Part shown: positions 1 through 64,000 of the stretch, one piece after another
How the letters are laid out: each line of letters begins with the position of its first letter
Position numbering within the stretch: position 1 is the stretch's first letter
IMG/VR virus record: IMGVR_UViG_3300049460_000123
Location: 1-64,000 of that record
Strand: one strand, 5' to 3'
DNA length: 64,000 nucleotides
Source of the DNA: a virus
Position numbers and translations under genes: made by a program
The notes under the pieces: generated by a model
What the model saw: only the letters and a program-made list of their open reading frames with translations
What the model was told of the DNA's origin: nothing
Databases searched by the model: none

Positions 1-331
1 ACGACCGGATGATCGTACGGCGAGCCTGCTCGAGCTCATCGTCAGCCATCACATACGACTGCACGAATTCGGCTCGTGCGAATGGCGTCAGCTCGAGTGC
101 CTGCACTAACTCCTCGCCGCGCGTCCGGAGAACCCGAAACAGCGATACGATCTCGCCGTCCAGATCGTTATAGACGTCCTGATACGATCTGGACTTGCGC
201 AGAAGCACGGACCCCGCGCCACCGAATGCTTCTACATAGATCTGATGACGCGGGAAAAAGCTCATGATCCACTCGGCAAGTTTCCACTTGCCGCCGTGGT
301 ACCTCATCAATGGGCGCGTTGGCGCCTTCAC
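1..331 (-). CDS. dam: Dam-family DNA adenine methyltransferase, N-terminal part (runs off window)
   Basis: Not in ORF track. Manual translation from GTG at 331 (GTGA overlap with upstream stop): MKAPTRPLMRYHGGKWKLAEWIMSFFPRHQIYVEAFGGAGSVLLRK...VYNDLDGEIVSLFRVLR, the classic Dam/D12 motifs X-I-II. Confidence 0.9.
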   Translation of the reverse strand, partial: MKAPTRPLMRYHGGKWKLAEWIMSFFPRHQIYVEAFGGAGSVLLRKSRSYQDVYNDLDGEIVSLFRVLRTRGEELVQALELTPFARAEFVQSYVMADDELEQARRTIIRS

Positions 332-543
332 CCAACGACCTCCACCTCGATAGCCTCGATATGCTCGACCGTGATTGCCTTGATGACTGCAGCCAGGTAG
401 ATCAGCTTCGCTTCTTCTGCGTCCGTCGCCTCAATCTCGAGACCCGGGATCTCGTCGCAGATGGAACAGTCGAACAGTTTTTTGCCTTTTGCCGGTGCCG
501 GCGCCTTGCCGATCGGGAAAGCCGGATACATTGATGCGCTCAT
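328..543 (-). CDS. Hypothetical protein (71 aa)
   Basis: ORF track; stop overlaps the dam start. Confidence 0.7.
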   Translation of the reverse strand: MSASMYPAFPIGKAPAPAKGKKLFDCSICDEIPGLEIEATDAEEAKLIYLAAVIKAITVEHIEAIEVEVVG

Positions 544-659
544 TTTTTGCTATACCTTGTTTCTACTGCGCCCGACTTGCGCCCGGCTTTGTTGGTTGAA
601 CCCCGCGAAGGCCCGCCGGATAAGGCCCGACGGGTTCTAAACATCACATCTTGAATCTG

Positions 660-1067
660 TTACTTGATCAAGCGCATCTTGCGCGCAGGGATTGCGGCCG
701 GCTTTTTCTCCGATGCCGGACGCGGCGCCTTGGTCGGTGCTTTGCCGGGCAGCGGACGCGGCGCCTTTTGCGCTTCACGCAGCGCCTCAGCCTCTTGCGC
801 AGCCTTGGCGGATTGCGCCTGCTCAACCGATGCGCCGATCGCCAGCAGCTCGAGCGGCGATTGACGCTGAACCACCAGCGCGACGCGCGCCTGGTATTGC
901 GACTTCAACTGCTCGAGCGCACCGAACACAGCGGCGTAGCCAATCGCATAGTCTTGCGCCGAGATGTCGATCGTCGCCGAAATGCGCTCGCAGAGCTCCT
1001 CCGCCTGGATGAACGGCTTACCGTTCGCATCCGTCAAAGTCTGAGTCTTTACTTGGTCCGTCATCAC
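660..1067 (-). CDS. Hypothetical protein with basic Pro/Ala-rich tail
   Basis: ORF track; GGAG RBS upstream. Confidence 0.7.
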   Translation of the reverse strand: MMTDQVKTQTLTDANGKPFIQAEELCERISATIDISAQDYAIGYAAVFGALEQLKSQYQARVALVVQRQSPLELLAIGASVEQAQSAKAAQEAEALREAQKAPRPLPGKAPTKAPRPASEKKPAAIPARKMRLIK

Positions 1068-1145
1068 ATCTCCGTTAGGTGTACTACGCGTCTAAATTTG
1101 ATCGAAAATGATCATACAGTATCCGGCAAACCCACGCCAGTTCTA

Positions 1146-1436
1146 TCAAATGACTTTTTCCTGTTCCGCCATTACTTCGCTTGTGAACTCGCTCGAGCGG
1201 TCGTCGTTGACTTTGCAGCGCACGCCCGCGTCCTTGCCGCCCTTCAGCTTGATACCGCAGCAGCAGAAGACCGTTTCATTCTTTCCGGCCCGCTCAGGGA
1301 TGCCGCATTGCGCGCAGCGATAGATGCGGCGATGGTCGAACGTCTCGCGCATCAGCACGCGGCCGAAGCAGCCACGGCAAACGTGGTCTGTTAGCTGATA
1401 GAAAGGCTTGGATTCTTCCGTCATGGTTCTCACCAA
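1146..1436 (-). CDS. Cys-rich (zinc-binding) hypothetical protein
   Basis: CRGC, CAQC, CCC motifs; coupled to upstream gene. Confidence 0.7.
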   Translation of the reverse strand: MVRTMTEESKPFYQLTDHVCRGCFGRVLMRETFDHRRIYRCAQCGIPERAGKNETVFCCCGIKLKGGKDAGVRCKVNDDRSSEFTSEVMAEQEKVI

Positions 1437-1954
1437 AGCCTCAGTTGTGCCGGCGCACCGCGCATCTCGCCAGAGAAGCCGAATCGGACCGTGTCCTTGC
1501 TGTCGCGCAGCGCGGCGATGATCAGCTCCTCAGTGTCGACCGTCAGAGGCATGTAGAGCGATTTAGGGGCATTGCCGGACATGAATCGGATCTTGCGCGG
1601 CTCGAGCGGCGCCAGCTTGACCGGCTTTGTGCCCTTCGCATTCCGGCCCTTCAGATATTCGTACTGGCGATTCGCGCACGACACGCACAGATGCTTGCCG
1701 ATCAGCCGCGTCGTTCCCGTATGGCAGCGCCCGCAGATCGTCATGCCCTTGAGCGGCGACATACTCGCGGCCGTTTCTCCGGCATGCAGTGCGCCCGTCG
1801 GACACACCTTGCACCGATAGCGCGACTCGTTGCCCTCATGGTTGCCAGAGCGCCACATACCCGCGCACGCATCCATGCTCAACGTCGCCCGGTAACGATC
1901 GCACGTGAAGTGCTTCACACCCGGCAACTCGACGATCTCGAAGTAGACTGTCAT
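1430..1954 (-). CDS. Multi-CxxC zinc-finger hypothetical protein
   Basis: CKVC, CGRC, CVSC motifs; GAGG RBS. Confidence 0.75.
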   Translation of the reverse strand: MTVYFEIVELPGVKHFTCDRYRATLSMDACAGMWRSGNHEGNESRYRCKVCPTGALHAGETAASMSPLKGMTICGRCHTGTTRLIGKHLCVSCANRQYEYLKGRNAKGTKPVKLAPLEPRKIRFMSGNAPKSLYMPLTVDTEELIIAALRDSKDTVRFGFSGEMRGAPAQLRLW

Positions 1955-1965
1955 CGAGCCCTCGC

Positions 1966-1983
1966 TTGCTCATAAAAGAGTAA
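1966..1983. promoter_or_regulatory. 18-bp operator (TTGCTCATAAAAGAGTAA)
   Basis: Matches recurrent palindrome TTACTCA-N4-TGAGTAA. Confidence 0.7.
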
Positions 1984-1985
1984 CC

Positions 1986-2014
1986 ATTGTCACGACTTTT
2001 CATTCCTCAGTCAA
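1986..2014 (-). promoter_or_regulatory. Sigma70-type promoter TTGACT-N17-GACAAT for the leftward early operon
   Basis: Consensus match with 17-nt spacer; operator immediately downstream. Confidence 0.6.
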
Positions 2015-2222
2015 GTCCGCAAGGGGGTAAGTTGCAAACAATACCAATTACTCACCACGAGGACATTTGTACCGAGACGGGCACTATGCCAGGAAGAACT
2101 ACCCTCCAATCCAAAGAATAGGCACCTCAGCAAGCGTCAATTCATCGAACTGCCCGCTCAGCCATACTGGATAGGGATCCCGTCTGGGTACTTACATCAT
2201 GTAATTGCGTTGAAAACGAATA

Positions 2223-2612
2223 GTTACCATTTAGTGCCCTAGTTACCATCCAGATACCATGCGTGGTATCCGTTGAAAACCACGCCCATCAACGGTTTCA
2301 GCCCCCTAGATACCAAGATACCTATATCTGAATAAATATATATATATAGAGGGGGGTGGGGGGTATGTGTGTCTTGTAATGTGTATGTAATGTGTGAGGG
2401 GTGTATGTATATATATATATTCCCGGAAAAAATGGTATCTGCGGTATCTTGGTAACTTCCCTTTAAAATCAATGACTTGCAAGATACCGTCAGTTACCAA
2501 TGGTATCGGCTACTCCGCACGGATACCAGTCAGATACCACCAAGATACCACGCTTGGTATCGGCTAGATCGTTGATTACAAAGAGAAAAGCAGACGCAGA
2601 TACCAAGATACC
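2223..2612. repeat. Iteron-like origin candidate A: 18 G(A/T)TACC hexamers in both orientations around a (TA)n/G-tract core, with an IHF site
   Basis: Hexamers counted by eye; AATCAATGACTTG at 2467-2479 fits WATCAANNNNTTR; non-coding; homologous to 54930-55183. Confidence 0.75.
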
Positions 2613-2682
2613 AAGAATCCCGCGTAGGGACACGCATGCGCGAGAATGTCCTAAATAGTGACAGACCGGGATCGATTGGTAC

Positions 2683-2700
2683 TAACTCAAAAAAGATTAT
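2683..2700. promoter_or_regulatory. 18-bp operator, degenerate (TAACTCAAAAAAGATTAT)
   Basis: Partial match, upstream of rightward early genes. Confidence 0.5.
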
Positions 2701-2735
2701 GCGCCACGGCGAATAACTGATAGACTCCGTCTCAC

Positions 2736-2753
2736 TTGCTCATTTCTGAGTAA
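2736..2753. promoter_or_regulatory. 18-bp operator (TTGCTCATTTCTGAGTAA)
   Basis: Near-perfect palindrome just upstream of 2770 gene. Confidence 0.75.
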
Positions 2754-2769
2754 TTCACGGGAGTCTGAC

Positions 2770-3147
2770 ATGACCGAAAACCAGGTAGTGGCCCGCTTCG
2801 AAGTGGTTGGCGTGAATGACGAGCGCGACACATGCGAGTGCTGCGGCCGCAAAAACCTGAAGCGGGTTGTGTGGATTCGCGACACGGAGACCGACGAGGT
2901 GAAGCACTTCGGCACCGTATGCGCGACGGCGCCCGCGAAAGGGTTTGACCTGGTCGTCGAGATCAAGGCCGCGATCGCCAAATTCGACAGCCTGAACAAG
3001 ATGCGTGTCTACCTGGCCGCAGCTCAATACCGCCGCGAAGGCGGGAAGTACGTACCGAACGGCCCGGGATCCTGGACCGCCGCAGACCGCCCGCATCTCG
3101 ATCGCTGCATCGCCGAATGGGCAAACCGCTCCGACTTCAACTATTGA
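2770..3147 (+). CDS. Hypothetical protein with zinc-ribbon (CECCGRKNLKR...FGTVC)
   Basis: ORF track; GGGAG RBS. Confidence 0.8.
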   Translation: MTENQVVARFEVVGVNDERDTCECCGRKNLKRVVWIRDTETDEVKHFGTVCATAPAKGFDLVVEIKAAIAKFDSLNKMRVYLAAAQYRREGGKYVPNGPGSWTAADRPHLDRCIAEWANRSDFNY

Positions 3148-3158
3148 GCGCCCATCCA

Positions 3159-3338
3159 ATGACCGCCCTCCGCCTGCAGCAACAGATCGCCCGCGCCCTG
3201 CTCGCCCGTGGCGTTTCTGGCGAGCTCATCCCCGTGCGCGCCGGCGAACTGCTCCTGGTTGTGGCGGACGTCACCCAGCTAGAGAAGGCGCACGCCGCGA
3301 TCGCCGCTTACCCCGAAGTCACCCTTATCACTGCCTGA
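3159..3338 (+). CDS. Hypothetical protein (59 aa)
   Basis: ATG at 3159 (MTALRLQQQ); stop coupled to next start (TGATG). Confidence 0.65.
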   Translation: MTALRLQQQIARALLARGVSGELIPVRAGELLLVVADVTQLEKAHAAIAAYPEVTLITA

Positions 3339-3631
3339 TGAACACGAACAGCATCCTCATCCGCGCCGACAAGAAAGCGATCGGCCCGGCACCCGGCCGC
3401 CGCCCGCGCCTCAGCAAGGGTTACAAGCTCCGCGACGAGGCGCCCCGCGCCCCCAGCGTGCACGTGCTACTGACCGATGCGCAGGTGCTCGAGTGCCGCA
3501 CGCGATTCGAACACGAGCGCGGATGGACGATGCAAACCCTCGCGATCGAGTACGGCACCTCGCGCGAATACATGCGCCGGCTGCTCGAGTACCAGACGCG
3601 ATCGAAACTGATCCCGAAACACCCGAAGTAA
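3338..3631 (+). CDS. Small HTH-like DNA-binding protein
   Basis: MNTNSIL...LTDAQVLECR...WTMQTLAIEYGTSREYMRRLL resembles an HTH. Confidence 0.6.
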   Translation: MNTNSILIRADKKAIGPAPGRRPRLSKGYKLRDEAPRAPSVHVLLTDAQVLECRTRFEHERGWTMQTLAIEYGTSREYMRRLLEYQTRSKLIPKHPK

Positions 3632-3652
3632 TCCACCACCAGGAGCACCGCA

Positions 3653-3745
3653 ATGTTTTCTACCGCAATTACCATCGGCCTCATCATCGGCACGTGTTTC
3701 GGAGCCGTCATCTCCGCCCTCCTCCGCGCCGGCGCCGGCAAGTGA
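3653..3745 (+). CDS. 30-aa single-TM membrane peptide
   Basis: Below ORF-track cutoff; AGGAG RBS; MFSTAITIGLIIGTCFGAVISALLRAGAGK. Confidence 0.6.
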   Translation: MFSTAITIGLIIGTCFGAVISALLRAGAGK

Positions 3746-3775
3746 GCGTGTGCGCGATCGGCACCACCGCTCACT

Positions 3776-3793
3776 AACCTCATTTTCGAGTAG
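3776..3793. promoter_or_regulatory. 18-bp operator, degenerate (AACCTCATTTTCGAGTAG)
   Basis: Partial match upstream of the exported protein gene. Confidence 0.45.
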
Positions 3794-3846
3794 CATTTGA
3801 CCCGACCCGCCACCGCGCGGGCGATAACCAATTCTCGAGAACAACC

Positions 3847-4434
3847 ATGAAAAAGACCGCCCTTATCCTCGTCGCCGCACTCATCGCCGCCCTGCCACTG
3901 TCCGCCAGCGCCGGCTACTACTACGACCCGCACCCGACGGAGACGCCCGACGGCGTGCTGTCGCCACAAGCGATGCAGCAAGCCCCCTCGATCAGAGCGA
4001 AGATCATCGCGCAGTACGGCGGAGCGGCAAAGCCCGTCTACACCGCACCGGCGAGCTCCGCCGACATCGCGGCAGCAGAAGCAGCGCAACGCGCGCACCA
4101 GGACGAGGAAGCGGCCGCGCCGCTCCGCACGCAATCCCTGCAGGATGCAATGGCCGAACGCGCGGCCGCCGCCGAGCACCGCCTCGACGGCTCGAAGCAG
4201 CAGATCCGCTATTGCGTCGCCCGGATCAACCAGGCCCGCGATGCGCTCAAGCGTGAGGACGAGATCGAGCGCGAGTCAGGCGTGCAGAATCTCAGGCTTC
4301 GCTATGACGCCGGCTCGCAAATTGCCTACTGCAATGGACAGATCGACGTCGCATTCCGCGAGTACCGCCAGCTCGGAGGCACCGCCCCGACCCGCGCCGC
4401 GCTCATAAAGCAACTGATTGCCGAGGCACAATGA
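3847..4434 (+). CDS. Exported protein with Sec signal peptide
   Basis: MKKTALILVAALIAALPLSASA; Cys pair in mature part. Confidence 0.8.
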   Translation: MKKTALILVAALIAALPLSASAGYYYDPHPTETPDGVLSPQAMQQAPSIRAKIIAQYGGAAKPVYTAPASSADIAAAEAAQRAHQDEEAAAPLRTQSLQDAMAERAAAAEHRLDGSKQQIRYCVARINQARDALKREDEIERESGVQNLRLRYDAGSQIAYCNGQIDVAFREYRQLGGTAPTRAALIKQLIAEAQ

Positions 4435-4646
4435 ACAACTGCGTAACCTGCGAACACGCGATCTGGCAGAAGACGCCGAGCGGCCGCATCAACTGGAAGA
4501 AAGCCGGCAAGTGCCGCGCCCCGATACCGGATCTGGCCGCCGTGCTACCCGCTTGCGTTCCGCCGCCGCCGGCAAGCAAGAATAGTATCTGGTCCGACAC
4601 CTGCACCAACTGCCCGACCTGGATCGAGAAGGAGACTACGCAATGA
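4431..4646 (+). CDS. Cys-rich hypothetical protein
   Basis: CVTC...CTNC; ATGA overlaps. Confidence 0.7.
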   Translation: MNNCVTCEHAIWQKTPSGRINWKKAGKCRAPIPDLAAVLPACVPPPPASKNSIWSDTCTNCPTWIEKETTQ

Positions 4647-5077
4647 CGCCACAGCAACGCGCGCAACTGCAGAACGAGGCGATCGACCGCGCCAACGCCT
4701 ATCTGTCGGCTGTCGGACTGCCTTCCTACACCGAGGCAATCACCACGCTATCCGATCTGCTCACATGGAGCGGCAACGCCCCCGACGTGCCGCCCGCGAC
4801 GATCGCAGCAGCTCACGAACTGATCGACCGCGCGAGTGGCTCGAGCCCTCCTCCGCTTTGGATGCAACGATTAGACCGCGTGTATCGCCCGGATCGCGAC
4901 CCGAAAGCCGTAGCGCTTGCGATCTCACCGATCTGCAAAATGGAAGACGTCACACCGGGCACGCACAGCCGCATCAAAGTGCCCGCCGACAAACTAGAAG
5001 CCGTGCGCAAAGCCGTCGAGCTCGTGCGCAGTCCCATTCACTACATCGAATACCTGCCCCTGGAGACCGACAAGTGA
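4643..5077 (+). CDS. Hypothetical protein
   Basis: ORF track; AAGGAG RBS. Confidence 0.75.
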   Translation: MTPQQRAQLQNEAIDRANAYLSAVGLPSYTEAITTLSDLLTWSGNAPDVPPATIAAAHELIDRASGSSPPPLWMQRLDRVYRPDRDPKAVALAISPICKMEDVTPGTHSRIKVPADKLEAVRKAVELVRSPIHYIEYLPLETDK

Positions 5078-5502
5078 CCCCGCACGTACAACGCGCGTGG
5101 GCTCGCCTCACCGCCGACATGAAAGACGGCGCGCACCAGTACGACCACTGGCAAGACGTGCCCAGGCGCGTGCAAGTCGCATACCTCGAGCTCATCGCGA
5201 AAGATGACGGCCAACTCACCGAACTCGCCGCGCGGGCCGCCGGCATCGACCTCATGCCAGATGGAGACGGCGCCGACGGATCCCGCTGGGTCGCGCAGCA
5301 CGTGCGCCTGCCCGACGGCCAATGCGTATGGAACCCGCTTCACAATGATGCGCACGCTTTCCGCCTGGCGGTGCAGCTTTCCCTACTCGATGGACTCGAG
5401 CGCCATGCCAGCGCGCTCGCCGCAGAATTCGACTACGACATGGACCCATACGCCGCGACCCGCCGCGCGATCGTCCGCGTGGCCGCAGCACTCGCCAGCT
5501 AA
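5074..5502 (+). CDS. Phage ABA-sandwich/NinX-like (DUF2591-like) protein
   Basis: GTGA overlap start; WNPLHNDAHAFRLAVQL...ATRRAIVRVAA motif. Confidence 0.65.
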   Translation: MTPHVQRAWARLTADMKDGAHQYDHWQDVPRRVQVAYLELIAKDDGQLTELAARAAGIDLMPDGDGADGSRWVAQHVRLPDGQCVWNPLHNDAHAFRLAVQLSLLDGLERHASALAAEFDYDMDPYAATRRAIVRVAAALAS

Positions 5503-5520
5503 CCCCGCCCCGCCCCATCC

Positions 5521-5546
5521 AACCCGGCCGCGTGCCGGGTTTTTTT
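5521..5546 (+). terminator. Intrinsic terminator
   Basis: AACCCGGC-loop-GCCGGGTT followed by T-run. Confidence 0.85.
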
Positions 5547-5558
5547 ACGCCCCGCGAC

Positions 5559-5624
5559 TTGCTCAAAAAAGATTAAAAAACCTTGCCACTTTGTACGCCT
5601 ACGCGCATAATCGTTTTTGAGTAA
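5559..5624 (+). promoter_or_regulatory. Sigma70 promoter TTGCCA(5583)-N17-CATAAT(5606) flanked by two 18-bp operators (5559-5576, 5607-5624)
   Basis: TTGCTCAAAAAAGATTAA and ATAATCGTTTTTGAGTAA; the second overlaps the -10. Confidence 0.7.
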
Positions 5625-5643
5625 CAACCCCGAGGCGTCCACC

Positions 5644-5781
5644 ATGTTGTTCCGCACGATCGAATACTTCGAAGCACGCGCATTCAGCCTGCGTCCCTTC
5701 TACCGATTCGACGTGCGTAGCCGCACGGGCCGCCTCATCGAATCGCATTGCGTCCGCCTCGACGACGTCGTCTGGTGCTAA
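5644..5781 (+). CDS. Small hypothetical protein (45 aa)
   Basis: Manual: MLFRTIEYFEARAFSLRPFYRFDVRSRTGRLIESHCVRLDDVVWC; GAGG RBS. Confidence 0.55.
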   Translation: MLFRTIEYFEARAFSLRPFYRFDVRSRTGRLIESHCVRLDDVVWC

Positions 5782-5791
5782 GGAGACCTGC

Positions 5792-5923
5792 ATGTACACC
5801 GTGAAATACCGCGAAGGTAAGCGTTTCATCATCGAGCACTACGACTTCGCCGCATGGCGCGACCACCGCGCCGCGCGCCTCATCATGCGTGGCATCGCCG
5901 TAACCCTTTCCAAAATCAAGTAA
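5792..5923 (+). CDS. Small hypothetical protein (43 aa)
   Basis: Manual: MYTVKYREGKRFIIEHYDF...; AAGGAG RBS; TAATG coupling to helicase. Confidence 0.65.
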   Translation: MYTVKYREGKRFIIEHYDFAAWRDHRAARLIMRGIAVTLSKIK

Positions 5924-8226
5924 TGAGCAAAGATATTCCAGGCAGCACAGTACCGAGACTCGTCGCGCGCCCGCACCAGGCCGAAGCAGTCGCCGCCGTC
6001 AAAGCCGAATTTGAGATTGCCGACCGCGCCACGCTCGTGATGTCGGTCGCATCCGGAAAGACTGCGACTGGCGTATGGACTGCAGAGGCAGTGATCGGCA
6101 CGCAGAAGCGTGCGGTCATTGTTTGCCTGTTCCCGTCGCTCACCCTGATCCGACAGACTATCCCGGTATGGATCCAGCAACAGAGCTGGGGAAAGCGTTT
6201 CCGGTTCATGGCCGTCTGCTCTGACACGTCAGTCATCGACGACGATATGAGCGCCGCCGACATGCCCTACCCGACCACGACGAGCATCGACGACATCGCG
6301 CGATTCATCGACAGCGGAGGGATCCGCGTTGTCTTCGCCACTTACCATTCGTCGGAAGCCGTCGCGGCCGCGCTGCGTGAAACTGGTATCACGTGCGCGC
6401 TGGCACTGTTCGACGAAGCACACAAAACTGCAGGATCGCCCGGCCGCACCTTTTCTGCCGCACTCGACGACGATGAATTCCCGTGCAGCAAGCGCCTTTT
6501 CATGACCGCGACGCCGCGCGTGACCAACCGCAAGAAGCGCGACAAGAACGGCGACGCACAGATCATCTCTATGGACGACGAGTCGATCTACGGTCGCGTC
6601 GCCTATCGCTTTTCGTTCCGCCAGGCCAAAGATAGCGGGATCATCTGCGGATACAAGGTGATCGTCTCGACCGTGACGACTGCCGAGCTCGGCGCAGCCC
6701 CCGGCGACGTGACAGTCAACGTCTCCGGCGAACAGCTCACGCTCGAGGACGCCGCCAGCCGCGTCGCACTGGCGCGCGCTATCGAGATGGTCGACGCTCG
6801 CAAAGCGATCACGTTTCACTCGACCGTCGCCGACGCGGCCCGTTTCGTTGGCAAGAACGGTATCGGCGCAATGCTCCCCGCATTCGAGACCTACCACGTC
6901 AACGGCAAGCAGACGACACAAGAGCGAGACGCCGCTATCGACAGCTTCGCAGCGTCCGAGCGTGGACTCGTCAGCAACGCCCGATGCCTCACCGAAGGCG
7001 TCGACATCCCGGCCGTCGACCTGGTCGGATTTATCAGCCGCAAGAAGTCGAAGGTAGACATCATCCAGGCGATCGGCCGGGCGATGCGCAAGCCGTACGG
7101 ATCCGATAAGGAAGTCGGTTATGTGCTCCTGCCGATCCTGCTCGACAGCGAGAAGGACGTCAAAGACGCAATGGCCGATGCAGACCTGTCCGTTATGTTC
7201 GACGTGCTCGCAGCACTGAAGGACGAGGACGAGGTTCTGTCCGAGGCGATCAAGAGCAGCGCCACCAAGAAGTCATCCAGCAAGCCTGCCGACCTTGGCG
7301 AATTCGTCGAGGTGCTCGGAGCATCAGTCGATATGGAGGCCGTGCACCGCGCCGTCGAGGTATCGATCGTGGATGAATTGGCGGAGTCGTTTGACTTCAA
7401 TATCGGAGTGTTGCGAAGTTTTGCGGAAAGAGAGGGACATGCGCGAGTTCCCACATTTCATGAGGAAAACGGAATTAATCTTGGAAGATGGATCAGCAAT
7501 CAACGAACTGCAAGAGACTGTCTTTCTACGGCTCGAATAAAATCACTTGAGGCCATTCCAGGCTGGTCTTGGAATGCATTTGATGGAAAATGGGAAGATG
7601 GATTCTATGCCCTTAAGTCATTTGCAGATCGAGAGGGACACGCAGTAGTGCCACAAAAACATATTGAGAATGGCATACAACTTGGAGTATGGGTCAGCAC
7701 TCAACGCGAAACAAATGAGAGCCTTCCTTTGTCACGTCGGCAAGCACTCGATACACTTCCGAAATGGACGTGGAATGCACTCGAAAGCAAATGGATGGAC
7801 GGATTCAATAATTTGAAGTTGTTTGTCGAGCGCGAAGGACACGCACGGGTGCCCGCAAAACATGTCGAGGGAAATATCAAGCTGGGGAGCTGGGTATCAC
7901 AAAACCGACAACGCCGCGCCAAATTAGGTCAAGATAAAAAATCGGCTCTGGAACAGCTTCCGGGGTGGACGTGGAGCCCTATAGATGATTTGTTTAACGT
8001 CGGATTAGATCACCTAAAGCGGTTTGTCAGTAGGAATGGTCACGCTAGAGTCCCGGAGCTGCATATTGAAGATAAATACAAGCTAGGAACTTGGGTATCA
8101 AACAGACGACATAACGTAGAAAAATTAACCCCAAAAAATCGCGCCGATCTGGAAGCGCTCCCGGGATGGGCTTGGACCATTGGCCGAGGCAATAACAATC
8201 CTACCCGTAAAAAGAAAACATCATGA
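5923..8226 (+). CDS. SF2 DEAH helicase with four C-terminal helicase-associated (HA) repeats
   Basis: ASGKT, DEAH, TATPR, EGVDIP, QAIGRAMR; four EGHARVP...LGxWxSxQR...W.W repeats; start re-called to 5923. Confidence 0.9.
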   Translation: MSKDIPGSTVPRLVARPHQAEAVAAVKAEFEIADRATLVMSVASGKTATGVWTAEAVIGTQKRAVIVCLFPSLTLIRQTIPVWIQQQSWGKRFRFMAVCSDTSVIDDDMSAADMPYPTTTSIDDIARFIDSGGIRVVFATYHSSEAVAAALRETGITCALALFDEAHKTAGSPGRTFSAALDDDEFPCSKRLFMTATPRVTNRKKRDKNGDAQIISMDDESIYGRVAYRFSFRQAKDSGIICGYKVIVSTVTTAELGAAPGDVTVNVSGEQLTLEDAASRVALARAIEMVDARKAITFHSTVADAARFVGKNGIGAMLPAFETYHVNGKQTTQERDAAIDSFAASERGLVSNARCLTEGVDIPAVDLVGFISRKKSKVDIIQAIGRAMRKPYGSDKEVGYVLLPILLDSEKDVKDAMADADLSVMFDVLAALKDEDEVLSEAIKSSATKKSSSKPADLGEFVEVLGASVDMEAVHRAVEVSIVDELAESFDFNIGVLRSFAEREGHARVPTFHEENGINLGRWISNQRTARDCLSTARIKSLEAIPGWSWNAFDGKWEDGFYALKSFADREGHAVVPQKHIENGIQLGVWVSTQRETNESLPLSRRQALDTLPKWTWNALESKWMDGFNNLKLFVEREGHARVPAKHVEGNIKLGSWVSQNRQRRAKLGQDKKSALEQLPGWTWSPIDDLFNVGLDHLKRFVSRNGHARVPELHIEDKYKLGTWVSNRRHNVEKLTPKNRADLEALPGWAWTIGRGNNNPTRKKKTS

Positions 8227-8777
8227 GCATGACAGTCACAAAAGAAACTCCGATGGAGCATTACAGCCTGCGCGGCGATCATAGCGTGTGGGCCACGATC
8301 GCCATGCGCGACTATGTGCGCGCCAACAATGCCGGCAACGAGCTGCACGGCGGCGAGATCCTGATCAACTCCGATTTTGGCGAGTACGCCTATTCGTGGG
8401 GAAACATGGGCTCCCCGCTGAAGCAGTTCCTTTGCCGCATCAGCCGCGACTACGTGATTGACAAACTCACGAACGGCAACGACACCGAATTCGACTTTGA
8501 CGCGTCGCTCGCGGCAGCGAAGAAGGAGATCCGGCGCATGCGAAAGTCCGGCGAGATCACCCGCGCCGCTGCACAGGATGCGATGGACGATCTCCCGTCC
8601 GACAACACGGACCAAGACAATTTCATCCGGCGCCTATGGGATAACGAGCTATTCGCCGACGGCGACCCGCCGACCTGGTTCGTATGCACCCGCGATCGCC
8701 CGCAGATCACCGGCTTTTACAAGTACGTCTGGACGCCGTTCGTCGAGCACCTGCGCACGGAGATTGCCAATGGCTAG
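8223..8777 (+). CDS. Hypothetical protein
   Basis: ORF track; overlaps neighbours. Confidence 0.75.
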   Translation: MSMTVTKETPMEHYSLRGDHSVWATIAMRDYVRANNAGNELHGGEILINSDFGEYAYSWGNMGSPLKQFLCRISRDYVIDKLTNGNDTEFDFDASLAAAKKEIRRMRKSGEITRAAAQDAMDDLPSDNTDQDNFIRRLWDNELFADGDPPTWFVCTRDRPQITGFYKYVWTPFVEHLRTEIANG

Positions 8778-9174
8778 GCCACCAGTAGCGCGCCTCGCAA
8801 TCCTCGATCTCCTGAAAGACGCTGGCAAGATGACACGCGACCAGATCGCCGAGGAGCTTTCCATGTCTATGTCTACGGTAAAGACCGCGCTGCGGGCCGC
8901 TCGCAAGGACAAGCAGATATACATCGCCGACTGGTTGACACCGCCGCTCGACGTGCACGGCAAGCAGCAGGCAATGCACGCGATCGGAAACCGTCGCGAC
9001 GTGCCGATGCGGATCAAGCCTTGGAGCGAGTACTATCGCCGGTACCGCGCCAAGAATTACGCTAAAGTTCTCATCAAAGAGGAGATCCGCCGACGCGGAC
9101 CCGATAACCCTTTCACTCAACTAATCACCCAATGCCGATCAGCACCGAAGAAGCAGCAAAGCGCCACGGCGTAA
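8770..9174 (+). CDS. Winged-HTH DNA-binding protein
   Basis: ILDLLKDAGKMTRDQIAEELSMSMSTVKTALR; GGAG RBS. Confidence 0.75.
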   Translation: MARPPVARLAILDLLKDAGKMTRDQIAEELSMSMSTVKTALRAARKDKQIYIADWLTPPLDVHGKQQAMHAIGNRRDVPMRIKPWSEYYRRYRAKNYAKVLIKEEIRRRGPDNPFTQLITQCRSAPKKQQSATA

Positions 9175-9335
9175 GCAAACGTCGAATTCAGCGCCTCATC
9201 CAGCAGGACCGGATCCCCGGCGCCGAGCGCATAGGCCGCGACTGGATGGTCCCCGACGACTTCATCATTTTGCCGCCGGACAATCCGACGTCGCACTCCG
9301 GCCAGAAGATCCGCACTAAGACGCTGAAGGATTGA
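9132..9335 (+). CDS. Excisionase-like HTH (Xis/HTH_17) protein
   Basis: STEEAAKRHGVSKRRIQRLIQQDRIPGAERIGRDWMVP. Confidence 0.75.
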   Translation: MPISTEEAAKRHGVSKRRIQRLIQQDRIPGAERIGRDWMVPDDFIILPPDNPTSHSGQKIRTKTLKD

Positions 9336-9351
9336 GTCGTGACTACAGCAT
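9336..9351 (+). promoter_or_regulatory. GTCGTGAC-class phage promoter
   Basis: GTCGTGAC-TA-CAGCAT. Confidence 0.7.
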
Positions 9352-9379
9352 AGCCCGTGTACAACACACAGGCTATGCA

Positions 9380-10693
9380 ATGGCTACCAAAGTACCTCAA
9401 GACCAGTTTGAGCGCACCGCGCGCAAGCACCAATTCAACGCGTATGCGACCGCAAAAGAGCTCGGACTCGATCACTCGAACGTACTCAAACGGATTCGCA
9501 AACTCAAAGAGCGGATCGGCGAGCAGCCGGCACACGAGCTCGAGCCTGCACCACCCGGCGCATATCGCGACCCCGCGAACCCGAAGCGCCTTATTCCACT
9601 GTCAGAAGATCAGCGCAAGTACCGCGCCGACTGGTCTGGCGAGGATTGCATCAACGAGCTGCGCCGCGTCGCGATGCTCGACGAATCGCGATCGGTCACG
9701 CGTAACTATTTTCGTGTGCACTCGGATATTTCAGAGGCTACGTGGTCAAAGCACTTCGGGTCGTTCCTCGAGTTTAAGCGTCAGGCAGCGCTGATTCTCT
9801 CACGCCATGCACACGGCCTCGAGCGCCACATCGCAAAGCACGCGAGCAAGGACAAGCAGCGCGAGATCAACGTCGAGAAGCGCCAATTCGAGGACGCATA
9901 CCTCCGCCCCAGCTCAAAGCGGTTTCAAACCGTGCTCGTCGGATCCGACATTCACGACATCGAGTGCGACCCATTCTGGCGCCGATGCTTCATGGACACC
10001 GCCAAGCGCGTGCAGCCGGAGAAGATCGTAATTAATGGAGACGCCCTGGACCTGCCAGAATTTTCGCGCTACTCGCAGGATCCGCGCGACTGGGACGTGC
10101 TGGGCCGAATCAAATGGCTCCATGAATTCCTTGGTGATCTGCGCACGACATCTCCCGAGTCGGAGATAGTCTACATCGCCGGCAACCATGAGGAGCGCCT
10201 CCTGATTCACCTCAGCGAAGCTACGCCCGCGCTCAAAGTCGTGCTGTCGGATCTGCACGGGTTCACGGTATCGAAGTTGCTCGGACTCGATCAATTCGAG
10301 GTGAATTTCATCTCGCGATGCGACTTGTCGACGTTCACGTCGGCAGACATCAAGCGCGAGCTGAAGAAGAACCACCACATCATGTATGACTGCCTTCTGG
10401 CGCACCACTTCCCTGAAGGCCGCGCAATGGCATACCCAGGGTTCAACGGCCATCACCACCGGCACGTTTCCTGGTCTAGCTACTCGCCGCAATTCGGCGC
10501 GTTCGAATGGCACCAGCTCGGCGCCGGCCACCGTCAAGCCGCGACGTATTGCGCCGGCGAGAAATGGGGCACCGGGTTTCTGCTCGCACACGTCGACACG
10601 CACACGAAGCAGACACAATTCGAATACATCGACGTGCGCGACTTCACCATGATAGGAGGCCGCTTCTACCAGCGGAAAGACGGCGAGATCTGA
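9380..10693 (+). CDS. Calcineurin-like metallophosphoesterase with N-terminal HTH / homing-endonuclease-associated repeat
   Basis: SDIH, NGDALD, GNHE, HH, GHHH motifs; N-terminal TAKELGLDHSNVLKRI and SEATWSKHFGSF. Confidence 0.85.
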   Translation: MATKVPQDQFERTARKHQFNAYATAKELGLDHSNVLKRIRKLKERIGEQPAHELEPAPPGAYRDPANPKRLIPLSEDQRKYRADWSGEDCINELRRVAMLDESRSVTRNYFRVHSDISEATWSKHFGSFLEFKRQAALILSRHAHGLERHIAKHASKDKQREINVEKRQFEDAYLRPSSKRFQTVLVGSDIHDIECDPFWRRCFMDTAKRVQPEKIVINGDALDLPEFSRYSQDPRDWDVLGRIKWLHEFLGDLRTTSPESEIVYIAGNHEERLLIHLSEATPALKVVLSDLHGFTVSKLLGLDQFEVNFISRCDLSTFTSADIKRELKKNHHIMYDCLLAHHFPEGRAMAYPGFNGHHHRHVSWSSYSPQFGAFEWHQLGAGHRQAATYCAGEKWGTGFLLAHVDTHTKQTQFEYIDVRDFTMIGGRFYQRKDGEI

Positions 10694-10695
10694 TA

Positions 10696-11385
10696 GTGGG
10701 CGCGATCTATCGGATCCGGAACCTGGTCGACGGGAAGGTGTACGTCGGCCAGGCCGTCAACGTCAAAAAGCGCATGTATCGCCACTTGTGGGAGTTGCGA
10801 TCCGATCGGCACACGAACACCCACCTGCAGCGAGCATGGAACGCCCGAGGCGAGCACAGTTTCGTGTTTGAGATCGTCGACGATGACGTCGACCTCGCCG
10901 AGATCACGCAGCGCGAGCAGTATCACATCGATGCGCACCGCTCAGCCGATCCGGAATTCGGCTACAACAAGTCGCCAGCGGCTGGCAGCAATCTAGGCGT
11001 GAAATACAGCGCAGAGTCGCGCAGGAAAATGAGCGAGGCACAGAAGGGGCGAACGTTCACGGACGACGCGCGCCGGCGCATTGCGCAGTCGCTAACCGGC
11101 AGAGTAATTTCTCCAGAGACGATCGCCAAACGCGTTGCTAAGACGAAAGGAATGAAGCGGACCGAAGAAACGCGACGCCTAATGACGGAAATTCATTGCG
11201 CCAAGAATGGCACGCAACCGCTCGAGGCATTCGGCCGGACGCAGCACATCAACGATTGGGCAAGAGAATACGGGATAAACACCGGCACATTGCGCAACCG
11301 GTTGAAACGATCAGGCATGCCGCTCGAACAGGCATTGACGGCGCCCAACCACAAAGGGCGCCGAAAAGACTTGATAGCAGCCTAA
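10696..11385 (+). CDS. Free-standing GIY-YIG homing endonuclease with NUMOD3 repeats
   Basis: GAIYRIRNLVDGKVYVGQ; EQYHID; GYN; SAESRRKMSEAQKG repeats. Confidence 0.9.
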   Translation: MGAIYRIRNLVDGKVYVGQAVNVKKRMYRHLWELRSDRHTNTHLQRAWNARGEHSFVFEIVDDDVDLAEITQREQYHIDAHRSADPEFGYNKSPAAGSNLGVKYSAESRRKMSEAQKGRTFTDDARRRIAQSLTGRVISPETIAKRVAKTKGMKRTEETRRLMTEIHCAKNGTQPLEAFGRTQHINDWAREYGINTGTLRNRLKRSGMPLEQALTAPNHKGRRKDLIAA

Positions 11386-11753
11386 GCAGCTTTCTCGATC
11401 GCGGCCGCTTCAGCAGCATGATCGGCCGCGACATCCATGCAGATCCCGAAGATCAACAACTGGCCGCACCGCTCGAACATCTCCGGATCCGCCGGAAACC
11501 AGCCGAGCCCGGCTAGAAAGCCCTCCGCATACCGCACCGGCGGAAAATCCACATACCGCACCGTCGAGCGCCAGCAATCATCGACAAACCGATAGATAGC
11601 CGCCGTGCGCGAGATCACTGGACCCCACTCCGCAAAGTCTGCGCGCACCTTGTCGCGCAGCGCGCCCTTTTCCCATTCCGTCATCCGCGAGCGCTCGCAG
11701 TAGAGATCGAACGCCTCGCGGAAACCGGCCGGAACCGATATTTGCGCTGTCAC
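11382..11753 (-). CDS. Hypothetical protein
   Basis: GTGA-overlap start with the deaminase stop. Confidence 0.6.
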   Translation of the reverse strand: MTAQISVPAGFREAFDLYCERSRMTEWEKGALRDKVRADFAEWGPVISRTAAIYRFVDDCWRSTVRYVDFPPVRYAEGFLAGLGWFPADPEMFERCGQLLIFGICMDVAADHAAEAAAIEKAA

Positions 11754-12082
11754 TGCGATACCGCCGGCGGCGCACCGATCGTCAGCGCCGCGACGCCCGC
11801 ACCGAACAGCGACTCCTGGCAATGCTGGCACGCGTACGTGTGCCCCTCGACATACGCGTGCGCGCCGCGCGCCAACTCGCCGGCCAGCTTGAGCGCGACT
11901 CTCTCAGCATGCCCCTCCTGCTGGCACACCGAGACGCACAAATCGTAACCTACGCCCGTCGGCAGACCCGCGCGCGGGCAGACGGCCTGCGGATTGTGGC
12001 ACCAGTTTTCGCCGACGATGCGATCGCCGCTCGCGGTTACCAGAGTGCAGCGCACGGTCGTTTTCACGCAAGGACCAATCAT
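11750..12082 (-). CDS. Cytidine/dCMP deaminase-like zinc enzyme
   Basis: HAE...ACQHC catalytic motif; ATGA coupling to the methyltransferase. Confidence 0.8.
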   Translation of the reverse strand: MIGPCVKTTVRCTLVTASGDRIVGENWCHNPQAVCPRAGLPTGVGYDLCVSVCQQEGHAERVALKLAGELARGAHAYVEGHTYACQHCQESLFGAGVAALTIGAPPAVSQ

Positions 12083-13467
12083 TTTCCAATCTCCGCGTCG
12101 ATGCGCCGCCCGAGCCATTTCATGCCGGGCACCGCCATTGAGTTACCAATCGCCTTGTAGCGCGGACCATCTTTCGCCGGCTTGCCGCGCACCAAGACAT
12201 CTGTGTGGCCATCCCTGAAGCCCTGCAGGCGCTCGCACTCAACCGGCATGAGTCTGCGCACGCGCATTCCGACCAACGCGCCGTTGTGGCGCCGTGGCCC
12301 ATTGTTTGCATCTAGCGTTGCATGTACGTCTGAAAGCCGCACCCCAGACTGACTGACCTGAAATGCCAACACTGGTGGCTCAGCTTTCGCCGGTAGCGTG
12401 TGGCACAGATCCGGACCGGGGCGGCTGCGATTAGTCGCACTCGTTATCTGGTTTGGATCAAACACGCAAACCGCCTGCGCCTGCGGGCTCGAGCATCCCA
12501 GCGCGCCAAACACTTCCGTGCTGCTCACCGGATCTTGTCGCGCATCAAACGCGATCGCTTGCAGCGCAAACGTCTCCACCTCAAAATCAATGCGTTGGCC
12601 TTTCGCCGTGAGGCAGGCGGCGACGTCGATGCTTCCGGACGTGTTCCCTCCGCCGTATCCGACAGGCTGAAGGAGCCCGGGAGTACTTCCGCAATCAGGT
12701 TGCCCGCGACGGCGGCCAAGGCTTGACGTAATGGTTCCGGCAACGTCTTCTTGCGCTTCTCGGCGCGGCGGAGAATCCCGGCGCACGCCTTCGGACTCAA
12801 AAAGTACTGCGGCGGGATCGAATCCGTCTCGAGCACTTGCGATAACGAACACACGACGGCGTCGTTGGGCCACTCCGAAATATTGGGCATCCAAGACCCG
12901 CCACGCGATTGCTCTTTGGGGTCCAAGCACATAACCAGCGTTCGACCATCTTTTCCCTGCCGGCTTGAGCGGGCAATCTTCTCCGGCCAGCGCTCCCAAA
13001 AAGCATCCAAAGGCGTTGTCGTCGGTGGACAGGACTCCTGGGACGTTTTCCCAAACGATGACTGCGGGAGGCTTTCCTCGAAAAGATCGGGCTGTGTCGA
13101 TTGCATTGGCGAGCTGGACAAATGAAAGTGTGAGTTGACCGCGCTGATCGGATAGGCCGCCGCGCAGGCCTGCAATACTGAACGCCTGGCACGGCGTGCC
13201 GCCTACCAGAACATCGGGTGCAGGCAGGGAACCGGAAATGATTGCCGCCGCGATCGCTGTCATGTCGCCGACATTCTCGACGTCTGGCCAGCGCTGCTTG
13301 AGCACCGTCGACGGGAATTTCTCGATCTCAGCGAACCACGCCGCTCGCCAGCCGAGATCCTCCCAAGCGACTGTCGCGGCCTCGATGCCGCTGCATACAG
13401 ATCCGTACGTCAGTTTTGAGGAGTCCTCAGCGCCTTGCGGCGCCGCGTTGTTTTGCGAGCGTTCCAT
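12079..13467 (-). CDS. DNA cytosine-5 methyltransferase (main polypeptide)
   Basis: CSGIEA, GGTPCQAFS, WENVPG, QRRRRVF, RRLMPVECERLQGF, YKAIGNS. Confidence 0.95.
   Translation of the reverse strand: MERSQNNAAPQGAEDSSKLTYGSVCSGIEAATVAWEDLGWRAAWFAEIEKFPSTVLKQRWPDVENVGDMTAIAAAIISGSLPAPDVLVGGTPCQAFSIAGLRGGLSDQRGQLTLSFVQLANAIDTARSFRGKPPAVIVWENVPGVLSTDDNAFGCFLGALAGEDCPLKPAGKRWSNAGYVLGPQRAIAWRVLDAQYFGVAQRRRRVFVIASARDGFDPAAVLFESEGVRRDSPPRREAQEDVAGTITSSLGRRRGQPDCGSTPGLLQPVGYGGGNTSGSIDVAACLTAKGQRIDFEVETFALQAIAFDARQDPVSSTEVFGALGCSSPQAQAVCVFDPNQITSATNRSRPGPDLCHTLPAKAEPPVLAFQVSQSGVRLSDVHATLDANNGPRRHNGALVGMRVRRLMPVECERLQGFRDGHTDVLVRGKPAKDGPRYKAIGNSMAVPGMKWLGRRIDAEIGK
12525..13106 (-). CDS. Nested alternative-frame polypeptide resembling the EcoHK31I-type methyltransferase beta subunit
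   Basis: MQSTQPDLF...NISEWPNDAVVCSLSQVLET...YFLSPKACAGILRRAEKRKK, wholly inside the C5-MTase gene. Confidence 0.7.
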   Translation of the reverse strand: MQSTQPDLFEESLPQSSFGKTSQESCPPTTTPLDAFWERWPEKIARSSRQGKDGRTLVMCLDPKEQSRGGSWMPNISEWPNDAVVCSLSQVLETDSIPPQYFLSPKACAGILRRAEKRKKTLPEPLRQALAAVAGNLIAEVLPGSFSLSDTAEGTRPEASTSPPASRRKANALILRWRRLRCKRSRLMRDKIR

Positions 13468-13469
13468 TT

Positions 13470-16322
13470 TTAGAATTGCCCTTCCGTTTCCGAGTCGTCC
13501 GCCAGGATCGGCCCGAGCGGAATCGTGATGCACTTCGCCTGAATGCCGGCGAACTTCGCGGGTTTGTGCTCGTTGCGCGTGGCGCCCTTGATACGCAGCA
13601 GCGCGCCGCGCAGATCCGCCTCGAACGGTGTGCCGGACACCAGCGAGCGCAACTGTTCGGACTTGTTCGCGATCAGCAGCACCGTCTCACGTACCTTCAT
13701 GCCGTGACGACCGAGCAGCGCGTCGGCATCGCTTTTCGTGACTACGCCGACCTCCGGGCCGGCCGAAGCCTTGACGAGCTCGCCGACCGAGTAGCGTGCG
13801 CCCTGGTGTTGGATCAGCGCGGACATGAGCGTGCCGAGCGCACCTTGCGCCTCGTCCGTCTCGTTGTTCTCGCGATGCTCCGACCAGTCGAAACCCTCGA
13901 TCATCTCGTCAGCCTGCTCCGGCGTCGCCTCATCGCTGCACATCAGCGACCAGCAGCCGGCCAGCAGCGTGCCGTACTGATCGCCCTCGCGTTGCGATCC
14001 GAAACGCTTGGCCGCCACCGATGCGAACACCTCGATATTTTTCTGGATCACTGGCAGCATGTTGAGCGCACGGCGCATGAGGCGCGCGGCGATCGTCTCG
14101 TCGCTCTTGATCGTCACATACAGATCGTCCTTGAGCTTTTTCCAGCCGTCGGCCGCGTTATCATCCTCGCGCTTCGGACGCAGAGACATGACCGTCAGAC
14201 GCTCGACGTCGGCTTGATGCTTGATCGCGACCTGGATCGACGCCAGGCAGAACATTGAGCGGATATGGAACGACATGGCCTCACCGCCGGCCGTGCCCTT
14301 GAGCGTGCGCGCTTCAGATTCCGTCGACGCCTGGCGGATCAGAGACAGCACGTTCTGGATCCGGCGGATGTCGCCCTCCTCATTCGATTCAGACTCGTCG
14401 AACAGCACCGGACGCGCGTCGTTCTTGAGCCACTGGCGCACACCCGCCTCCGAGCTATTACCCTGAGCGAACAGCGACGAGCCATTCATCAACGGGAAAA
14501 CGTACTCGTTCAAGATACTGCTCTTGCCGCAGCCGGCGCCACCAGTCAACCAAATGTGCGGGCGCCAGCGCAGCGCGCCACAGATCGGCGCTAGCATCGC
14601 AAACCCGGCGAGCAGCGCGGCAGAACCCGGCATCGTCCAACGGAATTGCGTGGCGAGTTGGAACAGCTTGACGCCGTCCTCATCGCTCAGCGGATCCGCC
14701 GACGGCTCCGGCATCGCGATATCGATCCCGTAAGCGAAACGCGACTTGATGTCTTCCAGCTCCACAGATGCGCCGTCGACCGTCAGCCGGCCGCCGTGAT
14801 GGAACACGACGCGGCCCTCGTCGAGCCATGCGCCGCGTCCGCGCCGGCGGCTATTGTCGTAGACACCTTCGGCATAGCATGCGCGCATCATGAAATTCAG
14901 CGCCGCTTTGCCGTTGATCCCGCCCTGCTTGCCGTTATTGAAATGGGTTTCCCACCACATCAGCGGCGCAATGCCGAGCATGAACTTTTCGGTCAGCTCG
15001 CGCTCGTTGCGCTCCTTGACCTGCTTCGATTCGTTGTGGAAGAAGAAATATTTGTCTTCCTTGTAGCCGAGGCAGCGGAAATAACGATTGTCCGTCGGCA
15101 TGTCGACCTCGTCGTCGACGTGCGAGCTCGCCGGCGGATTCGAATCAACGGGCAGCATTCCCGGCAAGTAGTCCGGAGCGTCGAGCACATCCGCGCCCGG
15201 CATGTCTTCCCACGGCGGAACGTCGGCCGCGTTGACGGGCTCGCGCACCTCGACCGGCTCGACCACCGGCGCCGGCGGATTCAGCGTGTCAGCGATCGCG
15301 CTGCGCACCGCATCGGCACCCCCGAGCGTCATCAAGTCGTTAAAGTCGTTCGGCCCGCGAATCTTGCCATCAGGATTGGCGACACCCAGCGCCGCGTCGA
15401 ACGCCGGCAGCGCGATCAGCGCGCCGACCGCCTCGCGCACCTCGCGCGCACGCGTCAGACCGGGATTCTCGACCGGCTTGAGTGTCCACTGATCGTTGTC
15501 CGCGCACACGATAATCGTCGCGTCAGGAAATGCGCCGCGCATGAACTCTGCCACCGGAAGCAGGTTCGGCGCATCGAATGCGACGATTACGGCGTGCCCG
15601 GTTGCCTCGTGCAGCGTCGCGCCGGTCGCGTAGCCTTCACAGATCAGAATGACTGACTTGCCCTCGTGCTCGAGGGGTTTGCCGAACGAGAAGTAATGCC
15701 CGTGCTTGTTCGCGCCGCTCAGATAGTCCTTGTCGCGGCCGAGCTTCTTGCTGTCCGGCAGGATTGCCTGCAGCGAGTGAATGACCTTGCGCGACCAGAT
15801 CGGAATCAGCAGCGCATTATTCGAGATGAGCGACACCTCGCCCGTATCCTGATCGACCTTTTCCCACGTGCCGACGCGCAGACCATACGACTGAATGCCC
15901 TTGCGCTTCAGGTACGGATGATCGTCGCCCTCGATCGGCGCCGCCGCGTCCCAAATGCGATTCGCCAGCGCGGCGGCCTTCGCGTGCCGTTCTGCCGTCT
16001 CCGCCTCGCGCCGCGCGCGGTCCGCTTCCATCTTTTCGCGATAAGCGCGCTTTTCCTCCGCCGTCATCTGAGGACGGTCGACCTTCATCGCCCACGAGAA
16101 CGACGCGTCATGCCCATACTTGCCGTTGTGGCCGTACTTGCCGGCCGGGCGGTCGTCGACGTGCAGGACGTACCAGGCGTCTTTTACATTCTTGCCGTCG
16201 CCATCCGCATGAATTCGGTGCAGCTTTCCATCGGCGACAATATCCGCCGGATCGACGCGGATGTCCTGATTGAACATCGCATCGACGAATTCCTCGATTG
16301 CCTGCGTTTCATGCACCACCAC
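13470..16322 (-). CDS. DNA primase-helicase (TOPRIM plus P-loop ATPase; P4-alpha/TraC-like)
   Basis: HPYLKRKGI, CEGYATG, ADND, DFND; GGAGCGKS, LFDESE. Confidence 0.9.
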   Translation of the reverse strand: MVVHETQAIEEFVDAMFNQDIRVDPADIVADGKLHRIHADGDGKNVKDAWYVLHVDDRPAGKYGHNGKYGHDASFSWAMKVDRPQMTAEEKRAYREKMEADRARREAETAERHAKAAALANRIWDAAAPIEGDDHPYLKRKGIQSYGLRVGTWEKVDQDTGEVSLISNNALLIPIWSRKVIHSLQAILPDSKKLGRDKDYLSGANKHGHYFSFGKPLEHEGKSVILICEGYATGATLHEATGHAVIVAFDAPNLLPVAEFMRGAFPDATIIVCADNDQWTLKPVENPGLTRAREVREAVGALIALPAFDAALGVANPDGKIRGPNDFNDLMTLGGADAVRSAIADTLNPPAPVVEPVEVREPVNAADVPPWEDMPGADVLDAPDYLPGMLPVDSNPPASSHVDDEVDMPTDNRYFRCLGYKEDKYFFFHNESKQVKERNERELTEKFMLGIAPLMWWETHFNNGKQGGINGKAALNFMMRACYAEGVYDNSRRRGRGAWLDEGRVVFHHGGRLTVDGASVELEDIKSRFAYGIDIAMPEPSADPLSDEDGVKLFQLATQFRWTMPGSAALLAGFAMLAPICGALRWRPHIWLTGGAGCGKSSILNEYVFPLMNGSSLFAQGNSSEAGVRQWLKNDARPVLFDESESNEEGDIRRIQNVLSLIRQASTESEARTLKGTAGGEAMSFHIRSMFCLASIQVAIKHQADVERLTVMSLRPKREDDNAADGWKKLKDDLYVTIKSDETIAARLMRRALNMLPVIQKNIEVFASVAAKRFGSQREGDQYGTLLAGCWSLMCSDEATPEQADEMIEGFDWSEHRENNETDEAQGALGTLMSALIQHQGARYSVGELVKASAGPEVGVVTKSDADALLGRHGMKVRETVLLIANKSEQLRSLVSGTPFEADLRGALLRIKGATRNEHKPAKFAGIQAKCITIPLGPILADDSETEGQF

Positions 16323-16378
16323 TCAACCCCCGTAACTCAAAACCTAGGGCGCAATTGTACGCCAACGCGCGCCCGCCG

Positions 16379-16396
16379 ATACTCTTTTTTGATTAA
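16379..16396. promoter_or_regulatory. 18-bp operator, degenerate (ATACTCTTTTTTGATTAA), upstream of primase
   Basis: Partial match, intergenic. Confidence 0.5.
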
Positions 16397-16397
16397 G

Positions 16398-16847
16398 TCA
16401 CAGGAGGTTTTGACGCGCCGGCTTTTGCGGCCGGTAGTCGGCGACGATCTTACGCGCGGCCTCTGCTGAATTCGCGAAACCAGCGATTCCACCGGCATTT
16501 TTGACGACCTGCGTGAAATTTATCTGGCCCTTGCGCTTGTTGCCGCCGCCGGACTCCTTCATCTCGATTGCCGTGAAGACCGCGACCTCGCATCCGACCA
16601 TCTCCTCAGTAATGATCAAGCGAGTCCATCCGAGTGTATCGCTCGTGCCCTCGATCGGATCGCCCTTCGGATCCGCCAGGCCCAGCGCGACCGGCCGCGC
16701 GTTCGGCACCAGCACGGATCCGTCTACCAGGCGTTGCGGTTTGCCGCCGCTCGACAGCCATGCCTTGCCCGTGTTGACGCGGAACAGTGTCGTTCCGAGC
16801 GACGAGACGGCGAGCCACGCGCTGCGCAGTACGTTGGACTCTTTCAT
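16398..16847 (-). CDS. VRR-NUC domain nuclease
   Basis: GTSDTLG...FTAIEMK...QINF...GGIAG. Confidence 0.85.
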   Translation of the reverse strand: MKESNVLRSAWLAVSSLGTTLFRVNTGKAWLSSGGKPQRLVDGSVLVPNARPVALGLADPKGDPIEGTSDTLGWTRLIITEEMVGCEVAVFTAIEMKESGGGNKRKGQINFTQVVKNAGGIAGFANSAEAARKIVADYRPQKPARQNLL

Positions 16848-17440
16848 GCGGCCGCCGCGTTCGATTCAGCGATCAGGCGCGCGTCGAGCTCGAGCGCGGC
16901 GTGATGCTCCATCGCCGCATCCGGCGCCGGCGCGAGCCACTTCGACGGACGATCGTCGCCCTCCAGATAGGTGCGCACGAACGTGAGCAGCATGACGATA
17001 TTGCAAAGGAAGTGCCCACGGTGCGGCAGATGCGACTCGCCGTCGTTCGGCTCGCCGGCCATCATGCCGAACAGAACATGACGCGCGGCGCACGCGATCG
17101 GCACGCTCCACTGCATCCCTTTGGCCCAGTTCCATTCGGCGTATTTTTTCCGGCCGTAGTCGAAGACCGCAGCGCACTCGCCCCATGCCGGGCCGATCGC
17201 GGCGATCGCCTCGAGCAAGTCGGCCTCAGTTCCGCCCTCCTGGAAGGCCGCCAGCGCGTACAGAGCATCGATCTCCGCGCCGTACCGCGCGCGGCCGCGT
17301 ACGTGCTCGCTATGCTGTGCAATGGTCCGCAGAGGGATCAGTTCAAGTGGGATTTTGCCGGCGTTGTATCGGGCGCCGGCGCCCTTCGTTTCGGCGTTGA
17401 CGTCGCCGATTCCGTGCTGATGATTCGCGATGGTCTGCAT
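16844..17440 (-). CDS. dATP/dGTP diphosphohydrolase-domain (DUF5664-like) protein
   Basis: RYNAGKIPLELIP, YGRKKYAEWNWAKG, ARH, DGESHLPH. Confidence 0.8.
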   Translation of the reverse strand: MQTIANHQHGIGDVNAETKGAGARYNAGKIPLELIPLRTIAQHSEHVRGRARYGAEIDALYALAAFQEGGTEADLLEAIAAIGPAWGECAAVFDYGRKKYAEWNWAKGMQWSVPIACAARHVLFGMMAGEPNDGESHLPHRGHFLCNIVMLLTFVRTYLEGDDRPSKWLAPAPDAAMEHHAALELDARLIAESNAAAA

Positions 17441-17488
17441 AGTCTCTCGAGGCGTGAGGGTTGACGAACACGCCCCGAGATCAGACCG

Positions 17489-17935
17489 TCAGAACGGGAC
17501 GTCGTCATCCTTTTCAGGTGCGGCAGTCCGATTCGATGCGGCTGGTGCGGGGCGTTGCTGGCGAGTGGACGAATTATTCGTGTCACGACCGCCGCCCGAA
17601 CCGTCCGGTTTTGCGCCGAGCATCTTCATCTCCGACCCCTTCACCTCAGTCACATACTTTTCGACGCCCTGATTGTCTGTGTACTTGCGAGTTTTGATCG
17701 AGCCCTCGACGTACACCAGCGATCCCTTGACGAGATACTCAGCGGCGACCTCAGCCAGCCGGCCAAAGAACGCGACGCTGTGCCAGGTAGTCTCCTCTTT
17801 CATCTCGCCAGATTCTTTGTCTTTCCACCTTTCCGACGTCGCGACCTTGATGTTAGTCACGGCATCGCCCGACGGCAGGTGACGCTTTTCAGGATCCGCG
17901 CCGAGGCGACCAATGATTTGCAGCTTGTTCAACAT
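17489..17935 (-). CDS. ssb: Single-stranded DNA-binding protein
   Basis: [15 protein letters not shown]...KGSLVYVEG...DDDVPF. Confidence 0.97.
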
Positions 17936-17964
17936 GGTGTTTCCCTTCTATTGACTGTGGACGC

Positions 17965-19677
17965 TCAAACGAGCGCCGGTTTTTCTTCGGCGACAGGCGC
18001 CAGCGTGCGCTGCATGAATTCTTTGAACTTCGCATACTCAGCCTCAGCCGGCGAGTTGAAAACGTCGTATGCGATCTGTTCTTTCTCGACGAGATCCAGC
18101 AGCTTTTCGCGCCACTCCTTCATCTCCTTCGGCTTCATCGACTTGACTGCATGGAACGGCTTGCCGAACTCAGCAAGGACCGTCTTGCCGGACCGCGCGC
18201 GCCACGCGTCGAGACCCATCTCGAGACTGGCGATCATCGACGCCTTTTCCTCGCGTGCCTTGACGATCTTTTCGGCGCGGCCCCGCGAATACCCGAGTTT
18301 CTCGACCATCTCGTCGACGGACTGCGCGCGCCCCTGATCCTCACGATTCTTTTTGCTCAGCGCGGCCGCCATCTCCGGCGTGATCTTTCCGAGCTTGCCC
18401 TCGACCTGCTCGAGCACGCGCGGGCCGATGATCGGATACTCGAACTTGCAGACCGGGCAGACCGGCGCCGGCTCGTGCACGTGGAAGCACTTCGGGCACT
18501 GCTTGACGGGAACGGTTTCCTCCTCCTCCTTCGCCTTGCCCTTGCCCTTCTTGCGGCCGTCGAGCGTCCACTCGCGATCCTCGTTCGGCATGCCGTGCTT
18601 ACGCTTGAATTCCCCGTCGACCATGCGGCCGACGTTGCCGACGTGATCGAGTAGCCACGCCTCAGTCTTGCCATCCTCCGGACGCTCGACGCGGCCAACC
18701 TGCTGCAGGAACAGCGATTCCGACGCTGTCGGCCGGAGCATGATGCAGCACTGCAGCGCCGGCAAGTCATACCCTTCGGACACCAGATCCACCGTGCACG
18801 CGCCCTGGAGATCGCCGGACTTCAGGCGCTTGTTCACCGCCGTGCGCTCTGCATCAGTCATATGCGGCTCGCCAACGAGAAGCGCGAACCGATAGCCCGC
18901 CGCGTTGAACTCGTCGGCGACGTGCTGCGCGTGCTTGACGCTGGCACAGAACACGATCGCGCGCGCGCCCGGGCAGATCTCGGTGTAGTGCGCGACGGCC
19001 GAGCCAGTGATGTGCGGTTTGTCGACACGATCCGCGACCTCCGCCGCGTTGTATTCGCCGTCCTTGTTTTTGCCGACCCCCTGCAGATCCGGTTGATCGA
19101 ACGACGAATAGACCGTCGACGCGATCAGATTCTTGCGCTCGATCAGCTCCGGCTTGGACGGCCCGAGCACCATCGACTTGAAGACGCCGCCGGCATGCTC
19201 GCCTAGCCCCTTGCCATCGGTGCGCACCGGCGTCGCCGTGACGCCCAGCATAGGCGGACGTCCGAGCATGTTGAATGCACGCCCCCACTTGTTATCCGCG
19301 ATGACGTGATGCGCCTCATCAAAAATGACCAAGCCGAATTTCATCGGGGTTTTTTTGAGACGGATCAGGAGCGTGTCGATACTGGCGACCTGGATCAACT
19401 GCGTCGCATCCGGCGTGAAGTGCGGCGAAATCATCCCGTGCTTGATCCCAAGCGAACGCAGCGACGCGGACGCCTGCAGGAGGAGCTCCTTACGATGGAC
19501 GATGATGCAGACAGGAGTGCCGCGCGCGGCAGCGCTGGATGCGATGTAGCTGAAGGTGTATGTCTTGCCGCCGCCAGCGGGCAGCACGAAAAGGACTGGA
19601 TGCTGGCCAGCACGGAATTCCGCACGGACCTCGTCGACAGCGGACTGTTGGTAGTCCCGAAGTGCAATGCTCGTCAT
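17965..19677 (-). CDS. SF2 DEAH helicase (RadD/UvsW-like) with zinc finger
   Basis: AGGGKT, DEAHH, TATP, EGYDLP, QQVGRVER, CPKC/CPVC. Confidence 0.92.
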   Translation of the reverse strand: MTSIALRDYQQSAVDEVRAEFRAGQHPVLFVLPAGGGKTYTFSYIASSAAARGTPVCIIVHRKELLLQASASLRSLGIKHGMISPHFTPDATQLIQVASIDTLLIRLKKTPMKFGLVIFDEAHHVIADNKWGRAFNMLGRPPMLGVTATPVRTDGKGLGEHAGGVFKSMVLGPSKPELIERKNLIASTVYSSFDQPDLQGVGKNKDGEYNAAEVADRVDKPHITGSAVAHYTEICPGARAIVFCASVKHAQHVADEFNAAGYRFALLVGEPHMTDAERTAVNKRLKSGDLQGACTVDLVSEGYDLPALQCCIMLRPTASESLFLQQVGRVERPEDGKTEAWLLDHVGNVGRMVDGEFKRKHGMPNEDREWTLDGRKKGKGKAKEEEETVPVKQCPKCFHVHEPAPVCPVCKFEYPIIGPRVLEQVEGKLGKITPEMAAALSKKNREDQGRAQSVDEMVEKLGYSRGRAEKIVKAREEKASMIASLEMGLDAWRARSGKTVLAEFGKPFHAVKSMKPKEMKEWREKLLDLVEKEQIAYDVFNSPAEAEYAKFKEFMQRTLAPVAEEKPALV

Positions 19678-19740
19678 AGATATAAAAATGAAGGCACAGA
19701 GATAAAAGGAAGGGTCTGCGCCCCGGTTAATGGAATTCTA

Positions 19741-19756
19741 ATGCTGCAGTCACGAC
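19741..19756 (-). promoter_or_regulatory. GTCGTGAC-class phage promoter (replication operon)
   Basis: GTCGTGAC-TG-CAGCAT. Confidence 0.65.
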
Positions 19757-20010
19757 TATTCGTCGTTGGCTAGCTTCCGTGCGTTGCGTGCGGCCGCGAT
19801 CTCAGCCTTTCGATCCGCGATGATCTGCTCCATCTGGTCGACGAGCTGGATTGTCTTCGGCACTTCGCCCTTACGCCAACGGTCCGGCGTGGCGCGCGAT
19901 ATGCCGCCGATCTCACAGATCGAAGTGAAGTTGAGCCCCACCTTTCGCGCGTCTTCTTCAATCTTTGCGACGCGTTCCCGGAAAACCTCACCAAAAGACT
20001 TGCTAGACAT
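19756..20010 (-). CDS. Cro/XRE-like HTH regulator
   Basis: GLNFTSICEIGGISRATPDRWRKG; lies at a divergent promoter region. Confidence 0.8.
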   Translation of the reverse strand: MSSKSFGEVFRERVAKIEEDARKVGLNFTSICEIGGISRATPDRWRKGEVPKTIQLVDQMEQIIADRKAEIAAARNARKLANDE

Positions 20011-20039
20011 TGCTTTCTTCCTTTTATGTTATCGAAACG

Positions 20040-20175
20040 ATTGTATCAAAAATGAGTAAGTGGCGTAAGATTGCCACGACATCTTGCGCGCCGCAATAGC
20101 TCCGTCCCTATATTACGTTTGGTAACGAACAAAACATTTGACCCTGTTGCAACTTACTCAAAAATAGAGCAGAAT
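20040..20175. promoter_or_regulatory. Divergent promoter switch with operators at 20042-20059 and 20154-20171
   Basis: Leftward TGnTACAAT overlapped by TTACTCATTTTTGATACA; rightward TTGCAA(20147)-N17-CAGAAT(20170) with TTACTCAAAAATAGAGCA in the spacer. Confidence 0.7.
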
Positions 20176-20212
20176 CCCGCCGCGACTTAACTATTTTTGA
20201 GGAAGTTACCAG

Positions 20213-21058
20213 ATGCGAACCCGCCCCCCCATTGACCCGGCGCGCCTCATCGGCCATGTCGATATCTCAAACGACGACTACCACGCCGGCCCGGGCATTT
20301 CAAAGTCGCACCTGGACGTCGTAGCAGAGCAATCAATGCTCCATTACTGGCAGCAGTACGTGAACCCGAACCGGCCGCCGGCGGAAACTACAGACGCCCT
20401 TGTGATCGGCAGTGCGACGCACTCCGCGATCCTCGAACCCGACCTGTTCACGTCCGAATATGTCGAGTCCCCCTCGTTCAACATGCGCACGAAGGACGGC
20501 AAACAGATGTTCGCCAACTTCGTCGAGGAGAACCCGGGTAAGCAAATCCTGCATCCCGAGGACTACAAAACGTGTCTCGACATCCGCGACGCCGTTTATC
20601 GCCATCCGGTTGCCCCCGGACTGCTCAAAAATGGCAAAACTGAACAATCCTTTTATGTCGTCGACCAGGAAACCGGCGAACTGATCAAGTGCCGATTCGA
20701 TTTCCTGCAGGACGGCGGCGCCATCTCGCTCGACGTGAAGACTGCAAGGGACGCGAGCCCGCGCGGATTCGCCAAGGACGCGGCGAATTTCCGGTACGAC
20801 ATCGCACCCGCCTGGTACTTCGACGTCCTCCGCCAACTCTACGGCGAAGTCCCGAAGCACTGGGTTTGGCTCGTCGTCGAGAAGGTTGCGCCGTTTGCCA
20901 TAGGCATTTACTACGCCCGTCCGGCCGACATCATCCGCGCGCACGAATGCGCCCGGCGCGATTTTAACCGCATTGTCTTAGCTAAAAAAGAGAATCACTG
21001 GCCCGACTACGGCTATGAAGCCCAACCCCTCGAATTCCCCGGCTGGATGAAGCGCTAG
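20213..21058 (+). CDS. RecE/exonuclease VIII-like PD-(D/E)XK nuclease (DUF3799-like)
   Basis: YHAGPGISKSHL, GSATHSAILEP, KCRFD, DVKT. Confidence 0.88.
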   Translation: MRTRPPIDPARLIGHVDISNDDYHAGPGISKSHLDVVAEQSMLHYWQQYVNPNRPPAETTDALVIGSATHSAILEPDLFTSEYVESPSFNMRTKDGKQMFANFVEENPGKQILHPEDYKTCLDIRDAVYRHPVAPGLLKNGKTEQSFYVVDQETGELIKCRFDFLQDGGAISLDVKTARDASPRGFAKDAANFRYDIAPAWYFDVLRQLYGEVPKHWVWLVVEKVAPFAIGIYYARPADIIRAHECARRDFNRIVLAKKENHWPDYGYEAQPLEFPGWMKR

Positions 21059-21090
21059 AGCCCCACTTCTAATACAGGACATACAGAAAA

Positions 21091-22413
21091 ATGAAGATCG
21101 AACACGTAAAAATTTCCTCAATATTGGGTATTGACCACCTGGAATTCTCTCCGGCTGGCTTCACCGAGATCTCCGGCCGCAACGGCAGCGGCAAGACGTC
21201 CGTGCTCGAGGCGATCAAGGCCACGATCAAAGGCGGCCACGATGCGACCCTTCTGCGCAACGGCTCGGACAAGGGTGAAGTCGTTTTCGTGCTCGACGAC
21301 GGCACCAGCATCAAGCGCCGCGTCGGGCCGAACACCAGCACGACCGACGTGACGCGCGACGGCAAGAAAGTGCCGCGCCCGCAGGAAGCTATCCAAGCGC
21401 TTACAGACATGCTTTCGGTCAATCCCGTTGACTTTCTCCGCGCGGCGAAGAAGGACCGCGTTCGCGTGCTGCTCGAGGCAATGCCGATCGAGCTCGACAT
21501 CGCGAAACTCAGCGAACTCTCCGGAATCGAGGTGAGCGCACAGCCGGGCCTGCACGCGCTGCACGTGATCGAGGCGATCGCCAAGCAGGTGTACGACTTG
21601 CGCACCGGCTCGAACCGCGCGATCAAAGAGAAAGAGGCGACGATCAACCAACTCCGCCAGGCGATCCCGGCAGCGCCCGCCGGCCTCGACGGCAACGAGG
21701 ATGCGCTCGCGGCGAAACTCACCGAGATCGACACCGCCAAGCAGGCCGAGATGGACCGCATCTCAACGAAACTCGTCGGGATCCGCGAGGAAACGCAGAA
21801 GAAGATCGACACCCTGCGCGCCGACCTGCAGACGCAGATTGACAAGTTGAAGGCAGATGCACAGGCTGAAGCGGACAAGATCAAAGACGCACTGAACGCA
21901 ACCGAGGCCGCCGCCGCCACACAGCGCGAGCGCTCGACACAGCGATTCGCCGACGAGCGCGCGCCAGTCGCGCAGCACCTCGCCATGATCCGCGAGAACC
22001 GCGACCTGCACGCACGCCGCGCGCAAACGCTAGATACGATCGAAATCCTTTCGACGGAACTCGGCGAGCTGCAGGAGGAAACCGCCGGGCACACGGCCGC
22101 GCTCGAGGGCATGGCGCAATACAAGTCGGATCTGCTGGCAAACCTGCCGATCCCGGGCGTCGAGGTGAAAGACGGCGAGATCTACCGCAACGGCGTGCCG
22201 CTCGACCGCCTCAACACGGCACAGCAGGTGGACATCGCTGTCGAAGTCGCGATGCTCCGCGCCGGCTCGCTTGGAGTCTTATGTGTCGACGGAATCGAAC
22301 TGCTCGACACCGGCGCATACGAGGCATTCCGCGACCGCGCGATCGATAGTGGACTGCAAATGTTCGTCACCAAAGTGACCGACGACGCATTCGCCATCAC
22401 TTCGCAATCCTGA
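21091..22413 (+). CDS. SMC/Rad50-like coiled-coil ABC ATPase
   Basis: GRNGSGKTS, central coiled coil, LNTAQQ signature-like, LCVDGIE Walker B. Confidence 0.85.
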   Translation: MKIEHVKISSILGIDHLEFSPAGFTEISGRNGSGKTSVLEAIKATIKGGHDATLLRNGSDKGEVVFVLDDGTSIKRRVGPNTSTTDVTRDGKKVPRPQEAIQALTDMLSVNPVDFLRAAKKDRVRVLLEAMPIELDIAKLSELSGIEVSAQPGLHALHVIEAIAKQVYDLRTGSNRAIKEKEATINQLRQAIPAAPAGLDGNEDALAAKLTEIDTAKQAEMDRISTKLVGIREETQKKIDTLRADLQTQIDKLKADAQAEADKIKDALNATEAAAATQRERSTQRFADERAPVAQHLAMIRENRDLHARRAQTLDTIEILSTELGELQEETAGHTAALEGMAQYKSDLLANLPIPGVEVKDGEIYRNGVPLDRLNTAQQVDIAVEVAMLRAGSLGVLCVDGIELLDTGAYEAFRDRAIDSGLQMFVTKVTDDAFAITSQS

Positions 22414-22436
22414 TCCAAACAAATTTCCAACACAAA

Positions 22437-22464
22437 CGGACTTGATCAAATATAATCAAGTCCG
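22437..22464. repeat. Inverted repeat CGGACTTGAT-N8-ATCAAGTCCG (operator-like core TTGATCAAATATAATCAA)
   Basis: Perfect 10-bp arms in intergenic DNA. Confidence 0.6.
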
Positions 22465-22484
22465 ATTTCAACCCCGGAGTAAAA

Positions 22485-23549
22485 ATGTCGTCAGAAATTC
22501 AACGTGCCGAGCAGAGCAACCCGTTCCAACGCATGATGCAAACCGCCACCGGCGGCAACGTCGGCGCCGTCTCGATCGAATCGGAACGCGCGATCGCCGA
22601 AGCACGCGGGCAGATGCAGCTTGCCAAGATGTTCCCCCGCGACCTGAACGCGGCGTATGCCGAAATGATGGATGCCTGCAAGCTCCAGGCACTCGCCAAA
22701 GTGGCGTTCTATTCGGTACCGCAAGGCGGACAGAAAGTGACCGGCCCGTCGATCCGCCTCGCCGAGGAGATCGCGCGCATTTACGGCAACTTCGAATTCG
22801 GCCACCGCGAACTGTCGCGCATCGATGCGACGCCCGACTCGTTCGGCAAGAGCGAAATCGAGGTGTACGCCTGGGACAAGGAGAAGAACAACCGCTCGAT
22901 CCGTCAGATCACCGTCCTGCACGTGCTCGACACCAAGGACGGCCCGCGCAAACTGCGCGACCAGAAGGACGTCGACAACAAGATTGCGAACGTCGCCAGC
23001 AAGCAGGCACGCGGCCGGATCCTCGCATTGTTGCCGAAGTGGCTGATCGAAGCCGCGCAGGACGAATGCCGCAAGACGCTCGCCGGCGACAACACCGAGC
23101 CGCTCGCCGTGCGCGTGCGCAAGATGACGCAGGCGTTTGCCGCATACGGCGTTACACCGGCTCACCTCGAGGCATACCTCAAAACGAAGCTCGACGCCGT
23201 CCTGGTCGACCAGCTCATCGACCTCACCGGCGTGTACAACGCGCTGCGCGAAGGCACCCCGGCATCGGATTTCTTCGGCGATAGCGCCGCCGGCACGACG
23301 GACGCAGCCGCATCCGAACTCACGGCACAAGCCAAGGGAGCACTGGCCGAGGCGACGAAGGCCGCACCGAAGGCAGCGCGCGCACCGAAGGCAGCCGCCG
23401 CCGCGCCCGCAGCAGAAGAACCGAAGGCCGAGGCGCCGCAGGCAGCGCAAGAGCAACCGAAGGAAGAAGCACCGGCGGCAGCAGAAGCACCCGCAGAGCA
23501 AGCAGCAGCCGCAGCACCCGCAGCAGCAGCACCCGCCGACGTTTTCTAA
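22485..23549 (+). CDS. Putative ssDNA-annealing/recombination protein with Ala/Glu/Pro tail
   Basis: Position after RecE-like nuclease; GPSIRLAEEIARIYGN; disordered tail ending DVF. Confidence 0.55.
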   Translation: MSSEIQRAEQSNPFQRMMQTATGGNVGAVSIESERAIAEARGQMQLAKMFPRDLNAAYAEMMDACKLQALAKVAFYSVPQGGQKVTGPSIRLAEEIARIYGNFEFGHRELSRIDATPDSFGKSEIEVYAWDKEKNNRSIRQITVLHVLDTKDGPRKLRDQKDVDNKIANVASKQARGRILALLPKWLIEAAQDECRKTLAGDNTEPLAVRVRKMTQAFAAYGVTPAHLEAYLKTKLDAVLVDQLIDLTGVYNALREGTPASDFFGDSAAGTTDAAASELTAQAKGALAEATKAAPKAARAPKAAAAAPAAEEPKAEAPQAAQEQPKEEAPAAAEAPAEQAAAAAPAAAAPADVF

Positions 23550-23575
23550 TCGGCACGCAGCATAGCTAGACCACG

Positions 23576-23603
23576 AGGCGCCCGGATCCCCCGGGCGTCT
23601 TTT
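23576..23603 (+). terminator. Intrinsic terminator before the integrase
   Basis: AGGCGCCCGG-ATCC-CCGGGCGTCT-TTT. Confidence 0.65.
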
Positions 23604-23630
23604 ACAAGGTTTCACGCGAAAGAGACCAAC

Positions 23631-24803
23631 ATGCCGAAACTCACAAAAAAAATCGTTGAAGACACCCAAACCACCGACAAAGACGTCTGGATCTGGTGCA
23701 GCGAATTGCCAGGATTCGGCATGCGAGTCCAGCCGAGCGGCCGCAAGACGTTCGTGACGCGTTACCGCACCGCCACCGGCACGCAGCGCAAGACGACGAT
23801 CGCCCGCTGCAGCGACGTCACCGCCGACAAGGCGCGCGAGCTCGCACGCAAGACGTTCTCCGCCGTCGCCGAGGGAAAGGATCCAGCCGCTGAAAAGCAC
23901 GCGCTGAAGAACGCGCCCACCGTCGACGAGCTGCGCGCGCGTTACATGCGCGAGCACGCCGCGCCGTTCAAGAAGTCCGGCAGCATTACGAACGACGAAA
24001 TGCTTTGGCGCCTGCACGTGATCCCGGCGCTTGGCAAGAAGCGCGTCGACGCCGTCACGCGCGCCGACATCCTCGCGATGCACGGCAGTCTCGCAGTCAA
24101 GCCCGCGACCGCAAACGCGTGCGTCGCCCTGCTCAGCAAAGCATTCAACCTCGCCGAATTGTGGGAGTGGCGCACCACCGCAAACCCATGCCGCCAGGTG
24201 AAGAAATTCAAGATCCGAGAGCGCGAGACCATCCTCACGCACGAGCAGATCGGCCGCCTCAATGAAACGCTCAACGACATGGCGGCAAAGGACGAGATCC
24301 CGCAATCAATGGCCGACCTCGTGCGCCTGCTCCTCATCACCGGATGCCGCCTGAACGAGATCATGAGCGCGCGCCAGTCCTGGGTCGATCGCAGCCGCAG
24401 CCTCCTCCTGCTTCCGGACAGCAAAGTCGGACAGCGCCGCATCGCCCTTTCCGCCGCCGCGATGGAGATCATCGACTCGATCCCGGCCGGCGAGTGGCTG
24501 ATCCCGGGCCGCAACGACCTCGAGCACCTGAAGCACCCGCACGGCATGTTCACGCGGATCAAGGCGCGCGCACAGCTCCCCGCCGATCTGCGGCCGCACG
24601 ACCTCCGCCACACAGCCGGATCACTGGCGCATATGGCGGGCCTCACGCAGAAGCAAGTCGCGACCATGCTGGGCCATCGCCAGATCGCCACGACGGCGCG
24701 CTACCTGCACGGATTCGCCGGCGACGACGCCCGATCAGTCAACATTGTCGGCAACGTCATATCGGCCAATTTCAAGCGGCCGCCGCAGCAAGTCGCAGCC
24801 TGA
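23631..24803 (+). CDS. int: Tyrosine integrase with arm-binding domain
   Basis: ELPGFGMRV arm domain; TGCRLNE, HDLRH, LGH, TARY. Confidence 0.95.
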   Translation: MPKLTKKIVEDTQTTDKDVWIWCSELPGFGMRVQPSGRKTFVTRYRTATGTQRKTTIARCSDVTADKARELARKTFSAVAEGKDPAAEKHALKNAPTVDELRARYMREHAAPFKKSGSITNDEMLWRLHVIPALGKKRVDAVTRADILAMHGSLAVKPATANACVALLSKAFNLAELWEWRTTANPCRQVKKFKIRERETILTHEQIGRLNETLNDMAAKDEIPQSMADLVRLLLITGCRLNEIMSARQSWVDRSRSLLLLPDSKVGQRRIALSAAAMEIIDSIPAGEWLIPGRNDLEHLKHPHGMFTRIKARAQLPADLRPHDLRHTAGSLAHMAGLTQKQVATMLGHRQIATTARYLHGFAGDDARSVNIVGNVISANFKRPPQQVAA

Positions 24804-24809
24804 AAACGA

Positions 24810-24834
24810 GCCCGGTTCCGACCGGGTTTTTTTT
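24810..24834 (+). terminator. Intrinsic terminator
   Basis: GCCCGGT-TCCG-ACCGGGT followed by T-run. Confidence 0.85.
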
Positions 24835-24852
24835 CATCTCAGGCTAGACCTA

Positions 24853-24895
24853 TTACTCATTTTTGAGTAAGATTCGCTTACTCAAAAACGAGGAG
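24853..24895. promoter_or_regulatory. Tandem operators: perfect TTACTCATTTTTGAGTAA (24853-24870) and TTACTCAAAAACGAGGAG (24878-24895)
   Basis: Perfect dyad arms; the second overlaps the RBS of the 24902 gene. Confidence 0.8.
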
Positions 24896-24901
24896 GACAC
24901 C

Positions 24902-25093
24902 ATGAAGTCGGGACAGCAAAATAACCATCACGCGCAGCGCCTCGCGAACACGTCCGGCGCCGTCCATCACATGATCCTAATCGGTACCGCAGATAGCCTG
25001 ATCGAACTGCGCGCCCGCAATGAACAACGCCTGGCGATCGCCAAGCAACAGCGCCAGGGACAGCAAGTCTACCGGCATGAACAGAACGATTAA
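24902..25093 (+). CDS. Hypothetical protein (63 aa)
   Basis: GAGGAGG RBS before ATG 24902. Confidence 0.65.
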   Translation: MKSGQQNNHHAQRLANTSGAVHHMILIGTADSLIELRARNEQRLAIAKQQRQGQQVYRHEQND

Positions 25094-25105
25094 GAGGGTA
25101 AGGGA

Positions 25106-25333
25106 ATGTCAGTAGAAGATTTGGCGCAGGTTGTTGAGGCGCAAGAGTGGGCTCGAAATAACCGTGTGCGGCCGCCAGCGCCAGTCTATGCACCGGGCGA
25201 CGAGAAGTACGGCCCGGCGGAGTGTGAGGAGTGTGAGATCGAGCTCCCGGAGCTTCGCCGCGCAATGGGCCGATGCATGTGCGTCGACTGCACCGATCGA
25301 GATGCACTCCGCAAAAAGATACGAGGCGCCTAA
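25106..25333 (+). CDS. TraR/DksA-family C4 zinc-finger protein
   Basis: CEECEIELPELRRAMGRCMCVDC; EDLAQ N-terminal helix. Confidence 0.8.
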   Translation: MSVEDLAQVVEAQEWARNNRVRPPAPVYAPGDEKYGPAECEECEIELPELRRAMGRCMCVDCTDRDALRKKIRGA

Positions 25334-25355
25334 GCGCCCCGTTCAGATCCAGACC

Positions 25356-25379
25356 AGCCCGCTTATTGCGGGCTTTTTT
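25356..25379 (+). terminator. Intrinsic terminator at the early/lysis convergence
   Basis: AGCCCGC-TTATT-GCGGGCT-TTTTT. Confidence 0.8.
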
Positions 25380-25983
25380 GCGCCTGCTCAGTCGGGTTCT
25401 GCACGTGCCAGTCGATCAGCGCGTTGAGTTGGTTGCGGCAATCAGCATACTGCCCTGAGTTTTGGACGGAGTTGCCGAGGACGTCTTGAGTTGAAACGGT
25501 TGACCTAACAAGATCGGCTTCGGCGGCCGAACCAGCAGGGACGCCGGCGGCGCCGGACACGTCATGTTTGACGGTAGGATCGAGGGCGTCGTCCCACAGC
25601 CGGACAAAACCCCAAGTGTAAATAGCATCAGGAATAGCGATAGACGGCGCACCGGCAGTCTCCTTATAAACGGTAGTCACTTTCGGGATTTCCTTCACAA
25701 CCGTCACCGTGACCGTCTTGACGTTTGCTTTCTCGAGCTCGAGATCCGCCGCCAGCTTGTTACCGCGCGAATTGGCGACGTCGATCTTTCCTTGCCAGGC
25801 GTCATCCGCCTTTTTCTGTGCGGCCGCATACGTCGCCGCGTCGCGCGCGCCGCGCGTGCTATCACCTTCGTAATAGCCGAATGCGCCGGCCGCGCCGATC
25901 GCGAGCACTACGCCCAGCAGCGCCCACGGAAGGAAGGAGCCTCCGCCGGCGACCTTTGCCACATCTGCCACGACATCACTCAT
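25363..25983 (-). CDS. Rz: Inner-membrane spanin (Rz-like)
   Basis: N-terminal TM, coiled coil, follows the endolysin. Confidence 0.8.
   Translation of the reverse strand: MSDVVADVAKVAGGGSFLPWALLGVVLAIGAAGAFGYYEGDSTRGARDAATYAAAQKKADDAWQGKIDVANSRGNKLAADLELEKANVKTVTVTVVKEIPKVTTVYKETAGAPSIAIPDAIYTWGFVRLWDDALDPTVKHDVSGAAGVPAGSAAEADLVRSTVSTQDVLGNSVQNSGQYADCRNQLNALIDWHVQNPTEQAQKSPQ
25416..25652 (-). CDS. Rz1: Outer-membrane spanin lipoprotein embedded in Rz
   Basis: Lipobox LSG-C, Pro-rich CPAPPASLLVRPP, nested in another frame. Confidence 0.8.
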   Translation of the reverse strand: MRRLSLFLMLFTLGVLSGCGTTPSILPSNMTCPAPPASLLVRPPKPILLGQPFQLKTSSATPSKTQGSMLIAATNSTR

Positions 25984-26245
25984 GATTGCCCCTCAAATCG
26001 TCCGTACGCGCCTTGAATGCCACGCCACCGGCGAGCATCGCCATACCGCCGAACATCGCCGCGAACCCGGTACCGAACGCCATCGGATCCCAGTGACCAT
26101 GAAACGCCGCCCATACGGAATTGCCGATGAATGCCGGAATACCCGTCACCGACAGCGCGGCGCCGCCGCATCGGAACGGGCAGAAACTCGTCCCGTCGTT
26201 TTCCGTCAGACAGTCATGAATCAGCTTTTTGATCTGTGCCAGCAC
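25976..26245 (-). CDS. Holin-like two-TM protein
   Basis: GTG start with GGGAG RBS; two hydrophobic segments; lies between endolysin and spanin. Confidence 0.6.
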   Translation of the reverse strand: MLAQIKKLIHDCLTENDGTSFCPFRCGGAALSVTGIPAFIGNSVWAAFHGHWDPMAFGTGFAAMFGGMAMLAGGVAFKARTDDLRGNHE

Positions 26246-26246
26246 G

Positions 26247-26906
26247 TCACACTCCCAAGGTTTTTTGAGCCCGCGCATAAGCCGCGAGGCGATCGGCTTG
26301 GCCGATAGGCGTCGCCGGCGAATTCGGATTGCCCAGGTTGATCGCCTTGCTGATAGCCGTGATCTGGCCGGCATCGGCGAACTTGTTCAGGTGATTCACG
26401 GACCAGAACCACGCGGCCGACAGCGCACCCGCCTGCGGTTGCTCGAGCAGCTCCGGATGCGAGACCAGGTCCATGCCGATCGCGGCCGCACATGCCGCGT
26501 AATTGGCGCGCCCCGTGATCTGTATCGGGCCGCGCCCACGGAACGCCCAGCCGTCGCCGCTCGACTCCGGACCGTTTCCGTTTCGGTCCGCGTAGCAGTT
26601 GTTCGCGATCGCCTGCGGATTGCGATTCAGGCGCAGCGCCAGCGCGTTCGGAGCGCCGCCGCGCTTGCCAGTTACCGAGTAACGATCCCAGGTGTTGGCG
26701 AGACCCTGCGCGCCGTAGTTCAGATTTTCAACGTGAGCATTCAGGCCGGCGCTTTCGACGCCAATCTCAGCGAGGAACGCAGCGACGCGCAGAGGCGTAT
26801 TGATCTCGAAGCGATCGCAAGCAGCTTGCAGCGGGACGAGCCAGAGCGCTGCATTCGACGCGGACGCGCCGCATACTACCTGGATGAGAGGAGCAGTCAG
26901 GTTCAT
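26247..26906 (-). CDS. GH19 (chitinase-like) endolysin
   Basis: RVAAFLAEIGVES, ENLNY, FRGRGPIQITGRANY, SAAWFW. Confidence 0.95.
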   Translation of the reverse strand: MNLTAPLIQVVCGASASNAALWLVPLQAACDRFEINTPLRVAAFLAEIGVESAGLNAHVENLNYGAQGLANTWDRYSVTGKRGGAPNALALRLNRNPQAIANNCYADRNGNGPESSGDGWAFRGRGPIQITGRANYAACAAAIGMDLVSHPELLEQPQAGALSAAWFWSVNHLNKFADAGQITAISKAINLGNPNSPATPIGQADRLAAYARAQKTLGV

Positions 26907-27271
26907 GGCTTATCGGCCTTCCCATCAAGACGGCGATGCAGACTATCGAGCTTGTTAGAGAAGTCACGATTCATATCGCGGATGCCTTCCGTGAGACTTT
27001 TGATCGCCTGATTCAGCCCTTCAATCGCCTGCGTGAGCGCGCCTTGAGTCACGTAGTGCTCAGCCACGTAGAGCTTGTAGTCCGAGAGCTCGCGCGAGAT
27101 TGCATCGCTTTTCTGGTCTGCATCTTTAGCCGCCTTCTCCGCCGCCCTATTGCCCTCATCCGCTTTCTTGCGAACATCGAGATACAAGAACCAGAGCACT
27201 GTGCCTATACCTGCCAATAGCAGCCCGCACGCCGTCACTGCTACCGTCGTCCAATCCATTTCCTTCCCCAT
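26903..27271 (-). CDS. Single-TM coiled-coil lysis-cassette protein (holin/antiholin candidate)
   Basis: N-terminal TM; dual ATG (27271/27259); coupled to the endolysin. Confidence 0.6.
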   Translation of the reverse strand: MGKEMDWTTVAVTACGLLLAGIGTVLWFLYLDVRKKADEGNRAAEKAAKDADQKSDAISRELSDYKLYVAEHYVTQGALTQAIEGLNQAIKSLTEGIRDMNRDFSNKLDSLHRRLDGKADKP

Positions 27272-27294
27272 TCAAAACAAGCCGTCATGAACCG

Positions 27295-27310
27295 ATTCTC
27301 GTGTCACGAC
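27295..27310 (-). promoter_or_regulatory. GTCGTGAC-class promoter (lysis)
   Basis: GTCGTGAC-AC-GAGAAT-N6-ATG. Confidence 0.75.
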
Positions 27311-27315
27311 ACCGC

Positions 27316-27579
27316 TTAATCAGCCTCGCTGCCCTCAGTCGGTTGAATGCTGTTGGTGCAGTGATTCGTGTTGAGCCAGTTCAGGACGACGCACATGAGG
27401 CGACAGCCCGCGCACTTGCCGAGCTTCACGTTTTTTCCGAAGACAGACGACAGCCGTTCGCGCGGATCGCCAAAGCGCGCCGAGGGATCGGGGCAAAGGA
27501 GGAGATTCAGGAGAGGACCGGCGACAGCGTTTGCCGCTTGGTCGAGGATGAGGAGAAGATTCCAGAAATACCGAGCCAT
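27316..27579 (-). CDS. Conserved small phage protein
   Basis: LDQAANA...GDPRERLSS...NHC pattern. Confidence 0.7.
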   Translation of the reverse strand: MARYFWNLLLILDQAANAVAGPLLNLLLCPDPSARFGDPRERLSSVFGKNVKLGKCAGCRLMCVVLNWLNTNHCTNSIQPTEGSEAD

Positions 27580-27609
27580 TCGATCCGCCTATGCCGAGGA
27601 CATGGTCAG

Positions 27610-27625
27610 ATGATGTCGTCACGAC
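27610..27625 (-). promoter_or_regulatory. GTCGTGAC-class promoter
   Basis: GTCGTGAC-GA-CATCAT-N6-ATG. Confidence 0.75.
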
Positions 27626-27700
27626 TACCAGGTGCAGTTCTGACTGTTTTCCGCTCCTGTGGCAAAATGCGATCTCCGCCACAGGGATACAGAGGGAAAA

Positions 27701-27892
27701 ATGGAATGGATTGATGCGAATGAGAATCCACCGACCGCATACGATGACTATGTATGCTTGGTGCGAGGAAAAATGGCCGTAGCGACACTTCGCGAATATC
27801 TCTATGACGTGAAGCGGCCGAATTGGAGCGTCGAGGGCGTGACGCATTACCTGAAGGATGTGCCACTGCCCCCTTACGAAGGTTCTAGATAG
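27701..27892 (+). CDS. DUF551-like small protein, opposite to the late operon
   Basis: MEWIDANENPP...VTHY...LPP; GAGGG RBS; upstream CTGACT-N17-CAAAAT. Confidence 0.65.
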   Translation: MEWIDANENPPTAYDDYVCLVRGKMAVATLREYLYDVKRPNWSVEGVTHYLKDVPLPPYEGSR

Positions 27893-27907
27893 TGTGCAAG
27901 TTGGCGA

Positions 27908-28102
27908 TTACAGCGGGGCAGGAGGAGCAGGAGATAGCGCCTGAACCTCCGGAATCATTGCGGCGTAATACGACACATACCGGCTATCGGAAAGGGGTAC
28001 TTGCTCCTGATGCGGCCAGGTATCGGTAGATTGTTCCCACCACGACCAGCCGCAGACCTGCGTAAGCGCCCCGTCTGAAAACTGCAACCAGATTTTTTCC
28101 AT
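27908..28102 (-). CDS. Tail-fibre assembly/chaperone-like protein
   Basis: Directly after the fibre; VPLSDSRYVSY. Confidence 0.6.
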   Translation of the reverse strand: MEKIWLQFSDGALTQVCGWSWWEQSTDTWPHQEQVPLSDSRYVSYYAAMIPEVQALSPAPPAPL

Positions 28103-28104
28103 TC

Positions 28105-29616
28105 TTAAATCTCGTAAGAGTTGACAACAACCGTGTATGTGGGCGTCCCGGTGTTGACGGTCGAACTGTAGAACATGCGCTGCGACGTGCTGAGTTTCAT
28201 TCGGGTAATCAGCACCTTGTTTGAAGCGGCGCCAGTGGTGGCGATACCAACATCTTGCGCGCCAGTGCCGGCTATGCTCGAATAAACCGTCAAAGTAACT
28301 GTGCCTGCGGCAGAGTTGGCCGCAGTAATCGAGCCAGAAAAACTCTTGGCATTCAGCGGCACGGCCAAATTGTTCACCATCGTCGGCGTCGCCGCGACGG
28401 TATTCGTCGACATAGCGGTGACGCCGACGATGTCAACTGAGCGATCCGTCACCGTGCAAGGCACAATCAGCCCGGACGCATTCGTGGGAAGTACCGTCAG
28501 CAACGCGCTCATTGTGTAACCGGACGGCATATTGGCGCCCGTGTACGTTTCATTCAGCAGCGATGATGCATTTACGCCCAACACCGCTTCGGTCGAAGTT
28601 GTCGGGTTATAAATGGCATAAATACCGACAAATCCAGATACGGGAAGGCTACCCGTATCCATCCCGTTTGCGCCAGTATGGGTGCCGTCGAAAGTGACGT
28701 TTAGCCCGGCGATCGTCGCTTTCAGGCCGCCAATCAATATGGATTCAACTTGAACTTCGGCCGCCGCAACAACAATCGCAGAACCCGCCGAAGTCAGGCG
28801 CATCGAAAGATTGCGCACTAAACCAACAACGCCAGTAAGTTGCCCAAACTGAACGGCCTGATTGCTTGCAGTAGCAGGGGCGACCGCAAAGACCTGTGAT
28901 GCGCTTCCGTTTAACGCTGCAAAGCCACTCGTAATGGCATTAACTGCAGCCGTGACGAATGCGGTGTTTGAGACCTTGGTCGAGTTGTCGCCTGCCGTCG
29001 GCGTCGGCGTCGTAGGCGTTCCGGTCAGCGCGACGTTGACGAAGTCATTAGTCTGCAACTGCACGTTAGTCCCGTCCGAGAACACCTCGACGGACTTGCC
29101 CTGTGTGACAGCGACGCCGGATCCGGCCGCCGTCTTGATCGTCAGCGTGAACGCGCCAGTCGTGGCGTTCCAAACCGTCCACTGACCAGTCGGCGCCGGC
29201 ACGATAACGGAAATGTTCGCCGTGAGCGCGCCCGTGAACTTCAGGGTGCCTCGCCCGGCCTCGATCGCCGTGAGCGTCACGTTTGCGCCGCCGGCGACGC
29301 TCTTGGTCGTGATCCCATTGACCGTGCCTTGCACGAACGCAGTCGTCGGGACATTCGTCGAATTGTCGCCGATCGCCGGTGACGATTGCAGCGTCGGCGT
29401 GCCCGTGAAACTCGGCGAGTCGAGCGGCGCCACCGTCGGCGGAATGAACGTCCCAGCCTCGAGAGCGTCGACGTGTTGCTTCAGATACGCGGTACGATTC
29501 GCCAGGCTAAGCAGCGGTTTATTCGACACCGCACCGACGCCGCCGTCTACCGGATCGATAATCTCGAGCTGGTAAATCCCCGCGTCATATACTGGCAGTT
29601 CAGGTTGATTCGCCAT
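28105..29616 (-). CDS. Tail fibre protein
   Basis: LANRTAYLK anchor, APLDSPSFTGTPT / GDNST...TAFV repeats. Confidence 0.88.
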   Translation of the reverse strand: MANQPELPVYDAGIYQLEIIDPVDGGVGAVSNKPLLSLANRTAYLKQHVDALEAGTFIPPTVAPLDSPSFTGTPTLQSSPAIGDNSTNVPTTAFVQGTVNGITTKSVAGGANVTLTAIEAGRGTLKFTGALTANISVIVPAPTGQWTVWNATTGAFTLTIKTAAGSGVAVTQGKSVEVFSDGTNVQLQTNDFVNVALTGTPTTPTPTAGDNSTKVSNTAFVTAAVNAITSGFAALNGSASQVFAVAPATASNQAVQFGQLTGVVGLVRNLSMRLTSAGSAIVVAAAEVQVESILIGGLKATIAGLNVTFDGTHTGANGMDTGSLPVSGFVGIYAIYNPTTSTEAVLGVNASSLLNETYTGANMPSGYTMSALLTVLPTNASGLIVPCTVTDRSVDIVGVTAMSTNTVAATPTMVNNLAVPLNAKSFSGSITAANSAAGTVTLTVYSSIAGTGAQDVGIATTGAASNKVLITRMKLSTSQRMFYSSTVNTGTPTYTVVVNSYEI

Positions 29617-29626
29617 CCCTCAGTCC

Positions 29627-30079
29627 TTAGAACGAAATCGTCCACGTACCCGAGAACGTCAGGTCCGTGTCTTTGTTGAGCGGCGCCGTCCGCGTTTTCC
29701 GCGCATACAGCGCGCCACTGGCAGTAAGCAGTCCGAATTCAGAAATAGCCTTTCCGTTCGCCTCGCCAGTGCCGAGCGAGAACGCATACTGGACTTGGTT
29801 CGTCTGCGGATAGGAGTGGCCGTCTACAGCCTTGATATACGCGCTGGTGAGCACCGAGTTGCTGAACACAGGTGCAACCGCGCTCGTGCCGAACCCGATC
29901 TGCGTAACGCTCTGCCCCGTCACGTCGCCGCCGAGCAGCCTGGCGTGCGCCTGTTGCGAGCCGATTACGACCAGGTTCTTTTCTTCGAATACTTCGATGA
30001 GCTTGCCGGCGCGGCGAACTTCCAGGTAGAAGTCGCCGCGCGGCTTACGCTCAAAATCATCCCGTAGGGAAAGGTTCAT
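29627..30079 (-). CDS. Tail-collar/baseplate fibre-attachment protein
   Basis: NLVV, EANGKAISEFGL, YARKT; GGAGG RBS. Confidence 0.75.
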   Translation of the reverse strand: MNLSLRDDFERKPRGDFYLEVRRAGKLIEVFEEKNLVVIGSQQAHARLLGGDVTGQSVTQIGFGTSAVAPVFSNSVLTSAYIKAVDGHSYPQTNQVQYAFSLGTGEANGKAISEFGLLTASGALYARKTRTAPLNKDTDLTFSGTWTISF

Positions 30080-30102
30080 CCACGCCTCCATTCTATTAAT
30101 GG

Positions 30103-30118
30103 AGTGTGCTGTCACGAC
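30103..30118 (-). promoter_or_regulatory. GTCGTGAC-class promoter
   Basis: GTCGTGAC-AG-CACACT. Confidence 0.75.
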
Positions 30119-30122
30119 CGAA

Positions 30123-31226
30123 TTACAAGGACTCCACGACAGTAGTTCCGCCCACTCTGAATATCGAACCGTCGTACCGTCGAACTCCGTTGTAGCGGTA
30201 GTCGTAGACGATCGTGATCGACTCGTCATCCGAGGGAGCCGTCAGCGTATCGGCGAAAGGCGCGAGCGCCGCCGCGCCGGCGAGCGCGTCCGTCGGCGCC
30301 GTGAGCGTGTCAGCGAATGCCATGCTGGCTTGCAGCAGCGTGAATGCATCCGTCGGCGGCGTCAGCGCGTCGGTCAGCGCCGAGCCCGTCAGCGACAGAG
30401 AGCGCATCTGAGTGCCCGCGTCGCGCAGCTTGTTGACCAGATCCTTCACGATCTGCGTGAACGCCGCGACGTCACCGCCGTTGATCAGGTCATAGGCATA
30501 TGTGACGTCAAACAGACCGTACAGAGGCTTGGCCGAGGCGCTATATGTGTGCGAGCCGTCGCGCGTGATAACGCCGTTGTAAAGCGGAAACGTCGGCCCG
30601 TACAGAGTCACGTCTGTCACGGTCGAGACCTGGCCGGTATATGCCTGGATCGCCAGCTCGATCGCGACGTTGTTTCCGCGTGGCCGCAGCACTTCGGCGA
30701 TGATGCGCGGCCCGTAGCTCGCATCCAGCTCGCCCGGCAAGCGCGGCACGCCATAGTAGGAGCCCAGCAAGTCGAGCCACTCGTTGGACGCCGTAGTCGT
30801 GCTCATCTGCTTGAGCATCTCGCCGATCTGCGTTTGCGCCTGCTCGAGCTCGTTCGACTGCGAATCCATGTACGACCACAGCACGTTCGTGTAGCCGTAC
30901 AGGTGATCGCCGTTCGACGTGTTGATGTCGTTCGAACCGTCCATCAGGACGAGCGCCTTCAGCGTCGACAATTGCGACGTGTCCGCATACACGACTGAAT
31001 AGCCGTCCTGCATCGACAGGAACACGACGAGTTGACCGACCGTGTATTGCGAGAGATCGATCGTCAGGTTTTGGCCCGACCCGCCCGTGACCGTCGTACT
31101 CAGGAACCCGTCCGCGATCGCCCATGTCATGCCGCCGTCGTACTTCAGGCGAATGGCGAGGAACTCATGCGGATCCTTGTCGAATACCTTGTGCAGGTAT
31201 CCGAGCAGCTTTTTAGTGAATTTCAT
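30123..31226 (-). CDS. Baseplate wedge protein (P2 gpI-like)
   Basis: TASNEWLDLLGSYYGVPRLPGELDASY. Confidence 0.8.
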   Translation of the reverse strand: MKFTKKLLGYLHKVFDKDPHEFLAIRLKYDGGMTWAIADGFLSTTVTGGSGQNLTIDLSQYTVGQLVVFLSMQDGYSVVYADTSQLSTLKALVLMDGSNDINTSNGDHLYGYTNVLWSYMDSQSNELEQAQTQIGEMLKQMSTTTASNEWLDLLGSYYGVPRLPGELDASYGPRIIAEVLRPRGNNVAIELAIQAYTGQVSTVTDVTLYGPTFPLYNGVITRDGSHTYSASAKPLYGLFDVTYAYDLINGGDVAAFTQIVKDLVNKLRDAGTQMRSLSLTGSALTDALTPPTDAFTLLQASMAFADTLTAPTDALAGAAALAPFADTLTAPSDDESITIVYDYRYNGVRRYDGSIFRVGGTTVVESL

Positions 31227-32668
31227 CAGGCGATCGCCACCGTGCCGGGCATCAGTTTTTGAGTTTTCGACGTCGTCACGTCCGCGAGGCGCGCGGTCGA
31301 CACCGCCGGCGGCACTTCGCCAGCGACAAGTCCAGACACCGGCTCGACATATCCGCTACCGATACCCAGCAGCGCGGAATTCTGCTTTTGCAGATTTGCC
31401 GGCGTCGTGCCGACATAGACATTCCATCCGGACACGCCCGCGAGCACCGGCGGAGACGCAACCGTGAGGACGTTGTTCGCCAGCACGGCGAGAGACTGCA
31501 CCGAAGACGGCAGCGTCTCGCCGGCGGCCGTGATGTACGTCGTCTGTACGTAATAGGTCTGTGCGGCAAGCGAGCCGCTCACGATCTGGCCGAGCACCGG
31601 CGCCACCGGCACCGATACGTCGGCAGGCACGAAATTGTCCACGCCCGTGATCGACTTGATAATTGCAATCAGATCCGCAACCTGGAACGGTTGACCGATA
31701 CCAATGCCGACGATATAGGCCGCCGCCGCCGCATTCGCCGCAGTGTCGAGCGTAGCCAGGTCGAAGCCCGGTAGCGGCGTAATGGCGCCCGCGATGTTGA
31801 GCGGGATCTCCGTCGCGGCGAAAATGTCCACGTGCACGCCGGCCGCTTTCCATCCCGGCACCTTGTTGCCGTTTGCGTCGGTATAGCCATAGACGACTTT
31901 TTGCGCCTGCGTTACCAGTGCGCTCGAGGTGTTGCCTACACCGTTGTGGATGTAGCACTGCACCAGGCCGACCGGCTGAGTGTTGTCCGTCTCGTATGGT
32001 TCGACCACCGAAGCCGATACGACTTTCTCCGTCACGTTGCCGAGCGCATCAACAATCTGCGTCGTCGTCAGTCCGTACTGGATCGCGAGCGGCGTGCCGC
32101 GCGGCAGGGACGCAATAAACGCATTGAACCGGATCTGACGTGCTGCGGGCGTCTCCGCGTCGAGACCATTGATAAACGGCGAAAGGTTTGCAGCCGATAC
32201 AAAGCCATTCGGCGCCGGCACGGGCGTGAAGGCAACGACCGATGCGAGATTACCCACCGAGCCCGCGACGTTGGCCGCGACAAGGACGTCCCCGAACGTG
32301 CTACCGGCCGGGATCGTCACGTCGGACTGCGACGTGTAGGAAACGGATCCACCAGGAAACGAAAACGTCGTCCCGGCCGCGATCACCTGCGGAGACGGAC
32401 TGCTCGTGATCACGACACGCACCAGGCCGCCCGCATCGTTTGCCGGCAGAGCGGCGAACTGGAACGAGTTGTAGGTCGCGACTTGCACCGCCTCGATCAG
32501 ACCGTTGAGCATCTGCTGATAGAGCTCGTCGAGCTCCATCGCCGGCGCCTCGACGATTGTCCGCCCGATCGCACCCTCGTTGAAGTCCGTAATCGTCGAC
32601 TGCGTCCCCTTCATCCAATTGATCATTGAGATGACGATCGACGCGAAGTCCTTGACCTGAAATGCCAT
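31226..32668 (-). CDS. Baseplate J-like protein
   Basis: ITDFNEGAIGRTIVEA, GLDAET, WKAAGV. Confidence 0.9.
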   Translation of the reverse strand: MAFQVKDFASIVISMINWMKGTQSTITDFNEGAIGRTIVEAPAMELDELYQQMLNGLIEAVQVATYNSFQFAALPANDAGGLVRVVITSSPSPQVIAAGTTFSFPGGSVSYTSQSDVTIPAGSTFGDVLVAANVAGSVGNLASVVAFTPVPAPNGFVSAANLSPFINGLDAETPAARQIRFNAFIASLPRGTPLAIQYGLTTTQIVDALGNVTEKVVSASVVEPYETDNTQPVGLVQCYIHNGVGNTSSALVTQAQKVVYGYTDANGNKVPGWKAAGVHVDIFAATEIPLNIAGAITPLPGFDLATLDTAANAAAAAYIVGIGIGQPFQVADLIAIIKSITGVDNFVPADVSVPVAPVLGQIVSGSLAAQTYYVQTTYITAAGETLPSSVQSLAVLANNVLTVASPPVLAGVSGWNVYVGTTPANLQKQNSALLGIGSGYVEPVSGLVAGEVPPAVSTARLADVTTSKTQKLMPGTVAIA

Positions 32669-32676
32669 TTTTATCC

Positions 32677-33294
32677 CTACGAACTTGCAACTACCTGGAT
32701 TGATTGACCGGCGACAGGAATCGCCTCGACGCTCACCTCGAGCACATCACCGTTCACAGTCGCGACCGCCTGCGAGACACTCGCGATGCGCGGATCCGCC
32801 AGCACAGCGCCCTTAGCGGTCGACGCGGCGAGCAGTCGCGATGCCGAGGTGCTAACCCGGCCGATCAGCGTCTTGAGGAGCGATCCATAGCGAGGGTGAA
32901 ACATGAGATCGCCCTGCTGAGTCTCGATGCGATTCTTCAGCGCTTGGCGCAGATTCGCGCGCCCCGTCACTGATGCGAAGTCGCCATTCGAATTCGCGGC
33001 GAGCAGTCCATTGGTGAGCGCGATGTCGGTCCCGAAAACCTGGCTTGGATCCGTCGTCGACGCGACCGCCGTCGGCGCCGGAATGAGGATCTGTGCGCCC
33101 GTGAGAAGCACGCCCGGCCCAGCCTGATTCGGATCATCCGTGAGGTACGGATAAACCAGGTTGTTCGGGTAAATGAGCAGCGTCCACTTCGACGCGTCGC
33201 CCATCGCGCGCGCCGCGACCTTTTGCAGTGTGTCGCCGCGCTGCGTCAGAACGAACGTGAATCCGTTCAGCGGGGTATCGAATGGCGTCGTCAT
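32677..33294 (-). CDS. LysM plus gp25/GPW-like baseplate protein
   Basis: RGDTLQKVAAR; NLRQAL...HPRYG...ADPRI. Confidence 0.82.
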   Translation of the reverse strand: MTTPFDTPLNGFTFVLTQRGDTLQKVAARAMGDASKWTLLIYPNNLVYPYLTDDPNQAGPGVLLTGAQILIPAPTAVASTTDPSQVFGTDIALTNGLLAANSNGDFASVTGRANLRQALKNRIETQQGDLMFHPRYGSLLKTLIGRVSTSASRLLAASTAKGAVLADPRIASVSQAVATVNGDVLEVSVEAIPVAGQSIQVVASS

Positions 33295-34451
33295 ACGTTC
33301 ACCGTCATGCCGTCATTGGCCGCCTTGACCATCGCCGCGAGCTGAGCGGGCGTGTATGGCGCAAGCACAGGATCCATATGCGCCAGTGCCGACAGGGACA
33401 CCTGCGCGCCCGCCGTCAGCGCGACCGGACCCGGCGCCGCTGCGCTCATCGGTGCGATCGACTCGAATGCATTCTTGTTCGCGAAGGCAGAGATCGGCGA
33501 ACCGCCCGCCGTGCTCGAGCAATTTGAGGAGCCGAACAGCGGCGTATAGTCCTGATACGTGTTCTGTCCAGTCAGCGCGTTTTTCAGCAGACAGCCGATG
33601 TTCGTGAATGCGCTCGCGATCCCCATGATCTGACCCATGAGTTGGCCCGGCAGGTTCATCACCGCCGCGATCGTCTGGAAGACCTTCGTCGCGCACTGGA
33701 CGAGCGTCGTCGCCACACTCATGAGCGCCTTGCCGATGCCAAGCACCGAATTCACCGCGCCCATGACCGCGTTACAGACCTTCGTCACAGCGCCGACGAA
33801 CGCCTTTACCGGCGCGAGAATGTTAGACGTGATCCACGACGAGATGCCGTTCATGAACGTCGTGATCGAGGTGATCGAGTCGATCAGCGATGTCAGGCCG
33901 AGCGCGCCGAGCACTTCGGATGCGATCGACGACGCCGGCGTGCTGTAGGCTCCGAGCTGGTCACTAATGACCGTCATCGGGATTTGATACTGAGCGAGCA
34001 GCGGCCGCGAGCGCGAGCGCCGCAGCACGAATTGCCCCGGAATAACCTGGCTCGTAAACTGGTCGAGCGCGTCGACGTACATGAGCTGGACGAAATCCGG
34101 ATTGCCGCCGCTCTGATAGGCCGCCAGGCGCCGCGCGTGCCACTGGTCGAACACCGTCGACTTGAGATCGATAAGGCGCTGGATACCGTCCTTGGCCGAC
34201 GAGTCGGACCGCCATCCGGTATTGCCCGAGATGTTGATCGTCGCTATGCCCGCCCCGAACTCATCGCCCCAGGCGCCCCCGAGTGTTTGCTGAACCGTCG
34301 TGCGCGATGGATCCGTGCGCGTCATCTCCTCCGGACGCACATACAGCTTCACCTCTGTCGGCGCATCGCTGGCGTTCAGATCGAACAAAAGGAAACTGAT
34401 CGGCGTGTCGCCGGCCTTCTGGGACGAGGGAGGAGTAGCGGATAAGCTCAT
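33291..34451 (-). CDS. Tail tube initiator / baseplate-associated protein
   Basis: VQQTLGGAWGDEFGAGIATINISGNTGW; synteny. Confidence 0.65.
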   Translation of the reverse strand: MSLSATPPSSQKAGDTPISFLLFDLNASDAPTEVKLYVRPEEMTRTDPSRTTVQQTLGGAWGDEFGAGIATINISGNTGWRSDSSAKDGIQRLIDLKSTVFDQWHARRLAAYQSGGNPDFVQLMYVDALDQFTSQVIPGQFVLRRSRSRPLLAQYQIPMTVISDQLGAYSTPASSIASEVLGALGLTSLIDSITSITTFMNGISSWITSNILAPVKAFVGAVTKVCNAVMGAVNSVLGIGKALMSVATTLVQCATKVFQTIAAVMNLPGQLMGQIMGIASAFTNIGCLLKNALTGQNTYQDYTPLFGSSNCSSTAGGSPISAFANKNAFESIAPMSAAAPGPVALTAGAQVSLSALAHMDPVLAPYTPAQLAAMVKAANDGMTVNV

Positions 34452-34457
34452 TACACC

Positions 34458-34473
34458 ATCGTAGTGTCACGAC
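34458..34473 (-). promoter_or_regulatory. GTCGTGAC-class promoter, leaderless
   Basis: GTCGTGAC-AC-TACGAT-N6-ATG(34451). Confidence 0.8.
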
Positions 34474-34496
34474 GCTGAGCCTATTCGCTCTCCTTA

Positions 34497-35372
34497 TTAC
34501 GCCTGCGCGTCCGTTGTCGGAGCGTTGGCACCCTGCGCGGTATGGTGATGCGACTTGACGCCAATGCCGTCGACCGTGACATCGCCGCCGAGCACGTTCA
34601 CGCTACCCGTGAGCTGCATCGTCGCGCCGGATCCGCCCGAGCCATTCATACCGCCCTTGAACGTCAGCGCACCGTCGACCGTCATCGCGCCCGTGACGTG
34701 CGTCATCGGCGAATCGATCGTCACGCTAGGCGATTTGATCGTCGCCGCGCCCGTGACCGTCACGTTCGCCGCGCCCGTCGTGTTGACCGAGAGATTGCCG
34801 TTATGCGTGAGCGTCACATTGCCGGACGGATCGATATCGAACGTCGCCACCACCGCGCCGGCGTTCGCAACCTGCAGGTGAGCGTGCACGGCCGCGCCCG
34901 TGTTTTTCTTGATCGCCCACTGCTTATCGAAGTCGCGCCCCGTCAGATCCTCGTGTGCCGGCGAGGTGCCGACGCGGAAATACGTGCCACTCGGATGCGC
35001 GAACTCGAAATTCCCGGCGCCGTCCGTCGTCGTGTAGACATCGCTCGGAGTGCGGTTCACGACGCGATCGAGATCCGCGAAAAGCATCTGGCAGATCTGC
35101 GGAAAACGGAAGCCGATCACGACGCTCGAATTGCCGAACGTGAGCACGGCCGCCGTCACGTCACGGTCCGTTTGCTGCGTCAGATCCCACTTGTTTCCGC
35201 TCGCCGGCAGAGCCGGATTCGGCAATTGCGCCGACCCGGTATTCGTGCTCGCGTGCGGCGTAAGCACCTGCACACCGACCATCTGCTCACCGTTGTCGAC
35301 CATTACGAGATCGACGCTATAGTCTTCCGGATGGACTGCCGCCACCCGCCCCCAACGGATGCTGTTACCCAT
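34497..35372 (-). CDS. Baseplate spike (gpV-like)
   Basis: OB-fold start GRVAAVHP, beta-helix repeats, C-terminal HxH. Confidence 0.85.
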   Translation of the reverse strand: MGNSIRWGRVAAVHPEDYSVDLVMVDNGEQMVGVQVLTPHASTNTGSAQLPNPALPASGNKWDLTQQTDRDVTAAVLTFGNSSVVIGFRFPQICQMLFADLDRVVNRTPSDVYTTTDGAGNFEFAHPSGTYFRVGTSPAHEDLTGRDFDKQWAIKKNTGAAVHAHLQVANAGAVVATFDIDPSGNVTLTHNGNLSVNTTGAANVTVTGAATIKSPSVTIDSPMTHVTGAMTVDGALTFKGGMNGSGGSGATMQLTGSVNVLGGDVTVDGIGVKSHHHTAQGANAPTTDAQA

Positions 35373-36843
35373 TCGCAAGCCCCGACAATTCAGCGTTATA
35401 GGGACTCTGCACGCCGGCGCCCGCCGTGACACGCTTCACAAAGCCGTTTCCGCGCTCGAGCTTAAGCGTCTGGAAAAGACCTTGATACGGTACATAGTCA
35501 GTATCGACACTCACAACATAGAACGTCGACTCGAACGAACCGCGCACAATGCGCACGTACTTGCCGGGCCGAATCAGTTCGTTCGCGCGAATCCGCGCCA
35601 TGCCGCTTTCGAACAGGACATTGTCCTTGTTCTGCGCGACCAGGATCGCACGCCGATCGTTGATCCAATTCGCCATGCTGGTGTCGCGCGTCCCCTGTTG
35701 ATCCGCCGGCAAGCCGCTATTCATCGTTGTGACGTCGTCGCCGCCCATCTGCGTTTCGGACTCCATCATCCGCAGACCGTAGAACTGTTCGGCGGAATTG
35801 ACGTAGTTGCCGAGATCGACCGTTTGCGCCGTCGCGCCCTGGATCGCGTACTGCTGGCGATAGATATCGCTCACGAGCTCGAATCGCGGCGCGCGCACCC
35901 AGTAATAGTTCGAAACGCCCGCGTCACTGCGCGAAACGCTCAGACTGATCACATCCTTGTCGAGCACATCGATCGTTTCGACGTCCGGCGCGTCTTCCTG
36001 AATCAGGCCGCCATTGATGTCCTTGAACGGCGTAGGCCGGTAGACGACATACTCGCCGTCCTCGCGCGACTCCGTATAGAGCTCGTTGAACGCGCCCACG
36101 TCACCAAAGTACGAGAGTAGGTAATAAATAGTGCCCTGCTGGTTTTGCGCACCGCCCACGTCCACGACGCCATGCACGACCGTGTTATCGATCTTGAACG
36201 CCGTCGGGTTCGATGTGTTCGCCGGCATCAGCGACGTCAGGAACGGATTGACGATTTTGTTCACCACTTCCGACAGGAACGTCGGAGCCGTCATCGACGT
36301 ATCAAAGCCAACGCCGAAGCGCTCGAACAGCTTGAAACTCGAGAGGTAGTTTTCGCCGATCACGTAGCCTGGCAGATACTTGATCTGCATCATTTGCCAG
36401 ATCTTGCCGAAGTCCTGCCCGGCGACCGTGATCGTGCGCTGCGGCTTGCCGTCTGGACTCATCGACTCCGTGCGCGAGATCTCCGACACGAACCCGCGCA
36501 TCAGGATAGGAGGCTTCGGCAGCAGATCCGTCGCGCTGCGCTGATTGTGGCGCATACGGATCTCGATCATATCCATCGGCTCGATCAGTCCGTAAAGCGA
36601 TTCGCGAGAGCCCTTTACAACGTATGGCTTGTCCGGCAGCGTGAGAGAAAATCCGCCGGCCGCCGACCGAACCGACTTCGTCACGCGCAGACTGCCCGAC
36701 TCGCCGATGAACGGCGTCAGGTCGATCGTCTGGTTCGTGTCGAGCACGCGCTGCGATACAGGCGTCTTACCATCGACCGTTTGCCGGCCGATGGTTTTGT
36801 ATAGCGTCAGAGTGAGCGCCGGCGTGTAGATGGAGATGTTCAT
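35365..36843 (-). CDS. Baseplate hub protein
   Basis: MRGFVSEISR...ITVAGQDFGK; synteny after tape measure. Confidence 0.75.
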   Translation of the reverse strand: MNISIYTPALTLTLYKTIGRQTVDGKTPVSQRVLDTNQTIDLTPFIGESGSLRVTKSVRSAAGGFSLTLPDKPYVVKGSRESLYGLIEPMDMIEIRMRHNQRSATDLLPKPPILMRGFVSEISRTESMSPDGKPQRTITVAGQDFGKIWQMMQIKYLPGYVIGENYLSSFKLFERFGVGFDTSMTAPTFLSEVVNKIVNPFLTSLMPANTSNPTAFKIDNTVVHGVVDVGGAQNQQGTIYYLLSYFGDVGAFNELYTESREDGEYVVYRPTPFKDINGGLIQEDAPDVETIDVLDKDVISLSVSRSDAGVSNYYWVRAPRFELVSDIYRQQYAIQGATAQTVDLGNYVNSAEQFYGLRMMESETQMGGDDVTTMNSGLPADQQGTRDTSMANWINDRRAILVAQNKDNVLFESGMARIRANELIRPGKYVRIVRGSFESTFYVVSVDTDYVPYQGLFQTLKLERGNGFVKRVTAGAGVQSPYNAELSGLANG

Positions 36844-36849
36844 GACGAC

Positions 36850-36865
36850 AGAATGCCGTCACGAC
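36850..36865 (-). promoter_or_regulatory. GTCGTGAC-class promoter, leaderless
   Basis: GTCGTGAC-GG-CATTCT-N6-ATG(36843). Confidence 0.8.
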
Positions 36866-36869
36866 ATAC

Positions 36870-39653
36870 TCACCCGCGCGCGCCCGCCGGCTTAGGTGCG
36901 CTGTACGTCGTCGACACCGTGTTAACATTCGGCGCGGCGCCGCCCGGCATGCTGAACGTGTGATGGTTGTCGACCGCCACATGCACCTGCACCGGATTGC
37001 CGCCGCCACTGGCCGCCTCCGCAGCGGCCGCTTTTGTGTCTGCATCGCTCGGCACCGGGTTGCCCGCGAACTCACTCGCACGCCCCATGATCGCCGGCGC
37101 GTAGGCGCGCGTCTCCGAGTTGTTCCACTTACTCTTATCCCACCCCTTGTTATAGCCGCTCAGCGAATCCGCGATGTTCCCGAAATGCCCCTTGTTCTCG
37201 CGCATCACCTCGCGCTGCATAAGAACAGCGTCGTGCGGATCATACGGATTCAGCTTCCGACCAAGCCGCTTCTCGAGCGACTTGAGCGTGTCCGGCATGA
37301 TCTGAGCAAGTCCCATCGCACCCGCATCGCTGGTGGCTGCAGGATCAAACTTACTCTCCTGATAGAGCTGAGACATCGACGTGCCGGGATCGGCGCCGAT
37401 CATCTTGTCCGTCTGTGCCTCGTAGTCCTTCAGCCATTGCTGATCCCTAAGACTCTGCGTGCCCGGCGAACCGTACTTGTTTTTCGCAGCGAGGCGCTCG
37501 TCCTGATACTCCGTCGCGGCCTTCTGATCCGCGTCGACGCCCGACGTGTCCGCCGCCGCTTTCAGCCGGTCGTATTCCTTCTGTGCGGCCGCACGCTCCG
37601 CCGGCGACAGGCGCATGTCGGTCGTCTTGTTGTAGAGCTCCGCGCCCTTGGCGTTGAATTCCTGCTTAGCCTGGCGGGCCGCTTTGCGCTTCTCGTCGGC
37701 CGCCGCGTTGATCTGATCGACGGCGTCGTTCCGCTCCGCCTTGTTGTTCGCGTCCGCAATCTGGCGTTGCGACTTCGTGCCGCCGCCGGCCATATACACC
37801 ACGGAATTCATGATCGTCGTCGTCAGCGGGACCATCTTGTCCGCCATGTCCGTGATCACCTTCTGCACGCCCGACAGTCCGTCCCGAACTTCAGTCCCCT
37901 CCGTCTTCTCCTGATTCTTCTGATAGGCGTCCCTGAACTGGCGATCCTTCTCCTCACTGCTCAGCGACTTGTCGGCCTCGATGCTGGTCAGCCGTTGGAT
38001 CCCGGTCGCATTCACCTTCGACATATCGAGACCGAGGCGCGAGAGGCGCGACACGGATCCGCCGATGCTGGCCGGGTTGTCTTTCTGTGCAGCCGCAAGC
38101 GCAGCCGACTGATTGATGCTGGTCCCGAACAGGTTCGACATCGCCGAGAGCATGAGCTCCGGATTGTTCCGGTACTGACGCTGAAGGCTGTCCATGAGAG
38201 ACGCGAAATTGGTCTGCCCGGATCCAGCTCCCATCGTCGGCATGCGCACGCCATACGCACGGCCAAAGCGCGCCATAGCGGACTTTTCGCCGAATGCCCC
38301 CTCCGCCGTGCCGAACATGCCCTGCTCCTGCAGAGCAGTCGTCATGATCGGGTCCAGTCCGTTGCGCCGGCCCAGCGCCGCGAACATGAAATTCTTTCCT
38401 GCCTCGCCCGCGTTGCCGCCGCGCTGGATCGAGCCGCTCACAGTGCCGAGCAGGTTTGCGATCGACTGCGCGTCAGTGCCGGGCGTGCCCGTGTTGGCAA
38501 GCGTCGCAAACTCACTGAGGTAGCCGCCGACATTGGCAGTCGCCATGCCCATGCGCGACTGTTGCTGCGTGAAGCCCGCTATCGCCGCGAGCACTTCATC
38601 CATCTTTGCGGATGCGCCCGACTTTGTAACCGTCTCGCCGATCAACAGCGCGAGCCGCTTGGATCCGTTTTCATCGGTCGTCACGCCGGTTTGACGCATC
38701 TGGCCGAAGAACGCACCGGCGCGCGATGGATCGATGCCGTAAGAGCGGGCAAAGCCGCCAGCGATCGCTACCTCGTTCGCGAGCGTCTTCGCATCCTTGC
38801 CGAACGTGCCGGCGGCCTGCGAGAAAGCGGACGCTACTTTTTGCGTCTCCTCATAGGTCGCACCGAAACTCCACGACGCGTTTTCGAGGGACGTCTTGAG
38901 CTCGCGGAAACCCACGCCGACGTCGCCGAGCTGGCGCTTGAGCGTGTCGTAGCCGACGTCGAGCTGCTGCGCGGCGCCGATCTTTGCTTTCACAGCGCCC
39001 ACGACTGCACTCACCCCTTGCGCGACGAGGTTCGCCAGGATCATCGGGCCACCGATCCCAGCCATGCCACCCTCGAGCGCACCCGCCGCAGCGCCGCCGG
39101 CGCCGCCAGTCGCACGGAGACCCGAGCTAAGGATCCGGCGCCCAGCGCTACCCCACGACGAAGCCGGCGTTCCATTGCCCCCATCGCCGTTACCGCCACC
39201 GCCCGCCCCGGCACGCTGGCGCCGCTCCCACTCGCGTTTGCCAGCAATGTCGTCCCAGCCGATACGCTCGTCGAAGCCCGGCGCCGGATGCGCCGTGAAC
39301 CCGGCGCCCGTGCCGGCCGTCACGTAGTCGTACGCCTTTCGCATCTGACGCGAACGACTATTCTGGTCCGGATACATCTTGGCCCAGTCGATATTGAAGA
39401 AGTCCGTCCCGTTTTGGCCGGTATCCTTCATCCGCTTCCGGAAGTCGCCCGAGATTTTGAGGAGGCTGTCGAATTGCGCCTGCACGCGCTGCAGGTCCGC
39501 CATCGTCGACTTGTCGACCGGGTTGAATTTGACCTTATTCGCGCCCGCGACAGTGTTGCCGAGCCGGTTGATCTCCTGCGTCAACTGGCTCAGAACCTTG
39601 TCGATGTCGCCGGTATTAAAGTCGGCACTGATCGGAATCGTTACGCCTGCCAT
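36870..39653 (-). CDS. Tape-measure protein with C-terminal SLT lytic transglycosylase
   Basis: Ala/Gly-rich helical body; QESKFDPAATSDAGAMGLAQIMPDT, GYNKG, ETRAY. Confidence 0.88.
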   Translation of the reverse strand: MAGVTIPISADFNTGDIDKVLSQLTQEINRLGNTVAGANKVKFNPVDKSTMADLQRVQAQFDSLLKISGDFRKRMKDTGQNGTDFFNIDWAKMYPDQNSRSRQMRKAYDYVTAGTGAGFTAHPAPGFDERIGWDDIAGKREWERRQRAGAGGGGNGDGGNGTPASSWGSAGRRILSSGLRATGGAGGAAAGALEGGMAGIGGPMILANLVAQGVSAVVGAVKAKIGAAQQLDVGYDTLKRQLGDVGVGFRELKTSLENASWSFGATYEETQKVASAFSQAAGTFGKDAKTLANEVAIAGGFARSYGIDPSRAGAFFGQMRQTGVTTDENGSKRLALLIGETVTKSGASAKMDEVLAAIAGFTQQQSRMGMATANVGGYLSEFATLANTGTPGTDAQSIANLLGTVSGSIQRGGNAGEAGKNFMFAALGRRNGLDPIMTTALQEQGMFGTAEGAFGEKSAMARFGRAYGVRMPTMGAGSGQTNFASLMDSLQRQYRNNPELMLSAMSNLFGTSINQSAALAAAQKDNPASIGGSVSRLSRLGLDMSKVNATGIQRLTSIEADKSLSSEEKDRQFRDAYQKNQEKTEGTEVRDGLSGVQKVITDMADKMVPLTTTIMNSVVYMAGGGTKSQRQIADANNKAERNDAVDQINAAADEKRKAARQAKQEFNAKGAELYNKTTDMRLSPAERAAAQKEYDRLKAAADTSGVDADQKAATEYQDERLAAKNKYGSPGTQSLRDQQWLKDYEAQTDKMIGADPGTSMSQLYQESKFDPAATSDAGAMGLAQIMPDTLKSLEKRLGRKLNPYDPHDAVLMQREVMRENKGHFGNIADSLSGYNKGWDKSKWNNSETRAYAPAIMGRASEFAGNPVPSDADTKAAAAEAASGGGNPVQVHVAVDNHHTFSMPGGAAPNVNTVSTTYSAPKPAGARG

Positions 39654-39931
39654 CAAATTTCTTCCCAATCGTTAGGGTCAGGACGCGCGACTATCGCGTT
39701 AGCGTCTCTCAATTCAGCTTCCAGATCGAAATCGTCGTCTTCAGCTTCTTCCTTCGCCGGGTTTTCATAATAGAAGTGCGCCCAGTAGTCAGCACTCATA
39801 TCCTCGATCGTCGCCTCGAGGTAGCGCGGATCAGTCGGCGGAAGGTTGTATTTCCGGCGAAACCAGAACTCGATCGTTTTCGCCGCTTCGCGCCCGTTTA
39901 TCTTCGAGTCCCGTTCCAGGTACTCGACGAA
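39653..39931 (-). CDS. Tail assembly chaperone T-segment (reached by a putative +1 frameshift)
   Basis: Open frame FVEYLERD...FWFRRKYNLPPTDPRYL...WEEI*; stop overlaps the TMP ATG; no upstream in-frame ATG. Confidence 0.7.
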   Translation of the reverse strand, partial: FVEYLERDSKINGREAAKTIEFWFRRKYNLPPTDPRYLEATIEDMSADYWAHFYYENPAKEEAEDDDFDLEAELRDANAIVARPDPNDWEEI

Positions 39932-40235
39932 AAGAGTCCTCCTTAGCGCGGAGCGCAGCGTGCACGTTCATCAGGTGCGCGTAACTCGCGTCGTCCAGCG
40001 GATCGAGCTCGTCGAGATCCCATCCGTCCGGCGCTTTCAGCGTCAGCACCTTCAGCGTCGCGATCCAGCCGCCGACCGTCTCGAGGAATGCAGTCGGCGA
40101 TGCGATACCCTCGCTCAGCCGCGAGAACTCAGCGGCGATCGCCAGCTCAGTGCGCATGTTGCGACGCGCGAACGTGAAGACTCCGACGCCATCGACGTCG
40201 ACCACAAATTGTTTCGAACCAGGTGCGTTTGACAT
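39831..40235 (-). CDS. Tail assembly chaperone (G-like)
   Basis: Lies between tube and tape measure; GGAGAG RBS. Confidence 0.8.
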   Translation of the reverse strand: MSNAPGSKQFVVDVDGVGVFTFARRNMRTELAIAAEFSRLSEGIASPTAFLETVGGWIATLKVLTLKAPDGWDLDELDPLDDASYAHLMNVHAALRAKEDSFRRVPGTGLEDKRARSGENDRVLVSPEIQPSAD

Positions 40236-40251
40236 GCTCTCTCCGGATTTT

Positions 40252-40282
40252 AAAAAAGGCCGCCGGTTTAGGGCGGCCTTTT
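40252..40282 (-). terminator. Intrinsic (bidirectional-type) terminator after the tail tube
   Basis: AAAAGGCCGCC-loop-GGCGGCCTTTT. Confidence 0.8.
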
Positions 40283-40298
40283 ACTTACTGCGCGGCTC

Positions 40299-40724
40299 TT
40301 AGATCTGCGTGCCCGAGGTGTCGAGTGCATTGAACTGGCCGCTCGATACCACGACCGCATTCGCGCTCACTTCAACGTCGCCGGACGCATACGACACGCC
40401 CATGTACTTCTTCAGCAGCGTGCCGTCGTCCTTGTCGAACACTTCGACGTCGAACACCAGGCCCTGCAGGACGGCGTCGCCGTTCTCCGCAGTGATGCCG
40501 GCCGAGCGCATCGATCCGCTTTTCAGCACGACTTGCTGGCACGTGAGCGTGTGACGCGCGACTGTCGGCACGTACTCGATCACGTGAATGTCGCCGATAC
40601 CGCTCACCGGCTCCGGCGCATAATCGTCGTTCATGCGAACGCTGCGCATTGCGCCGATCACGTTGCCGTCGTACGTGATCACGATCCGGTTACCACTCCG
40701 GGCTTTGACGTTTTTGGTTGCCAT
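40299..40724 (-). CDS. Tail tube protein
   Basis: Follows sheath; EPVSGIGDIHVIEYVP. Confidence 0.85.
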   Translation of the reverse strand: MATKNVKARSGNRIVITYDGNVIGAMRSVRMNDDYAPEPVSGIGDIHVIEYVPTVARHTLTCQQVVLKSGSMRSAGITAENGDAVLQGLVFDVEVFDKDDGTLLKKYMGVSYASGDVEVSANAVVVSSGQFNALDTSGTQI

Positions 40725-40737
40725 TTATCGGGCCTCC

Positions 40738-42450
40738 TTATGCCGACGCCGAGCCGCTGAACGGCACAGCGAACACGGACACGGGGATGTAGTTGATCGG
40801 CAGAACCGGCGAGCACTGGAACTGGACGCCAATCACGTCACCCTCCAGGGTTGCCTGAATGTTCTTGAACGCCGGGTTTTTTGCATCGCCCACGAGCACG
40901 CCAGGGCCGACCGGTTCAGCAACCGCCAGTGCGCGCAAAGCCGTATCCGCGATCGACACAGCGCGAGCCATGTTTTGCGGCGTTGCCTTTGCACCGCGCA
41001 GCACGTCGAGCGCATTGCGGACGTTGCGCACCGTGAAGTCGAGCGCCACGCCGACCGACTGCTCGACGCGGTTGTAGTTCGCATTCACGAGCCACGTGCT
41101 GATCGACTTGACGATCATGAAGCCCGTCGATTCGTTGTCCACGCACAGCACACCGCCCTTGATCAGCGCATCCGTATCGGTCGGGTTGATCAGGTTCCGC
41201 TCGAGCCCCTGCACCGAAACGCTCTTGTTCGTCAGCGGAGTGCCCGGGTTCACACCCGAGAACGCGCCGGCGATCATTGCCGCCATCAGGTACGGAGGGA
41301 ACAGTACGAGCGCGCCGGTCGCGTCGAAGTCGTAATACCCGAGGTGCGTCAGCGAGGTGCGATCGCTATTGATCGACTTCGCGGCCGCGATCGCCTGGAT
41401 ATCGGTCGTGCCGAGCGCGGTACCGCAGATTGCGCGGCGCTCCTTGCGGCCGGTCGTGCTCATGAACTGCACGTGCGCGTCGGTCATCGCGTGAATCGAC
41501 GGATCCGAGGTGATCGGCGTGATCCACTGCACGTCAGCCGATTGCAGCGCCGTGAACGCGGCCGACCATTGCGCATTGGTCGTCACGCCATCCGAGCCAC
41601 CCGTCAGGAACGTGAACGGGATCGCAGCCGGAATTGCGCCGGCGTTCGTCGCGCGCGTCGCCACGACATAGCCTTGTGCCGTGCTGTTGAACCAGTCGAC
41701 CAGCGCTTGCAGGTTTGCCGCCGCCGTGACTACCGCAGTCTTGACGTCGACGCTCGTCACGTAGTCCAGACCATTCAACGCCGCCTGCTGGCCGTTGCCG
41801 TCGAGCACAGTCGCGAGGAAGCCCGGCACCACGTCGATTGCGTCGACGAGTTGCTGGATCGTCTTCATCTGCGTCAGATCGATCGTTGCCACCGGCGAGC
41901 CGCCAGCTTGCAGAACGACGGTCGTGCCCGTGATGGACATCGTTGCGCTTGCGGCCGCGCCCGTGTACTGGATCGAGAACGCATTGCGCGCGATGTTGTC
42001 CTGGGTGTAAAAGCTCGTGCCGAACTGCGTAGTTGCCTGCAGGCCCGTCACGCTACCCGGCTGAACCTTGACCTTGATCTGGTTCGTCCATGCGCCCCAG
42101 TCTGCGGACAGCAGATTGATCGCCGGCGCGCTGGCAGCGTCGAGCAGCGTCAATGCCGACTGAAGTGCCGGGTTCACGCGGATCACGACCACCGACGCGG
42201 CGCCGCCAACTTCGGTCGACGGAGCGAACGCGTTTTGAACTGCCGTCAGCAGCTCGCCACTTTGCAGCACAGCCGCAGCCGTCGACGGATCGCCGAACGT
42301 CAGGGGCACATTCGGTTGACCACCAACCGATTGACCAATCAGCGCAACGACGTTGCCAACCGACAGGTTTTGATTCGCCATCGCGGAATCGTCGACCGCC
42401 GACATGGTCGCGGGCGAAATCCAAAGGCGGCCGTTGAAAAATACGGGCAT
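40738..42450 (-). CDS. Contractile tail sheath protein
   Basis: ALIGQSVGGQP, DWGAWTN, LTGGSDG, PLTNK, PVLPINYI. Confidence 0.93.
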   Translation of the reverse strand: MPVFFNGRLWISPATMSAVDDSAMANQNLSVGNVVALIGQSVGGQPNVPLTFGDPSTAAAVLQSGELLTAVQNAFAPSTEVGGAASVVVIRVNPALQSALTLLDAASAPAINLLSADWGAWTNQIKVKVQPGSVTGLQATTQFGTSFYTQDNIARNAFSIQYTGAAASATMSITGTTVVLQAGGSPVATIDLTQMKTIQQLVDAIDVVPGFLATVLDGNGQQAALNGLDYVTSVDVKTAVVTAAANLQALVDWFNSTAQGYVVATRATNAGAIPAAIPFTFLTGGSDGVTTNAQWSAAFTALQSADVQWITPITSDPSIHAMTDAHVQFMSTTGRKERRAICGTALGTTDIQAIAAAKSINSDRTSLTHLGYYDFDATGALVLFPPYLMAAMIAGAFSGVNPGTPLTNKSVSVQGLERNLINPTDTDALIKGGVLCVDNESTGFMIVKSISTWLVNANYNRVEQSVGVALDFTVRNVRNALDVLRGAKATPQNMARAVSIADTALRALAVAEPVGPGVLVGDAKNPAFKNIQATLEGDVIGVQFQCSPVLPINYIPVSVFAVPFSGSASA

Positions 42451-42459
42451 GTTTTTTCC

Positions 42460-42687
42460 TTAAACGACAGGCTTGTTGAGGAAAGCCGTGTATCGAGCCT
42501 GATAGTTCGATTCGGCATCTTTCTGGCGCCCGGCCTGGCTTTCCGTGAAGTGGAAAGCGCTAATGAGCTCGACGCGGCGATCGGTCATCGACAGCCGCGT
42601 GCAAAACTCGTTAAGCGCTACCAGCGGCACCGCCGTGACAGCGGGAGCCCCGCCACCGACGATCGCTACGTCTTGATCCATACTCAT
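42460..42687 (-). CDS. Small virion-associated hypothetical protein
   Basis: ORF track; AAGGA RBS. Confidence 0.7.
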   Translation of the reverse strand: MSMDQDVAIVGGGAPAVTAVPLVALNEFCTRLSMTDRRVELISAFHFTESQAGRQKDAESNYQARYTAFLNKPVV

Positions 42688-42692
42688 TTCCT

Positions 42693-43526
42693 TTAGTTAG
42701 GATATACAACGGTTACATCAACATCGACGATCGGATCGACTTGATCGCCAACCAAGACGGGCGCCATGCACGTGAAAGTGCCCGCAGCCTGGTAGACCGG
42801 CGCCGGATATTCCCCGCTCACCGCGTCAACGTCCTGAATTGAAAATTCGGGCTGCACAATGCCGTTGTCGTCGAACACCGGCAGGTTTCCGATCACGATC
42901 CGGCGGATTGCTTTGCGCAGCGAGATCCGCTCGTCCGGATTCATCGACCAGCCGATAACGGCGATCTGAACGTTTGCGAGCCACCCCTCCGCCTCAGTCC
43001 ATTGATTCGCCGTCTCGTCGAACGAGTCGGCGAGGAACTGCTCGCCGATCGCGCGCTCAGCAGGCGACTCGGACGTCAGGTGAACGCTCACCATCGGCCA
43101 GCGCGTGTCTTCGTACTGAGGCGGCGCAGTCAGCACCGGGATCGCACCGCTCGACGGCTTCAACGTGCCGCGCGTCACCTCGACGGCGAGTCCGGCTGCG
43201 ATGCGATCGCGAATGAGAGACAGGGAGTCGACGCTGTAATCGACATACGTCGCATTGGGAGTCGCCGAGACGACATTGCTTGCCGTCCACGTGGCGCCAT
43301 TCCAATAGAATGCGCAGTAGTACGTCTGAATGCCGTTCTGCAAGAACTGCACGTCGACGAGATAGTTGTCGGTCCCCTCGTATGCCACGAACGACGCCGG
43401 ATCTGTTTCGCCAGGAAACACGCCCGTGCCATTGCGCAGGATTCGCCAGTTAAGGGCGTCCGAAGGCGGCGCAAGGAAAACCTTTAGCGCGTTGCCGATC
43501 GGGAGAGGGACGACGAATGAAATCAT
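42693..43526 (-). CDS. Tail terminator/neck protein with N-terminal Ig-like domain
   Basis: WPMVSVHL; position before sheath. Confidence 0.65.
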   Translation of the reverse strand: MISFVVPLPIGNALKVFLAPPSDALNWRILRNGTGVFPGETDPASFVAYEGTDNYLVDVQFLQNGIQTYYCAFYWNGATWTASNVVSATPNATYVDYSVDSLSLIRDRIAAGLAVEVTRGTLKPSSGAIPVLTAPPQYEDTRWPMVSVHLTSESPAERAIGEQFLADSFDETANQWTEAEGWLANVQIAVIGWSMNPDERISLRKAIRRIVIGNLPVFDDNGIVQPEFSIQDVDAVSGEYPAPVYQAAGTFTCMAPVLVGDQVDPIVDVDVTVVYPN

Positions 43527-43532
43527 GAGAGT

Positions 43533-43573
43533 AGTGTGCTGTCACGACCACCCGCGAGACGTGACACTACACT
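43533..43573. promoter_or_regulatory. Back-to-back GTCGTGAC-class promoters (leftward 43533-43548; rightward variant GACGTGAC-AC-TACACT 43558-43573)
   Basis: Both carry the conserved A/T of the -10; the leftward one is leaderless to ATG 43526. Confidence 0.75.
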
Positions 43574-43594
43574 CGAGTAAAGGAGGTGTTTCGC

Positions 43595-44449
43595 ATGGCT
43601 GAATTTCGAATCGCGGTAGATCTCTCGCAAGTGATGAACGCCGTGCCGATCATTACCCGGCAGGTTTTCCCACTGGTGAATCAGGCTGTGCGCGCGATCG
43701 CACAGCAGACGCAAGCGAACTGGATGGAGTCCGTCTACCGCGCGCACCTATGGAGTGGCGAGAAAGACGCCTATGCGAAGTCGATCGCCTGGGAAATGAC
43801 CGGCGACTTTTCCGCCGTCGTGAAGTCCGACTACAAGAACGCCGAGGAGATCGATCAGGGCCGCCCGCCGTACGACCTGAAACAGATGCTCAATACGTCG
43901 CCGAAGGTGCGGCGCACGAAGGACGGCCGGCGCTTCATGATCATTCCGTTTCGGCAGAACACCACCGGACAGGACGCGCTCACGCAAGGCATGCCGGAGG
44001 ACGTCTACACCGCCGCATCCGCGCTCAGCGCGAGCAAGATCGTCGCGCAGTCGAAACGCGCATCGGGGGAATTAACCTCGATCCATCCGAAATGGGGGAC
44101 GCAAGTCCTAAAGAAGCAGACGCCGTTCGCCTCGAACATCAAGACGCGCGGTCCGATGCTCGTCAACAAAAACATCTACAAGTGGGGAGGAAAGCTCGAC
44201 ACCAGCGGAATGGCGGGCCTCACCGACGCACAGAAGAAGCGCTATAACGGCATGGTGCGAATGACAGGCACCACGCCCGGAGGCGGGCGCTACAGTCAAT
44301 TCATGACGTTCCGCGTAATGATGGAAGGCAGCGCCGGCTGGATAATTCCGGCGCGCCCCGGCTTGAACCTGGCCCGCAACGTCGCCGCGAAGATTCAACC
44401 GCTCGCCGAGCGCGTGATCAACGAGGCGGTCGCACAGTCGTTCAAGTAG
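43595..44449 (+). CDS. Neck/tail-completion-like virion morphogenesis protein on the opposite strand
   Basis: AAGGAGG RBS; PPYDLKQML...RFMIIPFR...FMTFRV...GWIIP. Confidence 0.7.
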   Translation: MAEFRIAVDLSQVMNAVPIITRQVFPLVNQAVRAIAQQTQANWMESVYRAHLWSGEKDAYAKSIAWEMTGDFSAVVKSDYKNAEEIDQGRPPYDLKQMLNTSPKVRRTKDGRRFMIIPFRQNTTGQDALTQGMPEDVYTAASALSASKIVAQSKRASGELTSIHPKWGTQVLKKQTPFASNIKTRGPMLVNKNIYKWGGKLDTSGMAGLTDAQKKRYNGMVRMTGTTPGGGRYSQFMTFRVMMEGSAGWIIPARPGLNLARNVAAKIQPLAERVINEAVAQSFK

Positions 44450-45092
44450 TCGACGTCATATCCCGTCCGAACAGATCGAAGGAGCGCAGGACGACGCGCT
44501 TCGGCAGGCGGGCGCCTTGGTGCTCGCCGCGCATGCCCGGGAATTGACCGAAACAGAAATACTCCGAATAGCGCTTTCCCGACACGCTGTACTGCACGCC
44601 GAGAGGCGGAGCTCCGGACGTCCACGAGAGCGAGCCATCAGCCGCGACCGTCGGAATCGCGCCCTGCACGACGTTTTTATTTGCGTCGAGCCAGAACACC
44701 CGAAAAATACTGTTCACGTTGAAGAACAGTTTCTCCACCGGCGCGCCGCGCACCAGCACGAGCGAGAAGTCTTCGGTCGCATTCAGCATCGTCACGCGAT
44801 CGAACTGGCCCATCTCGTAGAGCGGAGTGTTTTCCGGGATGGACAGGACCGTGTCGCCGTCTTGCCACATGCCGAACTGTGCCCACGCTTGTTGCACCTT
44901 CTGGCTTGCGACGCCCGCGACGCCCTGCACCGGCGGATCCCACAGGCGCCCTTTTCCGCCGCATTGCGGACAGCCGGGCGTGGCCGCACCGGAGTACGGA
45001 TCCACGCACGGGCAATGGAACGCCTTGCGCCACGAGTAGCGCTGGCCGATGAAAGCCAAATGGCCGTTGAATGCTGCAGGGTTCAGTCTCAT
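44442..45092 (-). CDS. Head closure/stopper-like protein with zinc motif
   Basis: CPC...CPQCGGKG; synteny. Confidence 0.65.
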   Translation of the reverse strand: MRLNPAAFNGHLAFIGQRYSWRKAFHCPCVDPYSGAATPGCPQCGGKGRLWDPPVQGVAGVASQKVQQAWAQFGMWQDGDTVLSIPENTPLYEMGQFDRVTMLNATEDFSLVLVRGAPVEKLFFNVNSIFRVFWLDANKNVVQGAIPTVAADGSLSWTSGAPPLGVQYSVSGKRYSEYFCFGQFPGMRGEHQGARLPKRVVLRSFDLFGRDMTSTT

Positions 45093-46198
45093 CCGAGCAC
45101 CGTAGAGCGGATACCGTGAATCGCCGTCATCAGCCCACCATTCGAGCCCTTCGGACCATTCAGGATGTAGTCGATTGTGTCGCGGTACTTGTCCATGTCG
45201 ACCGACATCGACTGCGACAGACCGTCCGCGCTGATCGAGCCGGACTGAGGCAGGAACCCGTCCTCGATCGACTTGAGCACCGCCAGCTTTTTGATTGCGT
45301 CAATGAGCTCCGGATACTCCGCGCGCGCGTTCGCGATGCCGGCGACGTACTTTAGGTTCAGCATGAACGGGATCGTGCGACCGGCCGCGACCGCCTGCAT
45401 AATGAACGACGACAGCGGCACGGCGACGGCATACGTCGACGGTACGAGGCGGATCACGCCGTAATGCTGATCGAGGCGGATCCAGTCTTGCGGGATCTCG
45501 AACACCATCGCCGCCGGATCCGGATAGGCGAACTTCATCATCTGGATCGACTGGACAGGCTTTTGACGCGTCGCGATGTAGCCCCACGAATCGCCCTCAA
45601 AGAAGGCCGGGCCATAGTCGTAAGGCGGATCGATCGCCCACGGCATGCCGGGCGGAAGGCTCGCGAGATCGTCGGCAGTCGGATCGGACGGAAAGAACTG
45701 CGTCGGCACGAGCGGCACGCGCAGCGTATGCGCGATCGACGACTCAGCCGCGAGCAGCTTTCCCCACAGGTAGTCATCCGAGAGCACCTGGCCGGCGAAG
45801 AAGTTGGCCGATGCCATGAACAGGCTATCCGCGCGCAGCTCCTCGATCACAATGTCCTTGATGAACAATTGCGAGCGCGTTGCCGAACCGGCCGACTCGA
45901 CATGGATCAGGAAGCGCTTTGCGAGCGCCGGCGCCGAGCTCGTGACGACCAGCATACAGTCGCCCACCGGGACGACATCCATCGCCGCAGCGTCGAACGA
46001 CACCACGACGACGCCCGCCGACCAGTCCGCGCCCGGATCTGCAGCCGCAGACGTCGTCGCCGGACACAGCGCCGTATGGCCGTCCATCGCGACGAGTTGG
46101 GCCTGCACCGTCGAAGTGTCGGCGATCGCCACCGGCGCACCGTTGACTTGGACGGTAACGGGAAATTGTGCTGCAATCCCAGTGAGAATCGTTGTCAC
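45089..46198 (-). CDS. Head-tail adaptor (neck) protein
   Basis: YVAG, SISADGLSQS; synteny after capsid. Confidence 0.7.
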   Translation of the reverse strand: MTTILTGIAAQFPVTVQVNGAPVAIADTSTVQAQLVAMDGHTALCPATTSAAADPGADWSAGVVVVSFDAAAMDVVPVGDCMLVVTSSAPALAKRFLIHVESAGSATRSQLFIKDIVIEELRADSLFMASANFFAGQVLSDDYLWGKLLAAESSIAHTLRVPLVPTQFFPSDPTADDLASLPPGMPWAIDPPYDYGPAFFEGDSWGYIATRQKPVQSIQMMKFAYPDPAAMVFEIPQDWIRLDQHYGVIRLVPSTYAVAVPLSSFIMQAVAAGRTIPFMLNLKYVAGIANARAEYPELIDAIKKLAVLKSIEDGFLPQSGSISADGLSQSMSVDMDKYRDTIDYILNGPKGSNGGLMTAIHGIRSTVLG

Positions 46199-46207
46199 GT
46201 TTATTCC

Positions 46208-46247
46208 AAAGAAAAAGGCCGCCGGCGGATCAGTCCGACGACGGCCT
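46208..46247 (-). terminator. Intrinsic terminator after capsid genes
   Basis: GGCCGTCG...CGGCGGCC-TTTTTCTTT on minus strand. Confidence 0.7.
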
Positions 46248-46267
46248 CGTGGCAGAAAGCGGCCGGG

Positions 46268-46465
46268 TTACTGACGCGCAGCCAGCGTCTTGACCGCACT
46301 CACAGTCGTCAGGTTCAGGCCGGCGAGCGCCGCCGCCGTCAGCGCTGCGAGCAGTGCGTTGTGCTGCGTGATCAGATCCTCGAGCACCGAACCGAGCTGC
46401 ACGTCGGCAGCAGCCGGCGCGAGCTTGTTCAAGCGTGCAACGAGGGTTTTTTCAGTCAGAGCCAT
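46268..46465 (-). CDS. Small head-associated (decoration/fibre-like) protein
   Basis: LITQHNALLAAL; follows MCP. Confidence 0.65.
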   Translation of the reverse strand: MALTEKTLVARLNKLAPAAADVQLGSVLEDLITQHNALLAALTAAALAGLNLTTVSAVKTLAARQ

Positions 46466-46481
46466 GAATTACCCTTTTGGG

Positions 46482-46760
46482 TTATGCCGTCGGCTCAGTC
46501 GCATCAGCGGCAGGCTTCTGCGCGGGCGCAGCAGGTGCAGCAGGTGCGGCCGGGACTTCGGCCGGGATCAGCGGAGCTTGAGCAGCAGCGGCGTCCTTCG
46601 CCGCATTCTTGCCATGCAACACGTAGCCCTTGATTGTCAGAAGTACCGCAGCGACATCGTCCTCGATCTCCTCCGAGATCATGCCGAGTTTGTGCGAGAC
46701 GAACTTGATGCCGTTGACCAGCTCAGAACCGTTTTCGAGCGTCCAAATAACCTTTGCCAT
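46482..46760 (-). CDS. Hypothetical virion protein
   Basis: GGAGG RBS; Ala/Pro tail. Confidence 0.75.
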   Translation of the reverse strand: MAKVIWTLENGSELVNGIKFVSHKLGMISEEIEDDVAAVLLTIKGYVLHGKNAAKDAAAAQAPLIPAEVPAAPAAPAAPAQKPAADATEPTA

Positions 46761-46832
46761 ACCACCTCCGAGAATTTTTTCAGAAGGCCGCGCACCTCAC
46801 GATACGCGGCCCGCCCTACTACCTACGAACGA

Positions 46833-48338
46833 TTACTCGTTCGCGAACGGCCGCCACACGGCATTGCTGGCGAGCACGTTCTTGATGTAGCCGTGATGCT
46901 TCGGCTTCGTCATCCGCAGATACCCGAACAGGAACTGGAACCACGAGATAACCGGAACGCCACCCACGCCGAACGGCAGCGGGATCTTGGTCATCGGCTG
47001 GAACTGGCGCCAGCCGATCGCGTCCGCCGATTGCTGCATGTTCAGCAGCGGCACGGTCGACGTACCCGGGATGTCGCGGTTCAGATCGGTGTACGTGGTC
47101 GACGCACCGGTCTTCTTGACGATCTTCACGAGGCGCAGATCGGCGATACCGTTCGTACCGTTCTGACGGCTGCGATAGATCGCGTAGCCGGATTCCAGAC
47201 CCGATGCCGACTGGGTGATCGTGATCACCGGAGCGGCGCCAGTCGCGACTGCTTGCTGCGTGCTGATCACTGCCTGGGTCATACCTTCACCGTTCGCGCC
47301 GATCGCCGCGACTGCCCAGTAGTAGTTGCCGGCACGCGTCGAGCTGAACTGCGAGGACGCGCTCGTCGGCGCCGGGTTGACGGCGATTGCGGCCGGCTTG
47401 AACGCGACGTTGGCGGCAGCGATCGCCGGATAGTTCACTTCAAACGGCGAGATCATGGGGTTGTTCTCGTCGTGCAGGAACGTGTCCATGTTCGTGCGCA
47501 GCACGCCGTTGGTCAGGCGGATGCCCTCAACGTGTCCGCCGATCTGCGGAGTGTTGCTACCCGTCGGCATCCAGCGATACGCCGGATCGAGGCCGCTGTT
47601 CAAGTCGTTCTGCAGCGAGACCGGCAGGAACACGTCGGTCGAACGGCCCCACGAACCATAACGGCTCACGGCGACGTTGATCTGCGAGAACGGCGTCACG
47701 CTGTCGAGCTTTGCGCCTTGCATGTCGATCACGTTGTCGCCGCTCATCGTGCCAGCCGCGATTTCCTTGTCGATCTGCGCGAAAATGCCGTCGAACTGCG
47801 TCGGCGATGCGTCAGCGTTGCCGTGGAACAGCAGGTATTCAGCGTCGGTCAGGAGCTGAAGCGCGCCGTTGCGTTCCTCGACTGCGGTCGATTCGACGAT
47901 GTTCTTGCCGATGTTCAGCACGTAGCCGACTTGACGCAGCGACATCAGGAACTTGACGAGACCCACTTCACGCGAGTAGTCGCCCTGCGCAGCGCGGACC
48001 GTGCCCATCTGCGAGTTGGTCGAGCCACCGAGGAAGCCGCCCACGCTATTCTGACGCGTGTATTCGTCGACGATGTTCGTCGCGTTCGTGCGAGCCAGGC
48101 GATTGAACAGCGTGAAGTGTTCGTTTTCCTGAATGGTCGACTTCATCGCCGTGTCGAGCGACTGCACGCCCAACGCACCGCCGCCCGTCAGGGTTGCGAC
48201 GTCGGTCTGATAGTTGCTCGCCTGAAGCGCCTTTTGCAGGTCATCAAATGCGCTCAACGAGCCACCCGACGAGCCACCCAGCGACGGAACTGCTCCGCCG
48301 GGCGCAACGCCGGAAAATTGGTTCAAAATGTTGCTCAT
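46833..48338 (-). CDS. Major capsid protein (SPO1/Twort-like type)
   Basis: GGGALGVQSLD, EYLLFHG, QFDGI, VIDMQG, YIKNV. Confidence 0.9.
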   Translation of the reverse strand: MSNILNQFSGVAPGGAVPSLGGSSGGSLSAFDDLQKALQASNYQTDVATLTGGGALGVQSLDTAMKSTIQENEHFTLFNRLARTNATNIVDEYTRQNSVGGFLGGSTNSQMGTVRAAQGDYSREVGLVKFLMSLRQVGYVLNIGKNIVESTAVEERNGALQLLTDAEYLLFHGNADASPTQFDGIFAQIDKEIAAGTMSGDNVIDMQGAKLDSVTPFSQINVAVSRYGSWGRSTDVFLPVSLQNDLNSGLDPAYRWMPTGSNTPQIGGHVEGIRLTNGVLRTNMDTFLHDENNPMISPFEVNYPAIAAANVAFKPAAIAVNPAPTSASSQFSSTRAGNYYWAVAAIGANGEGMTQAVISTQQAVATGAAPVITITQSASGLESGYAIYRSRQNGTNGIADLRLVKIVKKTGASTTYTDLNRDIPGTSTVPLLNMQQSADAIGWRQFQPMTKIPLPFGVGGVPVISWFQFLFGYLRMTKPKHHGYIKNVLASNAVWRPFANE

Positions 48339-48362
48339 ATTTACCTCGAGTTGCGCCTGAAA

Positions 48363-49019
48363 TTAGGCAAGTACTTTGGAAACCAGCGCCGTGTCGATCG
48401 CGACGTTGGAACGCAGGGAGACGTCGATGGTCGTGAATTCGAGACCAGTGATACGGCCAGCGCTAAATGCCGCATCGGACTTCGCCAGGAACTCTTGCGC
48501 AGTCAAACCTTCTTCGGCTTGCGACTTCGCGAGCGGAGCAGCGCCGGCGGCGACCTTCTCACTCACGGCGAGCACCGTCTTGCGACCGCGACCCTTGCCG
48601 GCGAGCTCGTCGACACGTGCGGTCAACGACTTGATCAGCGCGGTCTGCGTCTTCACGAGGCCCAGCGTCGATTCGAGCGCCTTAGCCATCGTGCTTTCGT
48701 GCTCACCGACTTTGCCCTTGAGCGCGCCGATGTCTTCCATCAGGGACTTGACGAGCTCGGTACCGTCGATTGCATCGACCGCGTTACCTTCTGCGTCCGT
48801 CAGCGACAGCGACTTGCCGAACGGCGTTGCGTCTTCGCCCTCGCCTTCGCCTTCGCCTTCTTCGCCTTCGCCTTCACCCTCGCCATCACCTTCGCCGCCG
48901 CCTTCACCAGCGGCAGCTTGGATTTTTTTGTCATCCTTGCTGTCGTCCGCCGGGAGAGCCTTGGTCAATGCTTCGTTCTCGGCCTGCAGCTCGCCGAGCA
49001 ACTGTTCAAACTGACTCAT
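48363..49019 (-). CDS. Capsid scaffolding protein
   Basis: Lies between protease and MCP; acidic GE repeat; coiled coil. Confidence 0.75.
   Translation of the reverse strand: MSQFEQLLGELQAENEALTKALPADDSKDDKKIQAAAGEGGGEGDGEGEGEGEEGEGEGEGEDATPFGKSLSLTDAEGNAVDAIDGTELVKSLMEDIGALKGKVGEHESTMAKALESTLGLVKTQTALIKSLTARVDELAGKGRGRKTVLAVSEKVAAGAAPLAKSQAEEGLTAQEFLAKSDAAFSAGRITGLEFTTIDVSLRSNVAIDTALVSKVLA
48834..48905. repeat. Coding hexamer tandem repeat (TTCGCC)n encoding a Gly-Glu linker
   Basis: Seen directly. Confidence 0.8.
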
Positions 49020-49924
49020 GACTTACTCCGTTTGTTGAGTCCTACTTTCAAATCGCGCATAAAGCGCTCCGTGTATTCAGCCGCCTCGTCGAGAGAGAGG
49101 CCGAAATGTCTTGCGCAGTGCTTGACGATGTCGCGCGCGTTCGGCTTGGCTAGAAGCCCGCTGCGCATATCACCGGCGAGCCTGTCGCGGAAGTCGAAAT
49201 AGTTGGCGGGCTTGCCCATGTCGAGCGATTGCTTACCGAGTGCGGCGCCGCCAGTGAGCGATGCGCTATCGGTGCCGTAGCCGGCCTCGAGCGCCTTCGC
49301 GAAATCCAGTCCGCTCGCGCCCCAGCACTTCGCCAGCGCGTCGAAAGGGATCGTCTGAGCCGTCGGCAGGTTCTGATTCACGGGCGTGCGACTCAGCGCG
49401 ACGTTCGTCCAGCGGACCTTTTCAACGACTCCAATCTTGTTTTTCGTCTCCGGATCGATCTGCACGCTCTTTGCCAGCACGGCGCCGCCAACGGACGGAT
49501 ACCAGCGCGCCGGCGGATTGAGATTCGTCATCGAGTCCCAAACCATATTTGCGTTCTTAGCCAGATCCGTATCGCCGCTATAGAGCTGCGACTTGACGAA
49601 CGTGCGGCGCCCCTCGATCCGAACCTGCGTCGGGCGGCCGATCTCGTACAACTCGTGATTCGGGAGTCCGACGTAACCCGTGCGCGGGTTCGGTTTGCCG
49701 AGCAGGCTGTAGTGATCCAGATCGACGTTGCCGAACTTGAGGTAGTGGTCAGCGCTATCCTCGAGCGCTTTAGCCATTACCCGTTCGTTCTGCTGATCGA
49801 CCTTTTCATTGCTCGCCTCGAAATAGATGAAGCGATCTCCGCCTTCTTCGGCAGGGATTGCTTTGAACATCGACTCGATCTTTAGAAAATCGGGGATGTC
49901 TGCGAGGAGTTGTGTGTCGTCCAT
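49016..49924 (-). CDS. Prohead protease
   Basis: EASNEKVDQQNE, DLDH, PSVGG, NVALSRTPVN. Confidence 0.85.
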   Translation of the reverse strand: MDDTQLLADIPDFLKIESMFKAIPAEEGGDRFIYFEASNEKVDQQNERVMAKALEDSADHYLKFGNVDLDHYSLLGKPNPRTGYVGLPNHELYEIGRPTQVRIEGRRTFVKSQLYSGDTDLAKNANMVWDSMTNLNPPARWYPSVGGAVLAKSVQIDPETKNKIGVVEKVRWTNVALSRTPVNQNLPTAQTIPFDALAKCWGASGLDFAKALEAGYGTDSASLTGGAALGKQSLDMGKPANYFDFRDRLAGDMRSGLLAKPNARDIVKHCARHFGLSLDEAAEYTERFMRDLKVGLNKRSKS

Positions 49925-49931
49925 GAGATAA

Positions 49932-49947
49932 ATTCTCGTGTCACGAC
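49932..49947 (-). promoter_or_regulatory. GTCGTGAC-class promoter, leaderless (head operon)
   Basis: GTCGTGAC-AC-GAGAAT-N7-ATG(49924). Confidence 0.8.
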
Positions 49948-49988
49948 TTCAACCCACCGCATCACTTGATCGAAAAAAAGCAAGTCGG

Positions 49989-50018
49989 AAAAAGAAAAAG
50001 GCACCCGAAGGTGCCTTT
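49989..50018 (-). terminator. Intrinsic terminator
   Basis: AAAGGCACC-TTCG-GGTGCCTTT-TT (cUUCGg loop). Confidence 0.9.
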
Positions 50019-50036
50019 CATTGGAGAGGATGCTAG

Positions 50037-50297
50037 TTAGGATTGCCCGAGGTTCTCTTTTGCCTTGGCGATTACCTGGTGCAGCGTGCCGCGCTCATTG
50101 ATCAAATCCTGATACTTCGCGACCTCCTTCTCGTCGCCGGCGAGCGCCGCCGTGCGCGCGGGTTCGAGCTGGGCCTCGACGGCCTCGAGCCGATCCGTCG
50201 CCATCTTCAGAATTTTCCGCTCCATCGCATCGGTTTGATTCGCCATCGCGGCGAGCTCGCCCAAGTCGCCACGGACTTTATCGGGATTCGGTTTCAT
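50037..50297 (-). CDS. Hypothetical helical protein (86 aa)
   Basis: GGAGGAG RBS. Confidence 0.8.
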   Translation of the reverse strand: MKPNPDKVRGDLGELAAMANQTDAMERKILKMATDRLEAVEAQLEPARTAALAGDEKEVAKYQDLINERGTLHQVIAKAKENLGQS

Positions 50298-50338
50298 TGC
50301 GCTCCTCCGCGCGGTCTAGGTTATGGCGGACAGTATAA

Positions 50339-53300
50339 TCAAAAAAGATCATGTGTGTCAGATTGTTGCGCCGCTTGCCGCTGCTTCAGGAAGTACGCGA
50401 CGCCCGTGTCGTCGAGACCCTCGAGCGACGAGCTCATGAGATCCCGCATCCCGTATTTCTTTTCGAGGCGATCGCGCGCCCGCGTCTCCTCCGGATGGTT
50501 TGCCTGCATGTCGATCAGCTCGACATTGCGGGTTTGCCCGAGGCGATGGATCCGCGCATTACGCTGCGCATGCGTCTTCGCCGTCGCCGGGATGTCGTGC
50601 TGGATCAGGTACTCGCCTGATTGCAGGTTCATGCCGACGGCGCCGGCGTCCGACGCGATCAGGATGTCCGCTTGCGCTTCGCCCTTCTCAGGGTTGAACA
50701 TCGAACGCTTGCGATCCTTTTCCTTGGCGGTATCGCTACCCGTGATCGTCACCACGCGCTTACCCTGCTTTTCCAGCCGCTCACGGATAGCCTCGACCGC
50801 TGCGCGATTCCGCGCAAACACGACGCCCTGCTTGTTGCCGCGCGCCTGCACGAGATCCGCGATCCGGTTCACCTTGGCGTTATCCGGATGCGTATCAATG
50901 ATTCGCTGCATCGCGGACGACTTCATGATGCCGATGCTTTTTTGCAACGCCTCAGCGATTTTCTCGTGATCCGCCTCCGGCACGCCCTCGAACGACGACG
51001 GAGAGATAGCCTTGATCGCCGCGACGTCCACCTTGCCACGCATGCGCGCGATACGAGCGGCCGCCAGGTTCGACGACAGCGTGTCCATAGCCGTGCGCTG
51101 AGCCGGCGTCAGATCGACCGTCTCGCGCTTGCGCGACGCCTCGACGTCCGGCGTGATCTGTGCCGGAAACGTGTAGCGCGCCATCTCGCGTTTCAGGGCG
51201 TCTTTCGATGCCATCGTGTCAGCGCCATACCGGCGCATGAACGCGGCCCGGTCCTGATAGCGCTTAGGATCGAGCTTTTGCAGCATCGAATACACCTCCG
51301 ACGTGTCGTTCTTAAACCCCGACTCGCCCGACGCATAGGTGTAATACGGCGTGTGCGCGGACAGCGCGTCCGTCACGTTCGCCAACGTCGAATTCTCCTT
51401 GCCGGCGCGGTTGAGCGTGTCATGCGCCTCGTCGATGAACGACGCGTCGAAGTTGATCCCCTCCTTGTCCATGACGCCCTTGATCCACGCCTGGCGATCG
51501 TCCGGCGTCATCTTGCCGAGCTGCTCCGTCATCGCATTCTCATCGATGCCGGCGTGCGTGGCGCCGAGGTGCACCATGTCGCCCCGGAATGACTGGTGTG
51601 TCATCACGCAGATATGCGTGTCCGGATCCTTGTACGCCGCAATGCGCGACTCCTGCGACGCACCCGGCTCGATATGCCACTTGAATTTGCCGGGCTCGAG
51701 CAGGCGCAATGCCTCGCCGCTGAACTGCCCTTGCACGACGCTGGGCACCAGCATGACGCTGCGCTTGACCTTGCCGAGACCGTGCAGGTGCGCGAACCCG
51801 CCGAGCATGACGTTGGTCTTGCCGGATCCGGCGCCGAATGCCAGGCCGAGGCGCTTGTTCTCCGCCAGCATCTTGATCGCGCGCTGCTGATTCGCGTACT
51901 TGCCGTTCATCGACACGTTCCACATCTTTGTCGGCTTGCCGGGCTTGAAATTCTTTCCGACGATTCCCATCATGCCGGCGAGCTGGCGTTCCGCCTCGTG
52001 CCCGATCGTGTGCCGCTCGTCGCCGGCGAGCGCGCGCTCTTTCGGCTCCTCAGCGCCGCCGAACATATCCGGCTCGTCGCCCGCGAAGAATCCCATCTGG
52101 CTTTGTTCGAACGCCTCGCGCTGATCGCGCGCCGCGTCGAGCTTGTCGGAAACACTGCCCGACGCATACCGGCCGCCGGAGCGCTCGCGCAGACTATCCG
52201 TGAGCTCGCGCTCGCGTGCGCGGCGCGCGTCGCGCGCGGCATGGTCCGTCGCGTCCAGATGATTCAGATTGTTGCGCACGACTGCGCGGCCGATCTTGAG
52301 CGGGTTGCCCGGATTCAACTTGTTGTGCGCCTCCGCGAACGAGCGCGACACCTTCGACTTGATCAGATCCTGGACGGCCTCGTATGCCTTGGCATTGCCG
52401 CCCATCGTCTCGAGGTACTTGCCCCACGTCAGCGACGACGCATTGATCTTGCCCGCGAGCTCGTCGCGCTGCGACTTCCAATCCGTCCACTCAGGATTCT
52501 CCGTCGAGTCGCCGAACATATCGGTCGTCTCTTTCTCCGGCTCGTTCGCCGTCAGCCGCTCGAGATCCTGGCGCATCGCGCCGGCCTCCGGGCTTTCCTT
52601 GGCGACGTTCTTGTAGAAGTGCTCACGCAGCGCGGCCTGATCCTGATTCGTCAGATCGCCGATCTGCTTGTACGCCGCCGTCCCCTCCGGCGTCTCCGCC
52701 AGCGCGCGATGCAGCGCCTCGACGGACTTCTGGTCGACCGTGAACTTCTGCCGGTTCATCGGCGATCGCGTCGCGCCGTGCCGCGCCTCGACGAACTCGT
52801 CGGCATACTTGTCGAACGAGTCGCCCAGCTCCTCAGCGCGGCGCATGTTGCCGTCTTCGCCCTTGAGCGGCGCGACCGCGTCGAGCGCCGTGCGGTATTG
52901 CTCCGCGCTGGCCGCGCCGACCTGCTGGAAGAAGTCGCCCGACTGGATGTCCGCGACGATATCGCCCGGCGCATCGCCGTCAGCCGTGCGGCCGCCGATG
53001 TAGTCACGCAGCGATTGCTCGAGATCCTCGCCCGGCGCGAACGGTTCCGCAATGCGCGGCGCGACGCCCGGCTGAACGTTCATCGCGAGATCCGGCCGGT
53101 TTGCGACGCCCAGCGGGAGCCAGTCGTCCTCGTCCTGGCCGCCGGCGATGATGTCGAGGTTTCGCTTAACCTGCTCGATGTCCGCTCGATCGATCGGCTT
53201 TGCCAGCCGGTCCATGCCGGCGCCGTGCACCGTCAGGAACGTGTCGCCGCCGACATTCTCGATCTGGTAATCGCCGCGCTGCAGGCCAATGGCGCGCGCC

Positions 53301-54889
53301 TGGCGGATCGCATCCTCGACGCCAGTCTTGCCGAGCGACACCTCGAGCTTGTCCTTTTTGCCCTGCTTCAGCGCGACCGACAGCGCCGCGTTCGCCTCCA
53401 TCTCGCCGAGCGCCTGCCCGAGAATCTTTTGCGCCTCGCCGATCGCCTCGCGCCGCGTGCCGTTGAGCGCCTGCGCAGTTTGCATGTCCGCGCCGCTCGC
53501 CGCATCGCTGAGCTCGATCTCCTTCGCCGACTTCATCAGATCGCGCGCGCGGCCCATCGCGTCAGCGCTCGCCGTCATGTAGTGGTGCATGTGGAAATCC
53601 TGCACGCCCGCCTGAATCCGCTCGACGTCGTCCGGCATGTCGGTGTGGATCCGGCGCGCGAGCACCTGCGCAGCGCCGGCGATGCCGAGCACGTCGACGA
53701 CACTGCGATCGACCAACGCGGATCCGCTCACGGCCAGCGCCAGCGAATTCACGCTGTTGTACGCTCCCACGCCGATATGCTTGCCGAGCGTCTCGGACGG
53801 ATCGCCGCCGGCGACCTTGCCGACTTCGGACAGGAACGTCAGGGTTTGCGCCGTGCGCAAGTCCTGCTCGATATCCTTCGCGATTTTCTCGTCAGCGTCC
53901 GGATCTGCCGTGTACTCGAGCACGTAGGCTTTGGGCTCGACGGTCGACTTGTCGATCTCCGCCTTTGCCTGCTTCGCCTGCTCCTGGACCTTTTTGAGCG
54001 CCTTTTGCGCGCGCAGCAACTCGACCGCCTTTTGAGCGCTCGTCAGGGTTGCGTCCGGCACTGGCGCGACCGGCTCGCGAATGTTTTTGAGCTCCTCTCG
54101 CACCATGCGCGCAGTGTCGCCGCGCTTGATCGCCGCCTCGCGCTGGCTATCCGTCATCGTCGACAGTTTCGCCGCGCGCGCCTGATCTACCTCCGTGCGC
54201 AGTTCCTTTTCCGTCAGACCGGCTTTCTCGGCGCGGCCCTTGTAATCCTTCGCGTAGCCGAGTCCGTCGGACACCTGCGGCACCGGGTTCAAATCCTGAA
54301 CCGTGAGTGTGTCCGGATCATCCGTGTGCACCGGAATCTCGCCGATGCCGGCGTCCATGCGCGCCGCGCTATCCGTCACCAGCCGTTCACGCTGTAGCCC
54401 AACGGCGTCAGTCGCGCGTTTCAGGATCTCGCGATGATGCTGTGCCTCGAGCTTCTTGCGGGCCGCCGGAGACAGATCCTTATGCGCCTCCGCATCGAAC
54501 TCCGTTTCCTTCTTGTCCCAGCCGAGCGTGCTCGCGACCGTGTCGACGAACTCCTTCTCCGCTTTCTTCCGCTGCACCTGGATCGCCTCATGAGCCTTTT
54601 GCTTCGACTCATGGATCCCGGCCTCCTTGTCGGCCTTGACCTTGTCTTTGCGCGCCTTGGCCGCGTCAGCCTTCTTCGCCGCCGCTTCGGCCTTGTATTC
54701 CGACTCGTGCTTGACCGCGCGCAGGCGCAGGTGATTCATCGAGCCGCCAGCGCCGCCGATCACCGTCGAGCTTCCATCTGGATTCGGCTGGATCAGGATA
54801 GGCTGGCCCGTGCCGTCGCCGTGCGAGTGCACCGTGATCCATCTCGCGCCAGCGGGAATGGATGCTTTGAGGAGGAGAATTTTGCGCAT
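50339..54889 (-). CDS. Large polyvalent protein with C-terminal SNF2/SF2 helicase (DarB-helicase-like)
   Basis: GAGSGKT, DEAH, GMNLQ, QRNARIHR; start re-called to 54889 (MRKILLLKAS). Confidence 0.85.
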   Translation of the reverse strand: MRKILLLKASIPAGARWITVHSHGDGTGQPILIQPNPDGSSTVIGGAGGSMNHLRLRAVKHESEYKAEAAAKKADAAKARKDKVKADKEAGIHESKQKAHEAIQVQRKKAEKEFVDTVASTLGWDKKETEFDAEAHKDLSPAARKKLEAQHHREILKRATDAVGLQRERLVTDSAARMDAGIGEIPVHTDDPDTLTVQDLNPVPQVSDGLGYAKDYKGRAEKAGLTEKELRTEVDQARAAKLSTMTDSQREAAIKRGDTARMVREELKNIREPVAPVPDATLTSAQKAVELLRAQKALKKVQEQAKQAKAEIDKSTVEPKAYVLEYTADPDADEKIAKDIEQDLRTAQTLTFLSEVGKVAGGDPSETLGKHIGVGAYNSVNSLALAVSGSALVDRSVVDVLGIAGAAQVLARRIHTDMPDDVERIQAGVQDFHMHHYMTASADAMGRARDLMKSAKEIELSDAASGADMQTAQALNGTRREAIGEAQKILGQALGEMEANAALSVALKQGKKDKLEVSLGKTGVEDAIRQARAIGLQRGDYQIENVGGDTFLTVHGAGMDRLAKPIDRADIEQVKRNLDIIAGGQDEDDWLPLGVANRPDLAMNVQPGVAPRIAEPFAPGEDLEQSLRDYIGGRTADGDAPGDIVADIQSGDFFQQVGAASAEQYRTALDAVAPLKGEDGNMRRAEELGDSFDKYADEFVEARHGATRSPMNRQKFTVDQKSVEALHRALAETPEGTAAYKQIGDLTNQDQAALREHFYKNVAKESPEAGAMRQDLERLTANEPEKETTDMFGDSTENPEWTDWKSQRDELAGKINASSLTWGKYLETMGGNAKAYEAVQDLIKSKVSRSFAEAHNKLNPGNPLKIGRAVVRNNLNHLDATDHAARDARRARERELTDSLRERSGGRYASGSVSDKLDAARDQREAFEQSQMGFFAGDEPDMFGGAEEPKERALAGDERHTIGHEAERQLAGMMGIVGKNFKPGKPTKMWNVSMNGKYANQQRAIKMLAENKRLGLAFGAGSGKTNVMLGGFAHLHGLGKVKRSVMLVPSVVQGQFSGEALRLLEPGKFKWHIEPGASQESRIAAYKDPDTHICVMTHQSFRGDMVHLGATHAGIDENAMTEQLGKMTPDDRQAWIKGVMDKEGINFDASFIDEAHDTLNRAGKENSTLANVTDALSAHTPYYTYASGESGFKNDTSEVYSMLQKLDPKRYQDRAAFMRRYGADTMASKDALKREMARYTFPAQITPDVEASRKRETVDLTPAQRTAMDTLSSNLAAARIARMRGKVDVAAIKAISPSSFEGVPEADHEKIAEALQKSIGIMKSSAMQRIIDTHPDNAKVNRIADLVQARGNKQGVVFARNRAAVEAIRERLEKQGKRVVTITGSDTAKEKDRKRSMFNPEKGEAQADILIASDAGAVGMNLQSGEYLIQHDIPATAKTHAQRNARIHRLGQTRNVELIDMQANHPEETRARDRLEKKYGMRDLMSSSLEGLDDTGVAYFLKQRQAAQQSDTHDLF

Positions 54890-54896
54890 GACCATA

Positions 54897-54912
54897 ATTT
54901 TCTGGTCACGAC
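54897..54912 (-). promoter_or_regulatory. GTCGTGAC-class promoter, leaderless
   Basis: GTCGTGAC-CA-GAAAAT-N7-ATG(54889). Confidence 0.8.
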
Positions 54913-54929
54913 TTCCGGCCCGGCGCAGT

Positions 54930-55183
54930 GATACCTAGATACCACGCCGATACCATGCATGGTATCGGCTGGAATCCTTGCCTGATAAGGCTTTCAGCCC
55001 CCTAGATACTAAAATACCTATTTTTTAAGATAGATATATAGATAGAGAGGGGGGGATGTATAGGGGGGGATATGTGTATATATATCTGTATATGTCTTGC
55101 CGCAGGAATGGTATCTTGGTAAATTTGGTATCTTGCCTTTAGAATCAATTACTTAGCCGATACCACCGATACCATATGGTAAC
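54930..55183. repeat. Iteron-like origin candidate B, homologous to 2223-2612
   Basis: GATACCATGCATGGTATC, TTTCAGCCCCCTAGATAC, TA/G-tract core, IHF site AATCAATTACTTA at 55143-55155. Confidence 0.75.
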
Positions 55184-55192
55184 CATAGGCGT

Positions 55193-55212
55193 AAAAAAAA
55201 CGCCCGGAGGCG
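55193..55212 (-). terminator. Intrinsic terminator
   Basis: CGCC-TCCG-GGCG-T8 on minus strand. Confidence 0.65.
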
Positions 55213-55258
55213 CCTTTTAGGGGGGGTACCCCCCCCCACTTTGACAGGGGGGGAGGGG

Positions 55259-58200
55259 TCAGACTAGCTCGAGTGCCTTGGCGAGGGTGTCCGCCTTCTT
55301 CACCGCCGCCACGAACCGATCAAATGCCGCATTGATCTTTACCCGCTCGTCACCCTCCGGGTAAGGTTTCCACTGCACACCCGTCAGCGGATCGACATGG
55401 AATCGATTATCGGCGAGCGACGAAAGGTAGTCGTTCCGGCGGCCCTTGTCGGATAGACGATCCTCGACCCAGGACTGAAACGCGCGCGCGGCCATCTCGT
55501 GCGTAAGTTGCCAGTACTCTTTCGAACCCGTGTCGAGCTTGCTGGCCTCGAACGCGAACGACGACATGCCTTTGCCCTGCTTCACCTCGACGGCGCCGCC
55601 TTCCGGGTTGCCGCCGAAGTGCGCCGCCGCGATCAGGCGCCAGATCTCGCGCGTGCTCTTGCGCTTCTTCGTCAGCGTCTTATCGTCCGGATAGACGGCG
55701 TCGATCGCCTTGAACGCGTCGTGCACCGTGCCGGCGTCGCGGATCGAGCGCGCGACCGCGTTCGGATACGTGCCGTTGAGGTTGCGCTGTGCCATTTTCA
55801 CATCCGATGCCGTGTACGAGATCAGCTCCGTGTGTTGGTGCGTCCCGTCGAGCATCGCGCTACGCAGTGCGATCGTTGCGTCACGCAGCTCGCCCGGCGG
55901 CAGAAGGTGCGGATTCTCCGTGATGAAGTCGTCTTGCCCGGCCGCGCCCATCCCCTCCGCTTCCTTCGCCATGTTGTCGAGCGCATGGAACCATTCGTGA
56001 GCCAGCGATCCGCCGCCGCCCATCTTGGTAAGGTTGATAACGCGCTGGATCGGCTCGTAGTGGGCTTTGGCCGCCCCACCTCCTGCCGCGCCATTGCCGC
56101 GCGCACCGAACGCCATAGCGAGGCGCCCATTGAGCGACACGTGCGCATCGTCGGCGCCCATCAGATCCGCCAGGTCAGCGAACGCGCCGGCCGTATGCTC
56201 CGTGTGGAACTTGGCCGACGCCACGTCGCGCAGCACCCAGTTACCCGACTGGACGTCGCGCAGGCCGAACATGTCTTTGAGCGCCATCGTCGAATCAGGC
56301 ACGACGGACCGGCCGCCGACGCGCTCGAACGAGTCCGCGACCTTGAGCTGGAACCGTGCCGACTCTTTCGAGATGCGCGGCGCCCGCTTCTGCTCTTTCT
56401 CCATCCAGTCCCAACCGATTTTGCCGACCTTCGCCGCCGCGACGTGATTGGCGAACGCGTCCGAGCCCTTGTACGACCGGTACTTGATCACGCCGACGAA
56501 ACGATCGCCCATCAGGTTCCACGCGCGATGCAGCGGATTTTCGGTCTGATTGCGGACCTTCGCCATCAACTTGAGCACCTCGCGCTTGCGGCCGAGCTCG
56601 CTGCGCGCGTCGTCGATCTCGTCACGGCGCGGTTTGTTGCCCTGAAGCGTGTCGCCCCAAAGTTTCGTTGCGGCCGCATCGACTTTCTCGAGATCGGCGA
56701 GCTTCTCGTCCAACTCCGGCTTTGGCGCCCACCCGCGACGCTTGCGATTCTCGACCGCTTCCCGCGCGCGATACAACTCGACGCGGGTTTTCTGCATCTC
56801 GTTATAGAGCGCAGTGTTGCCGGCATCGATCTCCCGGCTTTCATTCGCCAACGCCAGCGATGCATTGCCGTGCACCTGGTATTGCTCCGACTCCTCAGCC
56901 GTCAGAATGGCGCCCTCGAACTCCTCTCGCAGATTGTCGAGCACGCCCGTCACTTCGGCCGGCGTCTTGCATCCCTCGAGGCGATCGCGTAACGATTGCA
57001 GGCCGATCGCGTAATCCTGGCGAGCGCTCGGATTGTCAGCGCTGGGCTCTTGCCCGATAGCCGCATAGATGCGATCGACGAGGAACCCGGCGCCCGGCTC
57101 CATGCCGCCGGCGCGCAGCGCATCCCAATCGACGGTGCCGAACAGGTTCGACTTCGTGATCAGGCTTTTCGCCTCGCGCGGGTTCTGCTCGAGCGCGTCC
57201 CAGTCGATCGCCGTCGCGAACACCCGGGCGCCCTCTTTCTTGGCCCGCGTGATCACCTCGAGCGCCGCGCGTTCCTTACGGGATCCGCCAATGTGCCCGG
57301 TATCAGCATAGCGATAATTTTCACTGGACGGACGGTCGACCTCGACCGGCTCCTCGCGCGCCGCGACGCGTTCGGCGATCTTCGAGACTAGATCCTTCGC
57401 TTTCTCGCTATGCGGATCGCGCGCCAGCTCGTCGGCGAGATCCTCGCGGTCTTCGGCGAGCTCGACGTCGGGATTGGCCTGCGTAGCTTCGGCGGCCGGC
57501 GCGGGCGCCACGTCCACCGGATTCCCGTGCGACGACTTCGCCGGATCCTTTACGATCTCAACCGGAACCATCTGGCCGCCATGCATCACTACACGGCCGT
57601 CCGGATAGTTGCCCTTGTAATCTCGATGGACCTTTTTCCATTCGTCCATCGTCATCCGGATCACCTTCTTAGGTGCCTTCGCAGCTTCGTCGGCAGCGCG
57701 CCGTGCATCATCGGCAGCTTGCGCCTGCTTACGCATGCGATCCGCCGTCAACCGATCCTGGAACTGACGATCAACCTCGACGATCTTTTGACGCAACCGA
57801 TCGACGGCAGATGCGTATTGCATCAGCTTGAAGTGATTGACCTGCTTTTCGATATCCTCCAGTAACCGACTTGCGTCGATGCCGTTGCCAGCGTCGAGAC
57901 GCTCCTCAAGCGTAGCAATACCCTTCTCGATATCCGCACGCGGCGCCGCGTATTCGTCGTAAGCCTGCTTGTAGATATAGCCGAAGTCATACCAGACGCC
58001 GTCGACCTTGGCCTCGCGCTTGTCGTGCGAGATACCATCGATCTTGCCGGCGCGCATCGGGAAAGTGCCGGCCACCTTGACCGACTCGCCGCGCTCGAAT
58101 TTCACAGGCGACAGCTTGTCGTCTATCACACGCTGCACAGTGAATGCATTCCGCGAGTTGTCATCCTCCTCGTTCGCACGATGCCAACGACCGTCGCGCA

Positions 58201-60241
58201 GCACATACTCGACGCCGTGCTCCGTCTTCGTATCGCCGTCTTTCGGCCCTTGCTCGACCGGCGCGGCCACAGCCTCCGCCGGTTTCGTTACCACCAGCAA
58301 GCGCGCGTTGGCGCCGGTTTGTGACGGCAGATCCGAACCCTTGAACGTGTTTTCCGGCAGCTTCTCGACGTCGGCGCCGTGCTCATCGAGCCACGAACGG
58401 AACGCCGTCGCGCGCTGATCGGATCCGAAGAAAACACCCTCGCCGGCGATCGCGACCAGCTTGCCGCCCGGCTTGAGCATGTCGTATGCGCGCATGATAT
58501 GCGCCGCGTCCTTGCGATCGGAGAACGGCGGATTCATGATCACCGCGTCGTACTGCTTGCCCGGCTCGAACGTGTCGAAGTCGTGCGCCGCGATGTTGTG
58601 CCCCTTCGCGCTCAGCACATTGCGCAGCGTGTCGGATATCTCGATCGCGTCGACCGTTGCGCCCGCATCGCGCGCCGCGTCCGCGAGGTGCCCATTGCCG
58701 GCTGACGGCTCGAGCACAGACATACCCGGCTTGACGCCCGCCATCTCCGCCATCTTGGCCGCGAGCGGCTTCGGAGTCGGGAAGAAATCGATGCCGACCT
58801 TTTTGCCGACCAGCGCGCGTTCAGCCGCCTTGATCGGATCCTCTTTTTTCACGCCGTCACGGAACACCAGGTATTCGGCGAGCGCGAGGCGCAACTCGTG
58901 ATCATTCGTGATACCGATGCGCGCCAGGCGGTCGACCTTCTTGATCTGCTCGTCATTCCACCAGCCGAGACCCGATCGAATGTCTTTCTCATCAAGGTAT
59001 TTTTTAAGATCTTTGACCATCGCGCCATCCGGGCCGCTCGACGCGCGCAGGCGTTCGATCAGCGGCTTGGCCCCGCGCTTGCCCTGCAGCTTCTCGATCA
59101 GACGCGGCTTGTCGGCGCCACCAGTGCCCCACGACGGCCGGTAGATTTTCGCGTTGCGGATATCGTCCGGCGTCGGCGCGCGGCCCTTGGCTCGTTGCTG
59201 ATCGACATAGGACAGGTCACGATCCGTCGCATACATTGCATTGCGCACGGACTCATCAAGCGATTCGACAGCCGCGCGCGTGCTGATGCCCTTCAGATGC
59301 TTCGCCTCGCCCGCCTCGATCGCGTCCGCAAGATTGATCATCGTGCCGGCGATCGCGAGCCGCTTGCTTGCATCCGCCTCCGCCCCGGCCGCCATGCGTG
59401 CACGGCGCGCGGTATTGGCGAGGCGATCGCGGCCGAGATTCTCGTTAGCCTGATCTGCCAACTTCGCACCAGCCGCGCGCAGCTTGGCCGCCTGCTCTTT
59501 CGACTTGTCGACGACGGGCGCCGGCGCCACTTCATCAGTCTTCTCAGCCGGCTTGGTGAACATGACGCGCGGAGCGGCCGCCGGCGTGGCGCCGTCGAGA
59601 TGCTTCTCGCGAATGAACCAGCCGCCGTCCTTTTTGAACGTGTACGCGTCGATCGCCTTCGCCTGGTCGTGCGTCAGATCCGTGCGCACGACGCCGCGCA
59701 GGACTTTGCCCTTGCCGGTCGTGTGCTCGACGATATCGTGCGCGGACGGAGCCGGCTTTTCCTCCGCCACCTGCGTCTCCGCCTCGACCGGCTCTTTCTC
59801 TGCCGGCGCGGCCGCTTCCTTCGCAGCTTCGATTACCGGCTCCGCTTCTTTCGCCGGCATGGGTTCCGGTTCTGGCGTGCGCAGATCGCCGACATGCATG
59901 CCCAGCCGCTCGACGACGGACGCCGCTGTAATGTCATCGATATGCGCCATCGCGTCGATCAGCTTCGCGCGCTGCTCCGGCCGCATCTCCATCAGCGTCG
60001 AGCGCATGCGTGCCGGGCCGCCGTGCTTGGCGAGGAACTTGTCCAGCTTGGGAGACTGCTTAGCGGCCTTTGGCGCTTCAGGAGCGGGGCCGAACAAGTG
60101 CCCCTGCTCGTGAGGCTTCATCGCAACGTGCGCAGTGCGCATGTGCGGTTTGACGTACGTGCCGTCCTTCCGGTACGAGCCGGCGACGTGCACCGGCATA
60201 CCGAACAGCGGGAGCTGCGACTTGCGAAGAATGAAGATCAT
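55259..60241 (-). CDS. Large polyvalent protein: N6-adenine methyltransferase plus HExxH/LPD1-like domain (DarA/DarB-like)
   Basis: FFPTP, LEPSAGNG, NPPF; LAHEWFHALD; YW...EMAARAF...YPEGDER. Confidence 0.85.
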   Translation of the reverse strand: MIFILRKSQLPLFGMPVHVAGSYRKDGTYVKPHMRTAHVAMKPHEQGHLFGPAPEAPKAAKQSPKLDKFLAKHGGPARMRSTLMEMRPEQRAKLIDAMAHIDDITAASVVERLGMHVGDLRTPEPEPMPAKEAEPVIEAAKEAAAPAEKEPVEAETQVAEEKPAPSAHDIVEHTTGKGKVLRGVVRTDLTHDQAKAIDAYTFKKDGGWFIREKHLDGATPAAAPRVMFTKPAEKTDEVAPAPVVDKSKEQAAKLRAAGAKLADQANENLGRDRLANTARRARMAAGAEADASKRLAIAGTMINLADAIEAGEAKHLKGISTRAAVESLDESVRNAMYATDRDLSYVDQQRAKGRAPTPDDIRNAKIYRPSWGTGGADKPRLIEKLQGKRGAKPLIERLRASSGPDGAMVKDLKKYLDEKDIRSGLGWWNDEQIKKVDRLARIGITNDHELRLALAEYLVFRDGVKKEDPIKAAERALVGKKVGIDFFPTPKPLAAKMAEMAGVKPGMSVLEPSAGNGHLADAARDAGATVDAIEISDTLRNVLSAKGHNIAAHDFDTFEPGKQYDAVIMNPPFSDRKDAAHIMRAYDMLKPGGKLVAIAGEGVFFGSDQRATAFRSWLDEHGADVEKLPENTFKGSDLPSQTGANARLLVVTKPAEAVAAPVEQGPKDGDTKTEHGVEYVLRDGRWHRANEEDDNSRNAFTVQRVIDDKLSPVKFERGESVKVAGTFPMRAGKIDGISHDKREAKVDGVWYDFGYIYKQAYDEYAAPRADIEKGIATLEERLDAGNGIDASRLLEDIEKQVNHFKLMQYASAVDRLRQKIVEVDRQFQDRLTADRMRKQAQAADDARRAADEAAKAPKKVIRMTMDEWKKVHRDYKGNYPDGRVVMHGGQMVPVEIVKDPAKSSHGNPVDVAPAPAAEATQANPDVELAEDREDLADELARDPHSEKAKDLVSKIAERVAAREEPVEVDRPSSENYRYADTGHIGGSRKERAALEVITRAKKEGARVFATAIDWDALEQNPREAKSLITKSNLFGTVDWDALRAGGMEPGAGFLVDRIYAAIGQEPSADNPSARQDYAIGLQSLRDRLEGCKTPAEVTGVLDNLREEFEGAILTAEESEQYQVHGNASLALANESREIDAGNTALYNEMQKTRVELYRAREAVENRKRRGWAPKPELDEKLADLEKVDAAATKLWGDTLQGNKPRRDEIDDARSELGRKREVLKLMAKVRNQTENPLHRAWNLMGDRFVGVIKYRSYKGSDAFANHVAAAKVGKIGWDWMEKEQKRAPRISKESARFQLKVADSFERVGGRSVVPDSTMALKDMFGLRDVQSGNWVLRDVASAKFHTEHTAGAFADLADLMGADDAHVSLNGRLAMAFGARGNGAAGGGAAKAHYEPIQRVINLTKMGGGGSLAHEWFHALDNMAKEAEGMGAAGQDDFITENPHLLPPGELRDATIALRSAMLDGTHQHTELISYTASDVKMAQRNLNGTYPNAVARSIRDAGTVHDAFKAIDAVYPDDKTLTKKRKSTREIWRLIAAAHFGGNPEGGAVEVKQGKGMSSFAFEASKLDTGSKEYWQLTHEMAARAFQSWVEDRLSDKGRRNDYLSSLADNRFHVDPLTGVQWKPYPEGDERVKINAAFDRFVAAVKKADTLAKALELV

Positions 60242-60267
60242 GGGGAGCCTATAAGGAGCATCCCCAT

Positions 60268-60283
60268 ATGATCAAGTCACGAC
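60268..60283 (-). promoter_or_regulatory. GTCGTGAC-class promoter with 7-codon leader ORF
   Basis: GTCGTGAC-TT-GATCAT-N6-ATG(60261); MLLIGSP* overlaps ATG 60241. Confidence 0.75.
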
Positions 60284-61051
60284 CAAAGCCTTATAGAATA
60301 GGACGCGCAGCGATTTGATCATCGCCGGCTTTTCCTTAGTAGCCCGAGCTTTTTTTATGAATTCCGCGACCGGCATTGCAACGATGCCACCGAAGAATCG
60401 CGGATCGTCGTAATGCGCGAGGTATGCCTTTTTTGCCGCTTCCATCGAGGCAAATCCGAGGAAACACTTGTCCTCGTCGTACTTGCTCCAATCCTTTCGC
60501 GTCATCTGGCGAACGATGTAGACCTCCGGCGCCGACTCGTCCGGACCCATGTAGACGTCGACCGGATCCCCATCGACGCCCTCAGTGCCGGCGATCTCGC
60601 CATAGGCGTACTCGAACACGGTCCGCCACTTCGCGCCGGTCTCGTCGACGCCCTCGCGTACGGTTCCCGCCGGATTCTCGATATTGATGTCGAGCCCGTT
60701 CCACTTCATGCGCAGTTTTTTGTAGTTGCCGGCCGCCGCCTGCGCGGGAGTCGGTTTTTTCCAGCCGTCAGCGCGCTCAGACTTGACCATCCATAAATCG
60801 CCGTCCTGGCGTGCAGTGCCGCGCAGATCATCCCATGAGAACGACTGCTGGCTGTCGGCAAACTGCACCGTGATATAGGCACCGTCGACCGTCGCCTTGA
60901 CGTTCGATATCTTGCCCGTCGCCGGACCTTTGTCCGTATGGCGATCGCTCTCGAATTCGATCCGTTGGCCGATATCGGGCCATCCATCCGGCGCACGCCG
61001 TTTTCGCAGCGCCTCGAGGCGCTTCGCGTAATCAGCTTTAATCAGCAGCAT
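60272..61051 (-). CDS. Inorganic pyrophosphatase-domain polyvalent protein
   Basis: AGNYKK, IENPAG, YGEIAGTEGVDGDPVDVY, DEDKCFLGF. Confidence 0.8.
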   Translation of the reverse strand: MLLIKADYAKRLEALRKRRAPDGWPDIGQRIEFESDRHTDKGPATGKISNVKATVDGAYITVQFADSQQSFSWDDLRGTARQDGDLWMVKSERADGWKKPTPAQAAAGNYKKLRMKWNGLDINIENPAGTVREGVDETGAKWRTVFEYAYGEIAGTEGVDGDPVDVYMGPDESAPEVYIVRQMTRKDWSKYDEDKCFLGFASMEAAKKAYLAHYDDPRFFGGIVAMPVAEFIKKARATKEKPAMIKSLRVLFYKALVVT

Positions 61052-62198
61052 TCGAATTTCCCAGTACGCTACGTAGGTAATCGCCGAACGCCTTGTCATC
61101 GCCCGGCTCGTCTTGAATGGTCGGAACCCATCGGCCCCGGCAATGCGGATGCTGCGCGCCGGCGGCAATCCAGTACATCTCCTCCGGCTCGCGATGCACG
61201 AGGATGGTCCCGACGCGCTTACGCGGCGCATTGGATCGCCCCATGTTCGTTTTGCCCGGCCAAATCTGCGTCATGCCGTCCTTGTCAGGCGCATCCGGCG
61301 AGACAACCTCGACGATCGTGCCATCGATCTTTCGGCACCACGAACACGCATTGCGGTATTGCTCGACGCGCCTCAGCTTGGATCCGACTGGCATGCTCGA
61401 GACATAGCCCTGATTCTGGTTCTCAGTCGTCTCCGTCTCAGCGATGCGCCGCCAGTCGCGATTGAGCGTCGCAAACTCGTCGTGCAACGTCGTTTGTAAC
61501 GAGTGGCGCGGGCCGGGCGTGCCGAGGAACGTCTGTCCCGTGTGCTCGAGCACCACCTGGCGCATGCGATGCCGCGCGTTATCGGCGAGGCGCTGGACGT
61601 TCTCCACGCCGCGCACGCGTGCATAGTCGAGAATGATCGACTGCACCGGCGACATGGTGAACGCCGCGCGCGCCGCGCTCACGGTCGACGGCAGCGCCTC
61701 GAGCAGCGTATCAGCCTGCTTGGCCGTCAGGCTTTCCATGTTCGCCTGCACGCGCCCCATGAACGTCGAGCGCACGGCGAGCCATTCCGCTTCGGTGCGC
61801 ATGTCACTGGCGGGCAAATAGCGTTGCGCCAGGTAGTCGACGACCATCATCCAGTCGTCGAGCGTGAATTCCGCCGGCGGAAGCGATTCGAGGTAGAGCT
61901 TGACGAGCGACAGCTCGGACGCCGACCAGCGCTGCATGTACCCATCCGGCCGCGCCACGCGCGAGCCTGCGTGATGCTTCTCGCCGGCGAGCCACTGCTC
62001 GAGCTCCTTGCGGAACCCGTCGAGGCGCATCAGTCCGCGACGCGTGAACAACTCCACTAGGCGGCGCACGAACGGATTTTCGTGCTCCGACCAGATCGAA
62101 TCGTCATCGTCATGGCTGTGGATCGCCTTGTAGATGGTGTTTAGGGCGCGGTCTGACTGTTGCTCCGTCAATTCGCCGATATCGAGTAGTAGGGTCAT
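61038..62198 (-). CDS. Head morphogenesis protein (MuF/SPP1 gp7-like)
   Basis: RDWRRIAETE, ACSWC, HPHCRGRW. Confidence 0.85.
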   Translation of the reverse strand: MTLLLDIGELTEQQSDRALNTIYKAIHSHDDDDSIWSEHENPFVRRLVELFTRRGLMRLDGFRKELEQWLAGEKHHAGSRVARPDGYMQRWSASELSLVKLYLESLPPAEFTLDDWMMVVDYLAQRYLPASDMRTEAEWLAVRSTFMGRVQANMESLTAKQADTLLEALPSTVSAARAAFTMSPVQSIILDYARVRGVENVQRLADNARHRMRQVVLEHTGQTFLGTPGPRHSLQTTLHDEFATLNRDWRRIAETETTENQNQGYVSSMPVGSKLRRVEQYRNACSWCRKIDGTIVEVVSPDAPDKDGMTQIWPGKTNMGRSNAPRKRVGTILVHREPEEMYWIAAGAQHPHCRGRWVPTIQDEPGDDKAFGDYLRSVLGNSNAAD

Positions 62199-62204
62199 TT
62201 CATC

Positions 62205-62220
62205 ATCCTGCCGTCACGAC
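62205..62220 (-). promoter_or_regulatory. GTCGTGAC-class promoter, leaderless
   Basis: GTCGTGAC-GG-CAGGAT-N6-ATG(62198). Confidence 0.8.
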
Positions 62221-62236
62221 AAAATCACGCACAGAC

Positions 62237-62256
62237 TTACTCATTTTTGATACACT
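62237..62256 (+). promoter_or_regulatory. 18-bp operator TTACTCATTTTTGATACA overlapping extended -10 TGnTACACT
   Basis: Identical to the reverse complement of 20042-20059. Confidence 0.75.
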
Positions 62257-62290
62257 CCGCTTTCTCGAAATTTCTCAAATACCGACGGTC

Positions 62291-62746
62291 ATGCAGAAAA
62301 CGCCAGTGCCCCGCGCGAAGAAAGTCACGAACGCCATGCAGCTAGCCGGAGCCCGTCCGGCATTGCGCGCGATCGAATCAATCATGGCGACATGGAATAG
62401 CCCGAGCGGCCCGGAGGCGGATCCGCAGGACATCGTCGGTCTGCAAGGGTTCTTTCTCGGATATGATCGAGTGTGCAAAAACTCCGGCGTGCCGTTTGAC
62501 GCGTCGATCGCCGACGAGATCCTCGATCGGATGCACCATGACAAGCCCGTATCGCGCGCCGACATTCACACGCTGCACGTCGAGGCGCACAAGCTACTGC
62601 GCGCCGCTCGATCGGTACGCAGCATCGACATCTGGCTTGAAAGCCTGCAGGACATGGAGATCTACTGTCACGTGCACGGCTGGCAATGGAAGGGAATCGG
62701 GAGAGCTCCGGCAGGTTTCTCCGCCGGAGTGCAGATCGCCGCGTAG
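62291..62746 (+). CDS. Hypothetical protein, operator-controlled, opposite to head genes
   Basis: ORF track; own promoter and operator. Confidence 0.7.
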   Translation: MQKTPVPRAKKVTNAMQLAGARPALRAIESIMATWNSPSGPEADPQDIVGLQGFFLGYDRVCKNSGVPFDASIADEILDRMHHDKPVSRADIHTLHVEAHKLLRAARSVRSIDIWLESLQDMEIYCHVHGWQWKGIGRAPAGFSAGVQIAA

Positions 62747-62850
62747 CGTGCGGATACGGTCAGATCATCGCGGGAGATACGCTCACTCTGACTGCGGGTC
62801 GTTTTAGGCCGACGGTCCCGCGCACGGCGTCGCCCTCTCGCCAAGGAACA
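62747..62850 (-). ncRNA. Candidate structured ncRNA (three-way junction)
   Basis: Non-coding; stems CGTGCG/CGCACG, GTCAGA/TCTGAC, GCGGG/CCCGC; upstream promoter variant. Confidence 0.35.
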
Positions 62851-62855
62851 CTTTC

Positions 62856-62871
62856 AGTATGCAATCACGAC
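62856..62871 (-). promoter_or_regulatory. GTCGTGAC-class promoter variant (GTCGTGAT-TG-CATACT)
   Basis: One mismatch, good -10, no adjacent gene. Confidence 0.55.
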
Positions 62872-63449
62872 TCGTCTTTATGGCCGCCCTTTTCGTGCTT
62901 CGTGATCTCCGCCCAGTGAATTTGATGCACCCGCCCGCATGAGTCTTTCACGTGCGCGCCGGTTTTCCCCGTCTCGCCGACCACCTCGCCGGATCCAGTA
63001 AAGTCGCCCGCCTCAAAGTGCAGGCGATCGCCGGCCGCGACGTTGTGCGATCCGAATTCGCCCTTGGGTTCCTCCGGCTCGTCGCCCTTGGCCGCTTTGG
63101 CAAATAGCACGAGGCGATTGCCGCCGAACGCCTTTACGATCATCTTGTCCTCGCGCGCGTCCGGCGCCACAGTGATATAGCGCCGCATGCCGGCCGCGTC
63201 CTCGACGATCATCCCGTCTTCGCCCTGGTCGATCACGTTGTAATGCTGCGTCGCGCGCTTCTTGGCGCCCAGCACGTGTTTCCAGCCGACCTTATGCCGC
63301 TCGCCGTCACAATCCACCGTCGCACCGTGCTCGCCGTGCGCGACCACGCGGCCCGCGCGCGGCCCCTTCGCATGGTTGATGTAGACCTCGTCGCCAACGT
63401 CCACGCCCGGGTTCGTTACCGGCTTGTCCTTCTGCTTCGGTTCCATCAT
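62865..63449 (-). CDS. Hypothetical head-associated protein (two SH3/KOW-like beta domains)
   Basis: VGDEVY...GRVV and AGDRLHF...GEVV; follows portal. Confidence 0.7.
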   Translation of the reverse strand: MMEPKQKDKPVTNPGVDVGDEVYINHAKGPRAGRVVAHGEHGATVDCDGERHKVGWKHVLGAKKRATQHYNVIDQGEDGMIVEDAAGMRRYITVAPDAREDKMIVKAFGGNRLVLFAKAAKGDEPEEPKGEFGSHNVAAGDRLHFEAGDFTGSGEVVGETGKTGAHVKDSCGRVHQIHWAEITKHEKGGHKDES

Positions 63450-64000
63450 GGCTCGATCGTGAAGATTGGAAGGCCGAACGACTTGGTGATCTGGTCCGCG
63501 TCGTCACCCTCAGCGCCGCCGCCGACCGCGTCCGGATCCGCCGCTGCATCGCCCGGCTTGCCGAAGTCGCCGCCCGCGTCGTTCTGTGCGTCCGGCTTGC
63601 CGAACGGCGCCGGCTTGCCGTCCTCGCCATCCTTCGGCGCCGCGCCCGGTTGCTCCTGGCCGGGTTGCCCGAAGTCCCCGTCAGGCTGTTGCTGCTGCTG
63701 GTTCTCCGCTTGCCACACCGGCAGGAGCGAAGGATTCAGCGGCGCCGCGCCGATGCCGCCCGGCACCTTCGGCAGATCGTCCTCCGCGCGCATCTCGTCC
63801 CACGTCAGGATCAGCTTTTTGCGCTCGAACGCAATCTGCGGATCCTCCTCGTCGAGCCCGGTCCAGCGGAAAACGTACTTGTCGCCGAACTCCTGCACGA
63901 TAAAGTCCGTGAACAGGTTTTCGAAGTACGCCAGAAGCGGCCGCAGACCCTTGTCTTTCGAGTTGGCGAGCTTTTCCTCCGTGTCGTTGCCGGCGAGCGA
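63446..64000 (-). CDS. Portal protein, C-terminal part
   Basis: Open to window edge: SKDKGLRPLL...KYVFRWTG...TWDEMRA...LNP. Confidence 0.88.
   Translation of the reverse strand, partial: SLAGNDTEEKLANSKDKGLRPLLAYFENLFTDFIVQEFGDKYVFRWTGLDEEDPQIAFERKKLILTWDEMRAEDDLPKVPGGIGAAPLNPSLLPVWQAENQQQQQPDGDFGQPGQEQPGAAPKDGEDGKPAPFGKPDAQNDAGGDFGKPGDAAADPDAVGGGAEGDDADQITKSFGLPIFTIEP

Follow-up and report, generated by a model that had tools for sequence, protein, structure and literature searches.

Origins of the SaPI type have an AT-rich centre flanked on either side by two or more oppositely directed penta- or hexanucleotide iterons, which are read by a winged-helix domain located in the C-terminal domain (CTD) of the helicase (PMC9371898). 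The alpha protein of P4 carries a DnaG/Toprim primase, an SF3 helicase and a C-terminal winged helix, in that order (PMC2777425). This SaPI/P4-like design is already known; what is unusual in the phage described here is the two-copy layout. The stretch of 64,000 nucleotides that we analysed (the window) comes from a circular, myovirus-like phage-plasmid of 93.5 kb and of the Paraburkholderia type (genome G000). It contains two elements, copies A and B, which are probably two iteron origins, or initiator-binding loci, of the phage's own 950-aa primase-helicase. The preliminary description of this DNA had already tied the two elements to that protein as origins, and comparative evidence now supports the proposal.

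Copy A (2223-2612, plus strand) and copy B (54930-55183, plus strand) are origin-like modules. As had been claimed, they are homologous and in the same orientation: a BLASTN comparison of the genome with itself paired 2238-2505 with 54934-55181, both on the same strand (about 265 bp, 69% identical, E 5e-22). BLASTN found no third copy of the module in the 93.5-kb record. The order of parts proposed before could be read directly in both copies: an 18-bp dyad, a shared 18-mer, a (TA)n/G-tract core, three inverted hexamers and an IHF site. Copy A starts with GTTACC half-sites at 2223 and 2242, followed by the dyad (2253-2270, GATACCATGCGTGGTATC), the common 18-mer TTTCAGCCCCCTAGATAC (2296-2313), a GATACC pair (2309-2322) and the AT/G-tract core (about 2323-2433). 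To the right of the core are the inverted hexamers GGTATC, GGTATC and GGTAAC (2434-2456, with starts at 2434, 2443 and 2451), an IHF-like site (2467-2479) and a GATACC/GTTACC/GGTATC group (2483-2507). Copy B is shorter, with the same order and orientation. It has GATACC at 54930 and 54938, a dyad at 54949-54966 that is a perfect palindrome, TTTCAGCCCCCTAGATAC at 54992-55009, a core at about 55019-55109, and inverted hexamers at 55110-55132 (starts at 55110, 55118 and 55127), the middle one being GGTAAA and not GGTAWC. An IHF-like site (55143-55155) and two GATACC plus one GGTAAC (55159-55183) complete it. The extra right arm attributed to copy A is present, carries a second dyad (2544-2561) and is conserved in copy A of a relative, but it starts at 2522 and not at 2533, and thus spans 2522-2612. 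No further 18-bp dyads were found elsewhere in the genome.

The hexamers are concentrated in these elements. GATACC occurs 50 times in the window, compared to 15.8 ± 3.8 times in shuffled sequences (0 of 100 shuffles reached 50), and 22 of the 50 sites are in the two copies, 14 of them in A (2253-2612) and 8 in B (54930-55173). Including the variants (GTTACC in A), both hexamer orientations are present on both sides of the (TA)n core. Thus, as in the SaPI/PICI pri-rep-ori systems (SaPIbov1 Rep, SaPI1 Rep1 and SaPI5 PriRep5) and in SCCmec Cch, opposed iterons flank an AT-rich centre in both A and B; SaPI-type origins have six to twelve such iterons of 5-6 bp. The IHF consensus WATCAANNNNTTR has 3 matches in the 64 kb, versus 0.47 expected, and two of the three are at equivalent places in A and B. 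When four copies from two genomes were compared, 50 of 72 hexamer columns were invariant, versus 72 of 203 other columns (Fisher p 9e-7). Since the hexamer columns are more constrained than the spacers, this supports the earlier statement that the hexamers are kept while the spacers drift. GC skew had been suggested as a check on the origin; skew and cumulative skew of G000 and of a relative, G001, had no inflection at copy A or B and are uninformative for this reason. An Rfam scan of the window found no family.

The candidate reader of the hexamers is the 950-aa primase-helicase (13470-16322, minus strand), which has a Toprim domain, a Walker-A/SF3-type ATPase and a C-terminal winged-helix-like domain. 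Pfam Toprim_3 matches residues 225-336, and the ATPase assignment comes from the Walker A motif GGAGCGKS and from an SF3-type match, a weak one to RNA_helicase/SF3, in the relative from L018. As occurs in P4 alpha, the Toprim primase, the SF3 ATPase and the putative DNA-binding CTD follow each other in one polypeptide, the CTD assignment being purely structural and weak. The AF2 model of the CTD has a pLDDT of 83-84, and its fold-match lists are dominated by winged-helix domains, with weak scores (Z 3.2-5.0, all below 8; Foldseek E 0.06 at best). SaPIbov1 Rep and Cch are its weak best fold matches (in the VIA list, SaPIbov1 Rep 452-556 with Z 4.4, 90 aa and rmsd 3.7, and Cch with Z 3.8; PriRep1 has Z 3.2). 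No Pfam or PDB sequence match to the CTD was found. A PDB-sequence profile search with the primase-helicase alignment returned P-loop noise only, the P4 alpha structure 1KA8 being absent, and no sequence match of the phage protein to P4 alpha structures was found. Unlike the SaPI and Cch proteins, the phage protein has a Toprim primase and gives no Pfam DUF927 or HTH_56 signal (in G000 and G001). In the SaPIs the helicase itself acts as initiator and reads the iterons through a C-terminal winged helix, and in SaPI5 it is joined to a primase; the phage protein would be alike, its reader being predicted.

We searched for relatives of the primase-helicase and obtained 699 homologs at E <= 1e-5, roughly 100 of them on contigs longer than 80 kb. 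The same module is present in more than 15 relatives encoding a Toprim-SF3 primase-helicase. The layout and the IHF site are constant, and the hexamer varies by genome (GATACC, GTTACC, AAAACC, GAAACC, GTAACC, GTAACG and others). The module is at most 10 kb from the primase-helicase gene in L175, L179, L187, L188, L189, L191, L194 and L206. In L201 and L204 it precedes the gene by 100-230 bp, and in L018 by 2.3 kb. An 8.2-kb Arsenophonus plasmid carries it directly 3' of the homologous helicase gene, with GTAATG arrays of period 11 flanking an AT core, and in a 19-kb Atlantibacter plasmid the module is likewise immediately 3' of that gene. Both the fact that the module travels with the primase-helicase family and its position directly 3' of the gene in minimal plasmids count for the origin reading. 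Note that the SaPI arrangement, with the origin immediately downstream of the initiator-helicase gene, is matched in these small-plasmid relatives and not in G000, where A is 10.9 kb and its duplicate B 38.6 kb from the 3' end of the gene. The phage module also differs from SaPI origins in its strongly conserved IHF-type site, its G-tracts and its tie to a conserved Cys-rich gene.

No match to copy A came up when the phage collection was searched at the DNA level. The exact 18-bp dyad is present at 8 loci in IMG/VR, of which only L009 and L014 are true relatives and the rest look like chance, and a search for the triple-GATACCA pattern mostly recovered coding tandem repeats, with only L056 and L099 of interest. 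In L014, a clearly homologous GATACC element adjoins a different helicase, which is Cch-like with DUF927 and HTH_56; neither BLASTP nor hhalign detected similarity between this helicase and the 950-aa protein or its CTD, and the pairing of the element with another helicase counts against the origin reading.

Copy A of G000 is conserved as copy A of G009, and syntenic copy-A-type elements with other hexamers are present in G001, G008, G010, G012-G016 and Mecenats66. As in the SaPIs, where iteron specificity differs between close elements, near relatives in this group can differ in their hexamer. The DNA of G001 and G008 is about 85% identical (82-92%), yet their hexamers are GTTACC and AAAACC, respectively. 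Between these two genomes there is essentially no change in the TerS HTH, an 84-aa HTH protein, the SSB or the 174-aa and 96-aa proteins. We rejected the 174-aa and 96-aa Cys-rich proteins, a VRR-NUC-like 149-aa protein, the 84-aa HTH protein and TerS as hexamer readers on the ground that this swap left them unaltered. Close relatives can thus differ in the hexamer with no accompanying change in TerS or the other DNA-binding candidates, and this counts for the primase-helicase as the reader. In the CTD of this protein, the sequence of a predicted beta-hairpin wing (residues 908-927, ATRNEHKPAKFAGIQAKCIT; 13542-13601, minus strand) tracks the hexamer type. Between G001 and G008, with their different hexamers, the wing is 65% identical versus 87% for the rest of the protein, while in three GATACC phages it is 75-85% identical versus 66-81% for the rest. 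This tracking was seen in two contrasts and few lineages, and four GTAACC phages carry three different wing sequences.

The behaviour of TerS also bears on packaging. A and B have hexamers clustered to the left and right of a central region, together with IHF, and this layout recalls P1 pac and lambda cosB, in which hexamers or short repeats are also arranged around an IHF site. A and B could then be pac recognition regions, in which the hexamer arrays and IHF recruit terminase and the cut is made nearby. Cultured relatives for comparison are the 86-98-kb myoviruses of the Mecenats66 and vB_BbrM_PHB04 type, which share with our phage the primase-helicase (39-51% identity), structural genes and the 174-aa gene; as in G000, Mecenats66 has a homologous element beside the latter. 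The headful start of Mecenats66, a Morganella phage, was mapped experimentally to base 1 of OL614104.1, and the text of that paper does not mention 'origin of replication' (PMC9503643). This start is at the 3' end of the 174-aa ortholog, ~0.5 kb from the homologous element (at about 85.1-85.7 kb of OL614104.1) and 29 kb from the terminase gene, and G000 has a small GGTATC/GATACC cluster just upstream of its TerS-like gene (genome 88150-88195). We nevertheless consider a pac function unlikely. At P1 pac and lambda cosB the reader is terminase, and the sites are in or beside the terminase genes, whereas the elements are at least 8 kb from terS in G000 and their hexamer does not co-vary with TerS, the TerS-like HTH being the same in G001 and G008 although the hexamers differ. 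Moreover, the cluster upstream of terS is not retained in G009, the cut site of Mecenats66 is outside its element, the 8-kb plasmid with the module 3' of its helicase gene has no annotated terminase, and two pac sites 40-53 kb apart would be odd on a 93-kb headful genome.

Another possible use concerns the genes next to the elements. The gene for the 174-aa Cys-rich protein (1430-1954, minus strand) always adjoins a copy-A-type element and is transcribed away from it, with synteny in G001, G008, G009, G010, G012, G013, G014, G016 and Mecenats66. Co-linear with it is the gene for a 96-aa zinc-ribbon protein (1146-1436, minus strand). The Protein Atlas has no name for the 174-aa protein, which differs between G001 and G008 by 7 scattered substitutions only, despite the hexamer swap; judged by this sequence comparison it is not the hexamer reader. 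The 96-aa protein is 98% identical between the same genomes. A lies between divergently transcribed genes, B and the L014 element each stop 35-60 bp upstream of a gene that is read leftward, the 18-bp dyads resemble dimer operators, and IHF-assisted promoters are common. The elements might thus be transcriptional control arrays, in which a phage regulator bound to the GATACC dyads, together with IHF, switches the adjacent operons. This is improbable, since the adjacent genes are equipped, outside the elements, with a conserved GTCGTGAC-type motif and a TTACTCA-like operator of their own; the 174-aa gene has its GTCGTGAC motif and an operator-like dyad at about 1968-1997. Scans of both regions for sigma-70 promoters and terminators gave nothing above shuffles, and the 1518-aa ortholog is expressed in G001, G002 and G004 with no element of this kind upstream of it. 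Neither does any candidate regulator co-vary with the hexamer, the small HTH proteins being the same in G001 and G008, and control of transcription gives no role to the AT core between the opposed arrays.

G000 encodes a separate Rep_3/ParA replicon at 77-79 kb of the genome, whose iterons differ from GATACC. The Rep_3 gene (genome 78128-79066) comes with CAATTGGGAGG repeats of its own, which span about 77990-78170, a region from which GATACC is absent, and the repeats close to parA are GTACATAGG. A Rep_3 (RepA-type) iteron plasmid origin, with ~22-bp direct repeats bound by WH1/WH2, was rejected for the GATACC elements on account of these CAATTGGGAGG repeats and of G009, G001 and G008, in which the element persists although Rep_3 is missing. 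Since the Rep_3/ParA replicon has different iterons, GATACC does not mark its origin, and this distinctness counts for A and B as origins of the primase-helicase. The phage-plasmid has ParA and a small partner protein, and A and B are almost opposite on the circle. N15 has dispersed centromeres, and P1 parS has hexamer boxes around an IHF site. A and B could on these grounds be partition (centromere) or copy-control sites of a plasmid prophage, either N15-like or with incA-type handcuffing. We regard this as very unlikely: G009, G001 and G008 lack the Rep_3/ParA block and all three retain the element, a different repeat flanks parA, and the module accompanies the primase-helicase both in lytic-type phages and in small plasmids.

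The preliminary description had placed copy B far from the primase among cargo genes, and it is indeed located 38.6 kb away, between two giant ejected-protein genes. It had also counted absence of B from close relatives against its reading, and B is not absent from them: a 70-85% relative retains B, and the genomes with B include L009 and G009. A relative at the 50% level also has two copies, both with that genome's own repeat set, and the position of B is occupied, with other repeats, in G003 and G014. In G000, in G009 and, independently, in G014, A and B share the genome's own repeat set. The presence of B in relatives, with the hexamer of A in each two-copy genome, counts for the origin reading. 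G001, G008, G012, G013 and Mecenats66 have one element only, Mecenats66, unlike G000, having no room for a B copy; with many relatives of this kind, the second locus is not generally required. These single-element genomes, and the shorter B without right arm, would fit a decaying, non-functional duplicate of a true origin A. Such decay is quite unlikely, however: B-B identity between G000 and G009 (75%) exceeds A-A identity (66%), B retains all the hexamers, the dyad and the IHF site, and copies occupy the B position in G014, with matching lineage-specific repeats, and in G003.

A and B remain most plausibly two sites of the primase-helicase, and B has two candidate roles. In P4, about 4.5 kb separates ori from crr, and the latter is a block of repeats that lacks an unwinding core of its own. 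As occurs with P4, G000, G009 and G014 have two separated loci with the same iteron; unlike in P4, 40-53 kb lie between the two loci, and B, core and IHF site included, is a full copy. As a complete copy, B resembles a duplicated origin more than crr does. Our guess is that an independent second origin at B accounts for about half of the probability; by analogy with crr of P4, B may instead be a cis helper or copy-control site.

The proposed mechanism is as follows. The winged-helix-like CTD of the primase-helicase would read the G(A/T)TACC hexamers, which are opposed on both sides of the (TA)n core, and binding of host IHF to the conserved AATCAAnnACTTR site would bend the right arm. On each side the SF3 helicase would assemble as a hexamer and melt the core, after which the Toprim domain would prime synthesis. 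The primase-helicase would be self-loading, and its replicon separate from the Rep_3/ParA plasmid replicon at 77-79 kb. Copy A, beside the 174-aa Cys-rich gene, would be the ancestral site, and copy B, between the two giant ejected-protein genes, an old duplicate that has retained the same specificity.

We found no replication origin described in the literature for this widespread group of 86-98-kb myoviruses and phage-plasmids, whose cultured members infect Bordetella, Morganella, Aeromonas, Pseudomonas, Yersinia and E. coli. The module offers a testable candidate origin with natural specificity swaps, in which one scaffold is combined with varied hexamers and a short candidate recognition wing, and this set could help to explain DNA recognition by self-loading SF3 primase-helicases. 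A second copy recurs at one fixed position of the head-cargo cassette, which poses the choice between two origins and one origin with a distant helper site. As a long shot, A and B could be a conserved long-range pair bridged by the primase-helicase across 40-53 kb, which would couple initiation, copy control and the start of packaging; one iteron code would then be rewritten in every lineage, and the pair would resemble P4 ori-crr looping on a large scale, with packaging tied in. The bridge would run from A, next to the Cys-rich gene at which headful packaging begins in Mecenats66, to B within the ejected-protein cassette.

Our comparisons suggest that copies A (2223-2612) and B (54930-55183) are an origin for the 950-aa primase-helicase, present twice; this is the best-supported reading, and one that we hold with moderate confidence. 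All the sequence features listed for both stretches in the preliminary description were found in the sequence, and the homology proposed for them, in the same orientation, was supported by pairwise alignment (69% over ~265 bp, E 5e-22). GATACC is threefold over-represented in the window, with 22 of its 50 sites inside A and B, and of the only three GATACC-N6-GGTATC dyads in the whole genome, two are in A and the third is in B. The IHF consensus, described for both copies, has three matches in the 64 kb, two of them at equivalent positions of A and B. No third copy of the module was found in the 93,508-bp genome and no Rfam family over A or B, and the GC skew was uninformative for or against an origin.

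The IMG/VR virus record behind the window comprises 93,508 bp and has a 127-bp repeat at its ends, and is thus a circular assembly. The genome (G000) is that of a temperate, myovirus-like element. It contains an integrase gene (23631-24803), a block for replication at 12-23 kb (the 950-aa Toprim protein, SSB, helicase, nuclease and annealing-type proteins), genes for tail, head and protease proteins at 28-50 kb, and two giant polyvalent proteins, of the helicase type (50339-54895) and of the methyltransferase/LPD1 type (55259-60241). Note that these two resemble a split P1 DarB-type ejected cargo, with a helicase part and a methyltransferase-plus-LPD1 part; the methyltransferase protein of the related genomes G001 and G002 is far larger and shows only distant similarity. 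A G/C-tract block, GGGGGGGTACCCCCCCC then CAGGGGGGGAGGGG, lies at 55219-55258, between a terminator-like hairpin right of B and the stop codon of the 1660-aa gene, and was also seen in the close relative L009.

Beyond the window, G000 encodes ParA, a small partner protein, a Rep_3 initiator, TerL and a TerS-like 219-aa protein. The Rep_3 gene is accompanied by repeats of its own, CAATTGGGAGG, and parA is flanked by GTACATAGG repeats, so G000 is a phage-plasmid already holding a classical plasmid origin, which does not use GATACC. This maintenance block (genome 76.0-79.1 kb; L007 12000-15100) includes a phrog_874 gene, which precedes parA and has GTACATAGG-type repeats on each side, followed in order by ParA, its partner protein of 121 aa, the CAATTGGGAGG-type repeats (four or five) and the Rep_3 initiator. 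The entire block is absent from the relatives G009, G001 and G008. Since the element persists in relatives without the ParA/Rep_3 block, it is unlikely that A and B are partition sites.

Copy B, whose presence in close relatives had been put forward as a check, is nearly identical in L009 and present in G009, a Paraburkholderia MAG contig with 70-90% protein identity. A four-way alignment of the G000 and G009 copies gave 75% identity for B-B, 66% for A-A and 59-66% for A-B, and an extra right arm is common to the A copies of both genomes; thus, the duplication is older than the G000/G009 split, and both copies were kept. Two copies also occur in G014, where protein identity is only about 50%; they align at 72.5% over 204 bp (E 1e-20). 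One is beside the ortholog of the 174-aa Cys-rich gene that adjoins copy A, the other lies between the two giant-protein orthologs, and both bear G014's own repeat set. Hence A and B follow one specificity in each two-copy genome, as expected if a single protein reads both. G003 carries an element with GTAAC(C/G) repeats at the B position, upstream of the 1518-aa ortholog, where none was found in G001, G002 or G004. Mecenats66, a cultured Morganella phage, has a single element, as do G001, G008, G012, G013 and G016 (the last with an incomplete record), so the second copy is optional in this family.

Relatives were gathered by three queries: the flanking proteins, the primase-helicase and the conserved Cys-rich 174-aa protein (1430-1954, minus strand; three CxxC motifs, conserved NAKG and ELIxAALRD). 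The element adjoins the 174-aa gene in all relatives having that gene except L157, whose ortholog has no upstream element; it does so in G009, G001 and G008 (about 50-60% identity to G000), G010 (a Steroidobacter MAG), G012, G013, G014, G016 and Mecenats66. The 174-aa gene and that of a 96-aa zinc-ribbon protein (1146-1436, minus strand), which together adjoin the copy-A-type element, point away from it in nearly all relatives checked; neither protein has a name in Pfam, PHROG or Atlas. The layout is constant across relatives, comprising a (TA)n core, hexamer arrays that run in both orientations, and a motif that matches the IHF consensus, AATCAAnGACTTAG. The hexamer itself is GATACC in G000, G009 and L175, GTTACC in G001, AAAACC in G008, GAAACC in G010, GTAACC in L187, L188, L191 and L206, GTAACG in L194 and GTAACA in L179, and further hexamers exist among relatives. 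Because the layout is constant while the hexamer varies between genomes, the element would be a protein-binding array whose reader changes its specificity fast. That the elements are promoter or operator regions is unlikely, since the flanking genes have a conserved GTCGTGAC motif of their own, as well as dyads of the TTACTCA type, outside the elements. Just upstream of the 1518-aa gene start, the motif GGTCACGAC (plus strand; GTCGTGACC on the minus strand) at 54905-54913 is kept in place in all four relatives checked (L132, L134, L135 and L136), even without copy B, and the 174-aa gene is preceded by a similar motif, GTCGTGA (1990-1997), which adjoins a TTACTC-type dyad.

Which protein reads the hexamer is suggested by G001 and G008, whose DNA is 82-92% identical across nearly the whole genome, and whose same syntenic element carries GTTACC and AAAACC, respectively. 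Between them the 174-aa protein has seven scattered, mostly conservative differences, the 96-aa protein is 98% identical, and no change is seen in the SSB, an 84-aa HTH protein or the TerS-like HTH. Overall identity of the primase-helicase is 86-87%, but it falls to 65% in a C-terminal stretch of 20 residues (908-927 in G000) that is predicted to form a beta hairpin or wing. The three GATACC phages have the opposite pattern, 75-85% in this stretch versus 66-81% in the remaining protein. This contrast points to the primase-helicase as the reader, although it is suggestive rather than proof; against a simple match of wing to hexamer, three wing sequences occur among four GTAACC phages. For the last 129 residues, an AlphaFold model (pLDDT 83) gave only weak fold matches, mostly to winged-helix DNA-binding domains, and the C-terminal domains of SaPIbov1 Rep, Cch and PriRep1 were among them (Z 4.4, 3.8 and 3.2, respectively); with a longer C-terminal model, the best Foldseek matches were SaPIbov1 Rep and Cch.

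On a dozen IMG/VR contigs, primase-helicase homologs have a like module within 10 kb; it precedes the gene by 100-230 bp in L201 and L204 and by 2.3 kb in L018 (30% identity). The sole annotated replication-type gene of an 8.2-kb Arsenophonus plasmid is the helicase homolog, and period-11 GTAATG arrays around an AT-rich core lie directly 3' of it. The 8-kb A. nasoniae plasmids are linear, encode a protelomerase and carry a homolog of the helicase-CTD part of the phage protein; the arrays and core after this gene (L253, NZ_CP123558.1, 3170-3460) are likely an unannotated origin. A 19-kb Atlantibacter plasmid has the same arrangement, which matches that of SaPI replicons, where iterons flank an AT-rich centre immediately downstream of rep and are read by a winged-helix domain within the helicase CTD (PMC9371898). 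The predicted domain order of the phage protein is that of P4 alpha, primase-SF3-winged-helix (PMC2777425). By analogy, the candidate origin would belong with the SaPI/P4-type iteron origins as a variant, differing in being detached from its gene, in carrying a conserved IHF site, in its tie to the Cys-rich gene and, in several lineages, in having a duplicate at a fixed second site. An element with GATACC that is clearly homologous, with the dyad and CAACGGnTTCAGC spacer of G000, also occurs on L014 (a contig of 5 kb and 48% GC), directly 3' of a Cch-like DUF927+HTH_56 helicase in which no similarity to the 950-aa protein was found. Its position after a replicative helicase gene is consistent with the origin reading, and shows that the element can be served by, or has moved between, different helicase families.

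A tie to packaging is worth considering: the headful start of Mecenats66, mapped by experiment (PMC9503643), is separated by ~0.5 kb from the element and by 29 kb from the terminase gene, the pac end falling in the last codons of the 174-aa ortholog (ORF123). However, the HTH of the TerS-like protein does not track the hexamer swap, and a small plasmid without an annotated terminase has the module too. A mini-cluster not conserved in G009, GGTATC-N5-GGTATC-N6-GATACC-GAGTATC, lies outside the window (G000 genome 88150-88195; L008) immediately upstream of the TerS-like 219-aa gene, overlapping a GTCGTGAT motif. Finally, the IMG/VR contigs L056 (2050-2480) and L099 (6770-7030) have an AT core with G/C-tracts, surrounded by arrays of GATACC/GGTATG or GGTATCGGCT at helical-turn spacing.

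Follow-up and report, generated by a model that had tools for sequence, protein, structure and literature searches.

A putative middle and late promoter class without a -35 element, with predicted leaderless starts and a candidate zinc-protein reader, in a phage lineage of Proteobacteria

Extended -10 (TGn) sigma-70 promoters work without a -35 element through extra contacts just upstream of the -10 hexamer. Phage P1 has 11 late promoters, which are dispersed (PMC10695390). The Thermus phages Lalka27a and phiYS40 have many late promoters with a distinctive element near -10 and mostly leaderless transcripts, and the host polymerase is presumably modified by a phage factor to use them (bioRxiv 10.64898/2026.04.20.719267). 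Activator-dependent promoters lacking a -35 element (P1) and leaderless late transcripts (Thermus phages) are known already, but the literature that we searched describes no phage of Proteobacteria with the combination of both. Here we propose that this combination is present, and conserved across hosts, in the lineage of a phage with a genome of 93,508 bp (93.5 kb), 64,000 nt of which are referred to as the window.

In this genome, a 16-base signal, consisting of the octamer GTCGTGAC, two free bases and a -10-like hexamer (nAnnnT), precedes the virion, lysis and packaging genes. The window contains 14 exact octamers, 13 on the minus strand and one on the plus strand, whereas 3.68 ± 1.99 were expected from 100 dinucleotide-preserving shuffles, none of which reached 14. 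The 12 octamer positions listed in an earlier sequence-only reading are all exact matches, and the one-mismatch variants that it claimed at two sites are GACGTGAC at 43558 (+) and GTCGTGAT at 62864 (-). The hexamer at fixed spacing was also borne out, with N2 followed by A at position 2 and T at position 6 in all 14 listed sites. Searched over the whole genome, the pattern GTCGTGAC-N3-A-N3-T occurs at 17 sites, 16 on the late-gene (minus) strand and one on the plus strand, and a reversed-pattern control gave no sites. The sites are intergenic or lie at the 3' ends of genes and run in the same direction as the downstream gene (Table 1). Two exact octamers absent from the earlier list are at 17582, which is intragenic and without the hexamer, and at 1989. 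The octamer has a partial dyad, GTC-NN-GAC.

Table 1 Putative promoters and related features in the window
Feature	Position	Strand	Context
B92, 92-aa zinc-ribbon protein, 6 invariant Cys and 1 invariant His	1146..1424	-	Adjoins A174 in nearly all clade genomes; candidate A174 partner
A174, basic 174-aa protein, early gene, 8 conserved Cys (7 invariant, 1 nearly so)	1430..1954	-	Best reader candidate
Canonical sigma-70 promoter TTGACT-17-GACAAT	1986..2014	-	Predicted to drive the A174-B92 operon
Motif promoter GTCGTGAC-ta-CAGCAT	9336..9351	+	Sole plus-strand copy; upstream of 437-aa metallophosphoesterase-like gene (9380-10693), with leader
Motif promoter GTCGTGAC-tg-CAGCAT	19741..19756	-	Ahead of helicase-SSB-primase operon (17965-19677 and on); gene with leader
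Motif promoter GTCGTGAC-ac-GAGAAT	27295..27310	-	ATG at predicted +1 opens short ORF only
Motif promoter GTCGTGAC-ga-CATCAT	27610..27625	-	Ahead of 87-aa gene (27316-27579), with leader
Motif promoter GTCGTGAC-ag-CACACT	30103..30118	-	Ahead of tail-fibre unit (29627-30079, 28105-29616); leader with SD
Motif promoter, predicted +1 on ATG 34451 (leaderless)	34451..34473	-	386-aa protein, like tail-tube initiator
Motif promoter, predicted +1 on ATG 36843 (leaderless)	36843..36865	-	492-aa virion-module protein
Motif promoter, predicted +1 on ATG 43526 (leaderless)	43526..43548	-	First in operon of 277-aa protein, sheath, tube
Divergent variant promoter GACGTGAC-ac-TACACT	43558..43573	+	For conserved 284-aa gene (43595-44449)
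Motif promoter, predicted +1 on ATG 49924 (leaderless)	49924..49947	-	Heads operon of prohead protease, scaffold, major capsid protein
Intrinsic terminator (10-bp stem, T tract)	49996..50019	-	About 50 nt upstream of the 49947 promoter
Motif promoter, predicted +1 on ATG 54889 (leaderless)	54889..54912	-	1516-aa DarB-like helicase protein
Motif promoter GTCGTGAC-tt-GATCAT	60268..60283	-	Ahead of 1660-aa methyltransferase/LPD1 polyvalent protein (start 60241), with leader
Motif promoter, predicted +1 on ATG 62198 (leaderless)	62198..62220	-	Conserved 386-aa protein
Variant promoter GTCGTGAT-tg-CATACT	62856..62871	-	GTCGTGAT is the most frequent form in Aeromonas phage ST4

We consider it very probable that this 16-bp element is a phage-specific promoter class, a reading supported by fixed geometry, strand bias, intergenic sites, an upstream terminator, the lack of Shine-Dalgarno (SD) sequences and conservation before distant orthologues. 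The activator-type regulon proposed earlier agrees with the sequence, and it would comprise middle plus late genes in this phage, because the helicase-primase operon (19749) and the plus-strand gene (9336) carry the motif. An operator, or another site bound by a repressor, packaging or recombination protein, could instead happen to lie near ordinary promoters. The partial dyad is what such a site might show, and the exact GTCGTGAC at 1989-1996 overlaps the spacer and -10 hexamer of the A174-B92 sigma-70 promoter, where binding would repress. However, this copy is not conserved in relatives, the spacing between octamer and hexamer is strictly fixed, all copies are oriented as the downstream genes, and alternative promoter elements are absent, which makes an operator extremely improbable. 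The late region shows no excess of canonical sigma-70 promoters, with 4 found and 4.4 expected.

The motif and its geometry are conserved well beyond this phage. Across 14 clade genomes, the late strand carries 219 copies of the heptamer GTCGTGA, of which 160 (73%) have A at +11 and T at +15, against a background expectation of 4%; on the opposite strand, 6 of the 52 copies do. Motif and spacing are identical in the phages PHB04, Dolphis, Jeremy, ST4, Touem01, ECML-606-1, fHe-Yen8-01 and phiT5282EW, and the motif-bearing cultured relatives infect Bordetella, Pseudomonas, Aeromonas, E. coli, Yersinia and Enterobacter. The exception among cultured relatives is Morganella phage Mecenats66, which has few, degenerate sites, although A174 is present. 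Metagenomic IMG/VR loci carry the motif in 74 of 80 cases, down to 47% capsid identity; loci without it are four short fragments and one divergent lineage. The motif-bearing genomes span 46-67% G+C. As the sequence-only reading had suggested checking, motif and spacing are kept ahead of orthologous genes of distant relatives. For example, the PHB04 orthologue of the metallophosphoesterase-like gene is preceded by GTCGTGAT-cg-CACAAT at 71227, the Dolphis counterpart of the 43558 promoter reads GGCGTGAC-gc-GACACT-N6-ATG, and the geometry at 34451 is identical in PHB04 (4740), Dolphis (23666) and Touem01.

The motif is also found in prophages of Alpha- and Betaproteobacteria. Clusters in bacterial genomes lie inside prophages only: a 95-kb contig of Paraburkholderia has 19 sites, a 93-kb contig of Mesorhizobium has 15, and Microvirga lupini has 11 within 63 kb. 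Other sites are scattered on both strands. The motif belongs to the prophage and represents no host regulon. This distribution bears on whether the host RNA polymerase, alone or with a conserved host factor, uses the promoters with no phage reader of the octamer. The hexamer is a weak -10 element, and a universally conserved host surface could explain why the motif occurs across Alpha-, Beta- and Gammaproteobacteria. However, host genomes have no such regulon, their non-prophage sites being scattered and unclustered, and the unaided holoenzyme should use the sites very poorly, since they lack a -35, T-12 and a TG at -15/-14. Furthermore, we know of no resemblance between the octamer and the consensus sequences of sigma-32, sigma-24, sigma-28, sigma-54, CRP or LexA. 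Use by the host machinery alone is thus very unlikely.

A logo of 58 unique sites shows TG at -18/-17, free bases at -14/-13 (≤0.2 bit), no T at the usual -12 position and ATG-flanking bases of ≤0.2 bit. No position upstream of the octamer is conserved, and no conserved -35 element was found there, in line with the earlier remark that none was evident. The promoter core would run from GTCGTGA(C/T), at about -22 to -15, across two free bases to nAnn(A/C)T at -12 to -7, in which the hexamer would retain just A-11 and T-7, the bases flipped out by sigma-70-family factors. Since T-12, a TG extension and the -35 box are missing, the octamer would have to supply the lost binding energy via a phage-encoded protein. 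From this architecture we infer promoter function and use of the host polymerase, which the protein on the octamer would retarget.

Instead of an activator on the host sigma-70 holoenzyme, the promoters might be read by a sigma factor or RNA polymerase of the phage itself that has diverged beyond recognition. The element is short, without a -35 and near-invariant across hosts, as promoters read by phage polymerases or sigma factors are, and a sigma-like role is conceivable for A174 and B92, which have no known fold. Nevertheless, sigma-70 region 2 (PF04542) had no match in the six-frame genome at E ≤ 10, while 11 of 14 control genomes matched, and the mixed alpha/beta zinc protein predicted for A174 does not resemble sigma region 2, which is all-helical. 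Outside virion, terminase and replication genes, no polymerase-sized protein is conserved across the clade. Moreover, A-11 and T-7 are conserved and correctly spaced from +1, the signature of -10 recognition by the sigma-70 family. We therefore regard a diverged sigma factor or polymerase as unlikely and favour an activator on the host holoenzyme.

With such an activator, transcription would start 6-7 nt after the hexamer, and at about half of the promoters +1 would be the A of the ATG of the operon's first gene. Such an mRNA would have neither leader nor SD and would have to be translated as a leaderless mRNA. Nine of the 14 sites have an ATG 14-15 nt beyond the octamer, as counted earlier, and at 8 sites of this phage an ATG lies 6-7 nt past the hexamer. 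The six gene starts claimed among them (34451, 36843, 43526, 49924, 54889 and 62198) begin ORFs of 277-1516 codons with orthologues in relatives. Among 66 sites in five phages, 31 have the ATG of a long ORF 6-7 nt after the hexamer, and the orthologous genes starting there encode portal, protease, 386-aa, 277-aa and tube-initiator-like proteins. Orthologues of the 43526 gene are also predicted to be leaderless in PHB04, Dolphis, ST4, Touem01 and ECML-606-1. At the promoter at 27295..27310, the real gene start lies 17 nt beyond the ATG at the predicted +1 and is preceded by GGAAGGAA.

The leaderless-type starts have no SD sequence. Their median anti-SD pairing energy of -2.05 kcal/mol resembles that of random sites (-2.7), compared with -5.6 for other genes, a comparison biased by the gene caller having favoured SD sequences when picking starts. 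It should be noted that AGGA stands 8 nt upstream of the 62198 start, so read-through RNA could also be translated from there. In E. coli phage ECML-606-1, the promoters are kept, yet leaders of ~22 nt precede the protease and portal genes, suggesting that the start mode differs between lineages while the promoter persists. Taken together, the transcripts predicted at about half of the promoters are probably leaderless mRNAs. SD-based start calling by the gene caller used here miscalled 34451 and 54889, and the corrected gene starts illustrate that SD-reliant start finders miscall leaderless genes.

The fixed ATG distance at half of the sites could also point to an RNA signal that directs processing or ribosome loading from a position 14-15 nt ahead of the AUG in long polycistronic transcripts. 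The sequence AUCAC near the 16S rRNA 3' end is complementary to GUGAU, and base pairing of GUCGUGAC with (G)UCAUGAC is conceivable at some start codons. However, octamer and hexamer are also kept at the other half of the sites, which lack an ATG at this spacing, and the conserved A and T suit -10 recognition and not rRNA pairing. A distance of 14-15 nt also exceeds what an SD allows. A terminator stands ahead of at least one site, and ATG-flanking bases carry ≤0.2 bit. The probability of an RNA signal is accordingly minimal, and the promoter remains our preferred reading.

Which protein would read the octamer? Among the activators suggested earlier, homologues of the genes at 62291, 8770 and 3338 are absent from all four cultured relatives compared, and the TraR/DksA-like gene at 25106 is present in just 8 of the 24 motif-bearing genomes. 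A174 and B92 occur together in 24 of the 24 near-complete motif-bearing genomes, and across 11 diverse clade genomes they are the sole universal genes beyond virion and terminase. Strong promoters, of the sigma-70 or the extended -10 type, precede their orthologues. Around 69 A174 homologues of bacterial genomes, 36 motif sites were found within 3 kb against ~0.8 expected, and the motif is often 30-130 nt upstream of the A174-like gene in the case of distant homologues. No homologue of the clade capsid protein was found in five bacterial genomes with the motif upstream of an A174-like gene. Against the link, the exact motif showed no clear clustering in five genomes with distant A174 homologues. 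New here is this link between the motif and two adjacent early genes for Cys-rich zinc proteins, which appear to be the best candidates. The reader would be a product of this early operon, itself on an ordinary sigma-70 promoter, and A174, perhaps with B92, is somewhat favoured for the role. The link is one of co-occurrence, and A174 as a target instead of the reader would fit too.

Some members of the A174 family have an N-terminal winged-helix-like segment, and A174 is modelled as a mixed alpha/beta zinc protein, with no recognisable DNA-binding or polymerase-binding fold in A174 or B92. B92 lies within 3 kb of the A174 homologue in just 33 of the 69 bacterial cases, and its homologue in Yersinia phage fHe-Yen8-01 is annotated as a 'particle associated protein'. 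An FlhC-like zinc activator was considered for B92 and set aside, since its scores of 18.5 bits (Pfam cut-off 27) and 17.9 (NCBIfam cut-off 216) are below threshold and the C-terminal zinc knuckle alone matches.

The explanation as a whole, a middle/late promoter class without a -35 element, with leaderless starts and A174 as the most likely reader, is in our judgement probable. We advance more tentatively the possibility that A174, with or without B92, is the founding member of an undescribed zinc transcription factor family (~945 clusters at 50% identity). Such a factor would redirect sigma-70 polymerase of the host to a 16-bp promoter that would be portable, lack a -35 and work unchanged in Alpha-, Beta- and Gammaproteobacteria, and leaderless translation would be normal for the first gene of late operons in this proteobacterial phage lineage. 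A large uncharacterised zinc protein family thereby gains a concrete candidate function, and the promoter, which is compact and apparently independent of the host, is together with its candidate cognate factor a possible orthogonal expression switch. These phages may also offer a natural system for efficient leaderless translation in Pseudomonas, Burkholderia and Aeromonas, with a built-in contrast in the E. coli branch, where leaders precede the orthologous protease and portal genes.

The earlier comparison with P1 holds as an analogy. Both phages are about 94 kb and temperate, with DarB/Ulx-like genes, and both have many dispersed late promoters with a -10 hexamer, no -35 and a short conserved upstream element, which in P1 (LPs, LPsit, LPpac and others) is taken as the site of an early-made phage activator, Lpa. 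The two elements share the core GTGAC. The P1 late promoters additionally depend on SspA of the host. However, in six annotated P1 late promoters that we extracted, the 9-bp box (AAGTGACTT) forms an inverted repeat, has its centre at -22 and is separated from the hexamer by 4 nt, and no ATG stands at the predicted +1, whereas the octamer here is an asymmetric 8-mer centred at about -18.5 with a 2-nt spacer, placing GTGAC 4 bp closer. Nor is an Lpa homologue encoded: Lpa (gp10, phrog_1704) had no match in the six-frame genome at E ≤ 10. The 151-aa ORF at 62291 was rejected as Lpa (E = 0.05 over 38 residues; no PHROG match). The Lalka capsid proteins are the nearest capsid relatives outside the clade (~33% identity), but the Thermus consensus, TAGGGT plus C at -25, differs from GTCGTGAC-N2-nAnnnT, and a tblastn search of the phage collection gave no match to A174 in Thermus phages. 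Extended -10 promoters have TG at -15/-14, whereas here TG is at -18/-17, T-12 is missing and -14/-13 show no conservation. In relatives, the A174 operon has early promoters of the true extended -10 type (GGTGATATAAT), providing a contrast within the same genomes.

The motif formed by the octamer GTCGTGAC, two spacer bases and a -10-like hexamer (nAnnnT) is real. In the window, the octamer was present in 14 copies, 13 of them on the minus strand, compared with 3.68 ± 1.99 copies in shuffled sequences, none of which reached 14. The sequence-only reading had listed 12 sites and two one-mismatch variants, and in all of them two bases indeed separate the octamer from a hexamer whose second position is A and whose sixth is T. 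The whole genome contained 17 exact motif sites, of which 16 were on the minus strand, and the reversed control pattern was never found. Of the 219 GTCGTGA heptamers on the late strand in 14 clade genomes, 160 had A at +11 and T at +15 (background expectation 4%), while on the opposite strand the hexamer stood behind six of 52. Motif sites were intergenic or at gene 3' ends, and their orientation was always that of the downstream gene.

Positions of motif-related features in the phage genome and motif clusters in prophages
Feature	Position	Strand	Remark
B92 gene	1146-1424	-	92-aa zinc-ribbon protein
A174 gene	1430-1954	-	174-aa Cys-rich basic protein
Exact octamer without hexamer	1989		Within canonical TTGACT-17-GACAAT promoter
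Exact octamers without hexamer	17582, 64341, 75511		Intragenic
One-mismatch octamer with hexamer	43558	+	
One-mismatch octamer with hexamer	62864	-	
Additional variant octamers with hexamer	81925, 88167, 92874		From genome search
A of ATG 6 or 7 nt past hexamer	34451, 36843, 43526, 49924, 54889, 62198		In window
A of ATG 6 or 7 nt past hexamer	65215, 82641		Outside window
Strong intrinsic terminator	50019-49996		~50 nt upstream of promoter 49947
Motif-served: lysis			
Motif-served: tail fibre, baseplate, sheath, tube			
Motif-served: protease, scaffold, capsid			
Motif-served: two giant DarB-like proteins			
Motif-served: portal and terminase			
Motif-served: helicase-primase operon	19749		In present phage as well
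Motif-served: one gene	9336	+	In present phage as well
Prophage motif cluster, Paraburkholderia	One 95-kb contig		19 sites
Prophage motif cluster, Mesorhizobium	93-kb contig		15 sites
Prophage motif cluster, Microvirga lupini	Chromosome, within 63 kb		11 sites

The window covers the initial 64 kb of a 93,508-bp phage genome with direct terminal repeats and 61% G+C. P1-like DarB/Ulx-type genes are present alongside an integrase and a morphogenesis module of the myovirus type. By capsid DNA, the phage is related to the cultured Bordetella phage PHB04, Aeromonas phage ST4 and Pseudomonas putida phages Dolphis and Jeremy. One phage gene has its closest homologue (85% identity) on a 95,111-bp contig from a metagenome-assembled Paraburkholderia genome, which makes a Paraburkholderia or a close relative the probable host. 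A GIY-YIG/HNH-type homing endonuclease gene (10696-11385, plus strand) follows a metallophosphoesterase-like gene and has no counterpart at that place in PHB04. An origin-like region (2200-2620) lies within the 800-bp gap separating the A174 operon from the rightward early genes, and in it GGTATCT/TGGTATC recurs many times, in direct and inverted orientation, around an AT-rich stretch (ATATATATATACATACAC...).

A sequence logo built on 58 unique sites in five phages carried no information upstream of the octamer, which bears out the earlier remark that no -35 element is evident; the two spacer bases were free, and the hexamer read nAnn(A/C)T. Setting the hexamer at -12 to -7 places the octamer at -22 to -15. 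The hexamer has A-11 and T-7, the bases flipped out by sigma-70-family factors, and lacks T-12; TG at -15/-14 is also absent. To our knowledge, the geometry matches none of a CRP half-site, a LexA box, sigma-54, sigma-32, an ECF-type -10 and SD-like pairing. Canonical sigma-70 promoters were not enriched in the late region. The proposed middle/late regulon is supported, with the class covering middle plus late units, because the helicase-primase operon and the plus-strand gene are served together with the late units. We infer that the motif very probably defines a phage-specific promoter class that lacks a -35 box and gives leaderless mRNAs. Outside the window, a motif promoter on the minus strand (80269-80276) is aimed into the end of the plus-strand early-gene block (65.7-80.0 kb) and adjoins ~1 kb without an ORF (80.0-81.35 kb); a late antisense transcript across the early genes is possible.

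All six putative leaderless starts named in the sequence-only reading have the predicted geometry, with an ATG at the predicted +1, and together with the two outside the window they open ORFs of 121-1516 codons. The same geometry was found at 31 of 66 sites in the present phage, PHB04, Dolphis, ST4 and Jeremy, where the orthologous genes so arranged encode the portal, the protease, a 386-aa and a 277-aa protein, and a tube-initiator-like protein. It also occurs in phage Touem01 and in metagenomic genomes of 46% and 67% G+C. In keeping with the earlier view that the predicted transcripts leave no room for an SD, anti-SD pairing in the 20 nt upstream of these ATGs was no better than in random sequence (medians of -2.05 kcal/mol for these starts and -2.7 for random sites), and the median of -5.6 for other genes is biased by the gene caller, which favoured an SD when picking those starts. 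Several start codons (27286-27310, 36840-36865, 54886-54912) are surrounded by (G)TCATGA(C), which in read-through RNA can base-pair with the octamer (GUCGUGAC with GUCAUGAC). This pairing is not generally conserved, since the ATG-flanking bases carry at most 0.2 bit over the 58 sites.

Escherichia phage ECML-606-1 (OL631484) has kept nine motif promoters, with leaderless geometry at only one. The orthologous protease and portal genes carry ~22-nt leaders with a weak SD-like AAGG; at 34491, where an ATG falls on the predicted +1, TTT and then a TGA stop come next. The predicted promoter is thus constant and the start mode varies by lineage, which argues that the ATG at +1, where it occurs, is a selected feature.

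The search in relatives suggested by the earlier reading recovered the motif in cultured phages and in 74 of 80 capsid-centred IMG/VR loci, with capsid identities as low as 47%; in these loci nearly all copies were on the coding strand, and an ATG lay 6-7 nt past the hexamer in about half. The motif was also present in Yersinia, Enterobacter, E. coli and P. syringae phages, and Morganella phage Mecenats66 had just a few degenerate sites. We take the motif to belong to no host regulon, because in bacterial genomes it clusters inside prophages only and is elsewhere scattered over both strands. Judging from its distribution, the motif is functional, or is at any rate retained, across Alpha-, Beta- and Gammaproteobacteria. 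A second deviating lineage (G025/G027) carries the relaxed form nnCG(G/T)GAC-N2-nAnnnT, with ATGs 6-7 nt past the hexamer at some sites; in G027, the complete form of G025/G026, the octamers are TTCGGGAC, GTTGGGAC, GCCGGGAC and TACGTGAC, at an unchanged distance from the hexamer.

When 11 diverse genomes of the clade were compared with the 123 predicted genes, the only genes shared by all were virion and terminase genes and the adjacent genes for A174 and B92. Even the replication genes vary, with replacements in some members, and no conserved protein of polymerase size was found besides virion, terminase and replication genes. A174 and B92 were each present in all 24 near-complete motif-bearing genomes, almost always side by side. 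In the phage collection, A174 matched exactly ten records, those with capsids of at least 39% identity, and the next capsid relatives there, Thermus phages, had no match. A174 is basic, with eight conserved cysteines, seven of them invariant, and in addition a conserved motif, CxRC...RLIGK.xC.SCxNRxxE..G.N.KG; in B92, a zinc ribbon, six cysteines and one histidine are invariant. Their AlphaFold models were confident (pLDDT 86 and 90, respectively) and resembled no solved fold other than generic zinc ribbons. Foldseek against the PDB, HMM searches against PDB sequences, the ESM Atlas, Pfam, PHROGs and NCBIfam, as well as VIA-align for A174 alone, returned generic zinc-ribbon/CxxC likeness only. 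The orthologues of both genes are preceded by strong sigma-70 or extended -10 promoters, as would be expected of early genes. An autoregulatory role for the exact octamer that lies within the A174 promoter (1989) was considered and rejected, the site being unconserved in 26 orthologous upstream regions.

The A174 family comprises 945 cluster representatives, some with an N-terminal winged-helix-like segment; P0131 (367 aa) and P0159 (474 aa) combine such an N-terminus (weak MarR_2 match, E = 0.001) with the A174 domain and a long C-terminal tail. Around 69 homologues in bacterial genomes, 36 motif sites fell within 3 kb, in 30 loci, where ~0.8 would be expected from the motif density of five whole genomes; the A174-motif link extends outside the phage clade. 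Distant A174-like genes in Burkholderia, Noviherbaspirillum, Cupriavidus and Paraburkholderia have a motif promoter 30-130 nt upstream, once with leaderless spacing, and with the capsid query used no clade-capsid homologue was found in the five genomes concerned. In five genomes with distant A174 homologues, the exact motif showed no genome-wide clustering. In Burkholderia sp. 8Y, Cupriavidus ulmosensis and Paraburkholderia sp. DGU8, where no clade-capsid homologue was found, a short A174-like gene is immediately preceded by a pair of divergent motif promoters arranged back to back; these loci may represent a different mobile element with the same switch.

With this co-occurrence as the main argument, A174 is our candidate for the protein that recognises the octamer, although it is also consistent with the promoter regularly driving A174. 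Three results tell against the candidates or at least urge caution: the absent genome-wide clustering in the five genomes mentioned above, the presence of B92 at only 33 of the 69 bacterial A174 homologues, and an annotation of a B92 homologue. In Yersinia phage fHe-Yen8-01, the B92 homologue (2031-2375) is annotated as "particle associated protein", and B92 may be packaged in the virion if that annotation stems from virion proteomics. The A174 of the G025/G027 lineage, at 35% identity, is among the most divergent and in G027 has a basic C-terminal extension of ~40 residues; a clean specificity change accompanying the relaxed motif was not apparent, and other A174 homologues at 35% identity retain the standard motif.

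Other candidates fared less well. Of the activators proposed from sequence, those at 62291, 8770 and 3338 are conserved in no cultured relative, and the TraR/DksA-like protein at 25106 occurs in only eight of 24 genomes. An HTH protein (19756-20010) was rejected as it was found in 17 of the 24 motif-bearing genomes. Sigma-70 region 2 and phrog_1704 (Lpa, the P1 late-promoter activator) had no match in the genome, and the ORF at 62291 was rejected as an Lpa homologue (E = 0.05). Four cultured relatives lack a homologue of this 151-aa ORF (62291-62746, plus strand), and it matches no family; it may not be a gene, because it is antisense to the transcript that the variant promoter at 62864 is predicted to give.

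A literature search covering the octamer, leaderless late promoters and the names of the phages turned up neither an account of the present motif nor transcript maps for these phages. In Thermus phage Lalka27a, 16 late promoters have TAGGGT and a C at -25 and mostly give leaderless transcripts; the authors of that study, too, infer that the host polymerase is modified by a phage factor (bioRxiv 10.64898/2026.04.20.719267). The analogy with P1 late promoters drawn earlier holds for the logic, which is the same, but not for the details: the P1 box is AAGTGACTT with a spacing of 4 nt, whereas the present motif has another box and a spacing of 2 nt; the ATG is off the predicted +1 in all six P1 late promoters extracted; and the P1 activator, Lpa, is unrelated. 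The predicted promoter class is a variation on the late-promoter system of P1, and it comes with a new, testable candidate factor.

Follow-up and report, generated by a model that had tools for sequence, protein, structure and literature searches.

Complementarity across the predicted start site in a phage-family late promoter class, and its possible role in tying translation to a gene's own promoter

The genome under study is that of a phage of roughly 93 kb, of which a 64-kb stretch (the window) was analysed; the same genome was found in five rhizosphere metagenome DNA runs. Within it, the motif GTCGTGAC-N2-nAnnAT-N6-ATG occurs at 10 or 11 sites in the window and at 21 in the genome (Table 1). 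The exact octamer is present 21 times in the genome, where about 3 copies are expected, and 19 of these lie on one strand. Within the hexamer, conservation in this genome falls on positions 2, 5 and 6 (A2 in 18/21 sites and T6 in 17/21); A2, T6 and a +1 predicted about 7 nt downstream fit a sigma-70-type -10 element. The sites stand at the heads of gene blocks, with one divergent pair, and at the leaderless ones the ATG falls exactly 7 nt past the hexamer, behind a spacer that holds promoter elements and no SD. A full-text literature search for the octamer returned unrelated primer matches only, and in a consensus scan of 26-45 kb, sigma-70 promoters and terminators were not above shuffles.

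Table 1. Leaderless and SD-led promoter sites of the genome under study.
Site	Strand	Octamer	Hexamer	ATG	Type and gene
36835..36868	-	36865-36858	CATTCT	36843	leaderless; strongest hairpin
54881..54915	-	54912-54905	GAAAAT	54889 (N15)	leaderless start of 1516-aa helicase-domain protein
27280..27313	-	5' end 27310		27288 (N14)	opens 15-codon ORF only; main gene begins at 27271 behind GGGGAAGGAA
34443..34476	-	34473-34466	TACGAT	34451	leaderless; 386-aa baseplate-region gene
49916..49950	-	49947-49940	GAGAAT	49924 (N15)	leaderless; 302-aa gene
43518..43551	-	43548-43541	CACACT	43526	leaderless; 277-aa gene
62190..62223	-	62220-62213		62198	leaderless start of 386-aa gene
60238..60286	-	5' end 60283		60261 (+1)	opens 7-codon ORF whose TGA overlaps ATG 60241 of 1660-aa gene
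27595..27628	-	5' end 27625		27603 (N14)	opens 4-codon ORF
1965..1999	-	1996-1989	poor	N15	opens 45-codon ORF; conserved 174-aa gene begins 34 nt past octamer, behind GAGGG
30070..30126	-	30118-30111	CACACT	30079	SD-led sister; 17-nt leader, SD GGAGG
9328..9390	+	9336-9343		9380	SD-led sister; predicted +1 9358

To place the motif in a wider context, we used 15 metagenomic relatives, fetched whole from IMG/VR, and six sequenced isolates. Each of the 15 metagenomic genomes carries 7-15 sites, all but one of them on a single strand, and a reversed-pattern control yields 0 sites in the same genomes; the six isolates share the motif with fewer exact copies. The family consensus is GTCGTGAY, 2 nt, a -10-like hexamer nAnnAT and 6 nt before +1, with C at -1 and A at +1. 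This distribution supports the motif as a strand-specific promoter class kept across a phage family. Throughout, in our genome and its relatives, +1 is predicted from the geometry (7 nt past the hexamer). An ATG lies at N14 or N15 after the octamer in 130/273 family sites; because the predicted +1 is then the A of the ATG at about half of the sites, the mRNA there would be leaderless. In the statistical set of 124 ATGs, 116 begin ORFs of 50 aa or more. The combination of promoter and putative leaderless start that a preliminary description had proposed recurs across the family, with a predicted +1. A further argument, from three mini-ORFs in our genome at which an ATG at +1 is kept without a gene start, was dropped: 8 such cases among about 145 non-gene family sites are a marginal excess over chance.

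The reader of this promoter is likely host RNA polymerase together with a phage-encoded specificity factor, since neither a Sigma70_r2 domain nor a match to PF00940 (T7/N4-type RNA polymerase) was detected in the phage, the latter search being weak because it is also silent in every control genome. Only one ORF (8458-9174) has an r4_2-like HTH, and it was rejected as the specificity factor, with a homologue in 0/20 relatives. Two Cys-rich proteins found in all relatives are mere candidates for the octamer-recognising factor; ESM Atlas and PDB sequence searches gave no name for either.

We folded the exact-motif sites with an ATG at N14/15 as 34-35-nt RNAs (octamer-3 to ATG+6), in which the octamer region pairs with the AUG at 8 of 12. 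In a 69-nt read-through context, octamer-AUG pairing survives at 6/11 sites (82663, 65237, 36865, 54912, 27310 and 49947) and is lost at 43548 and 34473. Because the octamer GTCGTGAC is nearly palindromic, its RNA complement being GUCAUGAC when one G·U is allowed, CGU pairs with the AUG of all N14 sites and G-17 with the usual C-1. The core pairing, octamer CGUG against C-AUG (-1..+3) with one G·U, is thus not independent evidence. Beyond the core, site-specific pairs at 5 or 6 of the 11 own sites bring the hairpins to -10 to -16 kcal/mol. When the spacer alone is shuffled, the mean is -5.95 +/- 0.59 against an observed -9.65 kcal/mol (0/500), which bears out the expectation that the hairpins outdo spacer-shuffled controls; site by site, 5/11 fall under p=0.05. 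According to the preliminary description, the octamer pairs with the start at most sites and the variable spacer bases still pair. Both are real, at about half of this genome's sites and not at all of them.

The six hairpins quoted in that description are all present on the minus strand, at ATGs 36843, 54889, 43526, 34451, 27288 and 49924. At 36843, a 5' arm GUCGUGACGGCA and a 3' arm UGUCGUCAUGA(A) enclose a UUC loop (MFE -16.1, z -4.65, 0/200 dinucleotide shuffles), and in the 69-nt context the probability that the AUG pairs with the octamer is 1.00, with an opening cost of 14.7 kcal/mol. This promoter is missing from all six isolate relatives, in which the orthologous gene is SD-led. The arms GUCGUGACCA/UGGUCAUG at 54889 give an MFE of -12.3 (z -4.29) and a pairing probability of 0.79 in the 69-nt context; at the orthologous site of PHB04, there is no pairing with the AUG. 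The hairpin GUCGUGAC...(G)UUCAUGAC at 27288 (MFE -14.3, z -2.87) buries an AUG that is not the main gene's start. At 34451, the local hairpin ACACUA-cga-UGGUGU plus octamer/AUGA (MFE -10.4, z -2.05) is replaced in the 69-nt context by a longer helix of about -43..-22 with +4..+22, which encloses the whole promoter (MFE -31.0, opening 9.6). The arms at 49924, GUCGU..CA.GAGA and UCUC.UG.GACGAC, give an MFE of -9.9 (z -1.94), with the AUG paired at a probability of 0.62 and an opening of 10.5 kcal/mol in the 69-nt context. The hairpin at 43548 is weak and has one mismatch (MFE -7.9, z -1.22); its octamer-AUG pairing drops to 0.06 in the 69-nt context, and the leaderless layout is kept in 6/6 isolate relatives. 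Beside this site, a divergent octamer with 1 mismatch lies on the plus strand at 43558.

Four further sites are no different from shuffles. At 62220, no hairpin reaches the AUG (MFE -4.5, z -0.02, octamer-AUG pairing probability 0.00), and at 60283 there is no octamer-AUG hairpin (z -0.51), the 69-nt fold pairing GGGGAUG with a downstream CCCCAU. The octamer-AUG hairpin is likewise absent at 27625 (z +0.98). The remaining site, 1996 (z -0.30), precedes the conserved 174-aa gene, which is kept in 20/20 relatives.

Across 124 leaderless sites gathered from the genomes of 21 related phages, the predicted opening of +1..+6 costs 4.38 kcal/mol on read-through RNA, compared to 3.17 at generic starts (p=1e-5) and 0.96 on the primary transcript. 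To this extent, the claim that read-through RNA buries the AUG is upheld; against it, the pairing probability of the AUG does not exceed that of the column-permuted or chimeric controls (0.69 vs 0.69). Cognate halves give more stable folds than chimeras do (-8.98 vs -8.15, z -5.0; z -4.2 with our own genome left out), and when sites are split at +1, the values are -20.8 vs -19.15 (z -7.4), with an opening of 6.12 vs 5.28 (z 5.0). At ordinary SD-led starts, native sequences and chimeras do not differ in this way. With within-genome chimeras, the gain in start opening is +0.74 kcal/mol, positive at 68/124 sites (p=0.06). Genome means of opening vary widely, with PHB04 at 2.4 and Yen8/ECML at 1.3-2.0 kcal/mol, under the generic level; in PHB04, GGC-ATG breaks the helix at -16:-2.

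Covariation across the related phages, which the preliminary description had looked to, turned out weak. In a fixed-register test of 96 N14 sites, only -13:-5 reaches p=0.012, followed by -14:-4 at p=0.06, and outer pairs and shifted registers give nothing; the pair -16:-2, next to the core, is formed in 27/96 sites only. The excess pairs (-14:-4, -13:-5, -12:-6) fall where a single uninterrupted hairpin would place them. Conservation of strong hairpins at orthologous sites is not seen. At inner pairs, the asymmetry of G·U vs A·C equals that of permutations (GU 52 vs 47.3, AC 23 vs 24.5). The helices are 87-88% Watson-Crick and the sense strand is slightly more stable than the antisense (p=0.046 and 0.095), a composition and a gap that fall short of proving an RNA-level, sense-strand origin. 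C-1 is found in 76/96 sites and a purine at +4 in 69/96. Overall, these data hint weakly at selection for extra pairing at leaderless sites.

The same promoter class also precedes a set of SD-led genes (66 sites in 21 genomes), and at these, complementarity across +1 clearly exceeds controls. The discriminator holds an anti-SD directly before the predicted +1. Opening the RBS costs 10.38 kcal/mol on read-through RNA and 4.74 on the primary transcript, compared to 7.15 +/- 0.24 for chimeras (z 13.4) and 7.4 for generic starts, and the MFE is -21.9 vs -17.3 +/- 0.3. Within-genome chimeras leave a difference of +3.12 kcal/mol (p=9e-6), while a pseudo-TSS control gives z -0.3 and 3.4. A helix of at least 4 bp spans +1 in 63/66 sites, with the 3' arm covering SD..AUG in 54; the position of the RBS partner peaks at -6..-1, and with +1 placed 7 nt past the hexamer the 5' arm would end at -1. 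One member of this set is the 30118 site, where the AAUGGAG of the SD pairs with CUCCAUU, a discriminator sequence that precedes the predicted +1. At the 9336 site, GCAUAGCC overlaps both the -10 hexamer and the discriminator, and it pairs with GGCUAUGC, which directly adjoins the ATG (MFE -27.5 in a 90-nt context). For the family, a lock of the T4 e/soc/I-TevI type is well supported in silico by these SD-led sites. The T4-like lock of the preliminary description is predicted to be much stronger at these sisters than at the leaderless sites, where it seems genuine yet weak.

Such a lock presupposes transcripts that enter from upstream, and read-through into these genes is plausible from their arrangement. 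Co-directional ORFs end at most 200 nt upstream at 96/124 leaderless and 55/66 SD-led sites, the median gap from upstream stop codon to octamer is 11-22 nt, and a terminator-like element lies upstream at few sites. Hairpin strength is no lower where such an element is present (by a crude classifier and with small n). Because read-through would come mostly from other late promoters, a T4-style temporal rationale is blurred. At a minority of family sites, we observe hairpin and U-tract terminators whose 5' arm overlaps the hexamer and discriminator, as at the PHB04 lysis-cassette promoter (90389), Yen8 30137, ECML 7559, G003 24163 and G014 54638.

In the explanation that we favour, RNA begun further upstream would always present octamer CGUG to C-AUG, forming a weak 4-6-bp helix, and at 5-6 of the 11 own sites the extra complementarity would turn this into a stable, AUG-burying hairpin of -10 to -16 kcal/mol. 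RNA begun at the predicted +1 would be without the 5' arm. At the SD-led genes of the same promoters, the discriminator anti-SD would form a hairpin spanning the predicted TSS. Hairpins of this kind would tie translation of the promoter-proximal gene to initiation at its own promoter. At leaderless sites, the hairpin would be an auxiliary and uneven layer, given that an AUG at the very 5' end depends on that end in any case. Ribosomes should make little use of an internal AUG that has no SD, which would leave the lock largely redundant there. We give this coupling by TSS-spanning hairpins, auxiliary and partial at leaderless sites, about an even chance of being correct. A more far-reaching reading is that every late promoter of the family is combined with a device by which translation of the first gene comes to depend on initiation there. 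The devices would be two and interchangeable, either an AUG at +1 with no leader or an SD hidden by the discriminator anti-SD, with the octamer co-opted as anti-AUG arm at some leaderless sites. The arrangement would be regulon-wide and evolutionarily maintained, and would link promoter choice to translatability far beyond the single-gene cases of T4. We advance this only tentatively, as a possibility that is on balance doubtful.

It may instead be that at the leaderless sites nothing is locked, as an internal AUG without an SD would hardly be translated in any case, the octamer-AUG match being an accident of CGTG meeting CATG in a pyrimidine -1/A +1 context and the long hairpins being neutral or due to chance. 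The unchanged AUG pairing probability in permuted and chimeric controls fits this, as do the frequencies of C-1 and of the +4 purine, which are no more than start-site and second-codon preferences (in part a matter of general knowledge). By our own estimate, about 8% of random 8-mers hold a 4-mer able to pair with CAUG. The within-genome p of 0.06, the failure of orthologous sites to keep strong hairpins and the broken helix of PHB04 point the same way. Such a by-product would not, however, make cognate halves more stable than chimeras (z -5 to -7) where ordinary starts show no such effect, nor confine the excess pairs to a single-hairpin register, and the spacer shuffle in our own genome (0/500) also argues against it. 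So do the SD-led sisters, where the effect is large and specific and the geometry around +1 is the same. We consider an accidental origin rather unlikely. A role at the level of the transcript, in which the hairpins end or pause transcription or stabilise 3' ends, so insulating late units, and cover the SD or AUG as a side effect of very short intergenic regions, draws on the sites with a canonical hairpin and U tract (PHB04 90389, Yen8 30137 and others) and on the short stop-to-octamer gaps. Yet at least 5 U in the 8 nt after the outer arm follow 1/63 spanning helices, inner terminators are seen by eye in about 6/66 sites, and the leaderless hairpins of the window are all without a U tract, unlike intrinsic terminators. 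The 3' arm also tracks the SD or AUG (54/63), at no fixed distance from the promoter, which makes this role improbable.

The repeat could also act in DNA, as a second GTCRYGAC-like box at the start that is bound by a dimeric regulator, or as an N4-type hairpin or cruciform promoter. The box GTCATGAC is a perfect palindrome one base from GTCGTGAC, the two centres lie 22 bp apart, the hairpin centre is at about -9, and the mostly Watson-Crick helices with weak strand asymmetry would suit a DNA element. A sequence-specific protein is nevertheless no explanation for complementary parts that, beyond the core, vary by site, and at leadered sites the geometry moves with the SD/AUG and is not promoter-fixed. 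The full GTCATGAC box is rare and -16:-2 pairs are few, and the silent search for a T7/N4-type polymerase domain, weak as it is, adds to the reasons for which we hold a DNA-level repeat to be highly improbable. Finally, were the motif an RNA element carried on all transcripts, such as a translational operator in a 5' UTR, and no promoter, its ability to pair with the start region would be accounted for, and +1 is indeed a prediction. The -10-like hexamer with conserved A2 and T6 at fixed spacing, the ATG exactly 7 nt beyond it without an SD, the position of sites at the heads of gene blocks with one divergent pair, and the same architecture with mapped TSSs in distantly related Thermus phages leave this reading next to no credibility.

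If the coupling by TSS-spanning hairpins holds, a compact promoter can carry post-transcriptional insulation, and in long late operons with few terminators, genes would be translated from their own promoter only. Protein ratios could be set in this simple manner, or late proteins muted on stray read-through RNA, and a few T4 anecdotes would become the rule for a whole phage family. The family is directly testable, as its cultured members grow on Bordetella, Pseudomonas putida, Aeromonas, Yersinia and E. coli. The coupling would also draw attention to an uncharacterised promoter class that is predicted to produce leaderless mRNAs in Proteobacteria.

Leaderless mRNAs are uncommon in Beta- and Gammaproteobacteria, the classic proteobacterial example being lambda cI transcribed from PRM. 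The hosts of the isolate relatives belong to these two classes, and the members with enterobacterial hosts have 2 leaderless sites each, with SD-led orthologues instead. N4-type hairpin promoters go with a virion or phage single-subunit RNA polymerase and have a conserved 5-7-bp stem and a 3-nt loop on the template strand; in the family, about half of the sites show no stem, and stem length varies. Promoter-overlapping intrinsic terminators resemble a minority of family sites and share with them a hairpin that only read-through RNA can form, whereas the leaderless hairpins lack a U tract and have 3' arms over translation signals.

The Lalka phages of Thermus have dense late promoters, few terminators, mostly leaderless mRNAs and mapped TSSs (bioRxiv 10.64898/2026.04.20.719267), and are related to the phage under study by homology of the structural module and helicase (about 33% identity). 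In Lalka27a/YS40, as here, the A of the start codon lies 6 nt past the -10 element, and the late -10 is distinct and accompanied by an additional conserved base further upstream, which suggests that host RNA polymerase is redirected by a phage factor. The elements themselves differ: the upstream one is an octamer at -22..-15 in the family and a C at -25 in Thermus, and the -10 is nAnnAT and TAGGGT, respectively.

The closest precedent is in T4, where the SD and/or AUG of e, soc, 49 and I-TevI is sequestered on longer transcripts started upstream, and a late promoter inside the DNA encoding the 5' strand gives rise to transcripts that lack the 5' arm and are translated (PMC3014915). Aeh1 mobE is grouped with these genes under the same late-promoter-in-hairpin control. 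The logic of the proposed system is that of T4 e/soc/49/I-TevI, and its billing in the preliminary description as an undescribed system does not stand (PMC3014915). The family's SD-led sites match the T4 layout closely, with a predicted anti-SD in the discriminator, whereas its leaderless sites are without an SD and use the conserved octamer itself as 5' arm, with a small mean effect. In T4, individual genes are silenced on early and middle read-through RNA; in this family, the predicted hairpins recur at most promoters of one class in 21 genomes or more, with other late promoters as the main expected source of read-through.

A rhizosphere metagenome yielded this 93,508-bp phage genome, which has direct terminal repeats; the window covers its first 64 kb. 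The phage falls among myoviruses of ~82–98 kb, a group that includes Bordetella PHB04, Aeromonas ST4, Pseudomonas Jeremy and Dolphis, Yersinia fHe-Yen8-01 (Yen8), and Escherichia ECML-606-1 (ECML). PHB04 shares 67% amino-acid identity with this phage in a 1518-aa helicase-domain protein and 79% in the major capsid protein, and the Thermus phages Lalka and phiMa are more distant relatives. Structural genes occupy the minus strand at 27–62 kb. Two giant proteins (50339–60241; see table) are encoded inside the head module, the helicase-domain one having homologues in only 12/20 relatives.

Genome-wide, exact copies of the octamer GTCGTGAC number 19 on the minus strand and two on the plus strand (expected ~3), with a −10-like hexamer 2 nt past it (A2 in 18/21, A5 in 14/21, and T6 in 17/21 sites). 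At 12 sites in this genome, an ATG lies exactly 14 or 15 nt past the octamer (N14/N15), which is 6–7 nt past the hexamer, the usual start position of RNA polymerase. At eight of these sites, the ATG starts a long ORF that lacks a Shine–Dalgarno (SD) sequence; the other four have only short ORFs there, namely the three mini-ORFs in the table and one of 45 codons at 1996 (sites are named by octamer 5′ ends). The pattern GTCGTGAY-N3-A-N3-T was then searched in 15 further complete relatives, taken from IMG/VR among the matches listed. Each contains 7–15 sites, all but one of them on a single strand, and the reversed pattern, used as control, gives 0 sites in the same genomes. Altogether, 273 motif sites are found across 22 genomes, 100 of them with an ATG at N14 and 30 with one at N15; in non-redundant genomes, 116/124 N14/N15 ATGs begin ORFs ≥50 aa long. 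Because the motif recurs family-wide on one strand, with an ATG at N14/N15 opening ORFs, we infer on good grounds that it is a promoter with a leaderless start at +1. At non-gene sites, a +1 ATG is found family-wide in 8 of ~145 cases, a marginal excess over chance. The mini-ORF at 60283 closes with a TGA that shares bases with the start codon of the 1660-aa gene, and Yen8 (3726) and ECML (34491) retain ATG-TTT-TGA at +1 upstream of an SD-led orthologue. These two members from enterobacterial hosts have just two leaderless motif sites each, and several leaderless genes have orthologues in them that start behind an SD (portal and those corresponding to 62220 and 34473), which suggests that leaderless starts may have been replaced in a host-dependent manner.

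Searches of the phage genome turned up no sigma r2 domain and no T7-type polymerase, and the motif is likely read by the host polymerase with a phage factor. The same arrangement has been proposed for the late promoters of the distantly related Lalka phages, where start sites are mapped and mRNAs are mostly leaderless (bioRxiv 10.64898/2026.04.20.719267); the start sites of this phage are predicted. Candidates for an octamer-specific transcription factor are two small, adjacent Cys-rich proteins (1146–1954, minus strand) downstream of motif site 1996. Among short non-structural ORFs with no assigned function, only these two have homologues in 20/20 relatives, and Pfam, PHROGs, PDB, and ESM Atlas gave them no family name. 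A 238-aa ORF (8458–9174, plus strand) with a borderline Pfam match to sigma-70 region 4_2 or a winged HTH sits directly upstream of motif site 9336 on the plus strand; none of the 20 relatives has a homologue.

Proteins, mini-ORFs, and folded leaderless sites in the window (z, fold of 34–35-nt RNAs versus dinucleotide shuffles)
Feature	Position	Strand	Property
Giant protein 1	within 50339–60241	−	1660 aa; methyltransferase and LPD1 polyvalent-protein domains
Giant protein 2	within 50339–60241	−	1516–1518 aa; SF2 helicase C-terminal
Cys-rich protein 1	1430–1954	−	174 aa; several CxxC pairs
Cys-rich protein 2	1146–1436	−	96 aa; weak match to FlhC zinc region
+1-ATG mini-ORF	60238–60283	−	7 codons
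+1-ATG mini-ORF	27601–27625	−	4 codons
+1-ATG mini-ORF	27271–27310	−	15 codons
Leaderless site	36865	−	z −4.65
Leaderless site	54912	−	z −4.29
Leaderless site	27310	−	z −2.87
Leaderless site	34473	−	z −2.05
Leaderless site	49947	−	z −1.94
Leaderless site	43548	−	z −1.22

The preliminary description quoted six pairings between promoter and start codon, and all six are present in the sequence. Shuffling the spacer alone, the check it had called for, gives an observed mean of −9.65 versus −5.95 ± 0.59 kcal/mol (0/500). The folding of sites 62220, 60283, 27625, and 1996 as 34–35-nt RNAs is indistinguishable from dinucleotide shuffles, and in a 69-nt context the octamer–AUG pairing persists at 6/11 sites. 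The observation holds in part. Between 34430 and 34516 (minus strand), a helix of ~18 bp joins the end of the upstream gene (−43 to −22) to codons 2–8 of a 386-aa gene and encloses the whole promoter (MFE −31.0 for 69 nt).

Part of the pairing is built in. The octamer is a near-palindrome, its RNA complement allowing one G·U being GUCAUGAC, and with a 14-nt spacer, C−20, G−19, and U−18 always lie opposite G+3, U+2, and A+1, with G−17 opposite the usual C−1 (76/96 sites); the next pair, A−16:−2, is formed in only 27/96. Controls were either column permutations, which keep column composition, or chimeras, which join intact halves of different sites. Since the AUG is no more likely to be paired than in these controls (0.69 versus 0.69 family-wide, 0.63 versus 0.76 in this genome), the octamer–AUG contact is a property of motif and start context, and alone it gives no evidence of selection.

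Pairing beyond this share is real but small and is borne by a minority of leaderless sites. Cognate halves reach −8.98 versus −8.15 kcal/mol in chimeras (z −5.0; −4.2 leaving this genome out), the excess pairs being −14:−4, −13:−5, and −12:−6, the register of a single continuous hairpin centered at −9. Near-continuous helices are seen at 13/96 sites versus 8.6 expected (p = 0.034). With the split at +1, leaderless sites differ from chimeras in MFE (−20.8 versus −19.15, z −7.4) and in the opening cost of −2 to +6 (6.12 versus 5.28 kcal/mol, z 5.0), and ordinary SD-led starts show no difference between native and chimera. Against within-genome chimeras, the excess is +0.74 kcal/mol (68/124 positive, p = 0.06). 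Genome means of opening range from 1.3–2.4 kcal/mol (Yen8, ECML, PHB04) to ~6.2 (this genome, Jeremy, and the genome G013), with generic starts at 3.2. Orthologous sites do not preserve the strong hairpins: 6/6 isolate relatives lack the 36865 promoter, and in PHB04 the sites equivalent to 54912 and 34473 form no pairing with the AUG.

The largest effect is found at 66 sister sites in 21 genomes, defined as motif sites without an ATG at +1 and with an SD-led start at most 100 nt downstream. Read-through RNA from these sites, taken as the leader together with the 30 nt before +1, folds to −21.9 versus −17.3 ± 0.3 in chimeras. Opening the ribosome-binding site (RBS) costs 10.38 kcal/mol on this RNA and 4.74 on the primary transcript begun at +1, compared with 7.15 ± 0.24 in chimeras (z 13.4) and 7.4 at generic starts. 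The difference holds against within-genome chimeras (+3.12 kcal/mol, p = 9e-6), and pseudo-start controls at ordinary genes give z of −0.3 and 3.4. At least 4 bp span the predicted +1 in 63/66 sites, the 3′ arm covering the SD-to-AUG region in 54, and the RBS pairing partner peaks at −6 to −1 (the discriminator) and drops past +1. Example arms are CCUCCG/CGGAGG (PHB04), UCUCCUGA/UCAGGAGA (ECML), and CUCCAUU/AAUGGAG (30118, this window); in this genome, such SD hairpins occur at 30118, 9336, 90202, and 85332.

These results would fit together best if hairpins across the predicted start site made translation of the promoter-proximal gene dependent on local initiation. Selection for them would be strong where an SD is otherwise usable on read-through RNA, and may be weak at leaderless starts because these would depend on the 5′ end anyway. 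The helices are mostly Watson–Crick with weak strand asymmetry, as would be expected if the hairpins originated at the DNA level, but their geometry tracks the SD or AUG rather than the promoter, making such an origin very improbable. At most sites, a co-directional ORF ends <200 nt upstream, and terminators are scarce. In a minority of the family's sites, a true terminator overlaps the promoter. One such case is the holin/endolysin cassette promoter at PHB04 ~90389 (L002:45390, minus strand), where the intrinsic terminator is canonical (AGACUGCGG...CCGCAGUCU then U6). The −10 hexamer and the discriminator form the 5′ arm of this terminator, and therefore upstream transcripts would end there while the promoter's own transcripts would not.

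Dependence on local initiation thus preserves the principle of the translational lock that had been proposed, by way of the SD-led sites, while the locking of AUGs by the octamer at site after site is reduced to a partial, auxiliary feature. The family-wide pattern is open to testing in cultured relatives. The layout of the SD-led sites is that of T4 e, soc, 49, and I-TevI (PMC3014915); here, it recurs among promoters of one class in a family of phages.
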